Shown: positions 1-64,000 of the stretch, in pieces
How positions within the stretch are numbered: position 1 is the first letter of the stretch
Layout of the letters: each line of letters begins with the position of its first letter
Source: a virus
Virus record (IMG/VR): IMGVR_UViG_3300050821_002540
Coordinates: 9,694-73,693 of that record
Length of the DNA: 64,000 nucleotides
Strand: one strand, 5' to 3'
Notes under the pieces: generated by a model
The model's database searches: none
Told to the model about the DNA's origin: nothing
Seen by the model: only the letters and a program-made list of their open reading frames with translations
Position numbers and translations under genes: made by a program

Positions 1-278
1 GAGAGTTCGAGAGCACGCCAGATGTACTGACCAGCCGTGAGATGCTCGCATTCGCCCGTACACTTGACAACAAGGTGTATAGTGCGCAGACAGACCGCCA
101 GATGGCCCTAATTATGAGCAAGGGCATAGGCAGCACAAGTGTGGTCAACCCCGATGGCGTCAATAAAAAGGGGTGGCACTCAGCCGAGATCATAACCAAG
201 GGTGAGGAACTTGAGAAGATCCTCATGCCAGACATTATGGTGTCAGCACCAGACGAGCTGGACGACTTCTTCAGCTAA
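1..278 (+). CDS. C-terminal part of a protein running in from before the window; possibly DUF3631-like replication-associated
   Basis: Frame is open from position 3 to TAA at 278; pattern LTSREML...RQMALIM..GI...G..KKGW loosely resembles DUF3631 C-termini. Confidence 0.35.
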   Translation, partial: EFESTPDVLTSREMLAFARTLDNKVYSAQTDRQMALIMSKGIGSTSVVNPDGVNKKGWHSAEIITKGEELEKILMPDIMVSAPDELDDFFS

Positions 279-344
279 CCGTGCCTACCGTGCCTACCGT
301 TCCCCGGCCGCGCGCCGGGGAGCGGGGGCCAGAAAGGGAGCCTC

Positions 345-548
345 ATGATCCTGATCACATGCCGCATTTGCGGACACGCAGACTATGCAAACACTCCTAT
401 GGAGATCTTTACAGTTGAGCTGGCACACTACATCAATGAACACTGGGATGTGCTTGTTGCTATACATGACTCGATTGGTAACCCAGCTATGTTCAAGGCA
501 ACGAAGGATTACCTCAATATTATAGCAAGGCCCGGAGAGCTTCCCTAG
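345..548 (+). CDS. Small hypothetical protein with CxxC
   Basis: RBS AGGGAG; CRICGH motif. Confidence 0.6.
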   Translation: MILITCRICGHADYANTPMEIFTVELAHYINEHWDVLVAIHDSIGNPAMFKATKDYLNIIARPGELP

Positions 549-625
549 CGGGGCGCAGGCCGGACCCTACCCGTACCCCGTCGGACTAAAAGCAGGCGCT
601 TAGGGAGGCTCTCCGGGCCTTGCTA

Positions 626-655
626 TAGCCTTGCGGGGCCGGTAGCGGGTACGCT
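626..655 (+). promoter_or_regulatory. Phage promoter, -35 TAGCCT / 18 bp / -10 TACGCT
   Basis: Member of the repeated TAGnnn-N17/18-TAnnnT family, upstream of RBS AGGAGGCG and ORF 695. Confidence 0.65.
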
Positions 656-694
656 AGAGGGGTACCCCCGCGCGGGGGCAGAAGGAGGCGGAAA

Positions 695-1411
695 ATGACC
701 AGGCCAACAACAGAAGAGTTCAGAATCGAGGTTCCGGGCAAGTTCAGGAAGGGGACAGCCTACCTTGACCTTGAGACAGTAAAGGTGTCAACTTACAATG
801 CCTCAAGAAATAGGGGCCTGAATAGCGACTTCATCATGCAGAATGGCGAGTCGCTGAAGAACCGCTGGTCCATCGCAATGTACGGCGTTGCCCTGGATGG
901 CGGCATCGTGCTCAGCGACAACGGCCTGAATGAGCCGGCAAACATTCAGGGTCTCGGTAACATACTGACTGGATGGAATGGTGGTGCTGCCTCTGGCGGT
1001 TTCATGTCCGGGCCAATCAATGAGGTGGCGTACGCAGCGACTCGCGAGTTTGACGAGATGGTTGCCAAGGGGCGCTTTACCAATGCCCGCCGTGCTCATG
1101 AGCTAGAGCCATTCTTCCCGGCTGTTCCTGGGGCTGACAAGGTAGCATGGCGTAACCTTGGCGGCAAGATTCCTGATCACATAAGCAGGTACCGCAGCCT
1201 TGATACTCGTAGCGCTATGGTACCGCACCACATTTCAAGAGGCAGTTACGAGCTTGTAACGGTCCACCTGCTCCGTGATGTTGTCCAGCTCATTATGTGG
1301 GATGGAATGCCAGACTGGAAATGCTGGGGATGGTGTGAGCGTGTAATGAATGATTTCGAGTTCGCAGAGAAGCAGGTCTTCGGTGATGAACAGGAGCGAA
1401 ATGGGAATTAG
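695..1411 (+). CDS. Putative RNase H-like (DEDD/RNase_H_2-type) exonuclease
   Basis: N-terminal YLDLET acidic motif, central FD and C-terminal H..RDV..L resembling ExoIII. Confidence 0.45.
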   Translation: MTRPTTEEFRIEVPGKFRKGTAYLDLETVKVSTYNASRNRGLNSDFIMQNGESLKNRWSIAMYGVALDGGIVLSDNGLNEPANIQGLGNILTGWNGGAASGGFMSGPINEVAYAATREFDEMVAKGRFTNARRAHELEPFFPAVPGADKVAWRNLGGKIPDHISRYRSLDTRSAMVPHHISRGSYELVTVHLLRDVVQLIMWDGMPDWKCWGWCERVMNDFEFAEKQVFGDEQERNGN

Positions 1412-1538
1412 GCCAGGAGCAGAAGAGACCAAGGACGGCAAGAAAGGTGAGAACAGCCCAGGTACCAAGCCGAAGGACCTGCCCCAGGTTCCACAGCCAA
1501 AGGGCAAGTTACGGGCGGAAAAATAACTCGGGCAATGC

Positions 1539-1567
1539 TAGCTTTGCGCCCGCGTACGCGGTAGGCT
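1539..1567 (+). promoter_or_regulatory. Phage promoter TAGCTT-N17-TAGGCT
   Basis: Same hexamers and spacing as the sites at 28142 and 28865. Confidence 0.75.
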
Positions 1568-1607
1568 AGGCGTAGGCCGCCTAGCGGCGGCCAGTCAGGA
1601 GGCGAAA

Positions 1608-1850
1608 ATGAGCGACCACACCAGCGTCATAGTGTCGGTACTGCCCGACTGTGACTTCACTCACGAGAAGCCGGTCAAGGCAAAGTACGACGGCAAGACC
1701 AAGATGGGGCCGTGGGCGAACATGTGCCAGTCCCACTTCGACCAGAACGGCATCGGCCTGGGTCTCGGCCGGGGCCAGAAGCTGATCATCAAGGACAAGG
1801 ACAGCGACGATGGCGCCAGGGCTGAGGAACTGGACGGCACTAACCCGTAG
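1608..1850 (+). CDS. Conserved-looking phage hypothetical protein
   Basis: RBS AGGAGGCGA; motif CD...YDGKT..GPWA.MC..HF...G.GLG.GRGQ. Confidence 0.75.
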   Translation: MSDHTSVIVSVLPDCDFTHEKPVKAKYDGKTKMGPWANMCQSHFDQNGIGLGLGRGQKLIIKDKDSDDGARAEELDGTNP

Positions 1851-1920
1851 CTGGTAGCTGCCCGACAGGCTGGGACTCCCCGCCCAGCCTGTCGGGGAAC
1901 GTCCAGTACAAGGAGGAAAG

Positions 1921-2127
1921 ATGCCACCCACCGGAATCTCGATTGCCATGAAGTTCTTCGGCAAGCGCACCATGCCTGACGGCAAGGAGCAGCGACTGTC
2001 CGAGTTCAAGGAGGAATGGGACGGACTGCTGGTGGACCACGTCCCCGGCACGCCGGTCCGGGATGAGCACCGGGTGGTGCAGCACGCGATCATTGCGGGC
2101 ATCGAGGATGGCAGCTTCACCTACTGA
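1921..2127 (+). CDS. Hypothetical protein
   Basis: RBS AAGGAGG; GC3-rich codons. Confidence 0.7.
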   Translation: MPPTGISIAMKFFGKRTMPDGKEQRLSEFKEEWDGLLVDHVPGTPVRDEHRVVQHAIIAGIEDGSFTY

Positions 2128-2203
2128 CCTGGCACGCGTGGTGGCCAGCCTCCTGTGAGGCGAAGGGCGCAGGTAGTGACGCCTGTGCCTGTCACGTTAA
2201 AGC

Positions 2204-2275
2204 AGAGGGTCGTATGAGGCAAGTACGGGTGGGCTGATCCCCCGCCAGGTGTGGGTTCGAATCCCACCCCTCTCA
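2204..2275 (+). tRNA. Atypical or pseudo tRNA, GAT in anticodon position
   Basis: T-arm GTGGG-TTCGAAT-CCCAC; acceptor AGAGGG/CCCTCT; D-stem CGTA/TACG; anticodon stem GTGGG/CCCGC with loop CTGATCC (non-purine at 37). Confidence 0.45.
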
Positions 2276-2289
2276 CGAAAGGAGCAGTC

Positions 2290-2562
2290 ATGAGCAAGCC
2301 ACAGGTAGTAATTGTCCGCAAGGACAAGAAGATCAGGCACAAGGTGCTGCACGCAGCAGCGTTCGCCGTAACCGGCGGGGCAAGCGGCATCGTCACGGCG
2401 GCCGAGGCAGCCAGTCACGCGCAGTACAATGCCAGGACTCGGCAGCTCCAGGAGCAGTCCAGTCCCCGTCCGGCCCAGGTTAGCAAGGCAAAGGCAGTAG
2501 TTGGCCTTGTCTGCCTCAGCATCATTGTGCTGTGCATCATCATCGCAATCGCGGTGGGCTGA
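2290..2562 (+). CDS. Membrane protein
   Basis: RBS AAAGGAG before ATG 2290; hydrophobic C-terminal helix. Confidence 0.6.
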   Translation: MSKPQVVIVRKDKKIRHKVLHAAAFAVTGGASGIVTAAEAASHAQYNARTRQLQEQSSPRPAQVSKAKAVVGLVCLSIIVLCIIIAIAVG

Positions 2563-3077
2563 TGCCTGCGATTCCACTAGTTATCTACCAGCTGGTGGAA
2601 GCTAGAATCGCCTTGAAGTTCGAGATCAAGCACGGTCACGGGCCGACAAGAGCAGTCAACTCCAAGAGCATAATCCCATGGCTGTACAAGTACTACATTA
2701 CCGAGGTGTGTCAGGCACGGTACAGCCAGGAGCACAAGATCAAGGCGTACAATGACCTTAACAAGTATATGACAGATCACGGGATGGATGATAGGCCACT
2801 ATGACCGAGGGCAGGGGAACAGGCTACCAGGAACTGTACTACGAGATCATAGCACTAGTCAATGATGGCGTGCTTGGCAATGAAAGCCCGCCAACTCCAA
2901 ATTACTGGCACTGGCCAATTCGTGAGCCGGAAAGGCTCCCGGAGAAGTTTCAGAAGTGGATACCACTAGGGGAGGTGCGATGGTAGTGTCACTAGCAATA
3001 ATTGGTACTTTTCTCGTCGGCGTTGCTTTTGGCGCATTCATTGCAGTAATAGCAATCATGAATGCGGACAAGCGGCC

Positions 3078-3470
3078 ATGAGCTGGGATGTCACTCTGTA
3101 CCAGGTACACAAGATCACTAACTGTCCACACTGTGGTCTTCCACTTCCGGTTCCGCGCGAGGAAGAGGAAGAGGTAAACTGGTGGAACTACACACATAAC
3201 ACCAGCCCAATGATCTATGAAGCCCTGAAGCAGGAAGGCTTCGAGCTTCCTGAGGGCAAGAACTGGTGGCAACATCTTGACGGTATGAACGGTCATGCTG
3301 GCGTGGCATACCTCAGTATTATCATCGGGCAGCTTGAGCTTAACCCACACCATTACAGACTCATGAACCCAGATAATGGCTGGGGTGACTATGACTCACT
3401 ACTCGCCACTCTCTGTTCAATGCGTGACGAGCCAGTCAATAAAGATTCCAGATGGCATGTGAGTGGGTGA
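3078..3470 (+). CDS. Phage hypothetical protein
   Basis: CPHCG, NYTHN and NPDNGWGDY motifs typical of a phage hypothetical family. Confidence 0.7.
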   Translation: MSWDVTLYQVHKITNCPHCGLPLPVPREEEEEVNWWNYTHNTSPMIYEALKQEGFELPEGKNWWQHLDGMNGHAGVAYLSIIIGQLELNPHHYRLMNPDNGWGDYDSLLATLCSMRDEPVNKDSRWHVSG

Positions 3471-3645
3471 ATAATGTACTGGCAGGTAAGGGCGAGCTTT
3501 GCCAATAGTGGCGGCATCATGACGTTTGGCCTGGAGGCAGACAATCGCATCGGGGCCGAGCTGCTAGCATTCGACAGGATGCCACCTGGCGTCTGTGTGC
3601 TTGACGTGACGGCGATAGATGCGACGAAACTCAGAGTAGCAAAAG

Positions 3646-3675
3646 TAGATAATGGCGACTCTGACCCGGTAGGCT
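3646..3675 (+). promoter_or_regulatory. Phage promoter TAGATA-N18-TAGGCT
   Basis: Family member; followed by RBS AGGAGGCGA. Confidence 0.6.
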
Positions 3676-3714
3676 TAGCGTAGCGTCGCGAACGCGGCGA
3701 AAGCAGGAGGCGAG

Positions 3715-4014
3715 ATGGGATTTATGTACCTTCACCTGAAGTCGGATGACCAGGGGAAGATTCACGCAACGGTACAGCCCGATGGCACGCTACCGTTTGT
3801 CACTCTAGGGTCGGAAAACACCCGTTGGTCTGGGCGGCCGTTCGCTGTCTTCCAGATCGAGAGCTTTCAAGGCCTGACGTCAATCGATACCAGGGACCTG
3901 GAGCTTGAGGTCATCAACAGGCTCGGGGAAGATGGCCTGCGCTCACGGCTGGCCAGCGAGCTTTCAACGAATGACCTGCTCGGGATGCTTCGTGACCGCA
4001 TCCCTCCCGCGTAG
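3715..4014 (+). CDS. Hypothetical protein
   Basis: RBS AGGAGGCGAG. Confidence 0.65.
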   Translation: MGFMYLHLKSDDQGKIHATVQPDGTLPFVTLGSENTRWSGRPFAVFQIESFQGLTSIDTRDLELEVINRLGEDGLRSRLASELSTNDLLGMLRDRIPPA

Positions 4015-4022
4015 GAGGCGAA

Positions 4023-4994
4023 ATGGACATCGACAGCGTACTGCGGAAAGTGCACGGTCTGATCGCAAAGGCTGAGCATCCGAGTACGCCACCCAAAGAG
4101 GCGGCTGAGGCTCAGCGTATGGCTGACGCCCTCATGTACAAGTACAAGGTTAACCGGGTCCAGGCTGACAAGGCGGTCCCTGTTGCCCAGCGGATGAAAG
4201 CGGACAAGGTCGAGATTCCGCTTGTTGAAGACCCATCTCTTGTCGGGTATATGGCAGCACTAGCCAGGTCCGTTGCCAGGCACTGCGACTGTCGTATCCG
4301 CGAGTATTCAACCTTCCGCGCGGACGGCTGGCATTCCAGGATCTACGGGTACCAGTCTGACCTTAGTTATTACCAGATCCTCTATGCCGAGCTTCGCCTG
4401 CAGATGGTAGGGGCACTCCGTCCCAAGTATGATCCGGCGAAGTCCATCGACTTGAATGCCTACCTCATGCACAATGCCGGCATGAACTGGTTCGACATGG
4501 CCCAGATGGAGGGCTGGAGGCAGGTTCCGCCGGAATTTGGCGAGCCAAAGGTCATGTACATCAATGACCACACTGGCCAGCGTCAAAAGTGGTCTGATGC
4601 CGTAGGTAAGTTCAAGGACGGGTACAAGCGCGAGATTGAGCTACGTGGCGAGCCTTGGATGCAGATCCCGCCTGGCGGTATGAACACGTTCAGGGTCAAT
4701 GCTGCCAATGGCTATGTTGTCCGCATAGAACAACGTCTCGCCAGGATTCGTGAGGGCCGGGAGGTAGGCACCACTATTGCCCTTCTCAATGACGCGGTTG
4801 ATGCCCTGTTCAAGGAAGATAATCCTGAGCTATACAAGCCCATCGAGTCATCAGCACCGAAAGGCAGGCGCACTCGCGCCCCAAAGGTCAGGCATATTCC
4901 GTACAGCGCACAGGGCTATGAGTCTGGCGTGCGCCAGGCCAATGCCGCAGCCCTTGACCCATCCCCGTCGCACACCCCCAGGAAGGAGCTGTGA
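4023..4994 (+). CDS. DUF2786-domain protein
   Basis: N-terminal VLRKVHGLIAKAE..ST...EA..A...A..LM.KY signature. Confidence 0.75.
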   Translation: MDIDSVLRKVHGLIAKAEHPSTPPKEAAEAQRMADALMYKYKVNRVQADKAVPVAQRMKADKVEIPLVEDPSLVGYMAALARSVARHCDCRIREYSTFRADGWHSRIYGYQSDLSYYQILYAELRLQMVGALRPKYDPAKSIDLNAYLMHNAGMNWFDMAQMEGWRQVPPEFGEPKVMYINDHTGQRQKWSDAVGKFKDGYKREIELRGEPWMQIPPGGMNTFRVNAANGYVVRIEQRLARIREGREVGTTIALLNDAVDALFKEDNPELYKPIESSAPKGRRTRAPKVRHIPYSAQGYESGVRQANAAALDPSPSHTPRKEL

Positions 4995-5227
4995 TGGACC
5001 CTATCAAGGCAGCTATCGCAGCCAAGATCCAGACGTACCTGACGGATGATGTCAGTTACAAGTTTCCTCACCTTCCCATCGAGAAGATTGAGTTCAGTGC
5101 TGTCGATAGCCTGAACACCCAGGTCCGCGTTGTCACCGTGGGCCAGGGAATCCGCTACTTCACGGTGCAGTTGCGGGAGAACCTCTAGCCATCGTAGTGC
5201 CACAACAACAACCAGAAGGGTCAGCCA

Positions 5228-5877
5228 TGACTGACGACACCTCCACAACCACCATCAACAGCGACGAGGCCGGCAGCGGCCCGCTCGACCTGTCCAGGCC
5301 GGTCAGCCGTGACCGGTACATGAACACCATCACGGGCCTGTACCAGTTCTTCGAGGGCGAGCTCAAGCCAAGGAATTCCTGGTGCAACGAGCGGTTCCGC
5401 TACTTCGAGGAGCTCATTCCAGAGCTGGTCGTTGACCGGAGCAACCGGCACTACACCGCCGAGCTGGACTTCACCAGTGTGCCCGAGGATGCCGACTACG
5501 TGGCCCGGCTGCGTGACACCAGGGGCAAGTTGCTCTGGTACGCCAGCTCCACAATCATCAGCCTATCTCAGACCAACGAGGCACTCCAGGCGGCCGGAAT
5601 GCCTGGGTACAAGGCGGAGAATTCCGGAACCCGCATGTCCCTCGAACTCGACAACATCAGGATCACCGTCGCAGCCAGTACCTCGAACGAGGCAAGGGTG
5701 TGGATTCAGGACCACCTTACCGACTTCCTCACGCGCATGATCGATGGGAAGGGCCCAATGGACACCGACCTGTACGTCCCTGGCTCCATCACCTTCGGCG
5801 ATCCCGAATACATCCACACGGCTAGCCTGCCGTCTGTTGACGTCAAGGACACGATCCGTCCCGGCTTCATCGGCTGA
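5228..5877 (+). CDS. Hypothetical protein
   Basis: Long ORF with strong GC3 bias; start uncertain (ORF track 5197). Confidence 0.6.
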
Positions 5878-5960
5878 CCCCCGGCCCCTGAGCGTCACGT
5901 CTGGCTGGTACTCGCCTCCCGGCCAGGCGTGGCGCTGAAGGACCGACAAGAAAGGAAAAC

Positions 5961-6281
5961 ATGAAGTTCTCACCACGCAACAAGGGCCTTATTGGTGGCC
6001 TACTGGCCGGAGCAGCTCTTACTGCAACGCTCCTAACATCCTGTGGAAATGGAACACCGCAGCTCGATGACCTTCAGAACGTCCCGCCATCCTACCCCAA
6101 CTACGTCGCCAACCTCATCAATGTCAGCGGCTTCCCGAACGTTACGATGCTCTGCTACGACGGCGCAGGCTTCGCGACAACCACACGCGACGCGGCGGGT
6201 GCTGTAACCCTGGTGCCTGAGTGGAGTGCCTTCTGCGAGAAGCAGATCGGGAAGCAGGCAACTCAGGGAGGCCAGCCCTAA
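5961..6281 (+). CDS. Putative lipoprotein
   Basis: Signal peptide ending in lipobox LTSC. Confidence 0.7.
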   Translation: MKFSPRNKGLIGGLLAGAALTATLLTSCGNGTPQLDDLQNVPPSYPNYVANLINVSGFPNVTMLCYDGAGFATTTRDAAGAVTLVPEWSAFCEKQIGKQATQGGQP

Positions 6282-6300
6282 AACTCAGCTTTGCAAACCC

Positions 6301-6329
6301 TAGACTTCAGGCGCTTGCGCCGGTAGACT
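6301..6329 (+). promoter_or_regulatory. Phage promoter TAGACT-N17-TAGACT
   Basis: Family member; downstream hairpin and RBS AGGAGGCGA. Confidence 0.7.
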
Positions 6330-7223
6330 AGGGGTAGCGCCCCGGCCGGGGGAATGATAGACTCCTGAAAAGTGAGGAACCCTGGCCGGGGCCAGTGCTA
6401 GGAGGCGAAATGAAGTGTGGTAGCTGCAGGGACAGCCACAAGACTGTCGATGAGGTAAGAGACTGCTACAAGCAGAAGAACTTCGTGCCGCTCACGACTG
6501 TGCACGATGGCAAGAACGGCCAGTATGAGCTGCTCCAGAAGCTCCTGGCTGAGCGCGACATGGCTCCGCTCCCTCCGTACGATCACGTCGCGAACACAAT
6601 AAGCAAGAGCGACGCGGGTGAGGCAATCGCTCTCCTCATCGACAACGTGCCCAAGTCCGACGGCAAGTGCGATGACGACTGGGAGGGTGAGTTATGTCTG
6701 AGGGCACTCTCAGGGAAAGGTACCTGGCCAGCCAGACAAAATACAACCGCAGCTACAAAGGGGCGGCTCGGTACAAGCGGTATGAGGCAAAGCATCCCGA
6801 GCGTGCTCAGGCATGGAGCGAGCTCATGCAGATCAAGGCGAGGCGGCGGTTATGCTTTATGTCGCATTTGAATGCGTCCTGATCATTATGACGGCGAATG
6901 AGCTTTGTGCGCCCTCATACATGGCCGAGTACACTGCAGCCAAGTTCGGTGTTGCAATGATACTCATCATGATCAGGGAGATGCAATGACAGTCGATGAA
7001 GCCATTGAGGAAATTACTCGTGCATCAGTAATCTGTACCGATGTAGACCTATGGCGTAGTGAGCTTGAAACTATCCTCAAGGCCGTCCGCTCGCGCGCAG
7101 TTCTCGATGCACAGGCAAGCATGGTTGCCGCATTTACCTGTCCGGAACATCACGGCAGGCACGAAATTCCTACCGATCAGGTAGGGAATATCCAAGGACC
7201 CGTTTCACCTTGAAGGGAATGCC

Positions 7224-8069
7224 ATGGAAACCACTCAGACAGTCCTGCTCAGCCATCTCCACCCGAACCCAGCCAACCCCCGCGTGGAAGCTGGGGATGT
7301 AACTGATCTTGCCCTTTCAATCAGGGAACAGGGCATAGTACATGACATCCTTGTCCGTCCCTCTCCTGAATTTGGAGTGGGCCACTTCGTAATTGAGGAT
7401 GGATTCCGGCGCTGGGTGGCGGCCGAGGGTAACGCGAGGATGGGGCTAGGTCCTGAGACAGTTCAGGTACGCATCCGGTCGCTGAAGCCAGGCGAGAATT
7501 ATGCCGTGCGCGAGGTTGTTACATCACTCGTAACAACAATCCATCGTACTGACCTCAGGGCAATGGAGAAGGCACACGCATTCGAGGCCCTGATGAGGGA
7601 GACCGGCAAGAACCAGTCGGAAGTTGCCAGGATGATTGGCGTGAATTCCAGTACGGTAGGTCGGTACCTTTCACTTCTGGAGCTAGCGCCACAGGCACAG
7701 AAACGAGTGTCCGATGGAACACTCAGCGTAGAGGACGCAATAGATGCGGTTATTAAGCATCGAGCAAAGGCAAGGAAGGACAAGGGACAGGCTGCAGTTG
7801 ACCCTGGCTGGGAGCCACTCTACCTCGCGAAGACGCACCCTCTTGCAAAGAAGGCTCGAACAATGTGCGATGCCAGGGAGCATAATAATCGCCGTCGCCT
7901 AGATGGCGTAGCCTGCGGGCAGTGCTTCGAGACTGTTATACGTCAGGACCAGAGCACAGTAGACAGGATGGAGTACAATGAGGCTTTCAAGAATGCCGGA
8001 CTCAGCGTCCCATTCACCGCTCCAATCTTCCTGACCGGCGAGGATGCCAGCAAGAATGGACAGCCATGA
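7224..8069 (+). CDS. parB: ParB/RepB/Spo0J-family protein
   Basis: PNPANPR, LALSIREQGIVHDILVRP, DGFRRW (GxRR), then HTH QSEVARMIGVNSSTVGRYL. Confidence 0.9.
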   Translation: METTQTVLLSHLHPNPANPRVEAGDVTDLALSIREQGIVHDILVRPSPEFGVGHFVIEDGFRRWVAAEGNARMGLGPETVQVRIRSLKPGENYAVREVVTSLVTTIHRTDLRAMEKAHAFEALMRETGKNQSEVARMIGVNSSTVGRYLSLLELAPQAQKRVSDGTLSVEDAIDAVIKHRAKARKDKGQAAVDPGWEPLYLAKTHPLAKKARTMCDAREHNNRRRLDGVACGQCFETVIRQDQSTVDRMEYNEAFKNAGLSVPFTAPIFLTGEDASKNGQP

Positions 8070-8196
8070 GGCCGCACAGGTTTAATCCTGACCAGCGCGT
8101 CTCGACTGGTGAGATTTGCGTGTGCGGAGGGTCAAGAAACTACCGGGCACATCAGCCTTGGTGGTGGCTCATTCTGAACAGGAAGAAGTGGTGGAG

Positions 8197-9003
8197 ATGA
8201 AGGACAACGTATACATCGTGACGCGGGACCGGCTCGACAACCTGGAGAAGATCATACCACGCTGGCTGGAACAGTACTTCTATGTCACACTGGTAATCGA
8301 ACATTCCGAGTACATGAAGCACGATGCCCTCATCCGTGGCATGGGCGTTTATGATGATATTGCAATAATCAGCCCAAAGGCGGAAAATAAGGGCATCGGT
8401 CATGCCCGGAAGTATGCAGTTACAAATGCCTGCCTTCGCGGGCTGCGGTCATTTATTATGTCTGATGATGATCTCCGTCCGCACAAGGACTCGGTGATGG
8501 CCGACCTGGTAAAAGAAGCTGAAAAGCCAAATGTCCTTGGCATCGGGGCGACAAGGCCGCTACATGACAGGTTCTCGCACAACATGACGAGGGACCGGGA
8601 TGATGTCATTATATGTCCTGGTGGCTGGGGCATGCAGGTCTTTGCGCTGAACGTCAGGAACACAGTCGATGTCGGCAACTTCAACCCTCGCCTTGACTGC
8701 TGGGGCGAGGATCACGAGCTGATGCGTGACGGGATTGTTTGTGGCTTCCCCTGGCTCGTACACTGTGGAGTGAAGTGTGAGCCTATCGGGGTGCGCTATG
8801 ATCCTGGTGGCCTACACTCGTACATCGGCAAGGGTAACAGGTCAGAGCGCGAGTTGGAGTGTCGTAAGCTCATCTATGAGCGCTGGGGGAATTACGTAAG
8901 CAAGCCTGACAAGAGGCCGCGTACAGCATGGGCCAGAATGATGGATGAATACATTCCTAACTGGCGTAGCAAGTCAGCAATCCACGGCGGTGAATGGCAG
9001 TAG
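8197..9003 (+). CDS. TET-associated-type (TAGT/GREB1-like) GT-A glycosyltransferase
   Basis: VYIVTRDR; GIGHARKY; FIMSDDD; GEDHEL; adjacent to ParB. Confidence 0.65.
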   Translation: MKDNVYIVTRDRLDNLEKIIPRWLEQYFYVTLVIEHSEYMKHDALIRGMGVYDDIAIISPKAENKGIGHARKYAVTNACLRGLRSFIMSDDDLRPHKDSVMADLVKEAEKPNVLGIGATRPLHDRFSHNMTRDRDDVIICPGGWGMQVFALNVRNTVDVGNFNPRLDCWGEDHELMRDGIVCGFPWLVHCGVKCEPIGVRYDPGGLHSYIGKGNRSERELECRKLIYERWGNYVSKPDKRPRTAWARMMDEYIPNWRSKSAIHGGEWQ

Positions 9004-9029
9004 ACTCCAGCGATCCTGTAAGGTATACT
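9001..9029 (+). promoter_or_regulatory. Phage promoter TAGACT-N17-TATACT
   Basis: Family member; RBS AGGAGGCGA downstream. Confidence 0.75.
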
Positions 9030-9068
9030 AGTTCTAGGGCCGTCCCCGGCCGCAGTAGGAGGCGAGAA

Positions 9069-9284
9069 ATGCCACAGTTCATTGTTACGGTTAAGCTCCA
9101 TCGACTTCCTGAACACGATCCAAGGAGCAAGAAGACGGGGCCGTGCCCGGTAAGCGGCGGCAACTGCACTGACGTTACCGGGGAGCACCACAGCTACCTG
9201 CAGGAAGCCGTCACGTCTGATGATGCCGCAAGAATTGCTCGGGAGCAATGGACTCACGTCACCCGAGTCGAGCAGGTGTCATGA
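9069..9284 (+). CDS. Hypothetical protein
   Basis: RBS AGGAGGCGAG before ATG 9069. Confidence 0.65.
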   Translation: MPQFIVTVKLHRLPEHDPRSKKTGPCPVSGGNCTDVTGEHHSYLQEAVTSDDAARIAREQWTHVTRVEQVS

Positions 9285-10120
9285 TGCCAACGTACGAATA
9301 TCATTACAATACGTACGAGGAAGCAATGAAGGCTGTCGATGTGGCGGTAGAGGAAACGCTCAGTGACAATCCACACCTAAAGGCACAGGAAGACGATATC
9401 TTCCATGATGTAGTACAGGCCATAATGCCTGACTGCACTCCAGAGGTGGAGGCCGAGATATCAAGGGTGACAGGAGTTCCCCGGCTGTGAAGATTGAAGT
9501 GTGGGTTAGTCCTGAAGGCGTACACCACCAGTATCAGGTCGGGTATCCGTGCTTCACGTGCGGTAATTCACATAGTGACCCGTCTGTTGAATTCATAGAC
9601 CAGGTAGCCGAGGCCATCCTATCCGAGACAGAGGGGGATCTGGACAAGGCAATAATTATAGCCGACATGGTCAAGTATGCGCTCCAGCGTAGGAGCATAC
9701 AGCAGCACGTATGGCCATCTATACCTATACCACTGACACACGAATACAGAATAGATTGGTGAAGGGGCCGTAATGAGGAATGGTGCCAGGGGATGGAAGG
9801 TCGATGAGACCATCACTGAGATCCCTGAAGAGGATAAGGGCAATGTTATCAGCCGGGATGACCCGGAGCCATCACGCAAGGATGACCCCACCTACTACAC
9901 AGGCCCGGCAGGCGGTGACTGATGTGACACTCAAGGAAACAAAGCTAGAGATTGAGAATACAATAAGGGTGAGGATTAAGGACAGGATGCCAGTTGCAGA
10001 CCTTGTTCTGCCACCCAACCCCATCAGCATCATAGTGGTAGGCAAGAGCGCCGACAACCTCCAGGCCCGCATAGTCTACCGGGACTGTGCCCCCTACTAC
10101 ATCAATGTGAGCAAGATACG

Positions 10121-12049
10121 TTGACAGTACAGATAAGAATTGACGGCAAGAGGATTCTTGCTATTGTTCCGTACAGGGGCGGCCGAGGGTCCATACAGGC
10201 AAAGCAGGTGCCTGGCGTTAAGGCAAAGTGGGACAAAGAAAAGTTTGTCGGATGGACCTACCCGCTCAGCCTAAATTCTTGCTATGCCCTCCGTCGTGTC
10301 TTCGGTGAGGAACTTGAGATCTCAGATGGCCTTGCTAAATGGGCACGTGCCGAGATCATCAAGAATAATACGCTTGAGGATTTCAGGGAAGAGGCGATTG
10401 CCAGCCAGACATTTGACCAGCTTGCGGAAGAGGCTCCGCAACTGTACCTTGCGATGGCGTCGCGGGAGTATCAGCTAGCAGGGACAGCATTCCTGGTAGC
10501 GGGTGGTCAAACGATACTCGGTGATGAGCCGGGACTAGGCAAGACACTGCAGGCACTAGGTGCTATCATCCAGAATGACGCAAAGACAATCCTCGTGGTG
10601 TGTCCTCGTACCGCAACACGTACAGTATGGGAACGCGAGACTGGTCGCTGGACTCCTAGCATAGCGACGTTTGTTGCTCAGGGAACACATGCCCAGCGTG
10701 AGGCTGTCATGAGCCGATTCTCAGACCATTCTGTCCTGATACCGGGGACACGAAAGATGCTCATAGTCAATACTGAGATGATTAGGGCAAAGAAGAGGGA
10801 AGTATGCCCGGAAGGGCTTGACCCCAAGTGGTGTGATGACAGGCCATTCGAGGCACGCGGCGATCACAGGCACCACTATGAGGTAGAGCCTGAATGGCCA
10901 TTCCTCAGCGAGCAGGCATGGGATGCAATAATACTTGACGAGTCCCACAACGCACTCGCGTCCACCGCCAACGTACAGAGCAAGAGGATTACCCTTGCCA
11001 GGCGCGGAGCCGTCAGGATCAGGAAGCGTCTCAGGAAGGGTGGACTAGCAGTAGCAGTCAGTGGGACGCCATTCCGGTCTGACCTAAGTAAGTCCTGGGG
11101 GACACTTAACTGGCTGAGGCCTGATGTGTTTAAGGGGTACTGGAGTTTTGCCGAACATCACTTCGGTGTTACATACAATGGCATCGCAAAAGTTGTTGGC
11201 AGGATCGAGGATGGCAGGCAGATTGTCGAGCCACTAGACCAGGAGGAATTTGACCGTGCGCTACGTCCATACTACCTCGCGCGGAGAAAAAGTGACGTGG
11301 TCCCTGACCTACCACCAATCATATATGCGGGCACTCCACCAGAAGGATTCCCCGATGGGCCATGTTACGTACGGCTTGATATGGAATCCAAGCAAGCTAA
11401 GGCGTATCGCCAGATGGAGGCTAACTCGGAGGCTGACCTCAATGGTGGTAGAGTACTTGCTAACGGAGTCCTTGCCGAGATCACTCGACTGAGGCAGTTT
11501 GCAAGCAGCTACGCACGGATAGCCGGGCCGGGTCACGTCATACCGGACACCCCAAGCAACAAGATCGACTGGATCTCTGACTTCATGTATGAGCGTGAGG
11601 GTGGAGATGGCAAAGTTGTTATTGCCAGTAGCTTCACACAGCTAGTCGAGATGACAGCGGCTATGCTCCGTAAGGACAAGTGGGAAGTCCTCACGCTTAC
11701 CGGGGCTACCAGCGACAAGAACAGAGCCATCCTTCAGCGAAGGTTCAATGACCAGGATGATCCTCTCCGTGTAGTTGCCATAAATACCAAGGCTGGCGGT
11801 GAGGCAATAACGCTCGACGCTGCCGATGACATGATAGTCATTGACATGCCCTGGACCAGCGATGAGTTCAAGCAGCTAGAGAACCGCATACACCGCGTCT
11901 CCCGCATACATCAGGTAACAGTCTACCGCCTGATAAGCAATGACACCATCGAGGAATGGATCGCTGACATGTCAGAGGAACAGCGAGCAATCCTTGAGGC
12001 TGCTAGCCCACGCAAGCTCAGCGAGATGATCAGAGAGGCACGAAGATGA
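10121..12049 (+). CDS. SNF2-family helicase
   Basis: DEPGLGKT (motif I), IILDESH (II), SGTP (III), GEAITL, Q.E.RIHR (VI). Confidence 0.92.
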   Translation: MTVQIRIDGKRILAIVPYRGGRGSIQAKQVPGVKAKWDKEKFVGWTYPLSLNSCYALRRVFGEELEISDGLAKWARAEIIKNNTLEDFREEAIASQTFDQLAEEAPQLYLAMASREYQLAGTAFLVAGGQTILGDEPGLGKTLQALGAIIQNDAKTILVVCPRTATRTVWERETGRWTPSIATFVAQGTHAQREAVMSRFSDHSVLIPGTRKMLIVNTEMIRAKKREVCPEGLDPKWCDDRPFEARGDHRHHYEVEPEWPFLSEQAWDAIILDESHNALASTANVQSKRITLARRGAVRIRKRLRKGGLAVAVSGTPFRSDLSKSWGTLNWLRPDVFKGYWSFAEHHFGVTYNGIAKVVGRIEDGRQIVEPLDQEEFDRALRPYYLARRKSDVVPDLPPIIYAGTPPEGFPDGPCYVRLDMESKQAKAYRQMEANSEADLNGGRVLANGVLAEITRLRQFASSYARIAGPGHVIPDTPSNKIDWISDFMYEREGGDGKVVIASSFTQLVEMTAAMLRKDKWEVLTLTGATSDKNRAILQRRFNDQDDPLRVVAINTKAGGEAITLDAADDMIVIDMPWTSDEFKQLENRIHRVSRIHQVTVYRLISNDTIEEWIADMSEEQRAILEAASPRKLSEMIREARR

Positions 12050-12629
12050 CCGATATGCGTAATGTCAGGAATGCTATCGCACGTGTGCGGTCAAACCTCA
12101 GGAACGTCGAGCATGAAGCCGTTCTTGGCAACAGTAATGGTGCGTTTGCCTCTGCCCAGGATGCCTGGCAGAATGCCTTTGACCTCATGCAGCTATTCGC
12201 CCTCACGGATGATGAGCTGGCAAAGGCAAAACCTGGAGCCAATGACCCGGAGACAAATTAATGTCAGATAGTGACGATAAGTTCCGCGAGTGGTTTGGTG
12301 CCAATGAGGGGAAACTCAGGCTTCCATGGAACACAGACTCACTCCGTGCTGCCTGGGAGGCCGGCAGGAAGTCGAGGGATAAGGAGATTGAATTTCTCCG
12401 AACGGTCACAGAACAGGGATGGGAATGACCTGGGAGACTGCTAATCCATGGGCCATTGTCGATATCGAGGCTCGGCCGCAGGTAGTTGTTACCAGGTATG
12501 AGAGCAAGGCAATGGCAACATGGTACCTCGGCTACCTACTTGCGCACGGGGCTGCGTCTACGCAGGCGAAACTCAGGCGCGGCGGGTACGGCATCGAGGA
12601 AAATTCTCGGAAGATGATGGCTGAAAAGG

Positions 12630-12658
12630 TAGCGTCAGCTCGCCGGATGGACTATACT
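12630..12658 (+). promoter_or_regulatory. Phage promoter TAGCGT-N17-TATACT, internal to ORF 12419
   Basis: Family member; RBS GGAAAGG and ATG 12716 downstream. Confidence 0.6.
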
Positions 12659-12715
12659 AAGGGTAACGCTAAGCCACGAACCACCAACGTAGAAAACAAG
12701 GGAAAGGTCACAACC

Positions 12716-13168
12716 ATGCCACCTCGCGGACGTAAGGGTGCTGCTGTTCCGGTCGAGCCAGAGGAAGTGCTTGAGGAAGAGAATGGTGCCGGCTTGTTCG
12801 ATCATCACCTGACCAAGGACCTCAGCCCTACGATGTCAACCTACGCGGACTGGTTCCACGCCAACGTAGCGGACATCGACCAGCTAGGCAAGGATGACCC
12901 GGCTCGACTGCTTGCCCTAGGCAGCACGCTGTACCCGCACTTCCAGAAGTCCCCGGAGAACCAGGCTGCCCGTGCAGAGCGAAAGGCTGCGCGTGCCGTC
13001 GCTGTCGAGCCTGAGCCCGAGCCTGAGCCTGAGCCTGTTGCTCAGCCTGCGCGCCGGGGCCGTCCCTCCACCAAGGCTGCGGCTGCGGCACCGGCTGCTG
13101 CTCCTGCAGCCAAGGCCCCCGCTCGTCGGCGCGGTGCCGCCCCGGCTGCGGCCGAGGCACCCTACTAG
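12716..13168 (+). CDS. Hypothetical protein with Ala/Pro/Arg-rich tail, possibly DNA-binding
   Basis: RBS and promoter; (EP)n repeat and RRGRP/AKAPARRR tail. Confidence 0.6.
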   Translation: MPPRGRKGAAVPVEPEEVLEEENGAGLFDHHLTKDLSPTMSTYADWFHANVADIDQLGKDDPARLLALGSTLYPHFQKSPENQAARAERKAARAVAVEPEPEPEPEPVAQPARRGRPSTKAAAAAPAAAPAAKAPARRRGAAPAAAEAPY

Positions 13169-13173
13169 AAAGC

Positions 13174-13475
13174 TCCTGTCCGGGGCGAAGTGACCGACCG
13201 GCTTGCCGCGTAGCCCGCAGGGGCATACGGTCTTCCCCGGACAGGACCAATGGTTGGAGCACCTGGATCACTGATCAGCTCCAGGTCCACGGAGGGCAGC
13301 ATGCGAGAGCCGTGCTTCCGGCAGGGGTCAAACCCCAAGCCCTCCACGCAGGCCGTGGGATCCCAAGGGTGTAGCGAGAACGGCTCTGGGTATTGGCGGT
13401 TCGATTCCGCCCCGCTACACCCACCTAAACGTCCAGCCCCTGGTGGCAACCATGGTCGGGTGCCGGGGGCTGGAC
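13174..13475 (+). ncRNA. Array of hairpins and truncated tRNA-like elements
   Basis: Stems 13174-13246, 13261-13286, 13291-13345, 13367-13422 (with T-arm GGCGG-TTCGATT-CCGCC) and 13431-13475. Confidence 0.45.
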
Positions 13476-13478
13476 CCA

Positions 13479-13548
13479 GGGGCGTTGGTGTATGGGTAGC
13501 ACGCTTAGGTTTGATCTAAGAGCACCAGGTTCGAGTCCTGCAGCCCCA
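13479..13548 (+). tRNA. tRNA-Gln(TTG), imperfect acceptor stem
   Basis: D-stem GTGT/GCAC; anticodon stem CTTAG/CTAAG with loop GTTTGAT; T-loop GGTTCGAGTCC; GGGGC/GCCCC acceptor. Confidence 0.7.
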
Positions 13549-13569
13549 CGGCCAATAACTGGAGGAACA

Positions 13570-13842
13570 ATGATGACATGGGGCCGTACGTACTGGCCGA
13601 TCTTCCTGGACATCTCCTCAATATGGGTGCTACTTGGCTTCGGAGTGCCCGAGGCAATAGCACTCATCAATCACAAGCTACATGTAGATGACACACTCTC
13701 CTACTATGCCCGTACCGAGCTACATATCAGTGTAGCGACAGCGGCTACGGCGCACACACTTGCATGGTACCTCTCATTCATCGTGTGGATGTCATTCGTC
13801 ATATTCATCACAGCCCACATCTGGTTCGACCAGTTCGGATAA
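13570..13842 (+). CDS. Membrane protein
   Basis: RBS GGAGG; two hydrophobic segments. Confidence 0.6.
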   Translation: MMTWGRTYWPIFLDISSIWVLLGFGVPEAIALINHKLHVDDTLSYYARTELHISVATAATAHTLAWYLSFIVWMSFVIFITAHIWFDQFG

Positions 13843-13952
13843 TGAAAGAAACTCGCCCACAGGGACCACCGTGTGTGAGCGGTGCGGAAGAACGGCTAGC
13901 CAGGATGCGATCGGCCAGGCGTGCCTAACTCGCGGCACCATGAGGGAGACAA

Positions 13953-14933
13953 ATGACTGGACTGCCACTAGTAACTACAACGTCTCGCTCGACGTTCCGG
14001 CGCTGCCCACAGAAGTGGGTATGGCGATTTGAGGATGGCCTAACTCAAAAAGGTGAGACCGCTGATGCCCTGTGGTTTGGTACTGGAGTCCATGAAGCTC
14101 TTGCTAAGTGGTACCTGAGGGGTGCGCGACGCGGGCCGCGACCTGCTGATACATTTGACAACTGGTGCTCCAATGAGATGCGCGAGATTCGTGCATCCCG
14201 CGAGGAATGGGAAGACCAGGCTAAGTATGAGGATGCTCTTGAACTTGGCATAGCTATGCTCGACAACTACATTCAAGAGTATGGTGCTGATGATAACTGG
14301 GACATAGTTGCGATCGAGCAGCCATTCAAGATTAGGGTGACCTGGCACGGTAAGCCGGTCGCCCTGTTCATGTCTACCTGGGATGGCGTCTACCGGGACA
14401 GGAAAGATGGCAAGCTCTACCTCCTGGAACATAAGACAGCAAGCCAGATCACCCTCCCCTACCTTGCACTTGATGATCAGGCAGGAGTGTACCTGGCCGT
14501 TGCTGAACAGTGGCTCAAGACCAAGAACATTATGAGGCAAAATGAGCACATCGCCGGAATCATGTACAACTTCCTCAGGAAGACAATGGGTGATGACCGG
14601 GATCGGAATGAAGGTGGAGCCTACCTAAACAAAGATGGCTCGGTAAGCAAGAAGCAGCCGCCACCACCGTTTGTCCGGAACCTAGTTGAGCGTGGCCCCG
14701 GCGAGAGCAGGACTCAGATGGAGCGACTAGCCAATGAGGTAGCTGTCATGAATGCTGTCCGAGACGGTACCATCCCAGTAACTAAGAGCACCACCAAGGA
14801 CTGCACATGGTGCGAGTTCTTTTATGTATGCACTCTCCATGAGCGTGGCAGTACCACTGCCTTCAATGAGTACGTTCGTCACGGCTTCACAAAGAAAAAT
14901 CCATTCGACCGTTACCAGAAGAGCGCAGGATGA
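13953..14933 (+). CDS. PD-(D/E)XK RecB/Cas4-like exonuclease
   Basis: S...FRRCP, FGTGVHEAL, WDGV, LEHKT, CTWCEF..VC. Confidence 0.88.
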   Translation: MTGLPLVTTTSRSTFRRCPQKWVWRFEDGLTQKGETADALWFGTGVHEALAKWYLRGARRGPRPADTFDNWCSNEMREIRASREEWEDQAKYEDALELGIAMLDNYIQEYGADDNWDIVAIEQPFKIRVTWHGKPVALFMSTWDGVYRDRKDGKLYLLEHKTASQITLPYLALDDQAGVYLAVAEQWLKTKNIMRQNEHIAGIMYNFLRKTMGDDRDRNEGGAYLNKDGSVSKKQPPPPFVRNLVERGPGESRTQMERLANEVAVMNAVRDGTIPVTKSTTKDCTWCEFFYVCTLHERGSTTAFNEYVRHGFTKKNPFDRYQKSAG

Positions 14934-15199
14934 ATGCTGACGAGTACGGAAACCCTGACTTTGAGCACCCTGAGCCACCCGCGCCGGGTCTCGGCCACAA
15001 CCTCTACCATCCAGTCCCGACCGACAAATGTATCTGTACCGACGGCCCTTGTATGCTTTTGTCTGAGGAACGTAAGGTACCGACACCTTGCTCTGAAACG
15101 CCAACTCAGGAAGACCTACTCTGTGACGAATGCAGGGATAGTGATGTAAGTGGCAAGAAACATTGTCATCCATGTATGTAATATGAAGTGGAGTAAATA

Positions 15200-16036
15200 A
15201 TGCCACCAACACGCGGGGTACGAAAGCCACGACAGGCACGATCAGGCAATCAGGCCGAGAGCCCACTCGCCATAGATGCTGACGTTGTAGAAATCAAGAT
15301 CGAGGATATTGCCAGCTTCAGGGAGAGCAAGAACATCTGCCTCTTTGGACCGTCGGGACACGGCAAGACGACCCTCGCGAGTGGCGCTCCAAGGTCAACA
15401 TTCCTGACAACAGAAAAGGGCCTGTCCTCAGCTCAGACCGCCGGGTCAAGGTCAGGTATTATGCGTGCCTATGACTGGGAGCATATAAAGGCCGGTCTAG
15501 ACCTGGCTGACGAGAAGCTTGGCGAGGATGACTGGCTTATTGTAGACAGCGCCACAAAGATGCAGGTTCTCTACATGCGCTGGATCCTACGTATGCAGAA
15601 CCAGGCTAACAGTAGCCGCAGTCTTGACATTCCTGCTCTCCAGGATCACCAGCAGTACCAGAATGGTTTTAAGCGCTTCATCGATCACATCATTGATGCC
15701 AAGTACAACTCAATAGTCATCTTCGGAGAGATGGAGATCCCTGGTGAGGATGATGAGATGGAGCGCGTACCTCACATTGAGGGCGGCAAGACGTTCCAGG
15801 TATGCCGGTATGTCATAGGACAGTTTGACGTGGGCATCCGGTACTCCGTTAGCCGGAAGCTAAGCGGTCCAGGCGATACAAAGCGGATCGCCCTAACCCA
15901 GCCCACTGACCAGTACTGGGCCAAGGACCGATACAGTGCCCTCGGTGACTACCAGATAGTAGAGCCGGGTGAGTATGATGCCATGGCACAGTTCATCGAG
16001 ATGATATATGAGTCACGAGGGGAGGTAGTCAAGTGA
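15200..16036 (+). CDS. AAA ATPase, Sak4/RecA-like recombinase
   Basis: Walker A GPSGHGKT, Walker B LIVDS, AKDR motif; lies between nuclease and SSB. Confidence 0.85.
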   Translation: MPPTRGVRKPRQARSGNQAESPLAIDADVVEIKIEDIASFRESKNICLFGPSGHGKTTLASGAPRSTFLTTEKGLSSAQTAGSRSGIMRAYDWEHIKAGLDLADEKLGEDDWLIVDSATKMQVLYMRWILRMQNQANSSRSLDIPALQDHQQYQNGFKRFIDHIIDAKYNSIVIFGEMEIPGEDDEMERVPHIEGGKTFQVCRYVIGQFDVGIRYSVSRKLSGPGDTKRIALTQPTDQYWAKDRYSALGDYQIVEPGEYDAMAQFIEMIYESRGEVVK

Positions 16037-16412
16037 GGTATGACACGCTTATGCTGGCAATCGAACGTTTCCTTGACCGGAAGCAAGAACAGACCGGCGA
16101 GAAGTGCGAGAACCCAAAGTGCATGATATGTAATAGCACATATGCTAACCCGGCAGGGACAATGCACTGGTGGCCAGTAGGAAAGGTTAGGTCATACATT
16201 TGACGCACAGGTGTATGCTTGGATCGTGTGGATGGGCCAGTCCCGATGAGCCAGATCAGTTCTCGGGGTGTAGGGCAACCTGGCATATCTTCGAGGATCA
16301 CCCAGATGTTTGGCTCAGGACATTCGGTGACAGAAAGCCGGTGGACCCAGACCCACGCACCGATGAGGGCATGATGGCAATCAGGGTAAACATCATACTA
16401 TCTGGAGGATAA

Positions 16413-16637
16413 GTGCCCCCTAGACGGCAGAAGCCCGAGTCCGGTAGGGTATCGATAGTCGATGCCGACACGATGCTCATGCAACAGTTTAGGCTCCACT
16501 GTCAGAAGCGCCACCCACAGATGAAGTTCTGGTCAATAGGCGAGCATATCGCAGACCACAGGCTTCATGATGACTCTCTTAACCATATCCACACCAAGGA
16601 AGCACCAACAGAAGAGGAAGGCAGCACAGATGCCTAA
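16413..16637 (+). CDS. His-rich hypothetical protein
   Basis: RBS GGAGG; DAD.M...F.LH...RH...RLH pattern shared with ORF 25885. Confidence 0.55.
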   Translation: MPPRRQKPESGRVSIVDADTMLMQQFRLHCQKRHPQMKFWSIGEHIADHRLHDDSLNHIHTKEAPTEEEGSTDA

Positions 16638-17454
16638 GCTCCGCAAGGAAGAGACAGAAGACATGGATGTAGCTGAGCTGGAGGCCGCTGAGTACAGCGA
16701 CGAGCAGTTCAGCAAGTATGGCGGGGATGTCCCGCCGAACGACACGATCCTCAGGGCCAAGGTGTCCAAGATGTGGTGGTCCCGTACAAATGCAGGTGAC
16801 CCCATGCTTGTCGCCCTCGTTGAGGCGGATGAGAATGAAGGTCTTCTCGGTGAGTACAACGGACTCCCCTGCTGGGAGCGGATGTCGCTAACTACAGGAG
16901 CCAAGTTCAAGTGGGCACCATTCCTGGAGCACTTCGGCCTCTCGATCAGGGACGTCAAGGGAAAGATCATCCTTGAATCTGATGAGGACGACAGCATTGG
17001 CGCCCCGATCGTGAAGATCGACAAATTCGCACCAGGCTCGGAAGATGCATGGTGCCGGATTATCATCCAGCGCGAGAAGTACAATGACAACTGGCAGGCT
17101 CACGTAGCAGGCTGGCTCCCCTACGATGAGGATGAGGAGCCTCAGGATGCAGACGAGGAACTGGAAGATGAGGATGATGACCTGGAGGATGAGGATGATG
17201 CAGAGGACGAGGAGGCTGAGGAGTCCGTCCCAGTGGTAGCGAAGCGGGGGAGGCAGCCCGCTAGGAGCGCTTCTAAGGCCGCCGCAGCCCCGGCCGCTAC
17301 CCCTACCCGCGCGGCGGGTCGCAAGCCCGCTCCGGCCGCGTCCGCCCCGGCCAGGGCTAGGCAGTCCCGTACGGCTACCGCCGCGAAGCCCGCCCCGGCC
17401 CCTGCGCGGCGGGGACGCCGCCCCGCCACCGAGGACAATGAGCCTCCTTTCTAG
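16630..17454 (+). CDS. ssDNA-binding protein (DUF669-like) with acidic and Ala/Pro tail
   Basis: Position after recombinase; acidic tract; ends in EPPF, an SSB-type acidic-Phe tip. Confidence 0.65.
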   Translation: MPKLRKEETEDMDVAELEAAEYSDEQFSKYGGDVPPNDTILRAKVSKMWWSRTNAGDPMLVALVEADENEGLLGEYNGLPCWERMSLTTGAKFKWAPFLEHFGLSIRDVKGKIILESDEDDSIGAPIVKIDKFAPGSEDAWCRIIIQREKYNDNWQAHVAGWLPYDEDEEPQDADEELEDEDDDLEDEDDAEDEEAEESVPVVAKRGRQPARSASKAAAAPAATPTRAAGRKPAPAASAPARARQSRTATAAKPAPAPARRGRRPATEDNEPPF

Positions 17455-17805
17455 AACAGCCCTGGGGCCAGCTCATCAATGCCATCTTCGGTGAGTGTCT
17501 AGGCCATATCCAAGAAGCTGAGCAGGTCGGCCGCTGCGTCTACTGTAGACAATGCGGCCGACGGCTCTACCAGGGCACAAAAATGAACCCCATCGAGCTC
17601 TTCAATCTCAGGAAGGAATGGGGTAAGTGACTTACTTTGATGCTAAAGTTGAGCCTACAGATCACAGTAAGATCGGCGGGCACACCCTGATAATACATCA
17701 TTACAATCCGCAGCAAGGCCAGGCCTGGGTTGACCTCACAGACCACCAGCTCACTATGATAGCCCTGGCAATCCTAGGCCACCTAGCATCAGTCAAGGAG
17801 TTACG

Positions 17806-18615
17806 GTGAAGGTAATCGTCATTGGGTGCGGACCCGCAGGACTCGCGGCTGCTCACGCTGCTGTAGGGCTGGGTGCAGAGGTACGTGTAATAGCACCAAA
17901 GAAGATGACTCCGCAGAACGGTCCGGTAACGATACAGAATCCAATCCCTGGCATTTCAGTAGACCATCCTGACGGTTACATTCGCCAGCTAGTGGTCGGT
18001 GGCTCAATACTTGACTACAGACTGAAATTGTATGGTGATGTTAACGTCAACATCAACGGTAACATCATGCGTCCCGGCTACGACGCATGGCAGGTCAGGG
18101 CTGCCTACTACAAGATGTGGGACCTGTACTCCTGGATGGTCGAAGATGGAATGGTAGCGCCCGGAGACATTCAATGGCTAGTTCGTGATAGTGACCTGGT
18201 AGTCTGCTCAGCTCCAGCAAAAAGCCTGTGCTACCAGGATTGCGACAAGCTACTTGCCCGCGATCAGGAATGTCATGAGTTCCGGAGCGTGCCTATCGCC
18301 CTCAAGTTCAGCACAAGCTATCCGAACCAGCCGGAAAATACCGTAATATACAATGCCCGAAAGGATGAGCCATGGGTGAGGAGTAGCCTCATTTTTGGTG
18401 TGGGGGTAACCGACTACAAGGTTGAGGACTGTCCTAACCCTGACCTGATAATCCAGAAGCCACTAGGCACCGACTGTGACTGTCACCCAAAGGTGCTTCG
18501 GGTAGGCCGGTATGGCAAGTGGCACAACTTGTCATGGATCGACAGCGCATACTCAGAAACTCGCGAGTCTTTGTTGTCAATGATGCACCAGCAAGAATGG
18601 AGTTCTGTTGTCTAG
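17806..18615 (+). CDS. FAD/NAD(P)-binding oxidoreductase
   Basis: Rossmann motif VIVIGCGPAGLAAA; C-terminal GRYGKW. Confidence 0.8.
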   Translation: MKVIVIGCGPAGLAAAHAAVGLGAEVRVIAPKKMTPQNGPVTIQNPIPGISVDHPDGYIRQLVVGGSILDYRLKLYGDVNVNINGNIMRPGYDAWQVRAAYYKMWDLYSWMVEDGMVAPGDIQWLVRDSDLVVCSAPAKSLCYQDCDKLLARDQECHEFRSVPIALKFSTSYPNQPENTVIYNARKDEPWVRSSLIFGVGVTDYKVEDCPNPDLIIQKPLGTDCDCHPKVLRVGRYGKWHNLSWIDSAYSETRESLLSMMHQQEWSSVV

Positions 18616-18731
18616 CCTGTATGAGGTAGAGACAATCGCAACAACAACGGAAATTGTCGAGGCTGAGTCAGAGAAGGAGGCAATAGACAAGGTAGAGGCT
18701 CGCGGCCTGACGGTAACAGGAGCCAGGAAGC

Positions 18732-18761
18732 TAGAGCCGCAGGACCCTGATACGCTATAAT
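18732..18761 (+). promoter_or_regulatory. Phage promoter TAGAGC-N18-TATAAT
   Basis: Family member upstream of the thyX-like gene. Confidence 0.55.
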
Positions 18762-18781
18762 CGAGGTAGGAGGGAATCGTA

Positions 18782-19990
18782 ATGGCAACTCAGAAGCCCG
18801 ATGGTAGCTGGGACATCAGCGATGAGGAAGCTCGCCAGATCAACGAAATCTCAGAAGCCGAGTCACAGCAACGTCACGATCAGTACGTGAGGAACAACAT
18901 GGACGATCCGCTCGACCTTGTATTCAGGTCGATAGTACACAACCACACGCGTAGTGATGGATGTGGCGTAAACTGCCCAATGTACCTGAAATTCAATCAC
19001 GATAAGACTCACGTCACGGGGTGCGGTCCTGGCTGTGTGTCATGGTTCTACCTATCGCCTCAAGTTGAAGAGGCAACCTTCCTGTCAGAACCTCCAGAAG
19101 AGCAGACCAGGGAGGTGGTCAGGTGGGCGGATGAGGCAATGTTCGTTGCCAAGCCGCTTACACCAGACACAGATGGACAGCTTAGGCCGGAAGTTACAAT
19201 CATTCATATGACGGCCGACCCGCTCCGGGTAATGGCGGCCGCAGCACAGATGTATGAGGGCGATCCCGTCTATAGCCCAAATGACATACCTCGCCGCCTA
19301 GCTGAAGAATGGCTCAGGAAGACTCTTGCCCATAATTATCCGGCACCTCTTGAATTTGTCGATATCCACTTCATGATCAGGAACGTTACCAGGGCATTTA
19401 CACACCAGATGGTCCGACAGAGGCAGGCGGTGTACATTCAGGAATCGCTACGCTTCGCCGTCAAGGAGAATGCCGCAATGGAGGTTGTAATGCCTCCTAG
19501 CATCTCACATCTGTCAATCGATGATCCACGGCGTGTAGAATGGGAGAAGGCAGTTAGGGAGATTGGTGACTCATACAATGCACTTATCAATACGGGTATT
19601 CCGGCCGAGGATGCCCGTGGCCTACTCCCTACCAACATTGGGACCAGTCTCCATTACAAGACAAACCTGCGCATGCTCCGGGAGCACTCAGGGAACCGGC
19701 TGTGCTCCCAGGCCCAGCACGAGTGGAAGCTAGTATGGGGCGAGTTCATCAAGGCCATACTCAGCTACGGCCCGGCCAGTCAGAGGTGGCAGCAGAAGCT
19801 CATCGCGAGTATGTTCAAGCCGATCTGCTACCAGACTGGCAAGTGTGAGTACCCGCTCCCAATGGGACGGTACTGCGCCATCCGTGACATGGTAGATGCC
19901 CACCACTACGCCGGTGACACGCCTGAGTCATGGACTGACATCAACCCGCTCGTCCTCCTGCATCCAGAGGTGGCTCGTCGTGCCCAGTGA
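18782..19990 (+). CDS. thyX: ThyX-like flavin-dependent thymidylate synthase with N-terminal extension
   Basis: VTRAFTHQMVRQR..QESLRF; GIPAEDARGLLP; NLR...RLC..AQ.EW; canonical RHR appears as RQR. Confidence 0.85.
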   Translation: MATQKPDGSWDISDEEARQINEISEAESQQRHDQYVRNNMDDPLDLVFRSIVHNHTRSDGCGVNCPMYLKFNHDKTHVTGCGPGCVSWFYLSPQVEEATFLSEPPEEQTREVVRWADEAMFVAKPLTPDTDGQLRPEVTIIHMTADPLRVMAAAAQMYEGDPVYSPNDIPRRLAEEWLRKTLAHNYPAPLEFVDIHFMIRNVTRAFTHQMVRQRQAVYIQESLRFAVKENAAMEVVMPPSISHLSIDDPRRVEWEKAVREIGDSYNALINTGIPAEDARGLLPTNIGTSLHYKTNLRMLREHSGNRLCSQAQHEWKLVWGEFIKAILSYGPASQRWQQKLIASMFKPICYQTGKCEYPLPMGRYCAIRDMVDAHHYAGDTPESWTDINPLVLLHPEVARRAQ

Positions 19991-20705
19991 ATGTAGACTG
20001 TCATATCCACATCCATCACATACTGTTCTTGGCCCAAATCCATTTATGTGCCCTGGAATACCCTACCCGGACGCAACATCATCTAATATCCCAGTCTACT
20101 CGTGCGGCCAGGGTGCCACTCACGATAAGCACACTTACGAGAACGACGGCACCAAGTGGCTGTGTCTAGGTATTCATGAACACCCAGAACTAGATGACAG
20201 TATCATTAAGGCGCGACTCCATGTGAAGTTGTGCAATCTTGGCTATGGCCATAAGGCACACCGTTCCACCTTTGAGGGCCAGAATGTAATGTGTCCAGGT
20301 CGCGAGCACACCATCGAGACAACGCCAGAATTCGATGAAGGAAAAATGAACACAACCCGAGATGCCGCGGCAGACTTCATGACTGAATGTGGCCTGGACC
20401 CCACTCCGGACGCTATAGGACAGCTCGCGGAAGTGTTCCTGCCATGCCTGAAGATTATGTGTGAGCGGGGGTATGACCCTGACGGCCTTACATGGAAAGC
20501 CGAGGGCTGGCGCGGCATGGTATGGAAGGCACGCGACAAGATGACGCGACTGTGGTTTCATGCCTGGGGGAATGGGAATGACCACCCAGACTCAGCAGTC
20601 GACTGCATCAATTACCTCGGCTTCTACATAAGGCTGAGGAATGGAATCGGTAGTGAGTGGGGCGACCGTGGCGCCCCAGGAGGTGTTAGTGAAGATCTAC
20701 ATTGA
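19980..20705 (+). CDS. Nmad1/DUF1599-like nucleotide-modification-associated protein with N-terminal Cys/His repeats
   Basis: C-terminal W...G..G...ARDK..RL...DSAVDCINY pattern; a second RBS-linked ATG at 20346. Confidence 0.55.
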   Translation: MPSECRLSYPHPSHTVLGPNPFMCPGIPYPDATSSNIPVYSCGQGATHDKHTYENDGTKWLCLGIHEHPELDDSIIKARLHVKLCNLGYGHKAHRSTFEGQNVMCPGREHTIETTPEFDEGKMNTTRDAAADFMTECGLDPTPDAIGQLAEVFLPCLKIMCERGYDPDGLTWKAEGWRGMVWKARDKMTRLWFHAWGNGNDHPDSAVDCINYLGFYIRLRNGIGSEWGDRGAPGGVSEDLH

Positions 20706-20794
20706 CCTGGATGATCAGTGGGTCGGTAGGTACCGTGGGCCAAACCATAACTATGTATGTATTATACCGTGCATAGTCATAAGGTGGAAGAGGC

Positions 20795-21730
20795 GTGTCG
20801 ACAAGAATTAGGTTCGTCAACTTGCACCACCACACCACGTTCAGTACCGGTGATGGGTACCGTCTTCCTGTGATACATGTGGCCCGTGCAGCTGAGCTTG
20901 GGTACGGGGCGGCTACTGTCACCGAGCACGGAAATGTAAGCAGCTTCTTTCAGCACGAGAAGGCATGTCTGAAGGCAGGCATCAAGCCCATCTTTGGACT
21001 GGAGGCATACTGTGGACCTGTTGATCTTGAACGACGGTCGGCCTGGAAATATCACCTCACCATCCTGGCCAGTGATCAGGAGGGATATCGAAGCCTCAAT
21101 AAGATCGTCACACAGAGTTACAAGGACTTCTATAGCAAGCCTACGGTTTCAGGACAGTCGCTGGCAACAAACTCGCGAGGATTGGTTGCTCTTTCAGGAT
21201 GTAGCGGCTCTCTGCTCGCGTGTACCCTCCTTGGAGGAAAGGGTATTCCTGAACCTGAAGAGCCTGATATGGGAGCTGCCGAGGATGTCGCCCGGAGATT
21301 CTCCGATCTGTTCGGAGATCGTTATTTCCTTGAAATACAGCCCTTCTATGAGCTTGAGCGAACTATCGCAATCAACACTGCATACGATAAGCTCTCCAAG
21401 ACCACCGGAGTCCGGCTCGTCGTTACGAATGACGTTCACTACCCACGGATGGAGGATGCTGAAATGCAGGCTGTACTTCACGCCACCCACCGAGGAAAGC
21501 ATAGCGTGGATGACGTCATGCGCGAGTGGAACTACAAGGTGCCATGTACCCTACCCGAGTCAGACAAGGCACTGGCTGACCGACTCATCAAGACTGGCCT
21601 TACCAAGTACCAGGCTTATGCTGCTATCGAGACAAGCGCAGAGATAGCCGAGACCTGTAACGTAACTCTCCCAAAGGCAGAGCGCCTCCACTACCCAATA
21701 TCAGAAGAGGATCAGGAGTCATGGACATAA
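20795..21730 (+). CDS. dnaE: DNA polymerase III alpha, stand-alone PHP domain
   Basis: FVNLHHHTTFS..DG, TEHGN, GIKPIFGLEAY, HLTILA, LSGC, TNDVHY. Confidence 0.92.
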   Translation: MSTRIRFVNLHHHTTFSTGDGYRLPVIHVARAAELGYGAATVTEHGNVSSFFQHEKACLKAGIKPIFGLEAYCGPVDLERRSAWKYHLTILASDQEGYRSLNKIVTQSYKDFYSKPTVSGQSLATNSRGLVALSGCSGSLLACTLLGGKGIPEPEEPDMGAAEDVARRFSDLFGDRYFLEIQPFYELERTIAINTAYDKLSKTTGVRLVVTNDVHYPRMEDAEMQAVLHATHRGKHSVDDVMREWNYKVPCTLPESDKALADRLIKTGLTKYQAYAAIETSAEIAETCNVTLPKAERLHYPISEEDQESWT

Positions 21731-22071
21731 GCGGGATGATAGAGGCGATTAAGGAAATTGATGACTGGCTCGACAATGGAGCGAGTAGCGAGTATAAGGA
21801 ACAGCCACTAGCTCAGGACTGGGCCAGGATAAGTAAGCTGGCTGAAGAGGTAGGTGAGGCAATATCAGAATTTATACTGGCTACCGGACAGAACCCACGT
21901 AAGGGCAAGGACCTGCTAGCTGAGGAACGTATGCTTCTTGAGATGGCTGACGTTGTATGGGGAGGGGTACTGTGCATACAACACTTCACCAAGAACTGGT
22001 GGAGAACAGAAGATATACTCAGGGGGAAGCTCGAAGCACTACATGCACGGGTGCCAGATGAAGAAGCCTGA
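21721..22071 (+). CDS. MazG-like nucleotide pyrophosphohydrolase
   Basis: KLAEEVGE...EMADV acidic motifs. Confidence 0.75.
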   Translation: MDISGMIEAIKEIDDWLDNGASSEYKEQPLAQDWARISKLAEEVGEAISEFILATGQNPRKGKDLLAEERMLLEMADVVWGGVLCIQHFTKNWWRTEDILRGKLEALHARVPDEEA

Positions 22072-22199
22072 CTACCTTACCTGGCTAGAGATCAGGAATT
22101 TCCTCTTCTGGGCTGGACTACTGGCATTCATGTTTTCTGCTGCAGCCGTCGCTCTCCTGTTCATGGATGAGGTACTCTACGGGATAGCGAACTGGTACT

Positions 22200-24461
22200 A
22201 TGGATAGCAAGGAGCTTCTATGGCACTGGTGCCGCGAGGGCTGGCGGTTCAGGAAGATCGCACAGCGCCCTAAGCAGCAACAAGACTGGTATGCTGAGCG
22301 GGTTAAGTATGAGATGAACCTCATACTTGAGAAGGGGTTTGCTGACTACTTCCTGATGGTGTCGGATGCTATCAGGTGGGGAAAGGACAATGGTGTTGCC
22401 TTCGGGCCGGGACGTGGTTCAGTTGCTGCCTCGAATGTCGCCTGGCTGATAAGGATCACGGAGATTGATCCGGAACGTCACCGTGATATGATTTTTGAAA
22501 GGTTCATTGATGTCTCACGAGCAGACCCGCCAGACATCGACATCGACTGCTCCGATGAAGACCGATGGAAGATCAAGGAGTACCTTTCCGACAAGTACGG
22601 CGCAGCGTGTGTGGGTCAGATTGCGAACTACGTCAGGTACAGGGGGAAGAACAGCCTGGGTGACGTTGCGCGTGTTTATGGAATACCAATATCAGCAAAG
22701 GAGGTGGTGTCTAACCTGGTCATCGAAAGGTCGGGCGGTGACTCCCGGTTTGATGCCACGCTTGAGGACACATTTGAGTTCTTCCCGGCTGCGGCCGATA
22801 TGCTCAAGGCTTACCCCAAATTCGCGCAGGCACCTCGTCTTGAAGGTGACATCCGGGGCATGTCAGTACACGCGGCTGGCCTCGTAATTTCCAGTACGCC
22901 ACTAACTGATATCTGTGCTGTGTACGAGCGCGACGGCGTGCGCTGTGTTAGCTTCGACAAGTACGATGCTGAGTACCTCAATGTACTCAAGCTAGACTTC
23001 CTTGGCCTTACAACCATGGGTATGATTGCCCGCTGCCTGGAGCTAGCCGGGCTTACACTGGAGGATCTGTATGCTATTCCGGACACGGACCAGGAAACCA
23101 TTGACCTCTTTCGACGAGGTGACGTCACTGGAGTGTTCCAGTTTGAGGGTCGAGCTACCCGAATTGTCAATAGAGATGTTTGTCCTGATAACTTCGCACA
23201 CATTGCCGATATCAACGCTCTCTCCAGGCCTGGTCCTCTTTTCTCCGGCCAGACCGCTGAGTACGTCTCAGTGCGACACGGACGTGGACGGCCTACTCGA
23301 ATGCACCCGCTGGTGGATGAGATCACGAATAGAACTTATGGCCAGATCATCTACCAGGAACAGATTCTGAGAATCCTTCGCGAGATGGGGGGATTTGACT
23401 GGTTCTCGGTAGGAGAGATCCGGCGAATCATATCCAAGAAACTCGGTGAGGCTGCCTTTCAGATGAGTTCCGAGAAGTTCGCGGAAGGGGCCGAGCGGCT
23501 TCACGGCATCAATAGGGAGATGAGCGACAAGATATGGAAACGCCTTGTTACAAGTGGTACCTACTCGTTCAACATCGCCCATGCAATCTCCTACTCTACC
23601 CTAGCATTCTGGACTGCGTGGCTAAAAACTCATCACCAGACGGAGTTCTATGCGGCCTCACTGGCGAAAGCCTCAGGGGATCAGGAGGCACAGTTCCGTC
23701 TGATGAAGGATGCCCTTGGGCACGGACATTCAGTGGTGCCGCCTATCCTAAACGCCAGTCACAGTACGTGGCATTCTGTTCCGCATCTGGGGATTGTTGC
23801 TGGCTGGCAGCAAGTACCGGGGATAGGAGCAAAGACAGCCGACCGGATTGATGAGCTTCGCTGGGGGCCGGATGGCAAAAAGTTTAACAGCTGGGATGAC
23901 CTTCAGAAGGTACCAGGAATCGGCCCGAAGACAGTAGAGAGTATGGAGATGTTCGCTACGGCTCATGACCCGTTCGGACTGCTGAAGACCGGACAGAAGA
24001 TGACCAAGGTAAAAAAGTGGATACGGTCGAGAGATAACATAACGCACTGCCCATTTCCAACTCATGATGGTGCTGGCCTGTCCGTCATCCAGATGCCGGA
24101 GATAGACAGGACAAAGAAGTTCCAGAAGGGCCCAAGAGTCATATACTGCGGCATAGTAAAAGCTCGCGAGTATAAGGACATTGTTGAGGACACACGCTCG
24201 CGTACTGGCCAGGAGGTAGAGGAAATCCTGGCAAACCTGAAGCGTTCAGACCTTATCAAGACATGCTCAATCAGGTGTTTCGACACAACTGAGGAAGAGG
24301 TTTACGTCAGGGTCAACCGCTGGGTTTTCCCAAGGCTAAAGAGTAAGATAGACTCGATAGCGGTAGGACACGACGTTATCGTTGTCGAGGGGAACCGCAT
24401 CTCAGGCTTCGGCACTCCAGTAATGGCCGAGAAGATATGGGTGATCAATCCAGATGACTGA
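22200..24461 (+). CDS. dnaE: DNA polymerase III alpha, catalytic part
   Basis: GPGRGS, FERF, PDIDID, HAAG, KLDFLGL, GVFQFEG, RPGP, YSFNIAHA. Confidence 0.95.
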   Translation: MDSKELLWHWCREGWRFRKIAQRPKQQQDWYAERVKYEMNLILEKGFADYFLMVSDAIRWGKDNGVAFGPGRGSVAASNVAWLIRITEIDPERHRDMIFERFIDVSRADPPDIDIDCSDEDRWKIKEYLSDKYGAACVGQIANYVRYRGKNSLGDVARVYGIPISAKEVVSNLVIERSGGDSRFDATLEDTFEFFPAAADMLKAYPKFAQAPRLEGDIRGMSVHAAGLVISSTPLTDICAVYERDGVRCVSFDKYDAEYLNVLKLDFLGLTTMGMIARCLELAGLTLEDLYAIPDTDQETIDLFRRGDVTGVFQFEGRATRIVNRDVCPDNFAHIADINALSRPGPLFSGQTAEYVSVRHGRGRPTRMHPLVDEITNRTYGQIIYQEQILRILREMGGFDWFSVGEIRRIISKKLGEAAFQMSSEKFAEGAERLHGINREMSDKIWKRLVTSGTYSFNIAHAISYSTLAFWTAWLKTHHQTEFYAASLAKASGDQEAQFRLMKDALGHGHSVVPPILNASHSTWHSVPHLGIVAGWQQVPGIGAKTADRIDELRWGPDGKKFNSWDDLQKVPGIGPKTVESMEMFATAHDPFGLLKTGQKMTKVKKWIRSRDNITHCPFPTHDGAGLSVIQMPEIDRTKKFQKGPRVIYCGIVKAREYKDIVEDTRSRTGQEVEEILANLKRSDLIKTCSIRCFDTTEEEVYVRVNRWVFPRLKSKIDSIAVGHDVIVVEGNRISGFGTPVMAEKIWVINPDD

Positions 24462-25333
24462 TTCACTTATAATTCGCCGGGCTTTTCGGGCCGGTCTATG
24501 TCCATGCTGTTTCTCCCCTCTCTTTGGCTGGACAGCACAGGACGGTACCGAATATGAGCCAGCTCCAATAGCAGAGGGCGTCATGCTCTGCGGAAGATGC
24601 ATCGGGAACAGGCACCAGGATGAGGCAGCAGAGACAGTCCTCAAGGCACTAGCAGAGTAGGGGTAATGTGGTACAATATAGCATACTGGATGTGGTTCCA
24701 GGTTCATTGGTGGACCATGATCATAGTACCGGCAGCCATATTCCTGTCAGCATTCACAGTAGCACTAGTCAAGGCACTAGCAAGGAGATTCATGTGAAGA
24801 TAGAAGTCAAGTTCACGTCAGAGCCTACGGACCCTCCAGAGTGGACTGGCCTTGATGGCAAGACACTTACGGCTGAGTGCGTTGATAGGCTTAACATAAA
24901 CACATCGACAGACTCAATCGAATGGGCAGAAAACACAGTATGTCACAGAGAGCCGCTCACTACCGGAGAAATGAAAGTTATATCTCACGGACTTAGAGCG
25001 GTATGGAGTGAATGATGATGACATCAGTATGTATTAAATGCGGGGCCGTCTACTGGACTAAAGACGGACACTCATGCAGCAAGGTGAAGTCATGATTACG
25101 CCAGAGCAGATCAAGTCGGCGGAAGAGAAGTATGGCATCAAGGTTCCCGCCAGGGGCGAGCCAATCCTGGCTCGTCACAAGGACGGCGGGAACGTATTCT
25201 CAGGCACAGTAGGCACTGTAGGGATGAGCTTTATCAGTTTGGGAATGGAAATATTCATCGAGATAGAGACAGCAAGCGGAACCAACACGGTAATCTTTCC
25301 GGCACTAGGCGACAAGTTCAAGATCTGGGAGTC

Positions 25334-25693
25334 ATGATGAAGCTTTACCTGGCAGGACCGATGCGCGGCTACAAGAACCAGAACAGGGAGGCATTCGAGA
25401 CAGCATGCGCAAAGCTTCGCGACATGCAGCATGAGGTGTTTAATCCGGTCGAGCTAGAAGACAGGCTTAGGTCGGTATGGTCAAAGAAGCCAATACTCCG
25501 CGAGCTCATGGGCATGGACTGCAAGTACATCTGTGAGGAAGCGGAGGGGGTAGTGTGCCTACCAGGATGGCCAGGATCAAATGGAGCACTAGCCGAGGTT
25601 CATCTGGCATGGGCAATCGGCATACCAGTGTATGAGTATGAGATGTTCTCCACCAACAGGATCAGGGAAGTTAAGGGTGTCCCTAATGGCTGA
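25334..25693 (+). CDS. Nucleoside 2-deoxyribosyltransferase-like (DUF4406)
   Basis: YLAGPM.G...N..AF; NP; LPGW..S.GA..E..LA...G. Confidence 0.8.
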   Translation: MMKLYLAGPMRGYKNQNREAFETACAKLRDMQHEVFNPVELEDRLRSVWSKKPILRELMGMDCKYICEEAEGVVCLPGWPGSNGALAEVHLAWAIGIPVYEYEMFSTNRIREVKGVPNG

Positions 25694-26422
25694 CAGGAAA
25701 AGGCTACTGGAGAACGGGGAATGGGCAACTCCCTTCTACTCCACCGGCCGCGTCGATGTGGTGTCAGGGGAAGTATACAATGATATGAAAGAGTCGGCCA
25801 GGTCAATGAAGCTTGGTCTTACAGAACCAATAGTTGAGGAGGGCGAAAAGGACGGACACAGAGGCCGGATCATAACGGTGAGATGTGGGGTGCTTGATGA
25901 TAGCTGAGAAGCAGCTTGTCGGCGATGCAGACTACATGGATGTGACAACCTTTGCCCTCCATATGACCCACCGGCACCTTGACTCACTTGGAGGGCTTAC
26001 GCGACTTTCTGACAGGCTTGATGACTATATGGAAGAGTGCTGGCGAATCTTCCATGACCGGCTACACGCAACCCGAGTTGACCTGGAGCATGAGCATGCG
26101 CGTAATGATAGCTAGCGTTATACTGAACGTACCAAATGCAATGACCGAGTCAAATGTAATCGAGGAACTGTATGTATCGATTGCATTCGGGAACCCAAAG
26201 ATAGTGATTCAGTACGTCGGGGAGGATGACTCCGGTCCAGCGGTCTAGGATCGATTCTAAGGCTCTGTGCCCCCGGAGGGTATACCGGAGTACCCCCGAC
26301 CCCCTTTCATGGCCTCTACGGCTCTCTCCGGGCCGTGCATAGGTTTGCACTAAGCTCCCCTACCGGCGAACCGGCCGGTAGGGAGTGATTATAACGGCCA
26401 GATAACGATATTCGTTACCGTC

Positions 26423-26452
26423 TAGTAACCGGCCCCCTGCGGGGAGTAGCGT
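26423..26452 (+). promoter_or_regulatory. Putative promoter TAGTAA-N18-TAGCGT for the Rpf/NlpC operon
   Basis: Family-like hexamers; CA/TG-free over 26440-26479. Confidence 0.45.
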
Positions 26453-26524
26453 CGTTCGGGCTAGGCGACTACGGCCCCTCATGTACCAGCCGGGGCCGGT
26501 CGCACCTACAATGTTAGGACACCA

Positions 26525-27301
26525 ATGGTTAGGAGCATTACCAGGGGCATTGTCCCTGCAGCGTGTATCCTGCTGCTTGCGTTCCTCAGTACATTCGCCG
26601 GAGTCCCGGCCAACGCAGCAAGAATTAGCCCCCAGCCTGTAACTCAGCAGAGGGCACTACGACTCGACATCCAGCGCATCACGGCGGACATCACCGCCCC
26701 GGACATCATAGCGGCAGCCGCATCACGGCTCCTTGACGTCCAGCGCAAGTCGGCTCGTGCAGTCTCGACGGCAGCGTACACCGCTGCCCAGCTTAGCGCG
26801 TTCCATGCCTTCCACATGGGGCACCTCGCCCACCTAGCTCACGAGCGCGCCCGCAGGACACTCCTGCTGACATCGGCAGCCCAGAGCTCAGATAGCGAGG
26901 GCAGCGGCGACAGTGATGGCACCCCGGCCCCGGTCGTCAAGGCCCCTCCCGTATCACACGGTGATGGGGACAGCGACAGCGACGACGGTAGTTCCGCCCC
27001 GGTACCCACAAGTAGCGACAGTGCGAGCCATAGTGCCCCTGTCAGCAATAGTGGCGGAGGGTACACTGTAGGAAGCTCATTCCAGGCGTGCGTGATCCGG
27101 GCCGAGTCCGGTGGTAACCCGAATATCTGGAATGCTTCTGGCCACTGGGGCCTGTACCAGTTCAGCGCGAGTACCTGGGCAATGCACGGCGGTGACCCGT
27201 CCCTCTTCGGGAACGCCTCAGCAGCCTACCAGACCCAGATCTTCTGGAACACGGTCAAGGCTGACGGAACCTCAGACTGGGCGCCGTACGATGGCTGCTA
27301 A
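26525..27301 (+). CDS. Secreted resuscitation-promoting-factor-like lytic transglycosylase
   Basis: Signal peptide ending ANA; Ser/Asp linker; C-terminal CVIRAESGGN...GLYQFSASTW..GG...AS...Q Rpf-type domain. Confidence 0.82.
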   Translation: MVRSITRGIVPAACILLLAFLSTFAGVPANAARISPQPVTQQRALRLDIQRITADITAPDIIAAAASRLLDVQRKSARAVSTAAYTAAQLSAFHAFHMGHLAHLAHERARRTLLLTSAAQSSDSEGSGDSDGTPAPVVKAPPVSHGDGDSDSDDGSSAPVPTSSDSASHSAPVSNSGGGYTVGSSFQACVIRAESGGNPNIWNASGHWGLYQFSASTWAMHGGDPSLFGNASAAYQTQIFWNTVKADGTSDWAPYDGC

Positions 27302-28172
27302 GACAATTGCGCTAATCCTCGCGCCACTAGCAGTCATCGCTGGCCTGTTCCTGGCGCCAGCTACTTCCGCACTCGCCTCGCCTGTTGTTCCGGCCACTGT
27401 GTCTGCCATCCTCCCGGCTCCGCACGGCCTACATGTAACCCATCTTAGTGTGGGCCGGGCCGATCTAGCCTGGGATGCAGTACCGGGTGCTCGGGTGTAT
27501 GAGCTACGCATCGAGGGTGCCACACAATATGACCATGTACTCAGGCCAGGGCAGCGGTCGGCCTATGCACTACTCAGGCCGGGTAGGTACTGGGCGAATG
27601 TACGGGCCGGTAGCTCGTCACGTGATGTTCACGGACACTGGTCCACAACAATTCACTTCACGATGCCTAGCGCCTGTTCACGAGCATGCCGTGCCGTACA
27701 CTACGCATATGACCAGATCGGATGCCCGTACGTGTACGGCGCGACTGGCCCGTGCGGCAATGGCTTCGACTGTTCCGGCCTGGTAATGTCTGCCTGGTAT
27801 TACGCTGGCGTGTCCCTCCCCCGCACTACATGGAGTATGTGGGCTGGCCTCCAGCATATCTCGCGAAGTTCTCTCCAGCCTGGAGACCTAGTGTTTGGTA
27901 ATGGCTTCGGCCATGTGATGATCTACGTAGGCAGCGGCTACGTCATCCAGGCGGAACATACCGGAACCAACATCATGAAGTCCTCCCTGTCGTACGTCGG
28001 CACCATAGATGGATATGCGAGGGTGTTATGCGGACATACATGGAAGACTGCAGAGACTGTGGTGGAGCAGGACTGCAGCCGGGGGCATCAGGAATGGTGC
28101 CATGCCAGACGTGCCACGGCGTACCCAGGCCGACGAAAGCCTAGCTTTCAGCCGCCCGGTAGGGTAGGCTAG
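27291..28172 (+). CDS. Secreted NlpC/P60 peptidoglycan endopeptidase with Fn3-like domain
   Basis: Signal peptide; PYVYGA.GP..GFDCSGLV; LPRT; LQPGDLVF..GHV.IY. Confidence 0.9.
   Translation: MAAKTIALILAPLAVIAGLFLAPATSALASPVVPATVSAILPAPHGLHVTHLSVGRADLAWDAVPGARVYELRIEGATQYDHVLRPGQRSAYALLRPGRYWANVRAGSSSRDVHGHWSTTIHFTMPSACSRACRAVHYAYDQIGCPYVYGATGPCGNGFDCSGLVMSAWYYAGVSLPRTTWSMWAGLQHISRSSLQPGDLVFGNGFGHVMIYVGSGYVIQAEHTGTNIMKSSLSYVGTIDGYARVLCGHTWKTAETVVEQDCSRGHQEWCHARRATAYPGRRKPSFQPPGRVG
28142..28170 (+). promoter_or_regulatory. Phage promoter TAGCTT-N17-TAGGCT
   Basis: Hexamers identical to 1539 and 28865. Confidence 0.7.
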
Positions 28173-28224
28173 AAGCCTAGGGTACGAAACGTCCAGTCGC
28201 CTAGATGGAACGGAGGTGAGTTGC

Positions 28225-28326
28225 ATGAACAAGGGAGGAACGCTTCACGCAGAGGCGCACGGCCCGTCGCACGGAGTCACGGAGTTCCCGTGGATCACTC
28301 TGGTCGAGGGCGAGCTGCCCAAGTAA
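28225..28326 (+). CDS. 33-aa small ORF (MNKGGTLHAEAHG...)
   Basis: Strong RBS GGAGGTGA; downstream of promoter 28142; not in the ORF track. Confidence 0.5.
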   Translation: MNKGGTLHAEAHGPSHGVTEFPWITLVEGELPK

Positions 28327-28560
28327 AGTAACAAACTGTCCGGCGCCATCAACTACAACCATAATTAAATACTGGGGTTCCAGGCGAGCCAGGACTGGAT
28401 GTAAAATACAGTGGCTTAATACCGTGCCCCTTCAAAATTAAATAACCGGCGGCCGATCCTCAGTGAGTTAGAGGTGGATACACCGTTTCACCGGGAGTAG
28501 AACTGGAGAGCTACTCAGTCCGGAAGCAGAGTGAGGATGGACGGGCCACCCGCCGCCGTC

Positions 28561-28656
28561 GGGGCCAGGTAAAGCACTACCTGGCCCCCGGCCCCAGGGA
28601 GTGCGTGAGACTCCCTGGGGCCTAAGCCCCCAGGAGGAACAAAGCCTCCTGGGGGC
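28561..28656. repeat. Three adjacent perfect GC-rich hairpins
   Basis: Stems of 11, 13 and 12 bp at 28561-28588, 28590-28622 and 28626-28656. Confidence 0.8.
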
Positions 28657-28864
28657 CTCTCCATTTACAGGAGGAATCATGATGACAAACGGTGCTCTCA
28701 TTGAAGAGCTCAAGAAGCGTAATCCAATGGGTAACGCTCAGATCTTCATCAGGGGCTTTGATCCTGATGGCAACTCAGCCTACTTCGAGATAACAAATGT
28801 AAATGGGTTCATTGATGGCCCGGATACTGTCATTGAGGCAGGCGAGGTTATCTGCACCGGCCCC

Positions 28865-28893
28865 TAGCTTTGCACGGCTCGCGCGGGTAGGCT
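28865..28893 (+). promoter_or_regulatory. Phage promoter TAGCTT-N17-TAGGCT
   Basis: Family member; RBS AGGAGGCGAG then ATG 28917. Confidence 0.75.
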
Positions 28894-28916
28894 AGTAGGA
28901 GCGCTAGGAGGCGAGA

Positions 28917-29180
28917 ATGAAGAAGTCAGAGCTGAAGAGGAAGCTTCGCCAGGTGCAATGGCAGCTCGAGGAACTACAAACCAGGAATCAGGTAGTGAAG
29001 AGGGCAGCACTCAGGGAGCGAATCATCCAGCTACTGAATGATGCCAAGCTCAATACCAACGACGAGACAAAGCTGTGCCAGCTTCAGTGCGAGATCGACA
29101 ATCTTGCCGAGGGACGATGGGATGGCCCGGTACCGGCAGATCACCCGGACATAATGGGAGGCGAGAATGAAAGACAATGA
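28917..29180 (+). CDS. Hypothetical coiled-coil protein
   Basis: Promoter and RBS. Confidence 0.65.
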   Translation: MKKSELKRKLRQVQWQLEELQTRNQVVKRAALRERIIQLLNDAKLNTNDETKLCQLQCEIDNLAEGRWDGPVPADHPDIMGGENERQ

Positions 29181-29778
29181 TAGAGAGCCCAAGGTCGCAG
29201 AATGCGCCGACCAGCTCACACACAAGACTAATGCCATAGCCCACCTAATCGGTGAAGGCTATCAGTACAAGGATCGTGAATGGCTGACCGAGGCACTAGG
29301 CCTGATCCCAATACTAATCACAGACGCAAGAGAGCTCAGCGAGATGCTCGATGACGTCATCTACGGCGACATGCTGGAGGCGAAGAAAGTGAAGAACAAG
29401 CGCAAGAAGAGGACACGCAAGATGGAGGCAAGGCTCAGGGGATGCCTAGCAGTCATCGCGACGGGATCCACTGACAGGACCGAGAGGTACAGGCTCATAG
29501 CCGAGCTGGAAGACCTGGATGGCGACATTACGAATGGCACCAGTCACTGGAATGGTGTGCGCTTCGACTTCCCTCCGGACGACTGGGACCGCCAGGCCGA
29601 CTGGTCCGCTACAATCAATGAGGCGACGGCTAGCCAGCTCGTAAACCTCACCGGTGAGTACATTGACACCTGCTCGGTATGTGGCATGGATGTTCCCGGC
29701 CCGCACCCACCAGTAGGCACTCCGCAAGCCAATACTCCGCACTACGTCGGCCCTCTTACAGTGAAGGACATCTTATAG
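29167..29778 (+). CDS. Hypothetical protein, last gene of the + arm
   Basis: RBS GGAGGCGAG; stop overlaps the convergent - arm stop. Confidence 0.65.
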   Translation: MKDNDREPKVAECADQLTHKTNAIAHLIGEGYQYKDREWLTEALGLIPILITDARELSEMLDDVIYGDMLEAKKVKNKRKKRTRKMEARLRGCLAVIATGSTDRTERYRLIAELEDLDGDITNGTSHWNGVRFDFPPDDWDRQADWSATINEATASQLVNLTGEYIDTCSVCGMDVPGPHPPVGTPQANTPHYVGPLTVKDIL

Positions 29779-30063
29779 GGCCGGGGCTGTAACCCCGAAG
29801 TAGTCGTCATCGATGGCGACAACGGCCCCGGTGCCCTGCCACTGACAAGTGACCAGCTGGGTATCGGGGCCTGCCCATCCCGTGGTATCAATGTCGTAAT
29901 GGTATGCTCCGGGCCCATCATTAGTTGGTCCTACAATTGTATTGACTGAACCGGCTCCAGCCCGGTACTTGAATGTTATTGTTGTTGGGTTAGTCGGCAC
30001 TCCAGCCGTGTTAACAAATGCGGCCGACGACCTAACCATTGAGCCGCTCGTGTACAGGTTCAT
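29773..30063 (-). CDS. Small virion or tail-associated protein
   Basis: End of tail operon; beta-rich with G.Y.Y.....G...QW.GTG pattern. Confidence 0.55.
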   Translation of the reverse strand: MNLYTSGSMVRSSAAFVNTAGVPTNPTTITFKYRAGAGSVNTIVGPTNDGPGAYHYDIDTTGWAGPDTQLVTCQWQGTGAVVAIDDDYFGVTAPAL

Positions 30064-32033
30064 TCCGAGTTCCTTATCGTCACCGGGCTGATGTTCCTAT
30101 TGCTGACCGATACAGACGCAGATGAATTGCTCACTTCGACTGATCCTGCTAGTGACTGAGTTACCGTCACCTGTCCAGGGAACTGCGATGCCCCGAGTGT
30201 AAAGACAAATACGTCAGCCCCAGCTCCGCTATCCAGGAACGCCACCGGCATGCTGTATGTCAGCAGTTCAGTGCCTGAGCCACTATCAGACAGAACTACT
30301 GGGATGTTGAATAGCAGGGACTCGGTACTGACACCAGAGTCAGTCAGGGCAACCAGTGAGGACAGGCCAAGTACGTCTGTCCCAGCACCAGAGTCAGCTA
30401 GCAGTACAGAGCTAGTGATCTTCAGGCTATCGGTGCCTGTGCCAGAGTCAGCTAGGACAATTGGTGTTACCGACAGTACTGAGAGTGTGTCAGTACCAGA
30501 GCCAGAGTCAGTGAGCGCAACTGGCTGGGCAGATACAATTGTAAGTACGTCAGTGCCAGTGCCGGAGTCCGCTAGCCCTGGGATCATGCCGAGCGCGTCG
30601 GTACCCGTTCCGGCGTCCGCGAACGGTACCCCCGCCAGGACGCCTAGAACGTCCGTAGCCGCGCCGGAATCCCCTAGGGAGGGGAGGATACCTAGCGCGT
30701 CCGTTCCCGTCCCTACGTCGCTTATAGAGACGCCTACGGCTACTGCGAAAACGTCCGTCCCCGCCCCGGTATCGGACATGGTGACCGGGGTAACACTGAG
30801 CACGGCCAGGCTGTCAGTACCAGTACCTGAGTCAGTGAGGCCAGGCATAACACCGAGCGTATCGGTACCAGCACCAGTATCCGTCAGGGCCGTCGGCTGG
30901 ACAACAGCCAGCACATCTGTGCCAGCCCCAGAATCAGCTAGTGACACTACAGAGGTGACCGCAAATGTCTCTGTGCCAGAGCCAGAGTCGGTGAGCGGCG
31001 TCGGCTGAACAATCGCGAGGGCTTCTGTGCCTGACCCGGAGTCAGTAAGTGCTACTGGTGTGACTGACAGCACAGCCAGGGAGTCGGTGCCTGTACCCGA
31101 GTCTGTTAGCCCTGGCATGACGCCCAGGGCATCTGTCCCAGAACCAGAGTCCGTAAGCGCTGTCGGCTGGGTTATAGCCAGGACTTCTGTCCCGGTACCG
31201 GAGTCAGCTAGCGGTACTGTTGAGGTTACTGCCAGTGTCTCGGTACCGGATCCAGAGTCGGAAAGCTGTATCGCCGAGGAAGCAGCCGTTACCTGAACCG
31301 GAAGGAACTGCTGGTGATGGAACTTTTCAGTCCATGTCCTACCAGGCATTACCTGCTGTGGCAACTGGATTGTTACAGGACCACTAGATAGCTTGAACGC
31401 TACAAGTAGCAGGCCCCATGTAGCGGCGCCAGAGATGGCCCATGACAGGGACTCAGTCCCACCCGTACTATTGCCATAGGCAGTAGCTAGCTGGGCAGCA
31501 CTATTTGAACCTGAGTTCTTTAGTGGTGTGTATCCAGTCTCTGTATATGTAGTGGAGTAACCGGCATCACCAACAGAGGCAAGCAGGAACTCATTTGCTG
31601 CCGTAGAGCTGTATGCTGTACCGCCAGTTATGGTAGCCGGGGAGGCAGTACCAGTATTGTGTCCGGGAGACCCATCAAGCATTGACGTTGTATTACCAGC
31701 AAGCAGTCCTGACACTTCAAGCAGTACCGGGACCGACCCAAAGTTTGTCCCATTAGTGCAAGTTATTAGTGGTCCAGTTCCGACATCACCTGATGGGGTA
31801 TCCATTGCCCAGATCGAGATACCGCCCTGAGCCGACTGGTAGGCAAGCAGCCCTACCTGCGTAAAGCTATTGAGCGCTGCATCCTTAACTGACGTTGGGG
31901 CGGTAGAGCTGCTTGAGTCCAGGGACACTATGGCAATAAGCTTGGACCCGGATGTAAGCGTGCCATATGTAGCCGTACAGTTTCCCGATCCCTGTACTGT
32001 ACCCAGGACAGACTGGAGGACCGTGTAGGCCAT
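30060..32033 (-). CDS. Ser/Thr/Gly-rich repeat fibre-like structural protein
   Basis: About 20 repeats of L[TA]DSG[ST]GT[DE].L. Confidence 0.7.
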   Translation of the reverse strand: MAYTVLQSVLGTVQGSGNCTATYGTLTSGSKLIAIVSLDSSSSTAPTSVKDAALNSFTQVGLLAYQSAQGGISIWAMDTPSGDVGTGPLITCTNGTNFGSVPVLLEVSGLLAGNTTSMLDGSPGHNTGTASPATITGGTAYSSTAANEFLLASVGDAGYSTTYTETGYTPLKNSGSNSAAQLATAYGNSTGGTESLSWAISGAATWGLLLVAFKLSSGPVTIQLPQQVMPGRTWTEKFHHQQFLPVQVTAASSAIQLSDSGSGTETLAVTSTVPLADSGTGTEVLAITQPTALTDSGSGTDALGVMPGLTDSGTGTDSLAVLSVTPVALTDSGSGTEALAIVQPTPLTDSGSGTETFAVTSVVSLADSGAGTDVLAVVQPTALTDTGAGTDTLGVMPGLTDSGTGTDSLAVLSVTPVTMSDTGAGTDVFAVAVGVSISDVGTGTDALGILPSLGDSGAATDVLGVLAGVPFADAGTGTDALGMIPGLADSGTGTDVLTIVSAQPVALTDSGSGTDTLSVLSVTPIVLADSGTGTDSLKITSSVLLADSGAGTDVLGLSSLVALTDSGVSTESLLFNIPVVLSDSGSGTELLTYSMPVAFLDSGAGADVFVFTLGASQFPGQVTVTQSLAGSVEVSNSSASVSVSNRNISPVTIRNSE

Positions 32034-32064
32034 CCACGGCCTCCCTCCCAGCTAGTGTATGGCG

Positions 32065-32385
32065 TCAGGTAAGGGGGCCGATGATAACCCGCTGACTCGC
32101 GGCATACACGTACGGGCCGGTGACCTGCGGGTACGTTCCGGGTGCCTGGCCAGTCATGTAGATCTGGTACAATGCATTAGCATCTGCGTACGCCGTAAAG
32201 AGTGCGTTGGCCGAGGGGACATCCATGTTGATTGGTGCTGCCTCCAGGTCGGTGGCAGAGTAGGCGATTAGCCACTGGTAGAACTGCTCGCACTGCGTAA
32301 TAGCATCGCGGAGGGCCGCGAGCTTAGACTGTGCATTGTTGACTACATATGCTGACGTGATCCCAGCAGGGAACCCGATTGCCAT
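32065..32385 (-). CDS. Tail-associated protein, possible paralog of 35672-36016
   Basis: Context and similar size and composition. Confidence 0.55.
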   Translation of the reverse strand: MAIGFPAGITSAYVVNNAQSKLAALRDAITQCEQFYQWLIAYSATDLEAAPINMDVPSANALFTAYADANALYQIYMTGQAPGTYPQVTGPYVYAASQRVIIGPLT

Positions 32386-32397
32386 GACACTCTCCTG

Positions 32398-32988
32398 TCA
32401 GTTACATCCGAAGACCATGAAGTTGGTGCACGTAATGGTCGGTGCGCCAGTAGTCAGCGACCATGATGAGAACAGCTCGACGTAGTAAGCTGACGTTGAG
32501 TTGAATGTCACCGGAGTCTGTGGGGCACCAAGCATGAACGACTGTGGTGATGCCGTAGCCGCGTTGTTGCCTGTACCCCACAGCAGGCTGCCGACACAGT
32601 TGAGCGTGGCGGAAGTGCTTACGCCGATGGTGGCGCACGTCACCATAAGCTCAAGTGCCCATGCACCGTTTGTTACCGATGCTGTCGGTGTAAAGGCACC
32701 AGTCTTCCCGAGTACCTGACCGGACTGGGTGCCTGCCGCGGCATCCAGGGAGGCAGAGATTGTCTGCGTCATGGCAGTTGATGAGGTAGTGAACCAGCCA
32801 CCAGCCTTGATAAGCAGCGACCGGCCGATCCCAACGTTGGGGCCAAAGAAGTTACCCTGCAGCTGGTAGGCAGGCATTGTCGTTGTGTTCGGTGCAGTCA
32901 TCACCGTGTTAGCTGCTGCAGTGACCGCCGTAGCGGCAGCCGGCATCGAGTACAGCAGCTCTGTCTGCGTACCTGTGAGGAAGCTCAT
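32398..32988 (-). CDS. Minor tail or fibre protein
   Basis: C-terminal W..TTGAPTITC shared with 36013-36696. Confidence 0.6.
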   Translation of the reverse strand: MSFLTGTQTELLYSMPAAATAVTAAANTVMTAPNTTTMPAYQLQGNFFGPNVGIGRSLLIKAGGWFTTSSTAMTQTISASLDAAAGTQSGQVLGKTGAFTPTASVTNGAWALELMVTCATIGVSTSATLNCVGSLLWGTGNNAATASPQSFMLGAPQTPVTFNSTSAYYVELFSSWSLTTGAPTITCTNFMVFGCN

Positions 32989-32989
32989 C

Positions 32990-33640
32990 TCACGCCCATG
33001 TAATCGTAACGGTTGCGTTCCAGGTCTGGGCCGAAGTCTTTGTGCCTGGGGTAGCGTTGCCGTGCTCGAAGAACACTGCGGTCGGGGTAACGGTGAGGGC
33101 AGCGGCTGTGCCGGCATCCACGCCAAACTCCTGGATGGCAACGTTGTTCGCGTCACCAGTCGGGAAGGTTGCCGAGAAGATGATGCCTGCAGCGCCAGTA
33201 CCGCCGACCGTCGGGGCGCCAGAAACTAGCTCCCAGTTGTGTACGGTAAGGGCACCGATAGCATTGAGTGCTGTGTCCGCATGAGTAACGGCAGTGGCGC
33301 TAGTCCCGAGTCCGATACGGCCAACGGTTGCCGAGAACTTTGTGACAGCGCTACCGGCGATGCCGTTCATCATCATAACCCAGCCGGTGTCTAGCACAAA
33401 CTGGTTGCCCTCATGGATGTACGTCTCGAACGGAGGGACATGGTACTCATTGAACCAGAACTGGTCAGGCTCGTCCGCAGGATTGAAGATACGGTCCCAT
33501 GATGCCCTCTTCCTGGTCCAGTCGATCTGATCTACATCCCACTTCTCAACCTGGAAGGTTGTGTGGTGTATGCCAGTCTCGCTAAATCCAGTCCCGGCCA
33601 TAATGCCTAGGCTGTCGCGAGCTGTCCCGAAGTCTGTCAT
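32990..33640 (-). CDS. Minor tail protein
   Basis: IGLGTSATA..AD..L, FSATF..GDAN..IQEFGV and KTS.QTW patterns of tail structural proteins. Confidence 0.6.
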   Translation of the reverse strand: MTDFGTARDSLGIMAGTGFSETGIHHTTFQVEKWDVDQIDWTRKRASWDRIFNPADEPDQFWFNEYHVPPFETYIHEGNQFVLDTGWVMMMNGIAGSAVTKFSATVGRIGLGTSATAVTHADTALNAIGALTVHNWELVSGAPTVGGTGAAGIIFSATFPTGDANNVAIQEFGVDAGTAAALTVTPTAVFFEHGNATPGTKTSAQTWNATVTITWA

Positions 33641-33651
33641 GACTCTCCTTG

Positions 33652-34575
33652 TTAAACGGTGAACTTCTTGAATGTGCTGAACGGCGAGTTACCGGCCGAC
33701 TGTGCCTGTACCCAGTAGGTGCCAGGGCCGGGAACCGGAATTGTCGCACTGTTGGTGTACACCACGACCGAGCCGCCGGGGATAATGGCACCTGGCTTGC
33801 CACCAGAGTCGGCGGCAACCATCACTCTGTAGTGAGGCGACTTGGTGTCGGTCAGATTGAACGTTACGCTGATCGGATGTACCGACACCGTAACAACGGG
33901 CACTGCGTACTGTCCAGACGGTGGCTTGACTACCGATGCCGGACGGGGCCACTGTCCAAAGTCAGGGTCGGTGACGGCGTTCTCACGGACATCGGTGTCC
34001 GAGCCGCCGATCGGTGCCGGGGCGTTGTTCTGGTACAGGACCGCACGGTGGTCGAGCAGGCCACCGGACCAGGCAATTGTCTGCCATGCCTTGGTGGCGA
34101 GCTTGGCATCCATGACACGCTTAACGGTCCAGTACCCGCCGTACACGCCAACCTCATACGGGTACTTGAGGTTGTTGATTGCCTTGAAGTACTGACCGAC
34201 CGGGCCGAGCTTGGCCATGGCGTTCGCCGGGGTGTCCGCAAGGGAGGGAGCATAGTCGGGCATGTCGTAGTCTACCGCAAAGTAGACTGCCATGCTCGGC
34301 GGGGCATCCAGCTCGGCTAGCTGAGCCTTTGCCAGCTGTCCGTCGCTTGTTCCCTGAGAGGTGCCGTGCGCCGCCGCGTCCGGGGCATACTCGAATGACA
34401 GGAAGATACTAATTCCTGCCGCGAGGAGCGCCTTTGACTCTGGTGCTGACAGGTTCTTCCCGATAGAGCTGTACCCGGCTACCGAGTCCCAGCCGATGTA
34501 CCTACCGACAGCAGTCACCCCTGCCGAACGTAGCGTCTGGACTGACGGCCTCGCTACACTGTAGTCGATAATCAT
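33652..34575 (-). CDS. Endolysin, DUF1906 (GH25-like) glycoside hydrolase
   Basis: IDYS, VGRYI, KNL...E, VYFAVDYD, VGVYGG, WQT.AWS.G, LYQ. Confidence 0.85.
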   Translation of the reverse strand: MIIDYSVARPSVQTLRSAGVTAVGRYIGWDSVAGYSSIGKNLSAPESKALLAAGISIFLSFEYAPDAAAHGTSQGTSDGQLAKAQLAELDAPPSMAVYFAVDYDMPDYAPSLADTPANAMAKLGPVGQYFKAINNLKYPYEVGVYGGYWTVKRVMDAKLATKAWQTIAWSGGLLDHRAVLYQNNAPAPIGGSDTDVRENAVTDPDFGQWPRPASVVKPPSGQYAVPVVTVSVHPISVTFNLTDTKSPHYRVMVAADSGGKPGAIIPGGSVVVYTNSATIPVPGPGTYWVQAQSAGNSPFSTFKKFTV

Positions 34576-34577
34576 GA

Positions 34578-35015
34578 CTACCTCTCCTTTGGTATTTCAG
34601 TTGCGTCTGGGCCTAGTTCCGATACTATTGCCTTTGCGACTTTCATCCGCTCGGCAAGCTCAAGAGTGAGCCGGCTTATCTTTGCCCTTGCGGTATCCAT
34701 AGCAGCTACCGTTTCCGGTCGTGCTGGTGCCCCATCCCTCTCGTGAAGTGCTACCATTTCAGCCATGGTGCCGAGGGCTAGCTGCGTCCCTTCCAGGTCC
34801 GACTGTAGCGACTCGGTAAGGGTGTGGTTCACAAGATCATGAATAACCGTGAGCCTGCGATTGGTGTCATTTGCCTGGCCCCGGAGCCGCCTTACCTGCC
34901 ACAGCCCGAGGACGGCCGTGATGAGAAGGATGATAGCAGTGATGATGCCAGTTGTAGCGGAGATCTCACCAGCACTAGTCGATTGCGCAGCGGCATCTAT
35001 AATGTTCACGGGCAC
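34578..35015 (-). CDS. Membrane protein of the lysis cassette
   Basis: One TM helix plus IHDLVN motif; next to the lysin. Confidence 0.6.
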   Translation of the reverse strand: MPVNIIDAAAQSTSAGEISATTGIITAIILLITAVLGLWQVRRLRGQANDTNRRLTVIHDLVNHTLTESLQSDLEGTQLALGTMAEMVALHERDGAPARPETVAAMDTARAKISRLTLELAERMKVAKAIVSELGPDATEIPKER

Positions 35016-35299
35016 TCCAGGTCATTGTACACGGAAGCTAGAGCTGCGTGTAGCTGCTGATCATACGCGCGAGCTGGATTTGTTGCTGGGTTTCCAGGAG
35101 GCGGCCTGAGTATTGCGATCTTATGGAATGACCCACAAATCCTCGCAACTTCCTGCTGGCTTGAGGCCCTCTGCTGGGACTGCTGCTGAGCGAACTGCTG
35201 CTTGAACTGGCTTACCGAGTTGCGAGTTGACCATAGGTTGCCGATCCCTACAACCACCATGAGGGCAAGCAGTATTGAGATTATTACCTTTCCAATCAC
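35006..35299 (-). CDS. Membrane protein
   Basis: N-terminal TM helix. Confidence 0.6.
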   Translation of the reverse strand: MIGKVIISILLALMVVVGIGNLWSTRNSVSQFKQQFAQQQSQQRASSQQEVARICGSFHKIAILRPPPGNPATNPARAYDQQLHAALASVYNDLECP

Positions 35300-35661
35300 G
35301 GGCCGTTCCTCCCGTTCGCTATCTGTTCCGAGATTATCTTGACTGATGTCTGAAGTTCACGGACAGTCATTTCCGTCCTTTGCACTGAATCCCTAAGCGA
35401 GGCCCCGGAATTGAGATGTACCTGGCTTGATATTTCCGAGGTTATCTTCTCAAGCCTGGCATTGCTGTCCTCGACTCTACTCAGCCTTTGCATAACCCCT
35501 GGACGTTCAGGCCTACCAGGGGCAGCTGCCTCCCCGTTGTAGTCATCGATGAAGTGCATCAGCGCCGACACTCCCTTCCACACCTTCCTTATGATCCATC
35601 CGATGACGATGAACATAAACGTCGCGAGGGCTACTGCGGCTGAAATCCATTGTGGGTCCAC
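35296..35661 (-). CDS. Membrane protein, holin-associated type
   Basis: TM helix; D..GE...PG...RPGVM.RL and N.G.SLRD motifs common in actinophage lysis cassettes. Confidence 0.65.
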   Translation of the reverse strand: MDPQWISAAVALATFMFIVIGWIIRKVWKGVSALMHFIDDYNGEAAAPGRPERPGVMQRLSRVEDSNARLEKITSEISSQVHLNSGASLRDSVQRTEMTVRELQTSVKIISEQIANGRNGP

Positions 35662-35671
35662 ATCAGCCTAT

Positions 35672-36016
35672 CTACTGGCCGGCCCATAGCGGGCTAAGTG
35701 CATTGTCGAAGTTGAACAAGATGGCACCAGTACCACCTGTCCCGCCTTGCTGGACTGTACCGAAGTAGGCACCAGCGATCGTGTTGAGGTAAGCAAGAGC
35801 ATTTAGGGCCCACTGTGAGTCACTAATTCCACCAGGATTCTGTGGGTTAGCGGCACTGCTATACCCGAGTGCCTGCATAGCTGCTAGGCCCTGGCCCTGA
35901 TTGTTAATCTCGGTGTTCAGGTTCTTGATCTTGACGCATAGGTCCCTCAAAGAATGCGAGAAGTTTGTAAGATTCTGATCCATCGTGGCCGTACTTGCCT
36001 GGCTTCCTACACTCAC
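35672..36016 (-). CDS. Tail-associated protein
   Basis: Context. Confidence 0.55.
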   Translation of the reverse strand: MSVGSQASTATMDQNLTNFSHSLRDLCVKIKNLNTEINNQGQGLAAMQALGYSSAANPQNPGGISDSQWALNALAYLNTIAGAYFGTVQQGGTGGTGAILFNFDNALSPLWAGQ

Positions 36017-36696
36017 GGGCCTATCCTTTCAAGCATGCTTCCGGAACACGTTATTGTTGGAGCGCCTGTTGTAGATGCCCAGGCCGCCATTATGTAGGCA
36101 TTCGTTGACACGGTAGTGTTTACCGTTATGGCATCATTATGCCCGTACGTAGGGACGGCAGTGCCAGAGTTCTGCTTGATATCCATATCGAGCGTATACT
36201 GAGCCGAGCCGCTAGATCCAGGAGTTGTTGCCTGGAATATCCCCCTTACCATCCAGCCAAAGCCAGCTGTTATTGAGCAGAAAGAAGAGGCGTAGGCTGC
36301 TGATGCCTGTTGCGAGTTGAAGCCGAACAGTGAGAATGTTATCCCCTGGGCTGTGCTGCCCTGTGACCCATTGCCCCATGCGCTAAGCCGGTAGATAGTA
36401 TTCGTCTTCGCGTCATTTGCAGGTATTGTGTATGAGTTAGTGAGCCTTGTCGCAGTTGCCTGTGTTACGGTTACTGGAGAGCCGTCAGTGAGTGCGCATA
36501 TCGCGTATCCCTCAAACGCGAAGGATGGGATTAGCTGCGTCTCAGCGAAAACCTCAAGACCAAATCCAACCTGGACGTTGCCTGAGAATACTGCATTGCC
36601 GCCCTGGAAATTCTGCTGCATATGGGCTATCTGGCCACGAATATCGGCTATGTCGGCAAGAATCTGACTTGGGGTGTATGACTTTGCATTTACCAT
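36013..36696 (-). CDS. Minor tail protein
   Basis: Context; beta-rich IPAN...YRL.AWG domain. Confidence 0.6.
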   Translation of the reverse strand: MVNAKSYTPSQILADIADIRGQIAHMQQNFQGGNAVFSGNVQVGFGLEVFAETQLIPSFAFEGYAICALTDGSPVTVTQATATRLTNSYTIPANDAKTNTIYRLSAWGNGSQGSTAQGITFSLFGFNSQQASAAYASSFCSITAGFGWMVRGIFQATTPGSSGSAQYTLDMDIKQNSGTAVPTYGHNDAITVNTTVSTNAYIMAAWASTTGAPTITCSGSMLERIGP

Positions 36697-39600
36697 GATA
36701 GAGCCTCAGTAACTGGAACGCATATAAAGTAACCAATCTGGAATGTAACCGGGAACGTCCCGGTTGGCGTAGCTGTCAGGTACATAGTTGTCTGGAATGC
36801 TGTTGTAGTTACGCCAAGCGAGCCGAAGGACCATCCAGGACCAGCTAGCGTAATGTTTGTTCCAAAGAATCCACTTCCTCCGTCAGCACCCATATTGATA
36901 ACAGCACCAGGCGTGCCATTTATCGCCCAGTATATCATGTAGTTCGGATTACCAACACCAGGACCAGGAAGTACCGGGAATGTTGCCCCGGTAGCGTAGC
37001 CTCCATTAGCACTAGTTGTACACTGTAGGTAGTAGTTGTAAGGGGAGGCTATAGTACTTGTAACCAGGACAGAGCAGTTAGTTCCGGACCATGATCCGAT
37101 AAGACCTGTATTCCAGAAATCACCAGATGTATCTATGTTTGTGGCGTACGGGACATACGGCACACCAGTCACATCAATCTCCCACTTGAATGCGTTCAAT
37201 GACTCGTCAAGAGAGGACACTATCTGGTCTATATTACTTGACGGCATGAATGATGGGACATTGAATATATTGATCCTCTGCCCGTCATCAAGATTTGCCT
37301 GCTGGGCGAATAGTGAGGAAACCTCCGGCCTTGTCTGGTCAAGAGCAATTGACTTGTACCTGAAGTCATTAACTGTTCCAACGTCAAGCTTCCATGCAGC
37401 GCATTGTGCGAGCTGTGAGTCCGCATAAAAGTTTCCCGACAGCGAGTATGGGTAGTTACCTACACCGGCCGGTGGGGTAGCTACCGAGAGAGGGCCATTC
37501 TGTAGCTGTACATTAACCGAGCTGCCATTTATCCTTGAGAGAGTTATATTGTTTCTTAGCTGCTGCTGATCAAATACCGGCTGGATATTCTGCGCTACCT
37601 GGGCCGACGTATAGTTGAGTGCTAGAGATGGGTCATTGTCAATCATTGCAACACGACTTACAAATTCAATACCACAGAACCATCTCGGCTCTACAAGAAC
37701 ACCACAGTCAACATCCTGTATCTGCTGCATTATACTCATAAAGGTATCGTCGGGCTGTGGACCCATCCTCACACCAATGCCTATTGAGACATTTCCAATA
37801 GCAAACTGCTGACCGGAGAACGTAGGCGTAGCGGTATTGTATACAGCAAGGTTCATAGATGTTGTGTTAGCGGGCACCAGACATTGCGTTATTGATATGG
37901 TGCCCGTAGAGAATGGTGATGGGAATGATACTGCTGACAAAAGCGTAGCGGTACCGTTTGTTGCACCATTGTTCTTGAAGTATGTAATTATTACATTGTA
38001 GTTGCCTGCCTGTCCGAGGGTGTTCAGGTCGATGTATGCACTAACGTACTGTCCGGCCGGGACGGGTATCTGAGGACTTGTCGCTATTGCACCTGACGCC
38101 GTACCGCTGTTGGCAATAAGAATGAAGTTACTCTCATACTCGCCATAGTCTTCACAGCTTGACAGGGTCGAGTTGCTACTAGTCCACCCACCAAGAGCAA
38201 TTGTTGAGTACGTATTCTGGTACGGAAGGATACTATTCCAGTTCCAGTAACCATCCCCCTGATACGCACATCTTATGCCCTCTTCAGAGCATATCCTCTT
38301 GAACCTGTCTATTGCAAGTTCGCCGGCAAATCCTCCAAATGCCGGTGAAACTATCGCGACATATTCAAGTGCACCCTGAAGGACAATATGCCCTACAGCC
38401 GTATCCTGGATGTTCCCGTTCGGGTTGATGACAACTGAACTTATAGCACCAATAGATCCGGTGTACGGTATGATAATACCAATTGGAACAGCTGAATTAG
38501 GCGCAACGGTAAAGATAGTACAGTTAACACTAGAGCCATTAACAGCAAGCTCCATACTGACAAGCCATGGCCCTGTGCCGTTAACTGGAGGCATAGCGCC
38601 AGTGCCGGTATCAAATATCAGCGAGCTTCCTGAATTGTACCCCCGAAGTCCGAACAGCCCACCACCAGACGACACGTAGTAGCACTCAATACGAGCAAGT
38701 GTCCCGCTTGCAACTATCCCCCTCGCGAGTACAGCTCCGTTTGGCATACCAGTAGCAGGAACGTTAGTTACAAATCTTAGGATAACATTGTTTGGCGTAC
38801 TTACGCCAGCAAAGTTGATCGTTACCTGTCCTGATGCACCCTGTGCGCCGGGGCCATACTTGGGTGCATACTTATTCTGGTTGGAGCCAGATCCCCCACC
38901 GCCACCGGGAAATCCGCCAATACCTGCAAGGTTAGCTGTGTATGTCTTCAGGGCCGTCTGGAATGTCTCGCCCTTGCCGCCCTTACCACCACCGCTTACA
39001 GCCGTAGCCCCGGCACCACCACTATTGCCAGATGTACTACCGCCTGTCAGTCCGCCAGTAAAGGTACCGCCTGAGCCACCGCCTCCACCACCCCCACCGA
39101 TTACATTGCCGATACCGCCATTGCCGCCATTATGGTGAACAGCAGACTGACTTCCTGTACCGCCATTAGTGGCGCTAACGCCGCTAGTCCCAGCCCCATG
39201 AGCGAGTGTGGTGACAGAGTCAGCCTGAAAGAAAGAGTTACCACCAGCTGCGCCCGAGTAGGCTGTTGTACCACTCGCCCTACCGCCCCCACCGCCAGCA
39301 CCAACGGTCAGGTTGTAGTAGTTGCCAGGAGTTACCGCAACACTAGAGTCAGCAGCAGACTCTCCACCACCTCCAGCAATTACGTGAACGCCATTGCTGC
39401 CTCCTGCGCCACCTCCGGTTGCACTTACCGATGTAAGTGTTGTCGTCCCTCCTGGACATAGCCACTGGTAGTTCCCCGGAGTGTTCCATGTTACGGGGCC
39501 TCCCCAGCTTTGACTACCAGTATTGCCAGTCCATACACTACCATTCAGCTGCGGTATTGGATCGCTACCGGGAACACCACTATCAGATGAAAGGCCAGGA

Positions 39601-40844
39601 GTACCTGTCCATGTCATCGTTGAACCTCCAGATTCAATATTCTGGAAGTTAGTTGCCCCAGTTAGCTCCTCGCAAGGCCAGTATGCTATCGGAGTTGTTA
39701 CATCAGTCTTCCTTGTATAGAACCTCTTCAGCGGAGATCCAATATTATTGCCCTGGATGTACCTGGTAAGAATCCCACTCGCGATTACATTGACGTATAT
39801 GTAATTGCCAGTTGGGTCCCAGGAAGGTGGCCAGTTACTAACCTCACCTATAAACCTGTAGCCCGAGTATACAACTCCAGTAATAGACTGTGAATTGACA
39901 CTGACGAATATCCTGGTGTTGCCTGTGATATACGGGTAGAATGGACTACCTGAATTGTTCGGCGTAAATGCTCCGCCAGTATTGTTGAGCGTTAGCGTCA
40001 TTGTTACTGGGTTTATTGACTCCGTCTCACTTGGGCTTCCCCGCCCAGTAATTTGTATGTCGTTAGTCTGGTATACAAGTCCTGTTATGTCTGCCAGGGA
40101 ACCATTGAGGAGAAGCTGTACCGTTACGCCAAGTGGATTAAGCGGGAATACTGGGTAGGTAGGAGCCACATACCAAGGGCCTACAAACCCAGAATCGAGT
40201 AGGGCAAGGTCATCAAAGTATAGCGATGGCTGGTTTATATTTGACGTGTTCCAGCCAAAAGTAATCTGGTTTACACTTCCGGAAACTCCAAAGGCACTCG
40301 CCGTATCGGTAAGCGTGTATGAAATTGTAGTGGTGTCAAATGCGGCAGCCTGGTAAACATTCACGGCAAGGGAAGCCGAGCCAGAACTACCACAGACAAG
40401 CTGCCATTCAACTCTTGCCCAGCTATTAAGGGTCAGGGCTGATGCAGCCGTCTGCGTTACGGTCCCTCCAGGATTTACAATTGAAAGCTTTCCTGCAGTG
40501 TCATACCGTATGCCGCCGCCCGCCGTACCGGAGCTAGCAAACTTGACAATAAGATCTGATGTTGTGGCAACTGCTGTTGGATTTATGTAGAACCGGCCGT
40601 AAATAGTAGATACGGTACCGAGAGAGGTTGACCATCCAAAGTTACAAATACCACCGGAACCGCTTGTACTAACCTGCCCACTTAGCTCTCCATGAGCCTG
40701 CCTTGCTCCGGAGAACCTGTTATTTGTACCGCCAGCCACCGGGTTAATGATGTCAAATAGATCGTCAGTTCCGCTCCCGGAATTAACGCTTGATATAGCC
40801 AGGCCGTTAAAGCCATTCTCGAAGCCATTCTGAAGGTAGACCAT
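36690..40844 (-). CDS. Large minor tail or baseplate-hub protein with Gly-rich region
   Basis: Follows tape measure; PIAYWP.EE LamG-like segment; Gly-rich tract. Confidence 0.75.
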   Translation of the reverse strand: MVYLQNGFENGFNGLAISSVNSGSGTDDLFDIINPVAGGTNNRFSGARQAHGELSGQVSTSGSGGICNFGWSTSLGTVSTIYGRFYINPTAVATTSDLIVKFASSGTAGGGIRYDTAGKLSIVNPGGTVTQTAASALTLNSWARVEWQLVCGSSGSASLAVNVYQAAAFDTTTISYTLTDTASAFGVSGSVNQITFGWNTSNINQPSLYFDDLALLDSGFVGPWYVAPTYPVFPLNPLGVTVQLLLNGSLADITGLVYQTNDIQITGRGSPSETESINPVTMTLTLNNTGGAFTPNNSGSPFYPYITGNTRIFVSVNSQSITGVVYSGYRFIGEVSNWPPSWDPTGNYIYVNVIASGILTRYIQGNNIGSPLKRFYTRKTDVTTPIAYWPCEELTGATNFQNIESGGSTMTWTGTPGLSSDSGVPGSDPIPQLNGSVWTGNTGSQSWGGPVTWNTPGNYQWLCPGGTTTLTSVSATGGGAGGSNGVHVIAGGGGESAADSSVAVTPGNYYNLTVGAGGGGGRASGTTAYSGAAGGNSFFQADSVTTLAHGAGTSGVSATNGGTGSQSAVHHNGGNGGIGNVIGGGGGGGGSGGTFTGGLTGGSTSGNSGGAGATAVSGGGKGGKGETFQTALKTYTANLAGIGGFPGGGGGSGSNQNKYAPKYGPGAQGASGQVTINFAGVSTPNNVILRFVTNVPATGMPNGAVLARGIVASGTLARIECYYVSSGGGLFGLRGYNSGSSLIFDTGTGAMPPVNGTGPWLVSMELAVNGSSVNCTIFTVAPNSAVPIGIIIPYTGSIGAISSVVINPNGNIQDTAVGHIVLQGALEYVAIVSPAFGGFAGELAIDRFKRICSEEGIRCAYQGDGYWNWNSILPYQNTYSTIALGGWTSSNSTLSSCEDYGEYESNFILIANSGTASGAIATSPQIPVPAGQYVSAYIDLNTLGQAGNYNVIITYFKNNGATNGTATLLSAVSFPSPFSTGTISITQCLVPANTTSMNLAVYNTATPTFSGQQFAIGNVSIGIGVRMGPQPDDTFMSIMQQIQDVDCGVLVEPRWFCGIEFVSRVAMIDNDPSLALNYTSAQVAQNIQPVFDQQQLRNNITLSRINGSSVNVQLQNGPLSVATPPAGVGNYPYSLSGNFYADSQLAQCAAWKLDVGTVNDFRYKSIALDQTRPEVSSLFAQQANLDDGQRINIFNVPSFMPSSNIDQIVSSLDESLNAFKWEIDVTGVPYVPYATNIDTSGDFWNTGLIGSWSGTNCSVLVTSTIASPYNYYLQCTTSANGGYATGATFPVLPGPGVGNPNYMIYWAINGTPGAVINMGADGGSGFFGTNITLAGPGWSFGSLGVTTTAFQTTMYLTATPTGTFPVTFQIGYFICVPVTEALSW

Positions 40845-43800
40845 TACTTGTTCCTACTTCCGAATGCCCTCTGTACGCTTCCGCCACCCTTATACCTAAC
40901 AAAGTTTCTTATGAACTCGGCCATAAACTTCTCAAACTCGCTACTCCCGCCAACAACTTCAAATGTACCTCCGCCACTACCAGGACCAGAGTCGCGAGTT
41001 AGGTGCTCATACCCTCCGGTACCATTCATCATAATGTTAAGGCCAGGCTTGAGCCACCCGCCATTATCATACCAGTTCATAGCAGCCTCGTGCGCCGCCG
41101 CCCCGATCGGGCCTCCATAAGTGGATGCCATATAGTTCCACATCCAGGCTATCTGTGTACGAGGGTCGGACTGTCCACCTGCCCATGCAGGCCAGGCAGC
41201 TACTGGCATCTTGGAGAACGGGAGGGCCTGCGGAATACCATACGCCCCGGATGACGGGTTGGTGGCGAACTGGTTCCATCCAGACTCACGCATGGCCACA
41301 TAGTTCCATGCATTCCATACCGGACCTGATGCGTACTGCGGGTACATTGACTGTGCTAGGCGCGCGTTCTGATTCGGGGCCGCCGCTGGCGGGCCGCCGA
41401 CAGTAGGACCAGTAACCTGCTTTGTCGCAACCAGAGTGTTTGCGTATGACACAGCATCCTGGAGGAACTGACCGGCTGCGGAATTCCCAAATGACGGCCA
41501 TGCACTATTAATGAATGAGCTCTCATTATTTCCGGCCCAGTCAGTAAGACCGCTCATACCACCGATAACTCCGCCACTCGCGAAGCCGGGCACCCCCATC
41601 TGCTTGAACAGCCATGCATACTTCTTTGTCTTGTCCTTATCAATAACGGCCTCACCACGCTCAAGCATAGCGGGCCATTCATCCCCTCCACCAAAGCCAG
41701 GTACCTTACCGCCTCCTGAGTAGAAGCTCAGGGCACCAAGCTTCTTCAGAACTGAGCCAAGACTCTCGCGAGCCTGGACGGTACCGGAGCCGCTGGCATG
41801 AACACCTACATTGACCGTCTTGCCATGTAGCCTATCGACCGAACCTTGAAGATTGTTGACAAAGTTCTTTGCATCAGTAGCTGAAAGCCCTGTCTTCTCA
41901 AGATCCGCTATCAGCTGATCACGAGCCGACTTAAAGGCATTGCTATTTATGCCCTGATGGATAATTGCATCCGTCATATTGCTTATGGCTGTCTGTGCTC
42001 CGGATGCCTTAAACAATGACGCCTGGAACGCTGCAACAAGATCGTTGTTAAGTACTCCAGCCAGGCCACCGACCTTAATCGTTGACTTATCGACAATAGC
42101 ATTCATCCCTGTCAGGGACGTACCGTTCTGTCCCACCCACTTGTTTAGATTCTGAAGACTTACGGTACCGGGACCGAGAGCATTATTGATGAATGCAATA
42201 ATGGTGTCCCTGGCGGTGAGGTTGCTGCCAGCATACGTCAGCATCTCTGCAGACTGGGTGGCAATTACGGTCGTTAGGTCCTTCTGACTTATTCCCTGCT
42301 GCGTAAGCGAGTCGGAAAGCTTCTGTGCTGCAGGTATAACTGTCGTGTATAGGTCACTGGCAAGCGTTAGGCTCTGTGAGTTGAATCCAGTCAGTGATGC
42401 ACCGGATACCTGAGCATCCTTACCCATTTGCAGAATACCCTGCTGGAATGAGATGAATGCCTGCTGACCGCCAAGCAGCACATTTATGAGGTTGTCTTCG
42501 GCCGTAGTTACGTTCTGGAGGGCAGGAAGAGTCTCCTGCATAAATTCATTACGCTGGGCATTGGCAGCAGCAGCCTGTCGCCCAGTACCGATCGCGAGGG
42601 CGTTCTGGGCATCCGCCGCTGCCTTGGCCTGAATGATAAGGCCAGGTAGTGTCTGCGCAGTAGCGTTCAGGATGTCATTGGATGTTATGCCGGCAGCAGC
42701 TAGGAGCGAAGTGTTACCGCCCGCCGCCTTCAGTACCTGGCTGTAATTGCTCATGTCCTTCTGAAGGACAGGAAGGAGAGCATGGTTGTCATTGAGGACG
42801 GTGCCAAGCCTCTGTGCATTTGCCACGTAGGTGAATGTACCGATAAGCTCCTTAGCTTGCGCTACGGTTAGCTGGCCGTGACTTGCTGCCGCCTCCTTTA
42901 CGGCAGCCGCCTGGTCATTAAGTGTCTTGACGTACGTACCGCCACCAACATCAAGAGCATTTTGCGCTGAATTTACTGCTGCTACAGCATCCCTGTACTG
43001 AATTAGGAGGTTGATACCAAGCTGATTTACAGGAACCTGTCCAAGGAACTTCTGTGTAGCAGTGACCATTTCATTAGTGGCATCCTTGCTCCTTACAAGC
43101 CAGTAAACAAGAGCACCGATACCGGCTGCGGCAAGGGCCGCCCACCCAACAATACTAAGTGCACTTATTGAGGTGAATGCCCCTTCAAGTGCCCAGCTCG
43201 AAGCTGCGGCATAGTCGGCTGCGGCACCAAGAGTGAACAGCACACGGATAAGCTGAACAACACCCTGTCCGATCATCTGAAGGCCGGTAAAGAACTGTGC
43301 TGCATCAAATAGGAGGAAGTTAGCATTTACAAGGCCAAGCGGGATGAGGAGCCTAGCGAATGCGTTTGTTGTGTACAGAACTGCGCTTGCCGCGAGTCCG
43401 AGCCATAGTGCGGCGCCATGGAAAACAAGGAAGCCGTTAAGTATGTCCTGGAATATATGACTTGCACTTAGCGCCTCAAGTGCACCAGTAACGCCAACTA
43501 CAGCATGAAGAAGGATCTGTGCATATCCAGGAACAACCTTCAGCAAGTTGCCTACGGTGCCAAAGATGTTAGCGACTACCTCGCCAATCATGGCAACGTC
43601 CTTTGGACCATCCTTGAGGAATGTCCCAAGTCCGCCACTAACAAGGGCACTCGTTGCCCTAGCCCCGAGGATTTCCAGCTGCCGTCCGGTTGCATCAATG
43701 ATCGGCGGGAGCTTGCCGGTATTAGCGCCAACAACAGCAAGAGCATCACCAAATAGCTGGATGGTATACGGCTTTGCTGCATCCTCAAGCTTGTGCATGC

Positions 43801-44866
43801 CATCGGTTAGCGGGTAGACGCTCTGCCCAAAAGCAGTAGTGTCATTGAATGCGGTGCGCATTGCCCTTGATATGTCATTTACCGTTGGTGCGGCACCAAG
43901 ACCGAACGCAGCTAGCGCAACCGTAGCGGGAACAATGACAGCAACGAATTCAGCAACGGTGTCAGCAAGAACGTGCCATGCAGCTACCTGGCCAATTAGC
44001 GGAAGCCTGCCAAGAGCACCACCAAACAGGGTTACCTTTGCTGTAGCCGCAGCACCCCAGAAACCGAACTGAGCAAGCCACCCAGTTCCTGCCTCGAAGA
44101 GTGGGATCTGATCCCTTATGACCGCATTGTTTGCGATAGCACCAGCTACAGCATCAGCAAATGCTGTCCTGGCGAGTCCGCCATACCTCGCAGCCGCAGT
44201 ACCGATAGCGCCCCAGAACCCATAAGTCATCGAGGCAACTCCGGCAAAGCCTCCCATAACCTGCCAGAGCCGGACGATATCATCGTGCGTCATTCCAAAG
44301 GCAGAGTGAAGCTTATAGGAGTCAGCAACTAGGGCATCCATAGCGGCCGTAGTACCACTGCTAATGCCGACATTGAACTTCTGGTCTAGGCCGCTGCCAA
44401 TCCCTCCCGTTGGCGTCCCGTAGCTTACAGGAATAACCTCGCTCTGGACTACATGGGGAAGCTTCAGTGGTGCTACATCAAAGCTTACCGGAATCTCTGC
44501 ACTCAGGCTGGAGATCTTCTCCATCTGGGTCGCGAGCTGTTCCGGATTAACGTTGATGTCAAGAAGGTCGGAAATACCCTGCTGCTGTATAAGCCTCTTT
44601 AGCAACATTAGCTGGGTGGTAATCCGGCCGGGGGATATATTGACATCAGCAAGGTCGGCAATTCCCAGGGCCTGTAGCTTTGCCTTGAGCATTGACAACG
44701 CAGACATCATCTTGTTGGTGTCAATAGAGATCCCGCCGATGTTCTGGAAGTCCTTGCCTAGATCCTTAGCTACCTTCCTGAGTGCCTCCATCTTCAGTAG
44801 TGCTGATGCGAAGGATGGCCCGGTGAGATCCTTTGCGGTAATCGTGATATTTACTTCATTCGCCAT
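40844..44866 (-). CDS. Tape measure protein with C-terminal lytic transglycosylase domain
   Basis: About 1340 aa, Ala-rich and helical; RESGWN..ATNPSSGAYGIPQALP..KM; YDNGG. Confidence 0.9.
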   Translation of the reverse strand: MANEVNITITAKDLTGPSFASALLKMEALRKVAKDLGKDFQNIGGISIDTNKMMSALSMLKAKLQALGIADLADVNISPGRITTQLMLLKRLIQQQGISDLLDINVNPEQLATQMEKISSLSAEIPVSFDVAPLKLPHVVQSEVIPVSYGTPTGGIGSGLDQKFNVGISSGTTAAMDALVADSYKLHSAFGMTHDDIVRLWQVMGGFAGVASMTYGFWGAIGTAAARYGGLARTAFADAVAGAIANNAVIRDQIPLFEAGTGWLAQFGFWGAAATAKVTLFGGALGRLPLIGQVAAWHVLADTVAEFVAVIVPATVALAAFGLGAAPTVNDISRAMRTAFNDTTAFGQSVYPLTDGMHKLEDAAKPYTIQLFGDALAVVGANTGKLPPIIDATGRQLEILGARATSALVSGGLGTFLKDGPKDVAMIGEVVANIFGTVGNLLKVVPGYAQILLHAVVGVTGALEALSASHIFQDILNGFLVFHGAALWLGLAASAVLYTTNAFARLLIPLGLVNANFLLFDAAQFFTGLQMIGQGVVQLIRVLFTLGAAADYAAASSWALEGAFTSISALSIVGWAALAAAGIGALVYWLVRSKDATNEMVTATQKFLGQVPVNQLGINLLIQYRDAVAAVNSAQNALDVGGGTYVKTLNDQAAAVKEAAASHGQLTVAQAKELIGTFTYVANAQRLGTVLNDNHALLPVLQKDMSNYSQVLKAAGGNTSLLAAAGITSNDILNATAQTLPGLIIQAKAAADAQNALAIGTGRQAAAANAQRNEFMQETLPALQNVTTAEDNLINVLLGGQQAFISFQQGILQMGKDAQVSGASLTGFNSQSLTLASDLYTTVIPAAQKLSDSLTQQGISQKDLTTVIATQSAEMLTYAGSNLTARDTIIAFINNALGPGTVSLQNLNKWVGQNGTSLTGMNAIVDKSTIKVGGLAGVLNNDLVAAFQASLFKASGAQTAISNMTDAIIHQGINSNAFKSARDQLIADLEKTGLSATDAKNFVNNLQGSVDRLHGKTVNVGVHASGSGTVQARESLGSVLKKLGALSFYSGGGKVPGFGGGDEWPAMLERGEAVIDKDKTKKYAWLFKQMGVPGFASGGVIGGMSGLTDWAGNNESSFINSAWPSFGNSAAGQFLQDAVSYANTLVATKQVTGPTVGGPPAAAPNQNARLAQSMYPQYASGPVWNAWNYVAMRESGWNQFATNPSSGAYGIPQALPFSKMPVAAWPAWAGGQSDPRTQIAWMWNYMASTYGGPIGAAAHEAAMNWYDNGGWLKPGLNIMMNGTGGYEHLTRDSGPGSGGGTFEVVGGSSEFEKFMAEFIRNFVRYKGGGSVQRAFGSRNK

Positions 44867-45125
44867 AGAAATCACCTACCTCTTCTTCCTGAGGATGAGC
44901 CATCGCAACGATATTAAGCATCCGGATGATACCTGCCTCTTCCTGCAAGATCTGACTTGGCAGGCAGTGAAACCTCTCACACAATCCGATTATGTTCTCG
45001 GCCTCTGCAAGTTCTACAGGCTTTCCGATGCACTCCCCAGTCCTAGTGATTGCTCCACCGAAGTCGAGCCATCGCTGGATTCGGTCTTCGAGGGATTTGG
45101 GACAGCCACCATCGCCGTCTGCCAT
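44856..45125 (-). CDS. Tail assembly chaperone, second (T) ORF
   Basis: Overlaps the upstream chaperone in the -1 frame; LCERFHCLPSQ motif. Confidence 0.55.
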   Translation of the reverse strand: MADGDGGCPKSLEDRIQRWLDFGGAITRTGECIGKPVELAEAENIIGLCERFHCLPSQILQEEAGIIRMLNIVAMAHPQEEEVGDFYGE

Positions 45126-45448
45126 GCCATCATGAGCTGGGTGATAATAGTACGTTCCTGGGAGTCGATACCGTCCTGATCAGTTGGGACTGGCTGCCCT
45201 GCCAGATCCTCCAGGTCCCATGACACCAGGTGATTCCTGAACAGCTCCAGGATTCGGTCATTGTCCTTGAGAAGGTCCGGGCTAATCTTGATGTTGCCCT
45301 CATCGTCAGGTTCCGGACTTGAAACTGCAGCCATGAGCATCTCATTGTACTCGCCTAGCGAGCAGCAGCTCATCTTCACGTGAAGGCCATCAAGGGCAGT
45401 TCCCTCAAAGGTAAGGTTGTAGATCGTTGGCTGCGGGCGGAATCCCAT
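45014..45448 (-). CDS. Tail assembly chaperone
   Basis: Between major tail and TMP; LVSWDLED..GQPVP motif. Confidence 0.7.
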   Translation of the reverse strand: MGFRPQPTIYNLTFEGTALDGLHVKMSCCSLGEYNEMLMAAVSSPEPDDEGNIKISPDLLKDNDRILELFRNHLVSWDLEDLAGQPVPTDQDGIDSQERTIITQLMMAWQTAMVAVPNPSKTESSDGSTSVEQSLGLGSASESL

Positions 45449-45457
45449 AACTTCTCC

Positions 45458-45874
45458 TTATGCCCAGGTGGGAACGGTACCGTCCGCGAGCGAGCCTGGC
45501 ACCTGCCAGGTCAGCTCTGCGGTATTGGCACGTGTGATCTGGTAGTCGGTAATGAGGCAGTTGACGGTGATGATCGGCGTAGTAGTGACAGGGGTAGGGG
45601 CGATGGACACCGAGCGGGTAACCGAGGTGCCAGTAACAGTCGAGAAAACCGAGTGGCTGAGGTTGGCGCCGTTGTCGAAGATGCCGTTGAGGGTAACGGT
45701 GAAGTCCGTGAGTAGCAGAAGCCGCTCATTCGCGAACTTGTTCATGCCGGTCGTGTCCTCAAGACCACGTGGCGTAGTGAAGGTGTAGTTGGTGATGTCT
45801 GTGCCGATGTTCTGTAGCGTTGCACTTGCATCCGCCACCTGTAGTGTGCCCGAGAGTCCGGTGAGCTTAGGCAT
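45458..45874 (-). CDS. Major tail tube protein
   Basis: Position, size and composition; ends DGTVPTWA. Confidence 0.7.
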   Translation of the reverse strand: MPKLTGLSGTLQVADASATLQNIGTDITNYTFTTPRGLEDTTGMNKFANERLLLLTDFTVTLNGIFDNGANLSHSVFSTVTGTSVTRSVSIAPTPVTTTPIITVNCLITDYQITRANTAELTWQVPGSLADGTVPTWA

Positions 45875-45875
45875 C

Positions 45876-46340
45876 TCAGCCCCTTCCAACTATTGTTGCT
45901 ATCTTGTCCTGATGGTTCCTGCTGTCATCCACCCAGTCATCTACCCTGCTGTGGATTCTTACTTCCCTGCGCGGGTTGCCACGCCAGTCACCGCCTACCA
46001 CGAGAAGCCGTGGAGGCTTGCCGATCGGCACCCTGTGCTCGTCACTCTTAAAGCACCTGTTTCCAGGCCCATAGATGAACTGGATTAGCTCCATACTTAT
46101 CCGGTTAGTTGCGTAGGCCCTCGACTTGTCATGAGTCAGGTAGTGGTACTGCTTCTGGCCCAGTTTCGATGTAAGGTCTACCGTAGTCACGAAGCCCTTG
46201 AGGTAACCATCACACTCATACTCTTCGCACGTGGCCCTGCGCCAGTGCGTAACGAGCGGGGCACGCATCGAATAGCTCTTGTAGTACTGTGGGCCAGCGA
46301 CCGGCTGAATCCTGCCATTACTGAGAAGTGCGCCACGCAT
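45876..46340 (-). CDS. Hypothetical protein
   Basis: Coupled ORF in the tail operon. Confidence 0.6.
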   Translation of the reverse strand: MRGALLSNGRIQPVAGPQYYKSYSMRAPLVTHWRRATCEEYECDGYLKGFVTTVDLTSKLGQKQYHYLTHDKSRAYATNRISMELIQFIYGPGNRCFKSDEHRVPIGKPPRLLVVGGDWRGNPRREVRIHSRVDDWVDDSRNHQDKIATIVGRG

Positions 46341-47293
46341 CAGAACGACACCCCAGCAGTCAGGTTCTGTACGAATGTAACCGCGAAGATTGCCTGTGTG
46401 AACGTCCCGGCCGAGACTATCTTGAGGAACTCGTTCACGGTGGCTGTGTTAGCTGTCTGTACACGGTACCCGCCGATAGCTGTCTGACTACCGAAGTCAA
46501 GGAGGGTTGTGTATGAACCTCCTGATGTCGTAGCGTGAGTTACAGTGATATCGATGTTTGTCCCCACTAGCTCTACAATCTGCAGGTACGCCTGACACCC
46601 GAACGCAGTACCTGCACCCTGGTCATAGAACGCACCAGTCGTCGGGCCATTGTCAGTCCTGAGCCCTGCTGTTACCTGACGTCCCCACTCAACACCGAAT
46701 GCATTAGCCGCCCAGTCAGCCTTTATGGTGAGGTTCCCGGTATTGTCGCGGTTGGGAGCATAACTGCTTTCCTTAGCAATCATACACGCCGAAGGATTCC
46801 CTAGCGCATTGCCCTGAAGGTACGAAACGACAACGTCAGCCGACGGCATATTCGCGAGGGCGTTTTGTACTGTTCCGAGCGCGAACCAGTTCCAGGTAGG
46901 AGCTGATGAGTATGTGATCGAGATCGTTCCGCTGATTGGTACAGAGTACGTACCGGCAGTAGTACCGACCGACACACTGTTAACGAGCACGTTGGTGATA
47001 GTACCGCCAGTGATAGTCACCTTGATCGGGAAGCCGGTCGTATTGGTGACAGGAACGGTAGTAAGCGGTACGCCAGGAGTCGTGATGGTTGGCGTTACCT
47101 CAAAGAATGAGGTAGCGCTAATCTGTCCATCACGCTGACCATACAGACGAGAGTGCCCCTTCTGTGTAAGAGTGGTAACGTCAAGCAGTGCGATAGCCCC
47201 GCTGATCGTATCGACCGATGCGATGTCGCCGCTCAGGTCGTACCCGCCGACGTAGAAGTTGTCTCCTAGTCCACTTGTCTTATTAGCCACCAT
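46340..47293 (-). CDS. Tail structural protein
   Basis: GYDLSGD N-terminus typical of tail-tube-like proteins; Thr/Gly rich. Confidence 0.6.
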   Translation of the reverse strand: MVANKTSGLGDNFYVGGYDLSGDIASVDTISGAIALLDVTTLTQKGHSRLYGQRDGQISATSFFEVTPTITTPGVPLTTVPVTNTTGFPIKVTITGGTITNVLVNSVSVGTTAGTYSVPISGTISITYSSAPTWNWFALGTVQNALANMPSADVVVSYLQGNALGNPSACMIAKESSYAPNRDNTGNLTIKADWAANAFGVEWGRQVTAGLRTDNGPTTGAFYDQGAGTAFGCQAYLQIVELVGTNIDITVTHATTSGGSYTTLLDFGSQTAIGGYRVQTANTATVNEFLKIVSAGTFTQAIFAVTFVQNLTAGVSF

Positions 47294-47491
47294 CTTAAAG
47301 CATTCCCTTCAGCATCGGGGCGAGCTTTGCTAGAGCGTCCCCTTGCCCGAACTCCTGTACATATATCATAACCGCACCGTTATAAGTATCAGCATCAATG
47401 ACTATGCGAGCTGTTTTGTTTAGCCGTTCCTGGGTAAGAACGCCAGCCTCAACTAGCATCTTCCCGAAGTGCTGGATAGTTATTGCCGTCA

Positions 47492-48139
47492 TCAGGTAAC
47501 CTCTCCTAGCATTGCTGACTTAATGTGCCCTACCTGGACCCCAGTATGCAGGTAGATCCTCGCAGACACCCCAGCACACCGCAGGCAGAATGAGATGTCC
47601 TCACCGTGATCCCTACCGCCAATAACACTTTCACGGAACCAGGCAGGCTGCCCACTTGCCCTTTTCTGAATGTTCTCAAATACTGACCGATGCACCATCA
47701 TGAACCCAGCTCCGACAGCATCAACCCTCATTACTGATGATTCCGGTACCGGGTCAATGTAGTTCATTGTCATGCTACCTTCACTATCAATGGTAGCCTT
47801 GTATGCAGCCGGGATCTTCTTTCCGTCCCAGAACACATGGTACAATGCGCTGACGACCGGAAGGTCTACTGGGTCAGCAACCTCAAGGAGTCGGCTGACG
47901 GAATCCGTAGAGAACACTATATCAGTATCCACACAACATAGCCACTCATGATCCTTGCCCAGGAACTGCTGAACCAGTAGGTTCCGGCCAAGCGCGAGTA
48001 GAGGGCCTGCAGAGCTTGAGATGACGCCGCCGATAGCCGGGTCAGCATCCGGGCCAGCCACGGCGTTTAGGACAGAGTTCATGAACTCTGCCCGGATTGT
48101 ACCAGCACTCACAAAACCAATAAGAACCTCGCCGCTCAT
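47492..48139 (-). CDS. GT2-like glycosyltransferase in the structural module
   Basis: GRN.LV..FL; WL..VDTDI (DxD); GAGFMMVHRSVFE; GEDISFC.R; GHIK. Confidence 0.8.
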   Translation of the reverse strand: MSGEVLIGFVSAGTIRAEFMNSVLNAVAGPDADPAIGGVISSSAGPLLALGRNLLVQQFLGKDHEWLCCVDTDIVFSTDSVSRLLEVADPVDLPVVSALYHVFWDGKKIPAAYKATIDSEGSMTMNYIDPVPESSVMRVDAVGAGFMMVHRSVFENIQKRASGQPAWFRESVIGGRDHGEDISFCLRCAGVSARIYLHTGVQVGHIKSAMLGEVT

Positions 48140-48618
48140 GTCGTACTCCCCTGGATAAACATGTCATCGATAATGATTGGGATAGTGATTGTCATCACCC
48201 GGAACATCTGCCTGTCAATCTCAACGTAACCGGCCTGGGCGCTGAGTGGAACCGAGGCAAACATCCCGAGCAGGTCAACGGACCTAACGCCAGCATCACC
48301 GCCGAAGTTAAAGTCTGCCGACATTGCGCCCATAAGGTCAATGGCGGCCGAGAGGACGCTAGGGTCAATATAGTCAAAAGGCTGCTGCCTGAAGTTTGTG
48401 TATATCCGGGCATATAGCACAACGATACCGCTCGTGGAGTTTAGGCCTGACCCCTTGATCGGCACAACGCTGTTCACCCACACAGAACACTCAAGGCCGT
48501 TACCCGGAGCGTTCTTTGGCTCGTGCTGGTTGACATGCTGAAATCTACCAGTAGCAAGACCATAGCTGACTACTTTGTCAAAGACGGTTGTTACGGCAAC
48601 ATCATTGAAGTTTGGCAT
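48136..48618 (-). CDS. Tail terminator or completion protein
   Basis: Position; VN.HEPK..PG motif. Confidence 0.6.
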   Translation of the reverse strand: MPNFNDVAVTTVFDKVVSYGLATGRFQHVNQHEPKNAPGNGLECSVWVNSVVPIKGSGLNSTSGIVVLYARIYTNFRQQPFDYIDPSVLSAAIDLMGAMSADFNFGGDAGVRSVDLLGMFASVPLSAQAGYVEIDRQMFRVMTITIPIIIDDMFIQGSTT

Positions 48619-48619
48619 G

Positions 48620-49087
48620 TCATGCCCCATTCATAATTCGGAGGAATGGGGGAAGCTCACGGTAGGCAATAGGCCGGGATATGGCCTCAAGACTTGCCGA
48701 TATCTTCCGGAATGCATGATAGCCAGTAAACCGGCGGGGCGGCGGATTCCTCTTGTGTGGCCACACAATAAGGTTCATCTCCGATACGCCCTCGATCCAG
48801 TCCCCATACGTGACGGGATCGTCAGATATGACAACCGCATCGGGTACCTGAACGTCATGTATAGCAGCCTGTAGGAAGCCAGCATTTGCCGGCACTGGAT
48901 TGAACCTTGGAGTGCCGCCGTGATGGCCAAGGTACATATACTGCGTCTCAAGGTACGCCCTGATCATGGACACGCCCATATCACCAAGAGTTCGCTCAAC
49001 ATGTTCCTTGAAGCGACCTACCTCACTCTCAGCTAGGCCGGTAACGATCGGGCCGCTAAGGTCAACGGTTATCTCAAGACCTGCCAT
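48620..49087 (-). CDS. Head-tail joining / tail completion protein
   Basis: YG.W.EG...N...RF.GYHAFR motif; position. Confidence 0.55.
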   Translation of the reverse strand: MAGLEITVDLSGPIVTGLAESEVGRFKEHVERTLGDMGVSMIRAYLETQYMYLGHHGGTPRFNPVPANAGFLQAAIHDVQVPDAVVISDDPVTYGDWIEGVSEMNLIVWPHKRNPPPRRFTGYHAFRKISASLEAISRPIAYRELPPFLRIMNGA

Positions 49088-49294
49088 CGGTACCGCCTAC
49101 ATTATGACGATGCTTGTGACATACAACATGTCCCTTGTAGAAGAGGCCGAATCGCCAGCAGCCCTTTTCATGACAGTTAACCATACGAACAAGTGCACCG
49201 GCAATAGCAAGCTCGCCAAGGTCACTTCCGAACCCTGACCAGAATCCATAGTAAGGGCCTGTACCATTAACACCGAGGTGGATATAGAGCCAGT

Positions 49295-50398
49295 TCATAT
49301 TACTCGCGTCCTTGCCTTGCGGGTAATCTTGTTGTTCTCCACCCTCTGCCTCAGGTCAGAGATACCGGCTCCGGCCGGTGGGTCACTAACACCATACCCG
49401 CCACGGTTCTGTGTTACTGCCTTCTGCGGGGCCGCCTGACCACCATATGCATTAGGCTCCTGGGTAAGCCACACAACGGCCTCTGCAATAGCTAGCTGCC
49501 TTGCGAGGGATGGCACATCATTGACCACTATTGGGGCGTTGTTGGAGTGTATGGCGGCCGCAGTACCGAGCTGGCCACGGAGGACGTTTATCTGCCTTCG
49601 GGCATAGAGGGTGCCGCTTCCGTGAGATGTCAGGATTGATGCATCCCAGGCCCTCTTGACGACCATTGTATTCCCGACAATACTTTGTATTAGTATCCAT
49701 TCTGAGTCTACCTGGAGAACCTCTCCCTGGGTGAACTTCGTGCCATCAGCCACCATGACAATATTGTCTGCAGCGCTAGCGGATGAAAGCCCAGAGTAAG
49801 AAATTGTTGTGTCTATAAATCGTGTTCCTGTTATTATCATCCTCTCCGAGTCAACAATTATGACGTCGCCAACCCCGGTAGACACGCCATCGCTGACGGT
49901 TAGGGTAAGGTCAGTAGCAAGAGCGGAGCTAGCGAGGGTACCGGCCGCCCGCGTCTGCATCCAGTAGCCAAACGTACCCGTTATGGCAATGTCAAGCTGT
50001 GGAGTGTTATTATAGCCAAAGGCAAAGTTCATATCCCGGCGAAGCTCAATCCTGGTAAACGGAGGCCCCTCATTGATCGGATGGCAGATAACAGCCGATA
50101 CCGGGATTACAACAGGATTAGGAAGCAGGCTGCCGGTAGTTACCTGGGTTGGTATTGCAGCCAGCTCGTACTGGTCTAGCCATACCTTCCAGGGGTATGA
50201 GTACTGGTAGTTTGGCCAGTCCCATCGCCGCGTAGCGTCGAGCGGGTAGAACTTCCTGCCGGTCAGGGACTCAACAGCATCGGTAGCGGAACAGATGGCA
50301 CGGTCAACCTGATTGTCGGTGTACGCAGCCTGCTTGACATCGAGTGCCCGGCGTACCTGCTCCCGAGTCGTATAGCATGGCTGATTAACTATAGCCAT
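49295..50398 (-). CDS. Head-to-tail adaptor
   Basis: CYTTRE.V..ALD...D.AI.SA...VE..TGRKFYP; ITG.FGY. Confidence 0.7.
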   Translation of the reverse strand: MAIVNQPCYTTREQVRRALDVKQAAYTDNQVDRAICSATDAVESLTGRKFYPLDATRRWDWPNYQYSYPWKVWLDQYELAAIPTQVTTGSLLPNPVVIPVSAVICHPINEGPPFTRIELRRDMNFAFGYNNTPQLDIAITGTFGYWMQTRAAGTLASSALATDLTLTVSDGVSTGVGDVIIVDSERMIITGTRFIDTTISYSGLSSASAADNIVMVADGTKFTQGEVLQVDSEWILIQSIVGNTMVVKRAWDASILTSHGSGTLYARRQINVLRGQLGTAAAIHSNNAPIVVNDVPSLARQLAIAEAVVWLTQEPNAYGGQAAPQKAVTQNRGGYGVSDPPAGAGISDLRQRVENNKITRKARTRVI

Positions 50399-50467
50399 TC
50401 CGTGCCATCCCTTACCCTTGCTGTCTTGGCGCCTCTGTCGAGGGGGATTGCTTATTCAGTTAGGGGC

Positions 50468-50498
50468 CGCTAGGTGGGCGGGGGTCCCCACCTAGCGG
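50468..50498 (-). terminator. Hairpin after the head genes
   Basis: CCGCTAGGTGGG/CCCACCTAGCGG inverted repeat in an intergenic gap; no clear U-tract. Confidence 0.45.
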
Positions 50499-50523
50499 CG
50501 TCTATGGGACCAGGAAGCCACCA

Positions 50524-50982
50524 CTAGCTGGCACTTCCTCGCTTGCTCCCTTTAGTCACCCGGAGAGTAGCTGCCGCCCCTGCTGGAGCTGAGTCCGCCG
50601 AAGAGTCCTGCTGGCTCTGCTGGCCGGATGTAGTCTCTTGGCCACTGCCATCCGTCGAATGGGCAGAAGAGGATTCCGGGTTCTGAGGCTGGTCCTTGGA
50701 GTAGGGGCTGTCCGTCGTGCGGGCAGGCGACCGGGGGTCGGTCATGGAAGAAGTGCCACTCTTGTCTGGCCTGCTTCCGGATGTCGAGGAGCTGGTACCA
50801 GGAGATACGTAATCCTCCCTGTCTTCCTGAATGTCTGCTTCCGCTGACCTTGCCGTTGCTAGTCCGAGCTGTTCCTCCTCAGTCTCTGCATTGAAAGCAA
50901 TCTCTTCTGTCGACGGATTGTAGTAAGAGACCTTCTCACCGGCAGCACCATTGCTGTATCCGGCATCACTTGCTCTTGGCAT
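50524..50982 (-). CDS. Low-complexity Ser/Thr-rich hypothetical protein
   Basis: RBS GGAAGG before ATG 50982. Confidence 0.5.
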   Translation of the reverse strand: MPRASDAGYSNGAAGEKVSYYNPSTEEIAFNAETEEEQLGLATARSAEADIQEDREDYVSPGTSSSTSGSRPDKSGTSSMTDPRSPARTTDSPYSKDQPQNPESSSAHSTDGSGQETTSGQQSQQDSSADSAPAGAAATLRVTKGSKRGSAS

Positions 50983-51332
50983 CAGACTTCCTTCCGCCAG
51001 TCTTGACCTGCGGCTCCGGGGAGACCGTCCCCACCGCCTCATCCTCCTGAGTGCCACTCTCAGGGTCCAGAGCCGCAGGGGCTTCAGTGACCGCGTCCTC
51101 GGGCGGACGCGGCTTCCTACATTGCGGACATGCATCCAGGCCCATGATGTTTTTGGTGCCGCACTCAATGCAGTCCCAGAAACTTGCCATCATGAAACCT
51201 TCCAGGGTCCCCACTCATTAAGCTTGCTGGTTGCCGGGGATGCCTTCCCGACCTTGATAAGCGTTGCAATCTCGGTTGTGACATCGGCGCTACTCGGCCC
51301 GGCTGTTCCTGAGATCCTTGCCATGATTCCTC

Positions 51333-51857
51333 CTATACTGCGGTTACGCTTGCACCGACAACTAGCGGGACATAGGAGCACGTCCAGCTCATCGCGCCGG
51401 TATTGGTGGCTGATGTAGTTATGGTGATAACGCCCGGCGATACAACCGCAATGCCACCATTAGCAAGCGGTGCTCCAGCCGCCGTATAGGCTGCAATACC
51501 GCCACCCATCACACCGCTCGCCGGACTCTGCAGCAAGACGGCTGGGGTAGCGGTCCCGGTAAACGGGGCAACAGCAACATATGCACCAACCGGGAGGCTA
51601 GCAACCCCAGTTCCTGCAGTGGCAAGTACGGCCGGTGCCGACGACCCGCCAGTAGGTGTAGCGCCAATTGTAATGGTCGTTGCCGTTGCGGAGCATGCAG
51701 TTGTGACCAGGCCGGTCAGGCTGGTGATTAGAACAGGACCGACATTGACCGTGAATATGGAAGCCAGTCCCGTCGCCGGGAGAACCTTTGCAGGTTCAAG
51801 AACCATTAGCCCATACTCGCCCTCACGAGCCTGGACGGCCTGATCATATACTGACAT
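51333..51857 (-). CDS. Capsid decoration-like structural protein
   Basis: After the capsid gene; resembles 51866-52348 (IFTV..G.V...L.G.V.T; TGA.[ST]W). Confidence 0.55.
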   Translation of the reverse strand: MSVYDQAVQAREGEYGLMVLEPAKVLPATGLASIFTVNVGPVLITSLTGLVTTACSATATTITIGATPTGGSSAPAVLATAGTGVASLPVGAYVAVAPFTGTATPAVLLQSPASGVMGGGIAAYTAAGAPLANGGIAVVSPGVITITTSATNTGAMSWTCSYVPLVVGASVTAV

Positions 51858-51865
51858 TGCCCCTC

Positions 51866-52348
51866 CTAGTTCGTCGTGACCGTTGCAGCCTGGTTGGCAC
51901 CAAGACCCACCCAGTGTAGGATCCAGGTAATGGCACCAGTTGTCGAGGCATCAGAGGTGCAGGTAATGATGGTGTTCGCACACTCAAACATTACGAGCGA
52001 TGAAGGTGCGCCCGTAGCCACAACCGGGGCCGGAAGTGCAGCCCCAATCTTCTGTGGTAGCACGATCACGGACCCGGCCGCCTGGGCATTCAGGGCTACG
52101 GTAGAGCCAGCCGCAAGTAGGGCAGCACTTCCAGTAATCCCGATTGTCAGGTGCTGGGCAACAGCACCAAGTGCAGTCGAGACAACACCGCATAGTGTCG
52201 CCTGGATCGAGCCGACCACCGTGAACAGGCTGATCGTGTTTGACTGCGGGTTCGTCTTCCCGAAGCTAACCTGGCATACACCAGGATCGGCATACCCATG
52301 GGGCATGTCGATTGGCCGGATGGCGTACCCGCGAGCAAGGTCAGCCAT
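51866..52348 (-). CDS. Capsid decoration-like structural protein
   Basis: Resembles 51333-51857. Confidence 0.55.
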   Translation of the reverse strand: MADLARGYAIRPIDMPHGYADPGVCQVSFGKTNPQSNTISLFTVVGSIQATLCGVVSTALGAVAQHLTIGITGSAALLAAGSTVALNAQAAGSVIVLPQKIGAALPAPVVATGAPSSLVMFECANTIITCTSDASTTGAITWILHWVGLGANQAATVTTN

Positions 52349-52351
52349 GGC

Positions 52352-52846
52352 TCACGCTGCCAGGATCGGAAGGTTGGCCGGGCCGCGCTGGTGAACCAGG
52401 TCGGACAGGATCACTGAGCAGGTAACGCCGCCAGACCCACCCATCGTCACGTTGAGGTAGTTGAACGGGTCCGACAGCTCAGTGGTGAAGAGCGTGAACG
52501 CTACCTGCGTAATGGTGAGTGAGGTATAGGTGTTGAGCGCGCTGAACAGGAACGTCTGCGCGGGCAGGCCTGTGAGATACAGACCGGCAATCGTAACGCC
52601 GGGGACATAGGTAATCTTGCCCCATGCCGCCGTACCGTTGACTGCGGTGCTGTAGTAAAGGTTCTTGATGCACGCCAGGTTCGTGTCACCACCACCGAAG
52701 CTGCTACGCTCCGTGATGGACACCGACGTGGTAGAGACTCCGGTCACGACAACGAGAGCCGAGCTGGCCTCACGCATCTTGAACGGCTGTCCAGATGCGA
52801 CCGGGATCACATTACAGTTCCGGCCGAGTACTTCCATTCCTGCCAT
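52352..52846 (-). CDS. Head-associated structural protein
   Basis: Position; ME.LGR..NV and DL..QR.PANL termini. Confidence 0.55.
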   Translation of the reverse strand: MAGMEVLGRNCNVIPVASGQPFKMREASSALVVVTGVSTTSVSITERSSFGGGDTNLACIKNLYYSTAVNGTAAWGKITYVPGVTIAGLYLTGLPAQTFLFSALNTYTSLTITQVAFTLFTTELSDPFNYLNVTMGGSGGVTCSVILSDLVHQRGPANLPILAA

Positions 52847-53416
52847 TTGACTTCCTCCTTGGAAGTGGGTGTCACTGCACTTCTGCTAACTCGGGGCCGG
52901 GGGTTTTAATGCCCGGCCCCTACCTGTAAAGCCGGGGCGGGTGCCGCAGGCTTTGGCGCGAATGATGCCTGGATCGACATGCTCAGGAAGCCAGCCGACC
53001 CTACACCCCCATCCGAGTGTCCGCTGACGCCGACCGTATACCGGACATTATGCGTTGCATCCGGCTCGGTCTGGTCCTCAGTAACCACGGTGGTGGCAAA
53101 GTCCCTGGCAAGATCGCCAAGACTATTGCCATTGGTCTGGGCACTCGCGAGTGCTGCAAGGGTCTCGCCCCTGTCACCGGCGGCCGTGAATGAGAAGCTC
53201 ACTTGGGACTCTCCTTGTAGTGCGTGCCCTCGGCATGGATGACCGGGAAGTCATTGACATTCCTTGTCACCTTGATGTGCTCAGCCTGCCAGGTACCCTC
53301 GACCGGAACGTGCCCATTGACCACGTACCTGCCATCTGCACTCTTGTCGATAGCGGTACCGACCGGGTCAAGCTCTGCCTTGCCGTCCTTGACCACGACG
53401 ACGAACGAGTAGCTCA

Positions 53417-54835
53417 TCAACGGCTCGCAAGCTGAACGAAGGGGGTAAGGGTGTTGGCCGAGTTGTTGTGCGGGGTGATCGGTGACTGGATCCAGGGACG
53501 GCCATCCAGCCGCTCGATGACCCGGAAGGCAGTCTTGTCGTTCTGGAACTTGTAGTGCTCAGAAGACATCGACTGCATCATCTGGCGGTCACCGATGAGG
53601 TAGTAGCCGAAGTCAACGAAGCTGATGTCACCAGTGGTGCCAAGGGCTGGCGTCTTCTCGGTGAAGAACACCGGACGGCCCAGGATGGTAACGGGAGGGG
53701 TTGCGGTGCCGGGGTTAGTGTAGTTACCCATCCAGACCGGGCCACCACCAGTACCGACAGACAGCGCCATCGTCGCGAGTTCTGGGAAGGTGTCGATGGA
53801 GCAGATCCAGACGGCCCGTCCGAGCGCCGTGGGGAGCATCCGGGCGTACATGCCCACGACGTTCTCCCAGACGATCGTCTTGGTTGCCTGGCCCGCCTGA
53901 GCGGCCACCTGAATGCTGGCCGGGCAGTTTACGAAGCCAAGAGGCTCGCCAACGCCGGTCCCGGTCATGAACGCAATGTCCTCGAACCAGGCAATTGCGC
54001 GGGGGAAGATCGTGTCAAAGAAGCTGCCGAACGCAGGAGCGTCCGCAAGCAGCTCATTGGGAACTTCCGCGTACCCGGTCAGCTTCTTGGCGTCAAGTAC
54101 GACACGGCCGAAGCTTGCCTGGCTCTCAACGAGCTGGGCCGCCTCTTCTGTCCAGTAGCAGACAACCCCACCGAAGACCGAGCTCACATTGCTCGTCACG
54201 TCGATCATGGGGATAGGCACCCGGAGGGAGTCCATCGGGATGACCTGGGCACGAGGCCGCACGATTGCGTCTTCCAGGGCTACCTGGAGGATCTCAGAAC
54301 GCAGGACCTCAGGGATGAGGAACCCACCATCAGCCGGGACCTCAGAACCAAAGCTGTTCTGGATACGCAGGATCTCCGAGCGCACCTTGCCGAGCCGGTT
54401 GCTGTTCTTGAGGGTCTCATACCTCGGCCAGATACTCTGGAAGAACTCTGAGGTACTCTCCGGCATCGCACCGCCGTCGCCACCCGAAGCCTTGAGCTCA
54501 CGCTCCAGCTTCGCGCCGTACGAGTTGCTGTTATATGCGGCACCCTTGCCGTGACTAACGCTACGGCTGTCGAACTTGGGCGTAGCGGTCGAGTTGGAGA
54601 AGTTAAGGCGTGACCCGCCCATCCCATTCTCGCGCATGAAGTCGGCCAGGCCCGCCTGGACCTGCTCCTTGATCTGCGCCTGAAGGTTGTTGTCCTTCTC
54701 GACGGTCATACGGGCGTATGACTGGATGAACTCCTTGAACTGACCAGGCTCGGTCATCATCGCCCGGACGTTGCTTGGCTCCGCGAGGAAGCTCTCCAGC
54801 TCGTCAGGATTCGACGGGATTGTGATCTTTGGCAT
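53417..54835 (-). CDS. HK97-fold major capsid protein
   Basis: DGGFLIPE, W.EE, KKL.GY..VPNELLAD, GTGVGEPLG, ILGRPV, AFRVIERLDGRP. Confidence 0.95.
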   Translation of the reverse strand: MPKITIPSNPDELESFLAEPSNVRAMMTEPGQFKEFIQSYARMTVEKDNNLQAQIKEQVQAGLADFMRENGMGGSRLNFSNSTATPKFDSRSVSHGKGAAYNSNSYGAKLERELKASGGDGGAMPESTSEFFQSIWPRYETLKNSNRLGKVRSEILRIQNSFGSEVPADGGFLIPEVLRSEILQVALEDAIVRPRAQVIPMDSLRVPIPMIDVTSNVSSVFGGVVCYWTEEAAQLVESQASFGRVVLDAKKLTGYAEVPNELLADAPAFGSFFDTIFPRAIAWFEDIAFMTGTGVGEPLGFVNCPASIQVAAQAGQATKTIVWENVVGMYARMLPTALGRAVWICSIDTFPELATMALSVGTGGGPVWMGNYTNPGTATPPVTILGRPVFFTEKTPALGTTGDISFVDFGYYLIGDRQMMQSMSSEHYKFQNDKTAFRVIERLDGRPWIQSPITPHNNSANTLTPFVQLASR

Positions 54836-54844
54836 GGTTTCCTC

Positions 54845-56089
54845 TCAGAACCTAAATGAACTGGAAAACTTCTCCAGATCCTCGTTGCTAAGCCCGAACG
54901 GATTGTCCGCGCTGGCCTCTGGCTTCCAGTCAGGATTGACTTCCCGCATATGAGCCTCAAGGTGGCTCCGGGCAGCATCCTCATTGGTGAGGCCCTTTGT
55001 CTCACCGATGCGACGCAGTGCCGCCTCGACACCGTGCACGTTCGGCGGGCCACCAGGCCTGTAGTGGTGGGGAAGTGCCCAGGAATCCTGGGCATCCGGG
55101 TCACCGCTACGCTTCCCGGCGCAGATTGCCTTATAGGCCGCTGCAGGACTGTCTGCCGTCGCCGCCGCACTCATAGCCCGGCTAGCGTCCCACGTCGAGT
55201 TGTCGATCGTGTTTGTCAGCCGGTTCTGCGCACTGCTACTGTGCCCACCATGCGGATGCTGACCTGGGTGGTTGTGGTCAGAATCGTTGTTGTGGGTATG
55301 AGGGCCGTCACCACCATGGATGCCATCATCGGCATCCCCGTCTCCGTGAGCGGCGTGGTCGTGAGTGTGAGTGCCAGTCATAGGCAGATGCCGTGCCTGG
55401 TGCTCTCCGACATAGGGAACGGTCGCCGCGTCCGTCGCTGGCTGGGTACGGAACGCAGCACCCAGGTTCCAGCGGTCATCGACCCGGTGGTCTGTCGTGT
55501 GCCGCGTCTGGCTACTTGGAATGAACCTGTCGGCTAGGCCACTGTCAATGGCCTCCTGGCTGTCATACCAGGTTTCAGCCTTCATGATCTCACGCCAGTA
55601 CCCAAGCGGCTTCCCAGTGTGATCCGCATAGACACTTGCAATAAGGCTGCTCGCCTTGTCGAGCACCTCAGCCTGGTCACGGAAGTCCTGAGCGCTCCCG
55701 ATGGCCATTGCATAGCCATCATGGACCATCATCTGGGCCGTCCGGGCAATCAGGATGGGATTGCCAGCCATGGCGATAACAGATGCAATCGACGCAGCAA
55801 TGCCGTCAATCATCACCGTCACGTCATTCCTCGACATCAGGGTGTTGTAAATGGCGATGCCCTCATGCACCTCGCCACCCGGACTGTTCAGGTGCAGCTC
55901 AATCGGCCCGTTCACATCCGCGAGATCGCGAATTAGGTCCTTGGCGCTGACGCCAAAATACCCAATCTCATCGTAGATGTGAAGCTGAGTTGGCCCATTG
56001 ATCTGGTTCTTAATCCGGTACCACGTATTATTTCCGCCCTGGTGTAGAGCCCACTGCCTCTGTACTGTGCGCCATGGAGTGCGGCTCAT
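54845..56089 (-). CDS. ClpP-like prohead protease with C-terminal extension
   Basis: IYDEIG, LNSPGG.V.EG.AIYN, IDG.AASIASVIAMAG, MMVH, ETW...EA...GLAD. Confidence 0.92.
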   Translation of the reverse strand: MSRTPWRTVQRQWALHQGGNNTWYRIKNQINGPTQLHIYDEIGYFGVSAKDLIRDLADVNGPIELHLNSPGGEVHEGIAIYNTLMSRNDVTVMIDGIAASIASVIAMAGNPILIARTAQMMVHDGYAMAIGSAQDFRDQAEVLDKASSLIASVYADHTGKPLGYWREIMKAETWYDSQEAIDSGLADRFIPSSQTRHTTDHRVDDRWNLGAAFRTQPATDAATVPYVGEHQARHLPMTGTHTHDHAAHGDGDADDGIHGGDGPHTHNNDSDHNHPGQHPHGGHSSSAQNRLTNTIDNSTWDASRAMSAAATADSPAAAYKAICAGKRSGDPDAQDSWALPHHYRPGGPPNVHGVEAALRRIGETKGLTNEDAARSHLEAHMREVNPDWKPEASADNPFGLSNEDLEKFSSSFRF

Positions 56090-57519
56090 GCGTCTACCTC
56101 CCTCTTGTGTCCATTACCATTTCGCTTAGCATCCTGGAATGCCTCCCGGACAATCTCTCCTACATCCAGCGTCACCATGTCCTGGGCATGTCCGGCCGGT
56201 AGCGCTGCCGGGTTCGGCGGGTCAGAATCTGGCTTACCAGTAGCTGGGCGCTTCGCCGGGGGCGGGTTCCCAGTCACCTGAGGAGGCCCCAGGAACCGCA
56301 TGGCCGGCAGGCCAACCATCTTAAGGACGTCATCTGGCTCCCAGCCAGCCTCAACCAGAAGCTGGGCTGCCTTGCTCTTAGCAGTCAGCTCGTCATTAAC
56401 CTGGTCACTACTCGTCGGGAATGGATCGTCAAAGTCAAACTCAACGCCCTTCCCGGTCTCCCCGAACATATCAAGGTACCGGCTGTTCAGTACGTTCCGC
56501 TGCCTCCGGAGTCTTGGCACCTCGTGCCATGACACGTGGACTTCCTCAGCCGTCTGTGCATTAGCCCGGTTGACGTCATCCGAGTTGCCCAGCATAGCCT
56601 GGTGAATCCGGTAGGCCTGCCTGATCATGTCGCTGGTGATCTTCCGAAGGTCCGCAAACTGCATGTCGCGAAGTGTGTAGGTGTTCGGAATCCACTCAGC
56701 ACCCTGCTCAAGAACGCCGACCCGGTGCCCTCGGGCAACGCCCTGGTGCTGCTCTCGCCAGCGCTCAGTAAACTCATTAAACTCGTCATCGCTCAGGCGC
56801 TTGTTGAATACGACAATTCCGCCCGGCTGAGCCGAGTTGAGGAAGAAGTTCCTTGACCATTCAGCGGAGTACTTCGCAGAGTCAATGTCAACCAGGATGC
56901 TCTGACAGGCGGACAGGCCCCGGTACGGGTCAGACGGGTGCGGGTAGCGTAGCTGGATAACCTCATCATGGAGCAGCGGCACAGCCTCGCCGTTAGGCCC
57001 TGTGTACACCCATCCAACAAGGAAGTTGTCCCTGTCTGGTACAGGCTCCATCCGGTCGGGACGGACCGGCCACATCTCAATAGGCACGCCCTTGCCGGAC
57101 GGCCCCCGGTTCATTACCCAGTACCACTCACCGGCCAGCTCCATGTGCTGCCAGCCAACCTCACGGAAGTCCGCCCCGGTCATGAACGGGTTTGGCTGGT
57201 TCCACAAGCTTAGCGCAGCATGCCGGAGAACTTCCTGCCTCTGGTCGCTGCCCTTGTCTGTCTGGGCATACCGGACCCGGCCGTCCTTGTTCTCCCGGAA
57301 CATCTTCCAGCCACCCTGGCTCTGACTACCAGTCGAGAGCAGCTGAATGATTGCATACAGAGTGCCCTGCATCCCGCTCGCCTGGAGCTGGGTGAAGCGG
57401 TCCTGCATACCAGAGCCGTACAAGCCGCCCTGGTTGTTCCACCTGCTGCTGAACGGGATCGGCCTTTGTGGCTGCTTGCTAAGATTGATGATCTTGCGTA
57501 TAAGGCTCTTGTTAGCCAC
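56086..57519 (-). CDS. HK97-family portal protein
   Basis: PNPFMT, L.GE.Y, P..RPD, EVI..RY..P..YRGLS, FF.NSA.PGG, N.ANA. Confidence 0.92.
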   Translation of the reverse strand: MANKSLIRKIINLSKQPQRPIPFSSRWNNQGGLYGSGMQDRFTQLQASGMQGTLYAIIQLLSTGSQSQGGWKMFRENKDGRVRYAQTDKGSDQRQEVLRHAALSLWNQPNPFMTGADFREVGWQHMELAGEWYWVMNRGPSGKGVPIEMWPVRPDRMEPVPDRDNFLVGWVYTGPNGEAVPLLHDEVIQLRYPHPSDPYRGLSACQSILVDIDSAKYSAEWSRNFFLNSAQPGGIVVFNKRLSDDEFNEFTERWREQHQGVARGHRVGVLEQGAEWIPNTYTLRDMQFADLRKITSDMIRQAYRIHQAMLGNSDDVNRANAQTAEEVHVSWHEVPRLRRQRNVLNSRYLDMFGETGKGVEFDFDDPFPTSSDQVNDELTAKSKAAQLLVEAGWEPDDVLKMVGLPAMRFLGPPQVTGNPPPAKRPATGKPDSDPPNPAALPAGHAQDMVTLDVGEIVREAFQDAKRNGNGHKREVDA

Positions 57520-58299
57520 CCTCAGTAACAGGAGTGGCCTGCCTCTGCTCTTGCTCTTTGGCTATCCTAGCGCCAGTAAGAAGTCGCGCCACCTGGCTGT
57601 CAGGAACACGCTGCCAATTCTGTCGATATGGCCGGTTCTCAAGATCATACTTCTGGGCAGCCTTAACCAGATCCTCAATCTTCACGAGCTGCTCCTGGTC
57701 CTGCGCGCGAGGTTCCGGCCCCGGAACTTCCTCTTGAGCACAAGCCTATTGCACAGCCGGCACTGGAATGAGCAAGCTGTCCCAAGGTTCCTGTTGCTGG
57801 CCTCCTGGGCCCAATGACGGTGCCTAGCCAGGATGCACATAAAGTACTCCATAACCATAACAGTCCAGCCCTACTAGCATGAATGGAAACCCATCCAGTG
57901 TCCTTATCGCCCGGAGTAACCGGAAAGGCAACGTAACTGCCAGGAACCGTAAAGTCACAGACAAAGCCAGGCTCAGCGCCACATTCCCCGCACCGGTCAA
58001 AGATGACCTCATCAAAAGTCGCAATGTCCTCGGTCTCCATAAATCGCTCACCGCAAAGCTCAGGATTAGGGTGAGAAAGCCACTTACAAGGAGGCCGGAA
58101 AAGGTCGAATGGTAGAAGGATGCTGCGGAGAAAAGCCCAAATGAGGCCCAAGTATAGGCGTGATCAACGAAGTTACTGACTGCAGGCCGGGATCGGGCCA
58201 GAATGGTCCCTAGAACAGCCTGCATCGCAATTTCGAGCATTTTTGCCGCTCTTGCGCGTGCACGGCCTGCATCCTGGAGCCAGTACTCGGTCGGGGCCG

Positions 58300-58482
58300 T
58301 CATACGGCACCTGACAGCATCCAGGCGGAAAATCCGCCAAATCCCCATGCCCATGCCGTTGCACTGAAGATGTCAGCGCCCGCCGTCGTGATTGCCGCGA
58401 GGAAGAAGCATACGGCCCCTACCACAAGCAAGATCCTGCTCACAGTAACCCTCGTTGCCTGTCTATTGTTCGGAGTAGTCAT
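58300..58482 (-). CDS. Small membrane protein
   Basis: Two hydrophobic helices; RBS GGAGG. Confidence 0.55.
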   Translation of the reverse strand: MTTPNNRQATRVTVSRILLVVGAVCFFLAAITTAGADIFSATAWAWGFGGFSAWMLSGAV

Positions 58483-58874
58483 GACCCCTCCTTGTTTGTC
58501 AAGGTTAGGATGTACCTCTGAACGTTCATAAGCATATCTAGGCCAAGGACCATCCCCGGCCCCTCAGGAACCTCTTCGGCAATCTGTAGGGCTGTAGTGG
58601 CAAAGGCAACTGCAATGTTTCGCCAGCTCCCCTCCGGAAGATGGCCATAGCCAAACGAGCTAAGAGCCTCCTCAGAATCACTGCCCTTGGGCCGCCCGTT
58701 CGTGTTCTCCATATACGTCCATCCGTGAGTGCAGCCTGGCCCATGAACCCTTATCCCTATATTGCTTACAAAGCAAGTCTCGACAGGCTCATGAAGCCAT
58801 GGCGCCGTACAATGCCCAGGATCACGAGAGCACTCAATTAGGTGCGCCTTAACAAGCTGTCCCTGGAGGCTCAT
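58479..58874 (-). CDS. Hypothetical protein
   Basis: Coupled to terminase; F.Y.HLP motif. Confidence 0.55.
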   Translation of the reverse strand: MSLQGQLVKAHLIECSRDPGHCTAPWLHEPVETCFVSNIGIRVHGPGCTHGWTYMENTNGRPKGSDSEEALSSFGYGHLPEGSWRNIAVAFATTALQIAEEVPEGPGMVLGLDMLMNVQRYILTLTNKEGS

Positions 58875-60250
58875 GCTATAAAGCTCCTAAAGATCACCCG
58901 GATGCCAAAGTCCTTGTACGCAACCATATACCGCATCGCGTCGCATCCGTGGTCATTCTCCTTGGCTGGCTGTTCCTTTGTCTTCTTGTCATCCCAGACA
59001 TACCCAGGAATCTCGTCAATGGTGCTAGCGGGCTTGCCAGCATCAATAAGCTCCGGGTCCGGGGCAGCATTAGCATTCCTCAGGAAGTACAGCCGTGGCC
59101 TATTGTCCTTCTGGAGGCGCATCATCTTCTGGGTGGCGTCAATGCCCTCAAGGACGCTCTTGTGGGCTGGCTCAGTCCCCATCCCCAGCTCACGCTCAAG
59201 GACGGCCCGCCCCTCAGCATCATGGTCACAGATCAGTGCACGGGGCCGTGGCTCGGTCCAGGCACCCCGGCTGTCCAGCACACAGGTCAGGATCTTGCGT
59301 GCATGCTGGTCAACGGTCTTCTGGGTCCGGTACAGCTCCCGGTACAGGTACAGCCGCCCATCCGGGTCCTCAGCCCAGCACTGGAGCACGAACGGGTTCG
59401 TAAACCCAAAGTCAACAGCCCAGTACCTCGGCCACGCCATAGGCACGCCGCTTGGGTCAACATGAGTTGCCGTTGTCTCAATTTCGTCAATAATGTGGAC
59501 GGTCGGGCTGAACTCCTCAAAGATGACGCCCTCGGCCGCAACCCACTTGCCCAGACGCAGCCGCTTGTGCCGAACCCCAGTCAGGTTGTCAAGCTTGCCG
59601 ATGTAGTCGGCACCCCGCGCTGTCTTCGTGCCATCCCTGTTAAACAGCATCGGGTTGTCCTCATGCGTGGTGTCAAACATCTTCGTTGCACCACGGTCAC
59701 ACCGCTTCTTGAGCCAGTGGTCTGGGGCCTGTGGGTTACAGTCACCCATCAGCTGCTGAAAGCTCACCTTCCAGTTCCTCAGCCGGGTGGTCAGGCTCTC
59801 CCAGTCATTCTCGGCAAGCTCGGTCGCTTCCTGGACATAGATCACGTCATACTCAGCGGACATGATCTTGCTTACCTTGTCCAGCCCACCGATCGCAACA
59901 ACGCTGCCATTCTTGTAGCGGTAGCTCGGCGGCTCCTGGGCGCTGCCTCCATAGTAGGTTACGTCGCCAGCATCAATGGCCTCCTTGGCCACAAAGTGCC
60001 TCCACGTCACCAGCGCCGTGCTGCTCAGGGAGGTAGCCGCCTTGCGGGCAATCAGGCCACGCATGCCAGGGTTGAGCAGGCACATGACATGGAGCTTCTC
60101 CATACACGCCCTGCTCTTCCCCGTCCCTGCAGGTCCAGACAACAGGAGCTCAGGCTCACGGCAGGACAGGATTGCCTTACAGCTACCGCGCGGGGTGTAG
60201 TGGTGCCTAACCCGTTCTGGCTCCCGGCTCCTGGCCTGCGTGGTGGTCAT
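58871..60250 (-). CDS. terL: Terminase large subunit (PBSX/Terminase_6-like)
   Basis: Walker A SGPAGTGKS; YVQEATE; DCNP..P.HW; AVDFGFTNP; NDHGCDAMRY. Confidence 0.95.
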   Translation of the reverse strand: MTTTQARSREPERVRHHYTPRGSCKAILSCREPELLLSGPAGTGKSRACMEKLHVMCLLNPGMRGLIARKAATSLSSTALVTWRHFVAKEAIDAGDVTYYGGSAQEPPSYRYKNGSVVAIGGLDKVSKIMSAEYDVIYVQEATELAENDWESLTTRLRNWKVSFQQLMGDCNPQAPDHWLKKRCDRGATKMFDTTHEDNPMLFNRDGTKTARGADYIGKLDNLTGVRHKRLRLGKWVAAEGVIFEEFSPTVHIIDEIETTATHVDPSGVPMAWPRYWAVDFGFTNPFVLQCWAEDPDGRLYLYRELYRTQKTVDQHARKILTCVLDSRGAWTEPRPRALICDHDAEGRAVLERELGMGTEPAHKSVLEGIDATQKMMRLQKDNRPRLYFLRNANAAPDPELIDAGKPASTIDEIPGYVWDDKKTKEQPAKENDHGCDAMRYMVAYKDFGIRVIFRSFIA

Positions 60251-60943
60251 GCCGGTGGCATCCCAACTTCATTTTCCCAGGTAACGCCATGCCTCCGAGT
60301 AAACTCATCAAACTCATTCGGCGTAACGTCTCGCCAGACGGTGCCCTCGGCAATGTCCACAGAATCAGGTGCAGTAATCACCTCAGGTGGGCCATGCCTC
60401 TTTGCCTCCCAGTCAGCCCGTACCCTGGCAAGTTCCTCGGGTGTCAGCAGGTCATTGCTGCGGTCAACAATGTTTCCTGGAACGTCATCACCCATTCGGA
60501 CATACTGGAGCCATGGGTGCTCATGCGCGAGTGTCTCAAGGACCCTCGTGCGCACATCCGCCAGTAGGCCCTCCTTGTGCATTGCCGAGTCAACAGCAAC
60601 GGCAACCGAGCCGGTCAGGGGCAAACGCATTGCAGGAGGCAGGCGCTTCTCTTCTGGCTGCTCCCACTTAGCGCACCGGGGGCAGCGGCGCGGCACATAA
60701 TGCTCGGCCCAGTAGGCCTGGCACGCATGGCACACCATCATGCTTGCGCCCTCGGTCTCGCACATGAGCAGGAAGCTGAAATGCCCGGTACATCCAGGAA
60801 GTCTTGCCTGACACTGTTCTGTACTGGCCTGGCTCGGGAGAAACGTGTTCCTGTTCATAGCTGGGTCACCATCGCAGCAAGCAGTACGCCAGCCATCATG
60901 GCGGCAAAAGCAACGGTCACGATTGTCGCTGTCGCTGTCAGAT

Positions 60944-61210
60944 TCATGGTGCCGCCGGGGTGTTCGGGGTTGCGTACACGCCAAGGGCACTAGCCACAGC
61001 CACGACGTACGGAAGCCATCCGCCTGCGGAGCCTCCCGTGTTCTTCTCAACAAGCACGGTAATCAGTAGCCCAGCAATTGCCGCAAAGGCTTTTGAGTAC
61101 TTGCCCAGGTTCAGTGGAGCTTTTGGTGGCTGTTCCGGAATCTGTGGGAGTGGGTTGTCTGCTGGCATGTCGCGTCCTTCAGGGGTGGCAGGGTAGGCGG
61201 TCATCTTCAT
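60944..61210 (-). CDS. Putative holin
   Basis: Two TM helices; Y.KA.AA..G ... ALGVY..PN signature of actinophage holins. Confidence 0.65.
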   Translation of the reverse strand: MKMTAYPATPEGRDMPADNPLPQIPEQPPKAPLNLGKYSKAFAAIAGLLITVLVEKNTGGSAGGWLPYVVAVASALGVYATPNTPAAP

Positions 61211-61755
61211 GTCATGTCGCCTTGTTCGTCAGAGTCAATAACATACTGGACTCCGAGGCCCTGGCGGGCCGGTGGCGCTGTCCGCTGTGGGTAGGCCCCA
61301 AGCTCATCAGCCGCCTGCCGGTACAGGTCCAGCCTAGCCCGGTACAGGTCGCGATGGGCGCGGCTCCATCCAAGCCCCTGCTCACGCCACTCATTCAGCT
61401 GGGCGTCAATGTCATCAATGGCCTGCTGGTACTCCGCGAGCCGGTTCTGCTTCCTGGAGATCCACATACCGGCCGTCGTAATGTCCAGGGTGCCCTCAAG
61501 GGCATGGGCAACTTCCTGGATCTCTTCCTGGTGGCGCTCCTGGAACACCCTCACCTGGATCGCCGTCAGCCCGTACAATGGCGCGAGGCTGGTGGGTTCC
61601 CATTCACCCATAGCAAGATCCCTGATAAGGGCGAGCTTCTGACGTCCCCGGATGTCTACTGGTAGTCTTGTCGGGAGGGTAGCGGGCACGTCCGTGGATG
61701 GCACTGCCCTGAGCGGCACTTTCCGCCCTGGGCCTCTGCTCTTTCCATCGGTCAT
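61207..61755 (-). CDS. Putative terminase small subunit
   Basis: Helical protein upstream of TerL; WI..K..RLA.YQ, A.ELG..P.R and V.YVI pattern. Confidence 0.6.
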   Translation of the reverse strand: MTDGKSRGPGRKVPLRAVPSTDVPATLPTRLPVDIRGRQKLALIRDLAMGEWEPTSLAPLYGLTAIQVRVFQERHQEEIQEVAHALEGTLDITTAGMWISRKQNRLAEYQQAIDDIDAQLNEWREQGLGWSRAHRDLYRARLDLYRQAADELGAYPQRTAPPARQGLGVQYVIDSDEQGDMT

Positions 61756-61780
61756 GCCCGCCACCTGCTCCCTGCGGGCA

Positions 61781-61809
61781 ACTATACCCTACTCCGGGGC
61801 CGTGCGCTA
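61781..61809 (-). promoter_or_regulatory. Promoter TAGCGC-N17-TATAGT on the minus strand for the packaging/structural operon
   Basis: Reverse-complement family member about 25 bp upstream of the terS start. Confidence 0.6.
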
Positions 61810-62519
61810 GTCCCCGGCTGGTGGCTTAGTACTGCGCCTACGCGCGGGCGCGGGCGTGCCCGCGCGAGGCTGTGCCTTCCTGGGTGCACGGACACGCTTC
61901 GGGGGTGGGGGCGGGGGTGGTGGGCTGGGCATAGTCCTGGGGACTGGTAGTGCCAGCTGCCCAAAGCCCAGGAGGGCCTGGCAGGGACAGGCCCGGCAGA
62001 TGCACCTGCCCTTTGGCCTCTTGTTCTCGGGCTTGTCGCGTTCTTCCTCGGACAGCCTGGCCCGGAGTAGGATGCTGCCCTCATTGTGCCAGCAGTCAGC
62101 ACACATGCACCAGCATGCTGTCATGCCCTCATCCCTGGTCGTTGTAATGCACAGGCTGTCATGGTGCGGCATTACTTCCTCCTGACATCTATGTGCGTAA
62201 CGTCAAGTGACTTGAACTGGGGGAATGTTCCCATTTCGCCGGGACCCGGAAGAATCCTGGTGAGTCGTGCCTCGATGGCACTGACCACCTGTGAGCCTGT
62301 ATTTCCGGTAACCCTTACCCTGACCTCGATCGTAGCCTCATACTCATACAGAGCTGGCATGGAGCCTCCTCATGTGGCGGCGGGCGGTCTTCTCGTGGCG
62401 GAAGCGCCTGTGCGCTGTCACGCACTGTGGACAGTACCAGTATGTACCGCCCTTCTGTGGCTGGTAGTACAGGAAGTCAACGAGGCGCTTCATCATGACC
62501 GGTGTCCATGCTCCCCCGG

Positions 62520-62729
62520 TCATGACTGCTCCAGGAGGCTTTCCCTGGGGACGCCCAGGACCTGCGCGAGCTGGTGCAGTGAGCCTGGCTGGGGAGTGGC
62601 CTCGCCAGTGAGCCACTTACCGAGGGTCCTGCTTTCCACCCCGAGCTTGTCTATCAGGGTGACGGGTGAGATGTTCTTCCTTCGCATGACCTGGAACAAG
62701 ATCTCCGGGTCAATGTACTGCTGGGGCAT
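62520..62729 (-). CDS. XRE/Cro-like HTH regulator
   Basis: S...L..KLGV...TL.KW..GE..P....L..LA.VLGV. Confidence 0.85.
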   Translation of the reverse strand: MPQQYIDPEILFQVMRRKNISPVTLIDKLGVESRTLGKWLTGEATPQPGSLHQLAQVLGVPRESLLEQS

Positions 62730-63185
62730 TAGCTGTTCCTTTCCCGGTCCTGGAACAGGATCCAGAGCTTCCCGTCCTCACTGACATGGATGCCAGTGAC
62801 CAGGCCGCCCGCCGCCGTCGGGGCCAGATTGGTAACCTCAGGAGTGCCCTCTGGGTTGTAGAACGCTGCTCCCCACATGGCCTCCATGAGCTCCTTGTTG
62901 TTCACCGGAAGAACCTCCAGAGAAGGAAGAGAAATACTACTGCGCCTATGAAGGTGGTGACGAGGACGAATGCCTTGCCCCATTTATCCAGCTTGTCCAT
63001 GTTCCTGTCCTGCTGGCTTCGTGACGATGACATTGAAGCCTCCATCCTCTCCATTGCACGGTTCCTGATGTACCCTGTGACCCTTGCCTGCCCTGCGGGC
63101 CGCTGATGCTACCCTCTTAACTGTCGCGTCTGCCTCTGCCCTGGTCCTGACCCAGGTGCGGATTACCTCAGTGCGGTTGTTGTCC

Positions 63186-63359
63186 TTACTGGCGATCCGG
63201 GTCAAGGAGCACCTCCTTCTCATACTCGGCTGCCTTGTCCTGGGCATCCTGAAGATCGTCTGGGTCAAGGCGGACAAGATCTACCTGTCCCCAGTAACGG
63301 TCATAGCAGGACAGGTAGCCAGCAAGGAAGTCCTTACCAGCGTTCGATGTGGGCTCCAT
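63186..63359 (-). CDS. 57-aa hypothetical protein, first gene of the - arm
   Basis: RBS AAGGAGG; ATG 63359 to TAA 63186; not in the ORF track. Confidence 0.6.
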   Translation of the reverse strand: MEPTSNAGKDFLAGYLSCYDRYWGQVDLVRLDPDDLQDAQDKAAEYEKEVLLDPDRQ

Positions 63360-63383
63360 GGAGCCTCCTTCCCTACGCTCCCG

Positions 63384-63413
63384 AGTATACCGCCTTAAAG
63401 GCGGAAACGCCTA
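63384..63413 (-). promoter_or_regulatory. Promoter TAGGCG-N18-TATACT on the minus strand
   Basis: Family member; CA/TG-free over 63361-63418. Confidence 0.65.
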
Positions 63414-63768
63414 GTCGTCATGACGGATGTGAGATTCATAACGACGCGGAGCGTCGGATTGCAAGACACTTTCATAACGTGTGGCAGGCGGAAAGAAGAG
63501 TGGGGAGGGAGGGGCCGAAAATCGCGGGACTTTCGGGGGCCTCCTAGGCGGGCCGGAGAGGCCCCGTAGGCGGCCCGAACGGGCCGACCCTACCTCGGGT
63601 ACCGAGCCGGGGGCCTACGCGCCCCGTAGGGGCCTTCTCGCCCCGTCTAGAGGGTACTCCGCCCCGTCCGCCGCGACCGGGCCGAAGCCGGGTCGCCTAC
63701 GCCTAGTCGCTACGCTCCGTAGCCGAGCGGTAATTTAAAGTTACTGTGTAGACGACCGTAGACGAGTA

Positions 63769-63797
63769 TAGGTTCTAGGCCCTTAGGCGGTTAGGCT
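63769..63797 (+). promoter_or_regulatory. Promoter TAGGTT-N17-TAGGCT
   Basis: Family member; followed by hairpin and RBS AAGGAGGCGA. Confidence 0.7.
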
Positions 63798-63855
63798 AGG
63801 GACTAGGCCCGCCCCCGATCGGAACGGGGGCGGCTACCCGAAGGAGGCGAGTCCG

Positions 63856-64000
63856 ATCGAGACTCGTAACGGAACCCCTATCGCGGACGTTAACGCCGCG
63901 ACCGCCCCTACCCCCGAGCGGAGCGTTAACGACGCTCCGGCCGCGTCGAAGCCGACCGCGTCGAAGCCGACCGCGTCGAAGCCGACCGCGACGAAGCCGA
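63856..64000 (+). CDS. Putative ATC-initiated ORF, truncated by the window end (IETRNGTPIADVNAATAPTPERSVNDAPAASKPTASKPT...)
   Basis: Phage consensus RBS 8 nt upstream; open frame with GC3 bias; in-frame TAG at 63784 and no ATG/GTG/TTG after it. Confidence 0.45.
   Translation, partial: METRNGTPIADVNAATAPTPERSVNDAPAASKPTASKPTASKPTATKP
63941..64000 (+). repeat. 15-bp tandem repeat CCGCGTCGAAGCCGA x4 (ASKPT repeats)
   Basis: Three exact copies plus one with a T>A change. Confidence 0.9.

Follow-up and report, generated by a model that had tools for sequence, protein, structure and literature searches.

A recurrent promoter-leader cassette and a wider CA/TG ban in the genome of an uncultured soil phage

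About 15 copies of a single promoter-leader cassette precede the operons of an uncultured soil phage with a genome of 73.7 kb, most of which is covered by the stretch of 64,000 nucleotides analysed here (the window). The elements of the cassette follow one another in a fixed order, namely a TAGCTT box, a spacer of 17–18 bp, the −10 element GGTAGGCTAG, a TAG close to the presumed start of transcription, a GC hairpin, and the ribosome site CAG(T)AGGAGGCGAgaaATG. On balance, the sequence favours the view that the cassettes are transcription-start modules read by the host RNA polymerase, and that the long runs without CA or TG at these sites would follow from the combined rules of motif, stem and leader.

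The phage is known from a metagenome assembly only. It is probably lytic and siphovirus-like and infects an actinomycete, with a member of the Streptomycetaceae as the probable host. Its capsid protein has relatives in prophages of Streptomyces, Kitasatospora, Streptacidiphilus and Micromonosporaceae, and its lysis genes specify a transglycosylase of the Rpf type together with an NlpC/P60 domain. Leaderless starts such as GGTATAATAGagctATG, which are seen in related phages, were also counted toward an actinomycete host. The phage proteins contain no match to the Sigma70_r2 domain, and the sole r4_2 match is the helix-turn-helix of a ParB-like protein. No polymerase was found among the large open reading frames, which encode a tape-measure protein and, in the tail-gene block, a protein of 1,384 residues that has no assignment. 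Many of the small early proteins are likewise without an assigned function.

The preliminary description had defined the promoters by the pattern TAGnnn-N17/18-TAnnnT and listed 13 sites, all of which were found in place. The pattern is weak, with 42 matches in the window, but the family behind it is real. We built a matrix from 12 member sites, spanning −24 to +17 around the −10 element, and applied a cut-off score of at least 8. It matched the whole genome 20 times, compared with 1.1 times in dinucleotide shuffles, and every strong match is on the strand that codes for its own gene block. Further members outside the window are located at genome positions 3569, 3969, 6411 and 8318 on the plus strand and 3908 on the minus strand. 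Matches also exceed expectation in the relatives G004 (10 vs 0.65), G003 (7 vs 1.2) and G002 (7 vs 0.6). Of 15 sites, 14 have T0 and A1 of the −10 element, and 14 have T5; the conserved TAG occupies +11 to +13 relative to the −10 T. A scan with the canonical TTGACA/TATAAT consensus gave no enrichment. Twelve of the 13 listed sites belong to the family. The remaining one (26423–26483, plus strand) was rejected as a member because it falls below the matrix threshold, and it lacks both the GG and the downstream TAG; it lies within a hairpin-rich, CA/TG-poor stretch (26269–26480) upstream of the lysis genes.

Seven plus-strand cassettes are built as follows. The cassette at 626–697 has TAGCCT (626–631), an 18-bp spacer, GGTACGCTAG with the −10 element at 650–655, a 5′ hairpin (CCCCC-gcgc-GGGGG), GAAGGAGGCGG and an ATG at 695. 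The copy at 1539–1610 is near the consensus (matrix score 40.5), with caatgcTAGCTTTG, GGTAGGCTAG and the −10 element at 1562–1567; its leader carries the TAG at 1573–1575, a 7-bp hairpin (fold z −2.9), CAGTCAGGAGGCGAAAATG and an ATG at 1608. At 3646–3717, TAGATA is followed by an 18-bp spacer, GGTAGGCT (−10 at 3670–3675), a hairpin, GCAGGAGGCGAGATG and an ATG at 3715. The cassette at 9001–9071 consists of TAGACT, GGTATACTAG (−10 at 9024–9029), a hairpin, CAGTAGGAGGCGAGAAATG and an ATG at 9069. The cassette at 6301–6412 also has TAGACT, with GGTAGACTAG, a −10 element at 6324–6329 and a score of 42.6; its leader is longer, with the gene at 6410, and the operon behind it includes the ParB-like and TAGT-like genes discussed below. 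Two further cassettes also contain GGTAGGCTAG, one at 28142–28230 (gaaagcCTAGCTTTC, partly palindromic; −10 at 28165–28170; score 35.3) and the other, with a short leader, at 28865–28919 (CTAGCTTTG; −10 at 28888–28893; TAGGAGGCGAGAATG; ATG at 28917; score 36.9).

A weaker member at 12630–12718 (plus strand) has TAGCGT, ACTATACTAA and a −10 element at 12653–12658, and its unstructured leader contains seven CA and no TG ahead of the ATG at 12716. A near-canonical −10 element (18756–18761) characterizes the plus-strand member at 18732–18784, in which TAGAGC and GCTATAATCG are followed by a short leader and the ATG of the ThyX gene at 18782. On the minus strand, the member at 61755–61809 (TAGCGC, GGTATAGTTG, −10 T at 61786) lies ahead of the late (structural) block, and that at 63357–63413 has TAGGCG, GGTATACTCG, a −10 T at 63389, GGAAGGAGG and an ATG at 63359. 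The genome-end cassette at 63769–63858 (plus strand) consists of TAGGTT, GTTAGGCTAG with the −10 element at 63792–63797, a 12-bp hairpin and GAAGGAGGCGAG. The gene behind it has no ATG, GTG or TTG, and a candidate ATC start is located at 63856.

The promoter of Corynebacterium has the form GnTAnnnTnG, and the −10 element of Streptomyces has the form TAG(G/A)(G/A/C)T. The phage cassettes resemble such SigA/HrdB-type actinobacterial promoters in the TAnnnT −10 element, the G two bases upstream and downstream of it, the 17–18 bp spacing, the leaderless starts in the phage relatives and the strong AGGAGG ribosome sites. They differ at the −35 position, where the phage has TAGC(T/G)(T/C) rather than TTGACA, and where its box is well conserved although the actinobacterial −35 element usually is not. 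Of the features of a housekeeping sigma-70 promoter, the TAnnnT −10 element is present and a TTGACA-like −35 element is absent. The preliminary description had regarded the best −35 box as TTGACA with its TG and CA removed. This fits the two TAGACT sites only; the phage consensus reads TAGCTT, and relatives have TAGCGC. The box itself, however, is a real feature of the −35 position. When sites were ascertained by the −10 element only, it was found again at −23/−24 in G003 and G004; the counts obtained with this ascertainment were 10/21, 5/17 and 6/19, compared with roughly 0.2 expected per offset.

Because the TAG box matches no −35 element known for sigma-A, it may be read by a dedicated factor. 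In that case, which we regard as possible but tentative, the box would not be contacted by sigma-A region 4 but bound by a phage activator, repressor or sigma-retargeting protein, and the family would be a phage-specific regulon rather than a set of plain host promoters. Only T1 and G3 of TTGACA recur in TAGCTT, although the 17–18 bp spacing fits the sigma-70 type. The partly palindromic context of the box (CAATGCTAGCTTTG and GAAAGCCTAGCTTTC), its retention at −23/−24 in G003 and G004, and the supply of small unassigned early proteins are consistent with a dedicated factor. Few sites are palindromic, however, no sigma-like protein was found, and the same box fronts the genome-end operon, presumably the earliest, which is needed before any phage protein is made.

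The CA/TG-free runs at the promoters are non-random and are no general property of intergenic DNA. The ten runs given in the preliminary description were all reproduced within 1 bp, and we measured them at 633–679, 1546–1592, 3663–3704, 6317–6355, 9018–9053, 12649–12675, 18749–18783, 26439–26480, 28150–28194 and 28874–28918 at the plus-strand sites. Those at the window end, at 63748–64000 and 63360–63419, are also present, whereas the run at the minus-strand site 61809 (61780–61803) is only 24 bp long. The median run at the −10 elements is 42 bp compared with 9 bp at random positions (Mann-Whitney p = 9e-10), where the 95th percentile is 24 bp. The density of CA/TG is 0.064 in promoter gaps, 0.128 in non-promoter gaps and 0.151 in coding sequence. 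No dinucleotide class is more common than CA/TG (14.8% of steps), but none comes close to it in the length of its free runs.

The proposal that the voids track the footprint of the polymerase did not hold. The spacer from −17 to −2 contains 17 CA/TG steps compared with 20.8 expected, and the upstream DNA from −60 to −24 contains 59 compared with 62, which is no depletion; the strongest sites even carry CAATGC just upstream of the −35 box. The depleted parts are only the motif blocks and the interval from +8 to +30 (5 vs 26.6 expected). In promoters of the same class in relatives, CA/TG directly adjoins the −10 element, e.g. gtgcatacGGTAGG. The first TG past the −10 element is the start ATG itself in 9 of the 14 plus-strand family sites of the genome, and CA reappears earlier in the leaders than TG, within the conserved CAG. 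When the leaders of this phage (G000) were taken under an unbiased definition, TG was depleted (23 vs 33.7 expected, p = 0.0065) and CA was not significantly so (44 vs 49); the asymmetry between the two is modest. A stem is predicted at +2 to +19 in 8 of 11 leaders, with mostly weak z-scores because GC-rich shuffles also fold well.

These observations favour a host RNA polymerase that would start every operon, whether early, replication, lysis or late, from one type of cassette. The polymerase would meet TAGC(T/G)(T/C) as the conserved −35 box, the GC-rich spacer of 17–18 bp, and an extended −10 element, GGTA(G/T)(G/A)CTAG, which fits the actinobacterial GnTAnnnTnG. Judging from the position of the conserved TAG, transcription would begin 6–8 nt past the −10 element, with its T as −1 and its A as +1. 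The 5′-terminal stem, composed almost only of G and C, may stabilise the mRNA, and the unpaired ribosome site CAG(T)AGGAGGCGA would follow, and then the ATG. The CA/TG-free run would then be the sum of three parts: motif blocks that lack these steps by chance, a pure-GC stem (a CA in one arm would force a TG into the other), and a leader in which no UG precedes the start codon. Together they explain how long the runs are, but not the non-transcribed stretches. At seven strong sites the spacer is CA/TG-free as well, from −16 or −14, and no RNA-level rule can explain this because the spacer is not transcribed.

The promoter voids are part of a wider CA/TG ban, which includes a terminal zone and part of a tail gene. 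The terminal zone comprises 848 bp, from genome position 73195 to the end and then 98–446, and its part in the window is 63502–64000 (no strand assigned). It contains 1 CA compared with 49 expected and 4 TG compared with 41.5, and it is rich in TA (51 vs 20) and CG (140 vs 102). It harbours divergent promoters as well as a real gene in which NTG is not used. The purge costs this gene Met, Trp, Cys, His and the NTG start, although a homologue begins with Met. The second area is an island at 30588–30777 on the minus strand, which covers amino acids 418–481 of a tail-like gene with tandem repeats; Leu and Val are encoded there by CTA, CTC, GTA and GTT and, apart from a single CTG, not by CTG or GTG. 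Both strands are affected alike, and the ban concerns this step specifically, CA/TG being replaced by TA and CG; such islands are also found in relatives. About 10,900 CA/TG steps remain elsewhere in the genome.

The host-polymerase reading leaves this wider ban and the non-transcribed stretches unaccounted for, so some agent that reads the CA/TG step probably also acts on the genome. The voids would instead stem from common descent if one CA/TG-free cassette had been duplicated around the genome in the absence of selection against CA/TG. Long blocks are indeed common to the cassettes (the −35 box, the −10 element, the TAG and the CAG with the Shine-Dalgarno sequence). However, the hairpin sequences vary between copies and are all still CA/TG-free, the variable stretch from +8 to +30 is still depleted, and the unrelated terminal gene and tail-gene island are under the same ban. 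Such common descent was already disfavoured, and we consider it highly improbable.

The agent might belong to the host or the environment and read CA/TG in double-stranded DNA, as a defence system or nuclease with a very short target or a DNA-binding small molecule would. The DNA needed first or most reliably, i.e. the control regions and the first gene, would be purged in a manner resembling the leading DNA of T5 and T7, which is poor in motifs. The symmetry and step specificity of the ban, the cost borne by the terminal gene, the synonymous CTA and GTA codons of the tail-gene island and the recurrence of islands in relatives all agree with such an agent. The phage also clearly evolves by avoiding sites (CCCGGG, 0 vs 31 expected; CTCGAG, 1 vs 19). 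We nevertheless regard this as unlikely: we know of no such agent, a partial purge would give no protection in view of the remaining steps, and it is left unexplained why just ~45 bp per promoter were purged. An anthracycline is a weak candidate, because daunorubicin was reported to prefer CpG (PMC2536678) and CpG is enriched in the zones. More broadly, it is conceivable, though we hold it tentatively, that one selective force lies behind the promoter voids, the tail-gene island and the terminal zone, whose gene is recoded and has no NTG start. This force would be an agent in the infected actinomycetes that reads double-stranded CA/TG, whether an enzyme that modifies DNA, a nuclease or a small molecule, and phages would keep their start-up circuitry free of CA/TG, including a −35 element rewritten from TTG to TAG.

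The terminal block of the assembled sequence resembles the first-step-transfer region of T5 and the T7 leader with gene 0.3 in that ~0.85 kb with promoters and a small early gene are purged of a sequence feature. Unlike in T5 and T7, a single dinucleotide step is purged rather than restriction sites, and the purge recurs at internal promoters.

The preliminary description had interpreted the promoters as redesigned to stay unmodified. The family and the voids on which it was based are real, but we found no evidence for avoidance of modification, and the interpretation is weakly supported. In its specific form, the phage would hypermodify a base of the CA/TG step, for example by converting T in TG to 5hmU and then a glycosylated base, and its promoters, leaders and first gene would avoid CA/TG and stay unmodified and readable by the polymerase. 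The chemistry is documented. T is hypermodified in the TG context in the Pbunaviruses F8 and 14-1 (PMC12191111), and a ParB-dependent phage T-dioxygenase prefers NTG, in pathways that often include glycosyltransferases and ParB (PMC13229309). The step is the same as in F8, 14-1 and the system of 5mYOX176 with its glycosyltransferases, and the phage has a candidate TAGT-family (TET-associated) glycosyltransferase with a DDD motif (8116–9003, plus strand) adjoining the ParB-HTH gene (7224–8069). The profile score of the candidate is below the cut-off (20.9 vs 27.5 bits), and ~45 of 74 homologues carry PF20691, which supports its assignment as a TET-associated glycosyltransferase. A ban that is strand-symmetric and overrides the start codon of the terminal gene would also fit.

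On the other evidence, DNA modification by the phage itself is not indicated, and we consider it distinctly unlikely. No Tet/JBP dioxygenase (PF12851) was detected at E ≤10 in G000 or E ≤1 in G001–G005, a search that divergent members could escape. The ParB-like protein retains its DNA-binding helix-turn-helix (HTH_ParB, E = 4e-12), unlike the activator class of PMC13229309. The glycosyltransferase is confined to G000 and G002 among the genomes compared and is not co-inherited with ParB, which occurs without it in G003 and G004, whereas G002 has the glycosyltransferase without ParB. Nor does it track the islands, because G004 (complete) lacks it yet has the most islands of at least 70 bp among the four whole-record relatives. 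Both CATG (0.72) and TGCA (0.75) occur less often than expected, as unprotected sites would, which counts against modification. The undepleted spacer and DNA above the −35 box, and the CA/TG beside the −10 elements of relatives, argue in the same direction. F8 (NC_007810), for which hypermodified T in TG is reported, has no unusual CA/TG-free zones, in regulatory regions or elsewhere; its top runs (88, 81 and 77 bp) resemble low-complexity coding sequence and are no more extreme than those of other dinucleotide classes.

As a module, the cassette is reminiscent of the promoter-early-stem-loop (PeSL) cassettes of T4-type phages and the start-associated sequences (SAS/ESAS) of Cluster K mycobacteriophages. 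To our knowledge, a CA/TG ban has never been described for either. All are multi-copy modules at operon or gene starts in the early region that combine a promoter or ribosome-site motif with a stem-loop. The sequences are different, and the phage module unites promoter, start site, hairpin and ribosome site.

The IMG/VR phage record comprises 73,693 bp with a terminal overlap of 97 bp. Early, replication, and lysis genes occupy the plus strand of window 1–30000, in a block that runs on across the junction from a promoter at the genome end, and the structural genes are located on the minus strand (window about 30060–63360). The identified genes encode a helicase, a DnaE-like polymerase and a PHP protein, an exonuclease, an AAA_24 protein, ThyX, an Rpf-type transglycosylase, NlpC/P60, and terminase, portal, protease, capsid, and tape-measure proteins; a primase-polymerase gene is present in the genome but outside the window. 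Because the relatives of the capsid protein are found in prophages of Streptomyces, Kitasatospora, Streptacidiphilus, Micromonosporaceae, and other Actinomycetota, and the phage polymerase shares 49% identity with the polymerases of Mycobacterium cluster D phages, we infer that the host is an actinomycete. In the phage collection, megablast turned up no close relative. An Rfam search gave only two tRNAs, tRNA-Ile (GAU, reading AUC/AUU; window 2203–2276) and tRNA-Gln (UUG, reading CAA; 13478–13549).

Alignment of the promoter sites on their -10 elements (n = 15) revealed a long common architecture, often preceded by an upstream CAATGC. A TAGCTT box lies at -23 to -18 (T in 11, A in 10, G in 11, C in 9, and T in 12 of the 15 sites) and is followed by a GC-rich spacer and by GG at -2 and -1. 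The -10 element, TA(G/T)(G/A)CT, is followed by A and G, a conserved TAG at +11 to +13, a GC stem-loop, and CAG(T)AGGAGGCGAgaaATG. A matrix spanning -24 to +17 (score of at least 8) gave 20 matches in the genome and 1.1 in dinucleotide shuffles, and every strong match has the orientation of the surrounding gene block and precedes an ORF with a strong ribosome site. The promoter family of the preliminary description is therefore real, and 12 of its 13 sites belong to it; the site at 26423 does not. The loose TAGnnn-type pattern by which these sites had been described matches 42 times in the window, so it is the extended motif that provides the specificity. As an actinophage promoter-leader cassette, the family is a clearly delimited variant whose box is TAG and not TTGACA. 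When the viral collection was scanned with TAGCTT-N15-GGTAGGCT, only single matches appeared among those listed, which is consistent with chance.

The same matrix was in excess in three related phages (10 matches versus 0.65, 7 versus 1.2, and 7 versus 0.6). Because the -35 box had contributed to the matrix, the search was repeated with the -10 element only (GGTA..T.G); G001 and G002, two of the five relatives, had too few matches for this test. TAG recurred at -23/-24 in 10 of the 21 matches in the phage under study (G000), 5 of 17 in G003, and 6 of 19 in G004 (about 0.2 expected per offset). The TAG box thus stands as an element in its own right, and part of the lineage conserves it. The versions in the relatives have the box TAGCGC and the -10 GGTAGGATAG, and many of the relatives' promoters are leaderless, for example GGTATAATAGagctATG. 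The cassette can be used as it stands to define promoters and leaders in a large group of uncultured soil actinophages, and its conserved -35 box other than TTGACA is open to testing.

Neither a sigma factor nor an RNA polymerase was found in the phage, and one cassette type precedes the early, middle, lysis, and late blocks, including the genome-end operon. The simplest reader of the cassettes would therefore be the host holoenzyme. The canonical TTGACA/TATAAT consensus was not enriched in window 1–20000. The -10 of the cassette fits the actinobacterial extended form, and we know of no -35 consensus that fits the TAG box. A dedicated factor possibly reads this box, as some of its copies are partly palindromic. 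Reading by a sigma-B/F-type factor (GTTT ... GGGTA) was rejected because the relatives retain TAGC without the T-run.

The CA/TG-free runs listed in the preliminary description were all reproduced within 1 bp, and the observation stands more strongly than originally stated. The run length at the -10 element has a median of 42 bp, compared with 9 bp at random positions (p = 9e-10). Although no dinucleotide class is commoner than CA/TG, the longest stretches without it measure 253, 244, 147, 115, 108, and 105 bp, whereas the stretches free of classes of similar frequency reach at most 69 bp. Long runs are not equally common in other intergenic DNA: the CA/TG density is 0.064 in promoter gaps, 0.128 in non-promoter gaps, where runs are short and the density is normal, and 0.151 in coding DNA. 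A purely mutational origin (RIP-like or CpG-decay) was rejected because CA/TG is normal or high in coding and ordinary intergenic DNA; the ban is therefore local and selective.

To locate the void within the cassette, we obtained the CA/TG expectation by shuffling each segment on its own (positions relative to the -10 T). There was no depletion from -60 to -24 (59 observed, 62 expected), in the spacer from -17 to -2 (17 and 20.8), or from +30 onward to +100 (130 and about 116). The -35 box (0 versus 11.7) and the -10 block (1 versus 18.6) are depleted, but both are conserved motifs. The segment from +8 to +30 is also depleted (5 versus 26.6, P < 0.0002). Thus, the non-trivial part is the initial transcribed stem-loop, and not the whole polymerase footprint. 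A stem of nearly pure G and C is present at +2 to +19 in 8 of 11 leaders; within it, a CA on one arm would imply a TG on the other. Along the sense strand, the ATG start codon supplies the first TG downstream of the -10 at 9 of the 14 plus-strand family sites of the genome, and CA reappears before TG, within the conserved CAG. The leader at 12653 is unstructured and contains seven CA and no TG. The scored matches in five genomes total 41, and in 29 of them an ORF of at least 40 codons is opened by the first TG (an ATG in 26 of the 29); the corresponding fraction for any NTG at random positions is 0.435. With an unbiased leader definition the asymmetry is modest (TG 23 versus 33.7 expected, p = 0.0065; CA 44 versus 49). 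A GC stem together with the absence of upstream NUG accounts for much of the void, but such a rule leaves unexplained why the spacers of the seven strongest sites are CA/TG-free. The most fitting view is that the promoter voids have a structural component (motif, GC stem, and NUG-free leader) and in part also reflect a wider CA/TG ban.

The ban extends to an 848-bp zone at the genome ends (genome 73195 to the end plus 98–446), which contains divergent promoters. CA occurs once (49 expected) and TG four times (41.5 expected), and TA (51 versus 20) and CG (140 versus 102) are in excess. A gene of about 150–160 codons runs from window 63856–64000 to L130:98–372, on the genome-start side of the junction, behind a perfect ribosome site GAAGGAGGCGAG and with a candidate ATC start. 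Its frame has a GC3 of 0.80, contains no Met, Trp, Cys, or His, and lacks ATG, GTG, and TTG throughout; KPTAS repeats in its N-terminal part derive from four 15-bp tandem repeats. We judge the gene to be real because a homologue of 142 residues with a Met start (P0001) is 64% identical to it, and it appears to have given up a canonical start. An Atlas search for P0001 gave no result, and a DNA search found no orthologous terminal zones in five closer relatives. A perfect 19+19 bp palindrome (GCGTAGGCCCTACGGCTAG / CTAGCCGTAGGGCCTACGC; L130:381–418) stands at the end of the CA/TG-free zone, and past it the DNA is rich in CA/TG (L130:500–610), with repeats CAGGCAGACAGC (three copies) and CAGGCAATTTTCAG (two copies). 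The palindrome and these repeats could be an origin or binding sites. DNA curvature was rejected as an explanation of the zone because the TA-TA spacing has no helical periodicity.

A further island lies in the minus-strand gene of a 657-residue tail-like protein with numerous tandem LTDSGSGTxxLAV-type repeats (window 30060–32033). Over 190 bp (amino acids 418–481), one repeat block is recoded without CA/TG, using the codons CTA, CTC, GTA, and GTT, and only two CA/TG steps remain. The relatives have CA/TG-free islands of 70–182 bp, several of them within low-complexity coding linkers. A leader rule at the RNA level cannot explain the terminal zone, the tail-gene island, or these linker islands. 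We rate the ban as more important than the cassette, since it is strong enough to strip the start codon and Met, Trp, Cys, and His from one gene; to our knowledge, no published mechanism explains it. A reader of two-base steps in DNA, should one exist, would represent a novel form of phage-host interaction, and the cassette promoters would offer about 15 small, natural sites at which to test it.

One possible mechanism, proposed in the preliminary description, is that the promoters are written without CA/TG to stay unmodified. The chemistry of TG modification is plausible by analogy: a hypermodified T in a TG motif occurs in Pbunavirus F8 and 14-1 (PMC12191111), and a ParB-dependent phage T-dioxygenase favours NTG in pathways that often include glycosyltransferases (PMC13229309). 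The phage has a TAGT-family glycosyltransferase adjoining a ParB-like gene; the score of the glycosyltransferase itself is under the cut-off, but PF20691 is found in most of its 74 homologues. However, no Tet/JBP domain was found in the phage or its five relatives, and the ParB-like protein retains its helix-turn-helix. The glycosyltransferase is confined to G000 and G002, and ParB to G000, G003, and G004. The complete genome of G004 lacks the glycosyltransferase, yet among four relatives compared over whole records it has the most islands of at least 70 bp. F8, the positive control, shows no unusual CA/TG-free zones. Gene content, distribution among relatives, the anatomy of the void, and F8 thus leave the mechanism unsupported. 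ThyX was dropped as uninformative about T modification because F8 carries it too. Classical site avoidance is strong in the genome, which also speaks against the idea, and CATG (0.72) and TGCA (0.75) are depleted as well. Over the whole genome, GC-rich 6-bp palindromes are avoided (CCCGGG 0 versus 31 expected, CTCGAG 1 versus 19, CCGCGG 2 versus 17, and GCCGGC 15 versus 43), as they are in the relatives; this is typical restriction-site avoidance. The idea of an anthracycline intercalator was given low weight because the reported preferred site of daunorubicin is CpG (PMC2536678).

Several further features were observed. ThyX (window 18782–19990) has 402 residues, including an N-terminal extension of about 140, and its gene is immediately preceded by that of a FAD/NAD-binding protein with no assigned function (17806–18615, phrog_8720). 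In G004 (L114–L118), several CA/TG-free islands start at a repeated motif GAGCTCGCACGTACGG (e.g., 6590–6620, 20640–20670, and 50200–50225), an indication of another family of intergenic repeats. T-tailed intrinsic terminators were not in excess in window 1–20000, and the terminators are likely to be GC hairpins without a T run, such as that at window 292–330. A hairpin-rich stretch of 212 bp upstream of the lysis genes (window 26269–26480), with only about four CA/TG and no family promoter, could hold terminators or a regulatory RNA.

Follow-up and report, generated by a model that had tools for sequence, protein, structure and literature searches.

Covalent DNA marks set in a TG context have been described in phages. 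In the Pbunaviruses F8 and 14-1 a sugar-derived hypermodified thymidine was reported to replace roughly one T in four, 'in a TG motif', on the basis of resistance to enzymes with TG-containing sites and of LC-MS (Yee et al., 2025 preprint; PMC12191111). The ParB-dependent phage thymine dioxygenase 5mYOX176 oxidizes T to 5hmU after replication with a preference for NTG and then NTA, and glycosyltransferases and ParB are the commonest gene neighbours (O'Toole et al.; PMC13229309). GpC-directed methylation, TET oxidation and glycosylation in phages were described by Burke et al. (PMC8256090). According to the summary of PMC4838386 given in PMC11550810, bacterial RNA polymerase is blocked at promoters by bulky groups in the major groove. 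The first-pass annotation of the DNA described here had taken as its premises that phage hypermodifications can be placed according to sequence context and that bulky adducts can hinder DNA-binding proteins; the TG-context thymidines bear out the first (PMC12191111, PMC13229309) and the block to RNA polymerase the second (PMC11550810). This literature makes a mechanism based on a CA/TG-directed mark chemically and biologically plausible.

The window, the whole stretch of 64,000 nucleotides that was analysed, corresponds to bases 9694-73693 of a 73,693-bp IMG/VR contig (L001; genome G000), and positions are those of the window unless given as contig bases. Near its end lies a DNA island purged of the same TG step that is marked in F8. 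The phage also shares with F8 homologs of its DnaE-type polymerase (36% identity), ThyX-like protein (31%) and helicase. The two differ in that there is chemical evidence of the modification for F8, whereas this uncultured soil phage is known from sequence alone. F8 also has no CA/TG-free island, with a longest free run of 88 bp in a low-complexity gene, and no homolog of the phage's TAGT (TET-associated glycosyltransferase) among the tblastn hits. As F8 is TG-marked and has no island, a TG-context mark alone does not force a purge. The resemblance to the 5mYOX system lies in two adjacent genes:

7224-8069, plus strand: ParB-like protein with an N-terminal domain and an HTH (HTH_ParB, E=4e-12), directly upstream of the glycosyltransferase
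8197-9003, plus strand: TAGT-family (GT-A fold) glycosyltransferase, the sole recognisable candidate DNA-modifying enzyme

However, neither a 5mYOX nor a TET/JBP is detectable in this phage, and its ParB has an HTH DNA-binding domain that the 5mYOX-associated ParBs lack. The setting also departs from that for which the TAGT family is named, as no TET/JBP neighbourhood is found in this genome or in the related genomes G006-G010.

An island almost free of CA/TG

63503-64000: window part of the CA/TG-free island; beyond the contig junction the island goes on as far as contig base 445 (L001:98-445)
63745-63748: the only two TG of the window part, both in CTGTG; a -35-like hexamer follows about 21 nt downstream

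The last 498 bp of the window (63503-64000) had been noted for holding no CA and two TG while being rich in CG, TA and CTAG, and both observations are confirmed. Against 0 CA and 2 TG, 53 CA/TG are expected from the base composition of the stretch and 73 from the genome rate (binomial P from 7e-22 to 1e-31), while CG (78 vs 59 expected), TA (30 vs 11.6) and CTAG (6 vs 1.4) are enriched. The island is larger than had been reported. Joined across the contig junction it measures 846 bp and contains 5 CA/TG (P about 1e-50), which divide it into free runs of 244, 303, 105, 79 and 115 bp; its GC content is 69%, with observed/expected ratios (O/E) of 1.38 for CG and 2.58 for TA. The sliding-window comparison proposed in the first-pass annotation for the genome and its relatives places the island at the extreme of this genome, where 500-bp windows outside it hold 73±8 CA/TG with a minimum of 48, and reveals depletion in relatives as well (see below). 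Of the nine other dinucleotide classes, those of comparable frequency have free runs of at most 69 bp in this genome. Chance and base composition as the cause are ruled out by the observed and expected counts, the other dinucleotide classes and the binomial P values.

The two contig ends are joined by a 97-bp overlap that sits in a 15-bp tandem repeat within the island gene, and contigs assembled from the source run (Logan) also break at this repeat, so that the contig ends are treated as an assembly junction and not as a proven physical end. A copy of bases 63473-63900 in a second soil metagenome is identical, with zero variants. In soil metatranscriptome runs, short contigs match parts of the structural genes exactly (window 58000-63300). 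No nucleotide match to the island region was found among GenBank phages, and literature searches returned no description of such CA/TG-free islands. A foreign origin of the island is ruled out, as its promoter and ribosome-binding site (RBS) are of the phage's own type and we know of no genome that lacks CA/TG. An explanation through Lsr2 and AT-richness is likewise ruled out by the 2.6-fold enrichment of TA in the island.

A complete transcription unit within the island

63769-63797, plus strand: candidate promoter TAGGTT-N17-TAGGCT, predicted from its consensus match to the phage's promoter family
63807-63834, plus strand: GC-rich hairpin in the leader, separating promoter from RBS; other promoter modules have one as well
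63843-63850, plus strand: RBS GGAGGCGA, an octamer that precedes about ten other genes in identical form
63856-64000, plus strand: start of the island gene, with ATC 5 nt past the RBS; a stop-to-stop ORF that runs to contig base 369, with a TAG stop at 370-372
63940-64000, plus strand: four 15-bp tandem repeats (KPTAS-type peptide repeat), where the assembly broke, giving the 97-bp end overlap
63360-63419, minus strand: divergent promoter and leader of the structural operon, with -10-like GGTATACT, RBS and ATG at 63358-63360, forming a 60-bp CA/TG-free run of its own

The island combines some 300 bp of control DNA with a single complete transcription unit. It opens with approximately 260 bp that are GC-rich and carry short inverted motifs; the candidate promoter, a hairpin, the RBS, the ATC, the ORF and a terminator hairpin follow in this order. 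The promoter copy is without the TG that follows the -35 element in other copies of the family, and the RNA of 63798-63858 folds with -28.8 kcal/mol. No ATG, GTG or TTG occurs in frame in the ORF. The terminator hairpin is a perfect 14+14 palindrome (-48 kcal/mol, z = -4.3), and CA/TG-dense DNA resumes about 20 bp beyond it, which puts the 3' edge of the island where a transcription unit would end. The island had been thought to cover the divergent control region and the beginning of an early transcript; it extends over the control DNA and the whole of an early-looking unit.

The unit is self-contained in the manner of the early regions of T5 and T7, having a family-type promoter, a leader hairpin, an RBS, an ORF and a terminator, and its organization suggests that it is expressed early. 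In T5 (first-step-transfer region) and T7 (leading ~850 bp), the early DNA that enters first is free of sites found in the remainder of the genome, and it is expressed while that remainder is still unprotected. The island resembles this DNA as a short, self-contained and target-free early region. It differs in that specific restriction sites are missing there whereas a whole dinucleotide is missing here, and in that the contig ends here are an assembly junction.

Purging elsewhere in the genome

626-28900, plus strand; 63391, minus strand; contig 3567-8316: copies of the promoter-leader family
30588-30744: second CA/TG-free stretch, 157 bp with one CA/TG (runs of 49 and 108 bp), inside a tail-fibre-like gene (30060-32033, minus strand)
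26269-26480: third, CA/TG-poor stretch of four consecutive runs of 38-42 bp, intergenic and upstream of lysis genes

The promoter-leader family has about eleven copies built as TAGCTT-TG-N15-TAGGCT, a variable GC-rich hairpin, CA, the RBS GGAGGCGA and ATG. The family has no TTGACA-type -35, and its leftover TG and CA stand at fixed positions. Taken together the eleven modules hold 38 CA/TG where 81±7 are expected, and CA/TG-free runs of at least 36 bp are mostly intergenic in this genome.

The second stretch, in contrast to these intergenic runs, lies within a coding sequence. The tail-fibre-like gene carries about 20 LxDSGxGTDxL repeats, and identical repeats contain CA/TG outside 30588-30744 while using other codons inside it. 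A weak -10-like GGTATCCT is present on the minus strand of this stretch, for which no function was found. Counterparts of the third stretch occur beside the homologous gene in two related genomes, G007 and G009, as CA/TG-free runs of 175 and 154 bp.

Recoding of the island gene

Read from the ATC, the island protein has about 139 residues with no Met, Trp, Cys or His and a single Gln, whereas these five amino acids together make up 11% of residues genome-wide. Back-translation of the protein with the codon usage of the genome gives 47±5 CA/TG and never fewer than 29 in 20,000 trials, against 3 observed. The codons CTG, GTG, TCA, ACA, GCA and CCA, which account for 19-30% of their codon families genome-wide, are not used at all in the island gene, and the junctions at which a codon ending in T would meet G, or one ending in C would meet A, are avoided. 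The amino acid choice is matched in five database homologs (142-187 aa, with Met at the start), which contain no Trp, Cys, His or internal Met and keep the one conserved Gln; the closest of them, P0003, is 64% identical to the island protein. The protein combines a disordered half rich in Ala, Pro, Lys and Thr with a small four-helix domain, as seen in a low-confidence structure model (pLDDT 63) that has no significant match in the PDB. No Pfam family was found for it, a protein atlas search gave no usable match, and scans of viral contigs with two sequences and of metagenome contigs found no homologs.

Both CA and TG are removed, from coding DNA, non-coding DNA and codon junctions alike, and thus the rule acts on the double-stranded step. 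Motifs for cleavage at the RNA level are ruled out, since the purge is symmetric on both strands and covers untranscribed promoter DNA. Whatever its cause, a conserved gene with an ATC or ATT start and five avoided amino acids represents a constraint of the double helix that overrides the usual choices of the genetic code.

The loss of start codons raises the question of whether selection is for translational and transcriptional silence, that is, against NTG starts, the TTGACA -35 and the TGn extended -10. Every canonical start codon has TG as its last two bases, and the six frames of the island contain no such codon; the consensus -35 hexamer holds both TG and CA. However, silence leaves unexplained why the gene would sacrifice its own start codon, why CA/TG is kept out of codon junctions, why codons such as ACA, GCA, CCA and TCA, which would create no start, are shunned, and why a stretch inside the tail gene is purged. 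On this evidence silence is a very improbable cause.

Islands and weaker depletion in related records

Homologs of the island protein are found in CA/TG-poor DNA of related records. In G007 and G012, whose structural module differs from that of this phage, they lie inside CA/TG-free runs of 689 and 684 bp, respectively, and only ATT or ATC is available as a start behind the RBS. A homolog in record L073 (40% identity), detected only by a six-sequence profile, is located in a 1.2-kb stretch with a CA/TG O/E of 0.43, and a weak family member in G002 occupies the lowest point of a 5-kb zone with O/E of 0.53-0.86. The signature, lowered CA/TG with raised CG and TA, is identical in every genome with the island state. 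Between G007 and G012 the islands show at least 162 aligned differences plus indels and neither has gained a CA/TG, whereas an equal number of simulated random substitutions gives about 46 CA/TG with a minimum of 27 in 5,000 trials. A single hypermutation event is thereby excluded, and a continuing filter is indicated. The purge is maintained by selection, as codon choice has been reshaped and the homologous islands are conserved through divergence.

The same comparison bears on the possibility that, in place of selection, mutation is biased locally and by sequence context. If C or A in CpA were deaminated again and again while the DNA is single-stranded, for instance, CA/TG would be converted into TA and CG. 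The transition products are enriched in the island (CG O/E 1.38, TA O/E 2.58), and its GC content of 69% is near the value to be reached by mainly CA/TG-to-CG conversion. Set against this are the sharp boundaries of the island, the 3' one at the terminator hairpin, the conservation of the protein (64% identity to P0003), and the change from ATG to ATC, which is a transversion. Further, we know of no deaminase that is specified in this way by the 3' neighbour, and a purge that outlasts at least 162 substitutions of all kinds between G007 and G012 requires a filter or a targeted process that is still at work. We consider such a bias the least probable of the readings discussed here.

Depletion also recurs at a fixed place in G001-G004, which form a lineage with common TerL and capsid. 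In each of these records the most CA/TG-depleted 500-bp windows are found 2-5 kb from TerL, just past the point where the structural operon begins, with an O/E of 0.50-0.62 compared to genome means of 1.07-1.12. This includes G003 and G004, which are without the glycosyltransferase and yet have their most depleted windows (O/E 0.56-0.62) at this syntenic place. The longest islands occur in phages with a TAGT-family glycosyltransferase. Free runs of at least 140 bp are present in 7 of 12 TAGT-bearing records and in none of 6 others (one-sided Fisher p=0.025, not phylogeny-corrected), an association that is only suggestive because the records are phylogenetically related. The control mycobacteriophage PLot, whose DnaE polymerase is 49% identical, has no CA/TG-free island.

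The weaker depletion at the same place in relatives without the glycosyltransferase would be compatible with a reader on the host side. Here a defence system or enzyme of the host would target CA/TG steps in incoming DNA, or the many sites in which they occur, and the first unit would have been purged to survive until a phage counter-measure is made, much as in the site-free DNA with which T5 and T7 enter first. The self-contained, early-looking character of the unit also speaks for such a reader, and restriction pressure on the phage is clear (CCCGGG 0 vs 31 expected, CTCGAG 1 vs 18). On the other side, we know of no nuclease or defence system that reads a bare dinucleotide while sparing host DNA, the purge of one dinucleotide removes only about a third to a half of possible restriction sites, and the genome-wide depletion of promoters is left unexplained. 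A host-side reader is therefore possible but unlikely.

Two side observations concern the same set of records. The complete TAGT-bearing records G009 (L130-L133) and G010 (L134-L137) have genome-wide CA/TG O/E of 0.79 and 0.74 with raised TA, while the other records range from 1.03 to 1.21. A 150-aa protein with no family assignment (L001:5411-5863), 52-60% identical across G001-G003, G006-G011 and G013, is always encoded in the early region near the islands and spans both structural lineages.

Candidate modification genes

The glycosyltransferase at 8197-9003 matches Pfam TAGT (PF20691) with E=3e-4 and 21.1 bits, below the gathering cut-off of 27.5, and phrog_842 with E=5e-5. Its homologs at 40-63% identity carry PF20691, from which we infer its membership, and 27 of 30 members of the glycosyltransferase family match TAGT. 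The structure model (pLDDT 92) has GT-A matches in the PDB. By these resemblances the protein is a candidate tailoring enzyme of the DNA-base type, though its acceptor may be DNA, protein or a glycan. No TAGT homolog was found among 50,697 GenBank phage records, and the ParB-like gene upstream of the glycosyltransferase shows no consistent co-occurrence with it in relatives.

17806-22071 (plus strand) and 25337-25693: nucleotide-metabolism cluster, adjoining the split DnaE polymerase

The cluster encodes an FAD-binding protein, a ThyX-like protein, a PHP-domain protein upstream of the 753-aa DnaE, and a DUF4406/deoxyribosyltransferase-like protein, together with two further proteins labelled by the first reading only as Nmad1-like (conserved C-terminal 120 aa) and MazG-like (small). 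The ThyX-like protein (402 aa) is very divergent and has a 140-aa N-terminal extension, its best PDB ThyX match being at E=3e-6. The cluster is common to G002-G004 and G006-G010, and its gene content makes it a possible source of a non-canonical pyrimidine.

Searches for other parts of a modification pathway were negative. In this genome TET/JBP (PF12851) gave no match at E<=10 and the 2OG-oxygenase 2OG-FeII_Oxy_3 (PF13640) no match, and no TGT/DpdA, C5-methyltransferase or N6/N4-methyltransferase was found; TET/JBP was likewise not found in G006-G010. Pfam and PHROG comparisons of about 50 ORFs gave no match to a thymine dioxygenase-type enzyme, no 5mYOX was found next to the ParB-like gene, and PDB sequence searches with the uncharacterised proteins of 241 and 274 aa gave no informative match. 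No enzyme with a recognisable CA/TG-writing specificity was found in the genome.

Avoidance of restriction sites offers a further comparison, as an in-silico proxy for the protection of sites that contain TG. Palindromes of 6 bp that contain CA/TG are less avoided than those free of it in this genome (p=0.04), in 12 of 12 TAGT-bearing records (Wilcoxon p=2e-4) and in F8. The trend recurs in the controls without TAGT and in PLot, and it does not separate records with TAGT from those without.

Proposed avoidance of a CA/TG-directed mark

The best available explanation, which we advance tentatively, is avoidance: the phage would place a DNA mark at CA/TG, and the cassette and the promoters would have been purged so as to escape it. 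The purge is of the kind to be expected from a covalent modification, or from a cleavage, that depends on dinucleotide context. The infected cell would have to contain an agent for which each CA/TG step in duplex DNA is a target, the best candidate being a bulky, phage-made covalent hypermodification of a pyrimidine in TG/CA context, with the TAGT-family glycosyltransferase as candidate tailoring enzyme acting on a hydroxymethyl-pyrimidine. CA/TG-free DNA would then stay unmarked, and host RNA polymerase and DNA-binding proteins could use the island promoter even on fully marked virion DNA, so that the first gene would be transcribed from the unmarked island and its protein would act early. 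The other promoters of the phage would be partly purged for the same reason.

Avoidance of a mark is favoured by the restriction of extreme free runs to the CA/TG class and by the loss of the steps of both strands. It is also favoured by the recoding of the gene, the conserved islands of G007 and G012, the 3' boundary at the terminator, the depleted promoter modules, the TAGT-family enzyme and its association with long free runs, and the precedents in other phages. Against it stand G003 and G004, which keep a weaker depletion without the glycosyltransferase, F8, which has no island, the palindrome comparison, which does not set TAGT-bearing records apart, the sub-threshold Pfam score of the glycosyltransferase, and the in-gene stretch 30588-30744, which is unaccounted for. 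The proposal of a CA/TG mark with its target purged from the island originated in the first-pass annotation. The analysis supports it in part: the purge is symmetric and kept by selection, and the phage has a TAGT-family enzyme and a nucleotide module, whereas the writer was not found. The same annotation held that islands in related phages devoid of modification genes would favour another cause; in G003 and G004, where the glycosyltransferase is missing, depletion is present but weaker.

In a more detailed form the sugar mark would be TET-independent and placed at every CA/TG step. The divergent ThyX-like and Nmad1-like proteins would supply the hydroxymethyl-pyrimidine and the TAGT-family transferase would give the context, leaving a CpG-island-like unmarked unit whose product, an ATC-initiated pioneer factor free of Met, Trp, Cys and His, would let host machinery start on virion DNA that is otherwise unreadable. 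This version is decidedly unlikely to be correct.

The comparison with CpG islands can be made more generally. Vertebrate CpG islands are regulatory DNA whose dinucleotide content departs from that of bulk DNA through a dinucleotide-directed DNA mark. The phage island resembles them as regulatory DNA that deviates sharply from the bulk. The difference is that CpG islands keep the target in unmarked form, whereas the phage island has lost the target, and has done so by selection and not through mutational decay of the bulk. If avoidance of a mark is the correct explanation, plain sequence would reveal phages with a dinucleotide-directed mark, together with the target of the mark, without recourse to chemistry. 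It would further follow that the hindrance of host machinery by such marks is strong enough to have remodelled promoters and codon usage, the amino acids of a protein and even its start codon.

Stretches of opposite composition and avoided palindromes

Directly past the island, contig bases 446-850 form a patch of opposite composition, with a CA/TG O/E of 1.32, a CG O/E of 0.15 and a CpG-free run of 189 bp. The patch is built from CAGACAG, CAGGCA, CAGCCAG and TCTAGTTCTCC repeats and adjoins a Prim-Pol gene, and bases 28001-28450 of G002 (L070) are its counterpart (O/E 1.77). The patch may serve as an origin of replication or as an array of sites for a binding protein.

Over the whole contig, the strong avoidance of GC-rich 6-bp palindromes extends beyond CCCGGG and CTCGAG to CCGCGG (2 observed vs 16 expected), GTCGAC (4 vs 17.5), ACCGGT (7 vs 28) and GGGCCC (7 vs 26), which indicates classical restriction pressure from the host.

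Follow-up and report, generated by a model that had tools for sequence, protein, structure and literature searches.

An 847 nt island in the genome of a lytic soil phage contains only five TG or CA dinucleotides, and the gene that it carries, here called ORF139, has an ATC codon at the position where its orthologs have ATG. The best overall explanation is that this island is probably a complete, functional transcription unit under a purge of TG/CA that acts at the DNA level, and that the ATG start codon of ORF139 was replaced by ATC.

The analysed DNA, called the window below, is a stretch of 64,000 nt that corresponds to positions 9694–73693 of an IMG/VR virus record (G000; 73,693 bp, circularly assembled). 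The ends of the record overlap: the last 97 nt of the window are the first 97 nt of the record. The sequence past window position 64000 therefore continues at G000 98. The phage is known from contigs, and its 97 nt 'DTR' is probably an assembly overlap that falls inside the ORF139 tandem repeat. The phage is siphovirus-like. A minus-strand operon encodes the portal, capsid, terminase and tail proteins, and a plus-strand replication block encodes a helicase, a PD-(D/E)XK nuclease, an AAA_24 protein and a split DnaE. Among isolates, the cluster-D mycobacteriophages come closest, with 49% identity in DnaE. The phage encodes an Rpf-type transglycosylase domain and uses TANNNT promoters; on these grounds its host is probably actinobacterial. 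No match to integrase or recombinase genes was found in the phage genome, and phage DNA is present in soil metagenomes.

The TG/CA-poor island and its predicted transcription unit

The coordinates of the features are collected in Table 1. The five TG/CA steps of the island lie at window positions 63745 and 63747 and at G000 positions 147, 252 and 331. The base composition of the island itself predicts about 83 steps, and the density in the remaining genome about 127. The observed to expected ratio (O/E) of TG/CA is thus 0.06 in the island versus 1.22 in the remaining genome. The dinucleotides TA (O/E 2.58) and CG (O/E 1.37) are both enriched, as would result from the loss of TG/CA through single transitions. 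The GC content is 0.69 in the island and 0.56 in the remaining genome. Between window positions 63749 and 64000 there is no TG and no CA at all. This stretch consequently holds no ATG, GTG, TTG or CTG in any frame, as had been remarked in the first-pass annotation of the window for the first three of these codons after the in-frame stop at 63784.

Table 1. Coordinates of the island, of the ORF139 unit and of two related features (window positions unless marked G000)
Feature	Position	Strand	Remarks
TG/CA-poor island	window 63502–63903 + G000 1–445		847 nt across the circular junction; edges at window 63501 and G000 446
Window part of the TG/CA-poor island	63502..64000	.	rest at G000 98–445
Promoter-like site (predicted), TAGGTT + 17 nt + TAGGCT (-10 type TANNNT)	63769..63797	+	GTTAGGCTAG = GGTAGGCTAG motif, 1 mismatch
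5′-leader hairpin, 9-bp G/C core CCGCCCCCG / CGGGGGCGG	63809..63833	+	inverted repeat I4
Shine-Dalgarno (SD) AAGGAGGCGA	63841..63850	+	GGAGGCGA ahead of many ATG genes in the phage
ORF139 codons 1–48, putative start ATC 63856–63858	63856..64000	+	continues to TAG at G000 370–372
15-nt tandem repeats, (A/T)SKPT units of the basic disordered linker	63937..63996	+	97-nt overlap of the record lies here
tRNA, anticodon GAU (cognate codon AUC)	2203..2276	+	ARAGORN; Rfam tRNA 33.5 bits (gathering score 29)
249-aa protein with a paralog of the ORF139 C-terminal domain	12419..13168	+	hhalign probability 95%, E 1.9e-8

ORF139 contains three TG/CA steps, whereas 46.6 ± 5.0 are obtained when the same protein is redrawn with the codon usage of the phage. 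Two of them fall on codon boundaries, compared with 28.6 ± 4.3 when only TG/CA-free codons are used and with 16.9 ± 3.0 in a synonymous shuffle of the codons that the gene itself uses. Purging extends to the non-coding 354 nt 5′ of ORF139, which hold two steps. The avoidance at codon boundaries and the purged upstream DNA show that the constraint lies on the DNA dinucleotide, and chance or codon bias is excluded as the source of the TG/CA scarcity. We propose that selection on this dinucleotide, rather than on codons or amino acids alone, would have cleared nearly all TG/CA from the 847 nt.

The island is sharply set off from its surroundings. All other early genes are rich in TG/CA, with O/E values of 1.4–1.6 in the adjoining flanks. 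The island lies about 3.3 kb from the large terminase gene (TerL), past the point where the packaging/structural operon begins, and its site is syntenic in five relatives. The cassette is located between the terminase-side start of the structural operon and TG/CA-rich iteron arrays (G000 445–850) that adjoin the primase gene. Palindromes are enriched in the island: CGCG 8.5-fold, CTAG 4.7-fold and GCGCGC 42-fold. The 261 nt upstream region folds modestly better than its shuffles (z = -2.0), and neither ORF139 nor the island has a match in Rfam. A second TG/CA-free patch is found inside a tail-fibre gene, far from any end. TG/CA-free spans of 40–50 nt also occur at other promoters of the family described below. 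They were rejected as independent support since they consist of the conserved motif and of hairpins made of G and C only.

The composition of the island might also result from a recent import from a donor of like composition, or from a RIP-type context mutator that changes CA to TA. The raised GC content agrees with such an origin, as do the TA and TG/CA values given above, which amount to a RIP-like index. The cassette nevertheless carries the phage's own promoter family and RBS, and an ortholog is syntenic in the relatives. Leucine and valine are encoded mostly by CTC and GTC, not by CTA and GTA, and the start is ATC, not ATA. A mutator would moreover make stop codons (CAG to TAG, TGG to TAG), none of which is found in ORF139. 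Foreign origin or mutational bias is therefore highly improbable.

The first-pass annotation had described a gene under strict TG/CA exclusion, with a promoter, the phage's standard RBS and a non-canonical ATC start, whose frame ran off the window end. Both the RBS AAGGAGGCGA and the ATC are present where it placed them. The promoter-like site matches a motif, GGTAGGCTAG, that occurs at eight other sites in the phage, so that it belongs to a predicted promoter family of nine members. Each of the eight other sites is followed by a GC hairpin, behind which most of them have an RBS of the GGAGGCGA type with an ATG. The exclusion also stands at the DNA level, codon boundaries included, and on a gene that is real by the evidence given in the next section. 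Past position 64000 the frame remains open as far as its TAG and the exclusion persists to G000 445; neither an early closure of the frame nor an RBS-ATG gene just downstream was seen. One statement of the annotation required correction. The peptide had been described as free of Met, Trp, Cys, His and Gln. This holds for the 48 residues visible in the window, whereas the full protein, which has no Trp, Cys, His or internal Met, contains one Gln (CAG at G000 331). The interpretation given in the annotation is thus supported in part; that the protein would be immediate-early, and might let the rest of a modified genome be read, is a conjecture.

The complete ORF139 comprises 139 codons, the frame continuing for another 275 nt across the junction. 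Its GC3 is 0.81, against 0.68 and 0.60 in the other frames. The leader hairpin is formed by two 12-nt arms that are 92% complementary, and the leader fold has z = -2.4. Hairpin elements of a like kind are found at other family promoters and in L005, a syntenic viral contig described below. A perfect palindrome of 38 nt (19+19 nt) lies 3′ of ORF139 at G000 381–418. The unit would thus be read in the order of a family-type promoter, a GC leader hairpin, an SD, the 139-codon ORF and a tail-less palindromic terminator. Logan contigs break at the 15-nt tandem repeats, so that their copy number is uncertain, although the frame is kept. The only metatranscriptome contig found spans window 62981–63190, which is outside the cassette. 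An 85-aa ORF with a GTG start at 63481–63738 is not regarded as a gene, since no SD precedes it and its Gly/Arg/Pro-rich composition is that of an off-frame translation.

Conservation of the ORF139 family and depletion in relatives

An HMMER search of 1.8 billion representatives revealed four relatives of ORF139, designated P0001–P0004. The best of these, P0001 (E 2.8e-27), shares 74% identity with ORF139 in the C-terminal domain. ORF139 and the four relatives have a common architecture, which consists of a short N-terminal motif, a linker of Pro, Ala, Lys and Thr, and the C-terminal domain. Further homologs are encoded on the contigs L005, L011 (two copies) and L014. The viral contig L005 is syntenic with the phage (portal 75% and TerL 64% identical), and its ortholog is located at the same place. 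The phage itself encodes a paralog of the C-terminal domain within a 249-aa protein (Table 1). The GC3 bias, the homolog family, the syntenic ortholog in L005 and the paralogous domain in the same genome demonstrate that ORF139 is a real gene and a member of a small conserved family. The paralogous domain contains 24 TG/CA steps in 177 nt, compared with 2 in 204 nt in ORF139. The 249-aa paralog, with its normal TG/CA use, is an internal control for the purge of ORF139.

The residue at the Trp position of the family motif Y(V/L)xWL varies among the homologs. Trp is present in L005, L011 and L014, and is replaced by Tyr in ORF139 and P0001 and by Phe in P0002–P0004. The P0001–P0004 proteins have no Trp, Cys, His or internal Met. 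The lack of these residues, together with the replaced Trp, suggests at the protein level that the P0001–P0004 genes are likewise purged of TG/CA. No locus encoding P0001–P0004 was found in two metagenome scans. In L005, positions 6346–6913 hold 16 TG/CA steps in 568 nt, and the strong depletion fades over three successive genes. The relative G003 has a 5-kb zone of moderate depletion (O/E 0.68–0.85), where the main loss is that of CA on the sense strand, which equals TG on the template strand. Only slight dips are seen at the syntenic place in G004, G005 and G002, and the L011 copies show no TG/CA depletion. The purge is thus conserved among the relatives, but it is graded and not universal.

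In both L005 and G003, sense-strand CA is lost more widely than TG. This could indicate a reader that acts on RNA, namely a host or phage endoribonuclease, such as a toxin cutting CA- or UG-containing words, which would spare an mRNA free of these words. ACA-type MazF toxins are a known example. However, about 300 nt located 5′ of the predicted promoter are purged to the same extent, and both TG and CA are banned on one strand, for which a single constraint on DNA is simpler than two on RNA. An RNA-level reader is accordingly improbable.

The function of the ORF139 product was approached by structure and profile searches. The AlphaFold model, which is based on an alignment of nine sequences (pLDDT 75), has a disordered basic N-terminal half, a C-terminal domain of four helices and a small hairpin. 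No match was found for ORF139 or the island in Pfam, PHROGs or a PDB sequence search. The fold search with the model gave no assignment (Foldseek E >= 0.4, VIA-align Z <= 4.5). Histone-fold, Q21 and small-terminase entries were among the VIA-align/Foldseek rows for ORF139. The ESM Atlas returned weak HTH/RepA leads only (HTH_36 and RepA, 0.88–0.91). The protein would consist of the disordered basic (A/T)SKPT linker followed by the small four-helix domain. That it binds DNA near the origin is a guess, which draws on the basic linker, on the proximity of the iterons and the primase gene, and on the location of the paralog in the replication block.

The putative ATC start codon and the phage tRNA(GAU)

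ORF139 has no NTG codon in frame, and the SD stands at a working distance from the ATC, with the spacing GGAGG-N8-ATC. The same place can be read as AGGCGA-N5-ATC, where the orthologs in L005 and in one L011 copy (L011a) have AGGCGA-N5-ATG. The start codons of homologs had been named in the first-pass annotation as a point to examine, and those examined are ATG at the position of the ATC. There is no alternative near-cognate start at a usable distance, and the next in-frame ATC is separated from the SD by 33 nt. Window 63473–63900, the ATC included, recurs without a difference in a 428-nt contig of a second soil metagenome, so that an assembly error is excluded as the source of the ATC. No other convincing SD+ATC gene is present in the phage genome. 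We infer that translation starts at AUC 63856. The near-total removal of TG/CA would account for the ATC in place of ATG. The purge would have exchanged the start codon retained in the orthologs, and Met, Trp, Cys and His would have been avoided under it while one Gln was kept.

The exchange of ATG for ATC could instead be the loss of the start of a dying or silent gene, the ORF being intact merely because the loss is recent. Initiation at AUC in E. coli reaches only 1–2% of that at AUG, and the product carries an N-terminal Met (10.1101/063800). The orthologs retain ATG, and the only two genome copies seen do not differ, which gives the comparison no evolutionary depth. Nonetheless, the change fits a systematic purge, and the final 253 nt of the window are devoid of TG. 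Promoter, hairpin, SD, the 139 open codons and the terminator are all intact. The C-terminal domain has kept its close identity with that of P0001, and a cognate initiator-like tRNA is encoded in the genome. Gene decay is for these reasons an improbable explanation as well, and the functional unit with an ATC start is preferred.

The AUC start would be weak if served by the host initiator tRNA. It might otherwise be served by a tRNA of the phage itself, which encodes two tRNAs, one of them with the anticodon GAU (Table 1). The two best-known hallmarks of the bacterial initiator tRNA are the absence of a Watson-Crick pair at 1:72 and an anticodon stem with three consecutive G:C pairs. Both are found in the phage tRNA(GAU). 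In the ARAGORN cloverleaf, C1 stands opposite C72 with no Watson-Crick pair, a position that cmscan flags as non-standard, and the anticodon arm GUGGG-CUGAUCC-CCCGC has the three pairs G29-G31:C39-C41. In common with the bacterial initiator tRNA-fMet it therefore has C1 without a 1:72 pair, the three G:C pairs and A73. It differs from tRNA-fMet in its anticodon, which is GAU and not CAU, in its mismatch, which is C.C and not C.A, and in having C37 and C38 in the loop. The formylation and identity set of the E. coli initiator consists of A11:U24, G2:C71 and C3:G70. The phage tRNA(GAU) has U11:A24, A2:U71 and G3:C70 instead, and its C37 is unusual. Because it lacks this set and carries C37, we refer to it as initiator-like and not as an initiator.

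Engineered initiators with changed anticodons have reportedly been obtained in the RajBhandary and Schulman laboratories. On its sequence features, tRNA(GAU) is a candidate for initiation at the ATC of ORF139. A dedicated initiator of this kind would serve a single gene, since the phage has no other convincing SD+ATC gene. The relatives G003 and G005 have an ordinary tRNA-Met(CAU) with G1:C72 instead. A pattern search for a GAU tRNA with three G:C pairs matched 25 contigs, in none of which was a GAU tRNA detected by ARAGORN or an island found. Three matches that were re-checked (L093, L102 and L103) contain no tRNA whatever according to ARAGORN. These 25 contigs may represent tRNA fragments at prophage ends. 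A stricter pattern found no such tRNA(GAU) in other phages, and no paper describing a tRNA(GAU) with an initiator body was found.

The start codon has partial counterparts elsewhere. The infC gene starts at AUU, and the weak start serves there as a regulatory device. Common to infC, to the AUC work in E. coli and to ORF139 is an SD at a working distance followed by an AUH codon. The difference is that the weak start of infC is regulatory, whereas that of ORF139 appears to be a by-product of a dinucleotide ban. The phage genome adds a clean natural SD-ATC start with ATG orthologs.

Candidate readers of the TG/CA step and comparison with known systems

A ban on a single dinucleotide that deprives a gene of its ATG start and of five amino acids implies a reader of the TG/CA step in the infected cell. 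Some agent of this kind would have to be kept off the cassette. We know of no published agent that explains such a ban. Among documented phage processes, to our knowledge, the TG step is read only by TG-context thymine hypermodification. It is possible, and we put it forward tentatively, that the phage bears a mark of its own, namely a genome-wide hypermodification of the thymine in TpG by a T-dioxygenase and a glycosyltransferase. The cassette, kept without targets, would then stay unmodified, and the host machinery could read or bind it on the incoming DNA.

Thymine marking in the TG context has been reported in other phages. Hypermodified thymine in a TG motif is found in Pbunavirus F8 and 14-1 (PMC12191111). 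The phage T-dioxygenase 5mYOX176 is ParB-dependent and prefers NTG, and such genes often lie beside glycosyltransferase and ParB genes (PMC13229309). In the present phage, a ParB gene (ParB_N + HTH_ParB, window 7224–8069) adjoins the gene of a 295-aa protein with a weak similarity to the TAGT glycosyltransferase family, and a long ThyX is also present. The TAGT-like gene is common only to G003, the relative with the broad depleted zone, where the main loss corresponds to TG on the template strand. A TG/CA-poor island is also present in the phage Mansfield, described below, a PB1-like relative of the TG-marked Pbunavirus. On the other side, the TAGT match (E 3.7e-4, 20.9 bits) is under the Pfam cut-off of 27.5 bits, and the ParB of the phage retains its HTH domain, unlike the dioxygenase-associated ParBs. 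The Pfam model Tet_JBP gave no match in the phage and four relatives; many phage dioxygenases escape this model (PMC13229309). F8 itself has no TG/CA-free island (minimum O/E 0.67 per 500 nt, longest gap 88 nt). All the remaining early genes are full of TG/CA, which also speaks against an own mark. Genes for TGT/DpdA and for C5 and N6/N4 DNA methylases gave no match in the phage.

The agent might instead belong to the host and read the DNA that enters first. A cassette at the leading end would be kept free of the target of a nuclease or of another DNA-level defence, and its product would then protect or start the rest of the genome. Genome ends are usually located beyond the start of the packaging/structural operon, which is where the island lies, at a place that is syntenic in five relatives. 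The Mansfield island lies within a predicted terminal repeat, and in L005 the depletion weakens gradually across three genes in a row. A precedent exists in T5, whose first-step-transfer DNA is site-free. However, we know of no nuclease or defence that reads a bare dinucleotide, and the restriction-type palindromes CGCG, CTAG and GCGCGC are enriched in the island and not avoided. The second TG/CA-free patch, in a tail-fibre gene, is moreover distant from any end. On this evidence a host reader of entering DNA is possible, at slightly lower odds than the own mark. The RNA-level, decay and foreign-origin readings rank below both the own mark and the host reader.

The observations on the start codon, the tRNA and the TG step can be combined in one scheme. 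In this scheme the tRNA(GAU) would start translation at AUC, so that ATC would act as a private start codon. The cassette would have to be free of TG/CA since a TG-directed agent, most likely the phage's own thymine hypermodification, would act in all the remaining genome, and its DNA-binding product would be the first to be made from the incoming DNA, beside the replication origin. We regard the scheme as a whole as unlikely.

The closest known counterpart of the island is found in Mansfield, an E. coli phage (MK903282, Wifcevirus). It has a depleted block at positions 1751–3500, with O/E values of 0.10–0.43 per 250 nt, within a 3,673-bp terminal repeat predicted by PhageTerm. In both phages a sharp-edged block is found within a few kb of the terminase genes, and its small genes each have an RBS. 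The Mansfield block differs in that ATG starts are kept and the depletion is less strict, and Mansfield, a myovirus that infects a Gram-negative host, is unrelated. The block of Mansfield is part of a terminal repeat, whereas the ORF139 phage is known from contigs. Since similar islands occur in unrelated phages, of which that of Mansfield was verified, the pressure looks general. No paper describing the Mansfield depletion, or TG/CA-free islands in general, was found.

The first-step-transfer (pre-early) DNA of T5 is free of EcoRI sites. Both T5 and, as proposed for the cassette, the ORF139 phage have a short early-acting region that lacks a sequence word frequent in the remaining genome. In T5 this word is a 6-bp restriction site, and experiments have shown which end enters. 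In the ORF139 cassette a dinucleotide is banned, and the cost is five amino acids and the start codon. A possible parallel with the TG-hypermodification systems is that a ParB gene and a gene with a weak glycosyltransferase-like match lie side by side in the phage. It differs from them in that no dioxygenase was recognised in it, and F8 is without an island. If a TG-context thymine mark is the reader of the TG/CA step, such islands would reveal, from sequence alone, the modification and the genes that have to escape it.

New in this case are the syntenic comparison of ATG with ATC, the paralog control, the confirmation in an independent sample and the co-resident tRNA(GAU). Unlike other natural non-AUG starts, that of ORF139 is found in a genome that also encodes a cognate initiator-like tRNA, and a tRNA(GAU) with initiator hallmarks in the same genome makes virus-encoded non-AUG initiation directly testable.

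Promoter family and the putative ATC start

The predicted promoters of the family share a TAGCTT-like -35 element and a -10 element GGTAGGCTAG, which are followed by a hairpin composed only of G and C. Downstream of most of them lies an RBS of the GGAGGCGA type and then an ATG codon. Every family site contains a TG/CA-free span of 39–50 nt, most of which is accounted for by the motif that the sites share and by their G/C-only hairpins. In ORF139, the 139-codon frame of the TG/CA-poor island, the putative ATC start codon is located within the loop of a small hairpin.

Features of the phage genome (G000, coordinates of the whole record; window position = G000 minus 9693)
Feature	Position	Strand	Remarks
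Family promoters	G000 3967, 6409, 10341, 11253, 16015, 37856, 38579	+	motif and hairpin
Family promoter	G000 3910	-	motif and hairpin
Small hairpin	window 63853-63871		stem CGAGTC / GACTCG, 7-nt loop; immediately 3′ of the SD
Dense direct repeats	G000 445-850 (stretch L002)		immediately 3′ of the cassette terminator
Initiator-like tRNA(GAU)	window 2203-2276
tRNA-Gln(UUG)	window 13478-13549
Second TG/CA-free patch	window 30587-30744	minus-strand gene	within 657-aa repeat-rich tail-fibre-like gene

Surroundings of the island

The direct-repeat array comprises three copies of CAGGCAGACAGC, two each of CAGGCAATTTTCAG and TTCTCCTGGCTATCTAGTT, and four of TCTAGTTCTCCTG. It adjoins a primase-like gene and is probably the replication origin. 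Few parts of the genome are as rich in TG/CA as this array. The genome-wide maximum of observed/expected (O/E) TG/CA steps, 1.4–1.6, is found at G000 1.2–8.4 kb (stretch L004), in the 7 kb bordering the island, which itself has an O/E of 0.06. The 353-nt Logan metagenome contig of the source run that extends beyond the tandem repeat (window 63928-64000) has a depth of 23.3, versus 9.6 for its left-hand neighbour, a 4.9-kb Logan contig. Either an artefact of the repeat or a terminal repeat with twofold coverage may lie behind this difference.

The second TG/CA-free patch, with a single step in its 157 nt, shows CGTAGG/CTAGG-rich wording like that of the island, and is distant from any likely genome end. 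Unlike the patch, the adjacent repeat units of the same gene contain plentiful TG/CA.

tRNA genes and related phages

The phage encodes only the two tRNAs listed, and its relatives carry tRNA-Met(CAU) at the position syntenic with tRNA-Gln. Gln is the single TG/CA-dependent amino acid kept in ORF139.

In the relative G003, a divergent operon at the syntenic place (23–28 kb; stretch L014, 2000-6400) displays a sense-strand CA O/E of 0.33–0.75, whereas TG remains near 1. Such an asymmetry between the strands would fit a reader acting on the template strand or at the RNA level.

The genome of Pseudomonas phage F8 (L090 and L091), for which a TG-context hypermodified thymine has been reported, was checked for a TG/CA-free island and none was found. 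The PB1-like F8 relative Mansfield (L092), an E. coli phage, carries such an island at 1751-3500, within its terminal repeat; this island differs in that its ATG starts are retained.
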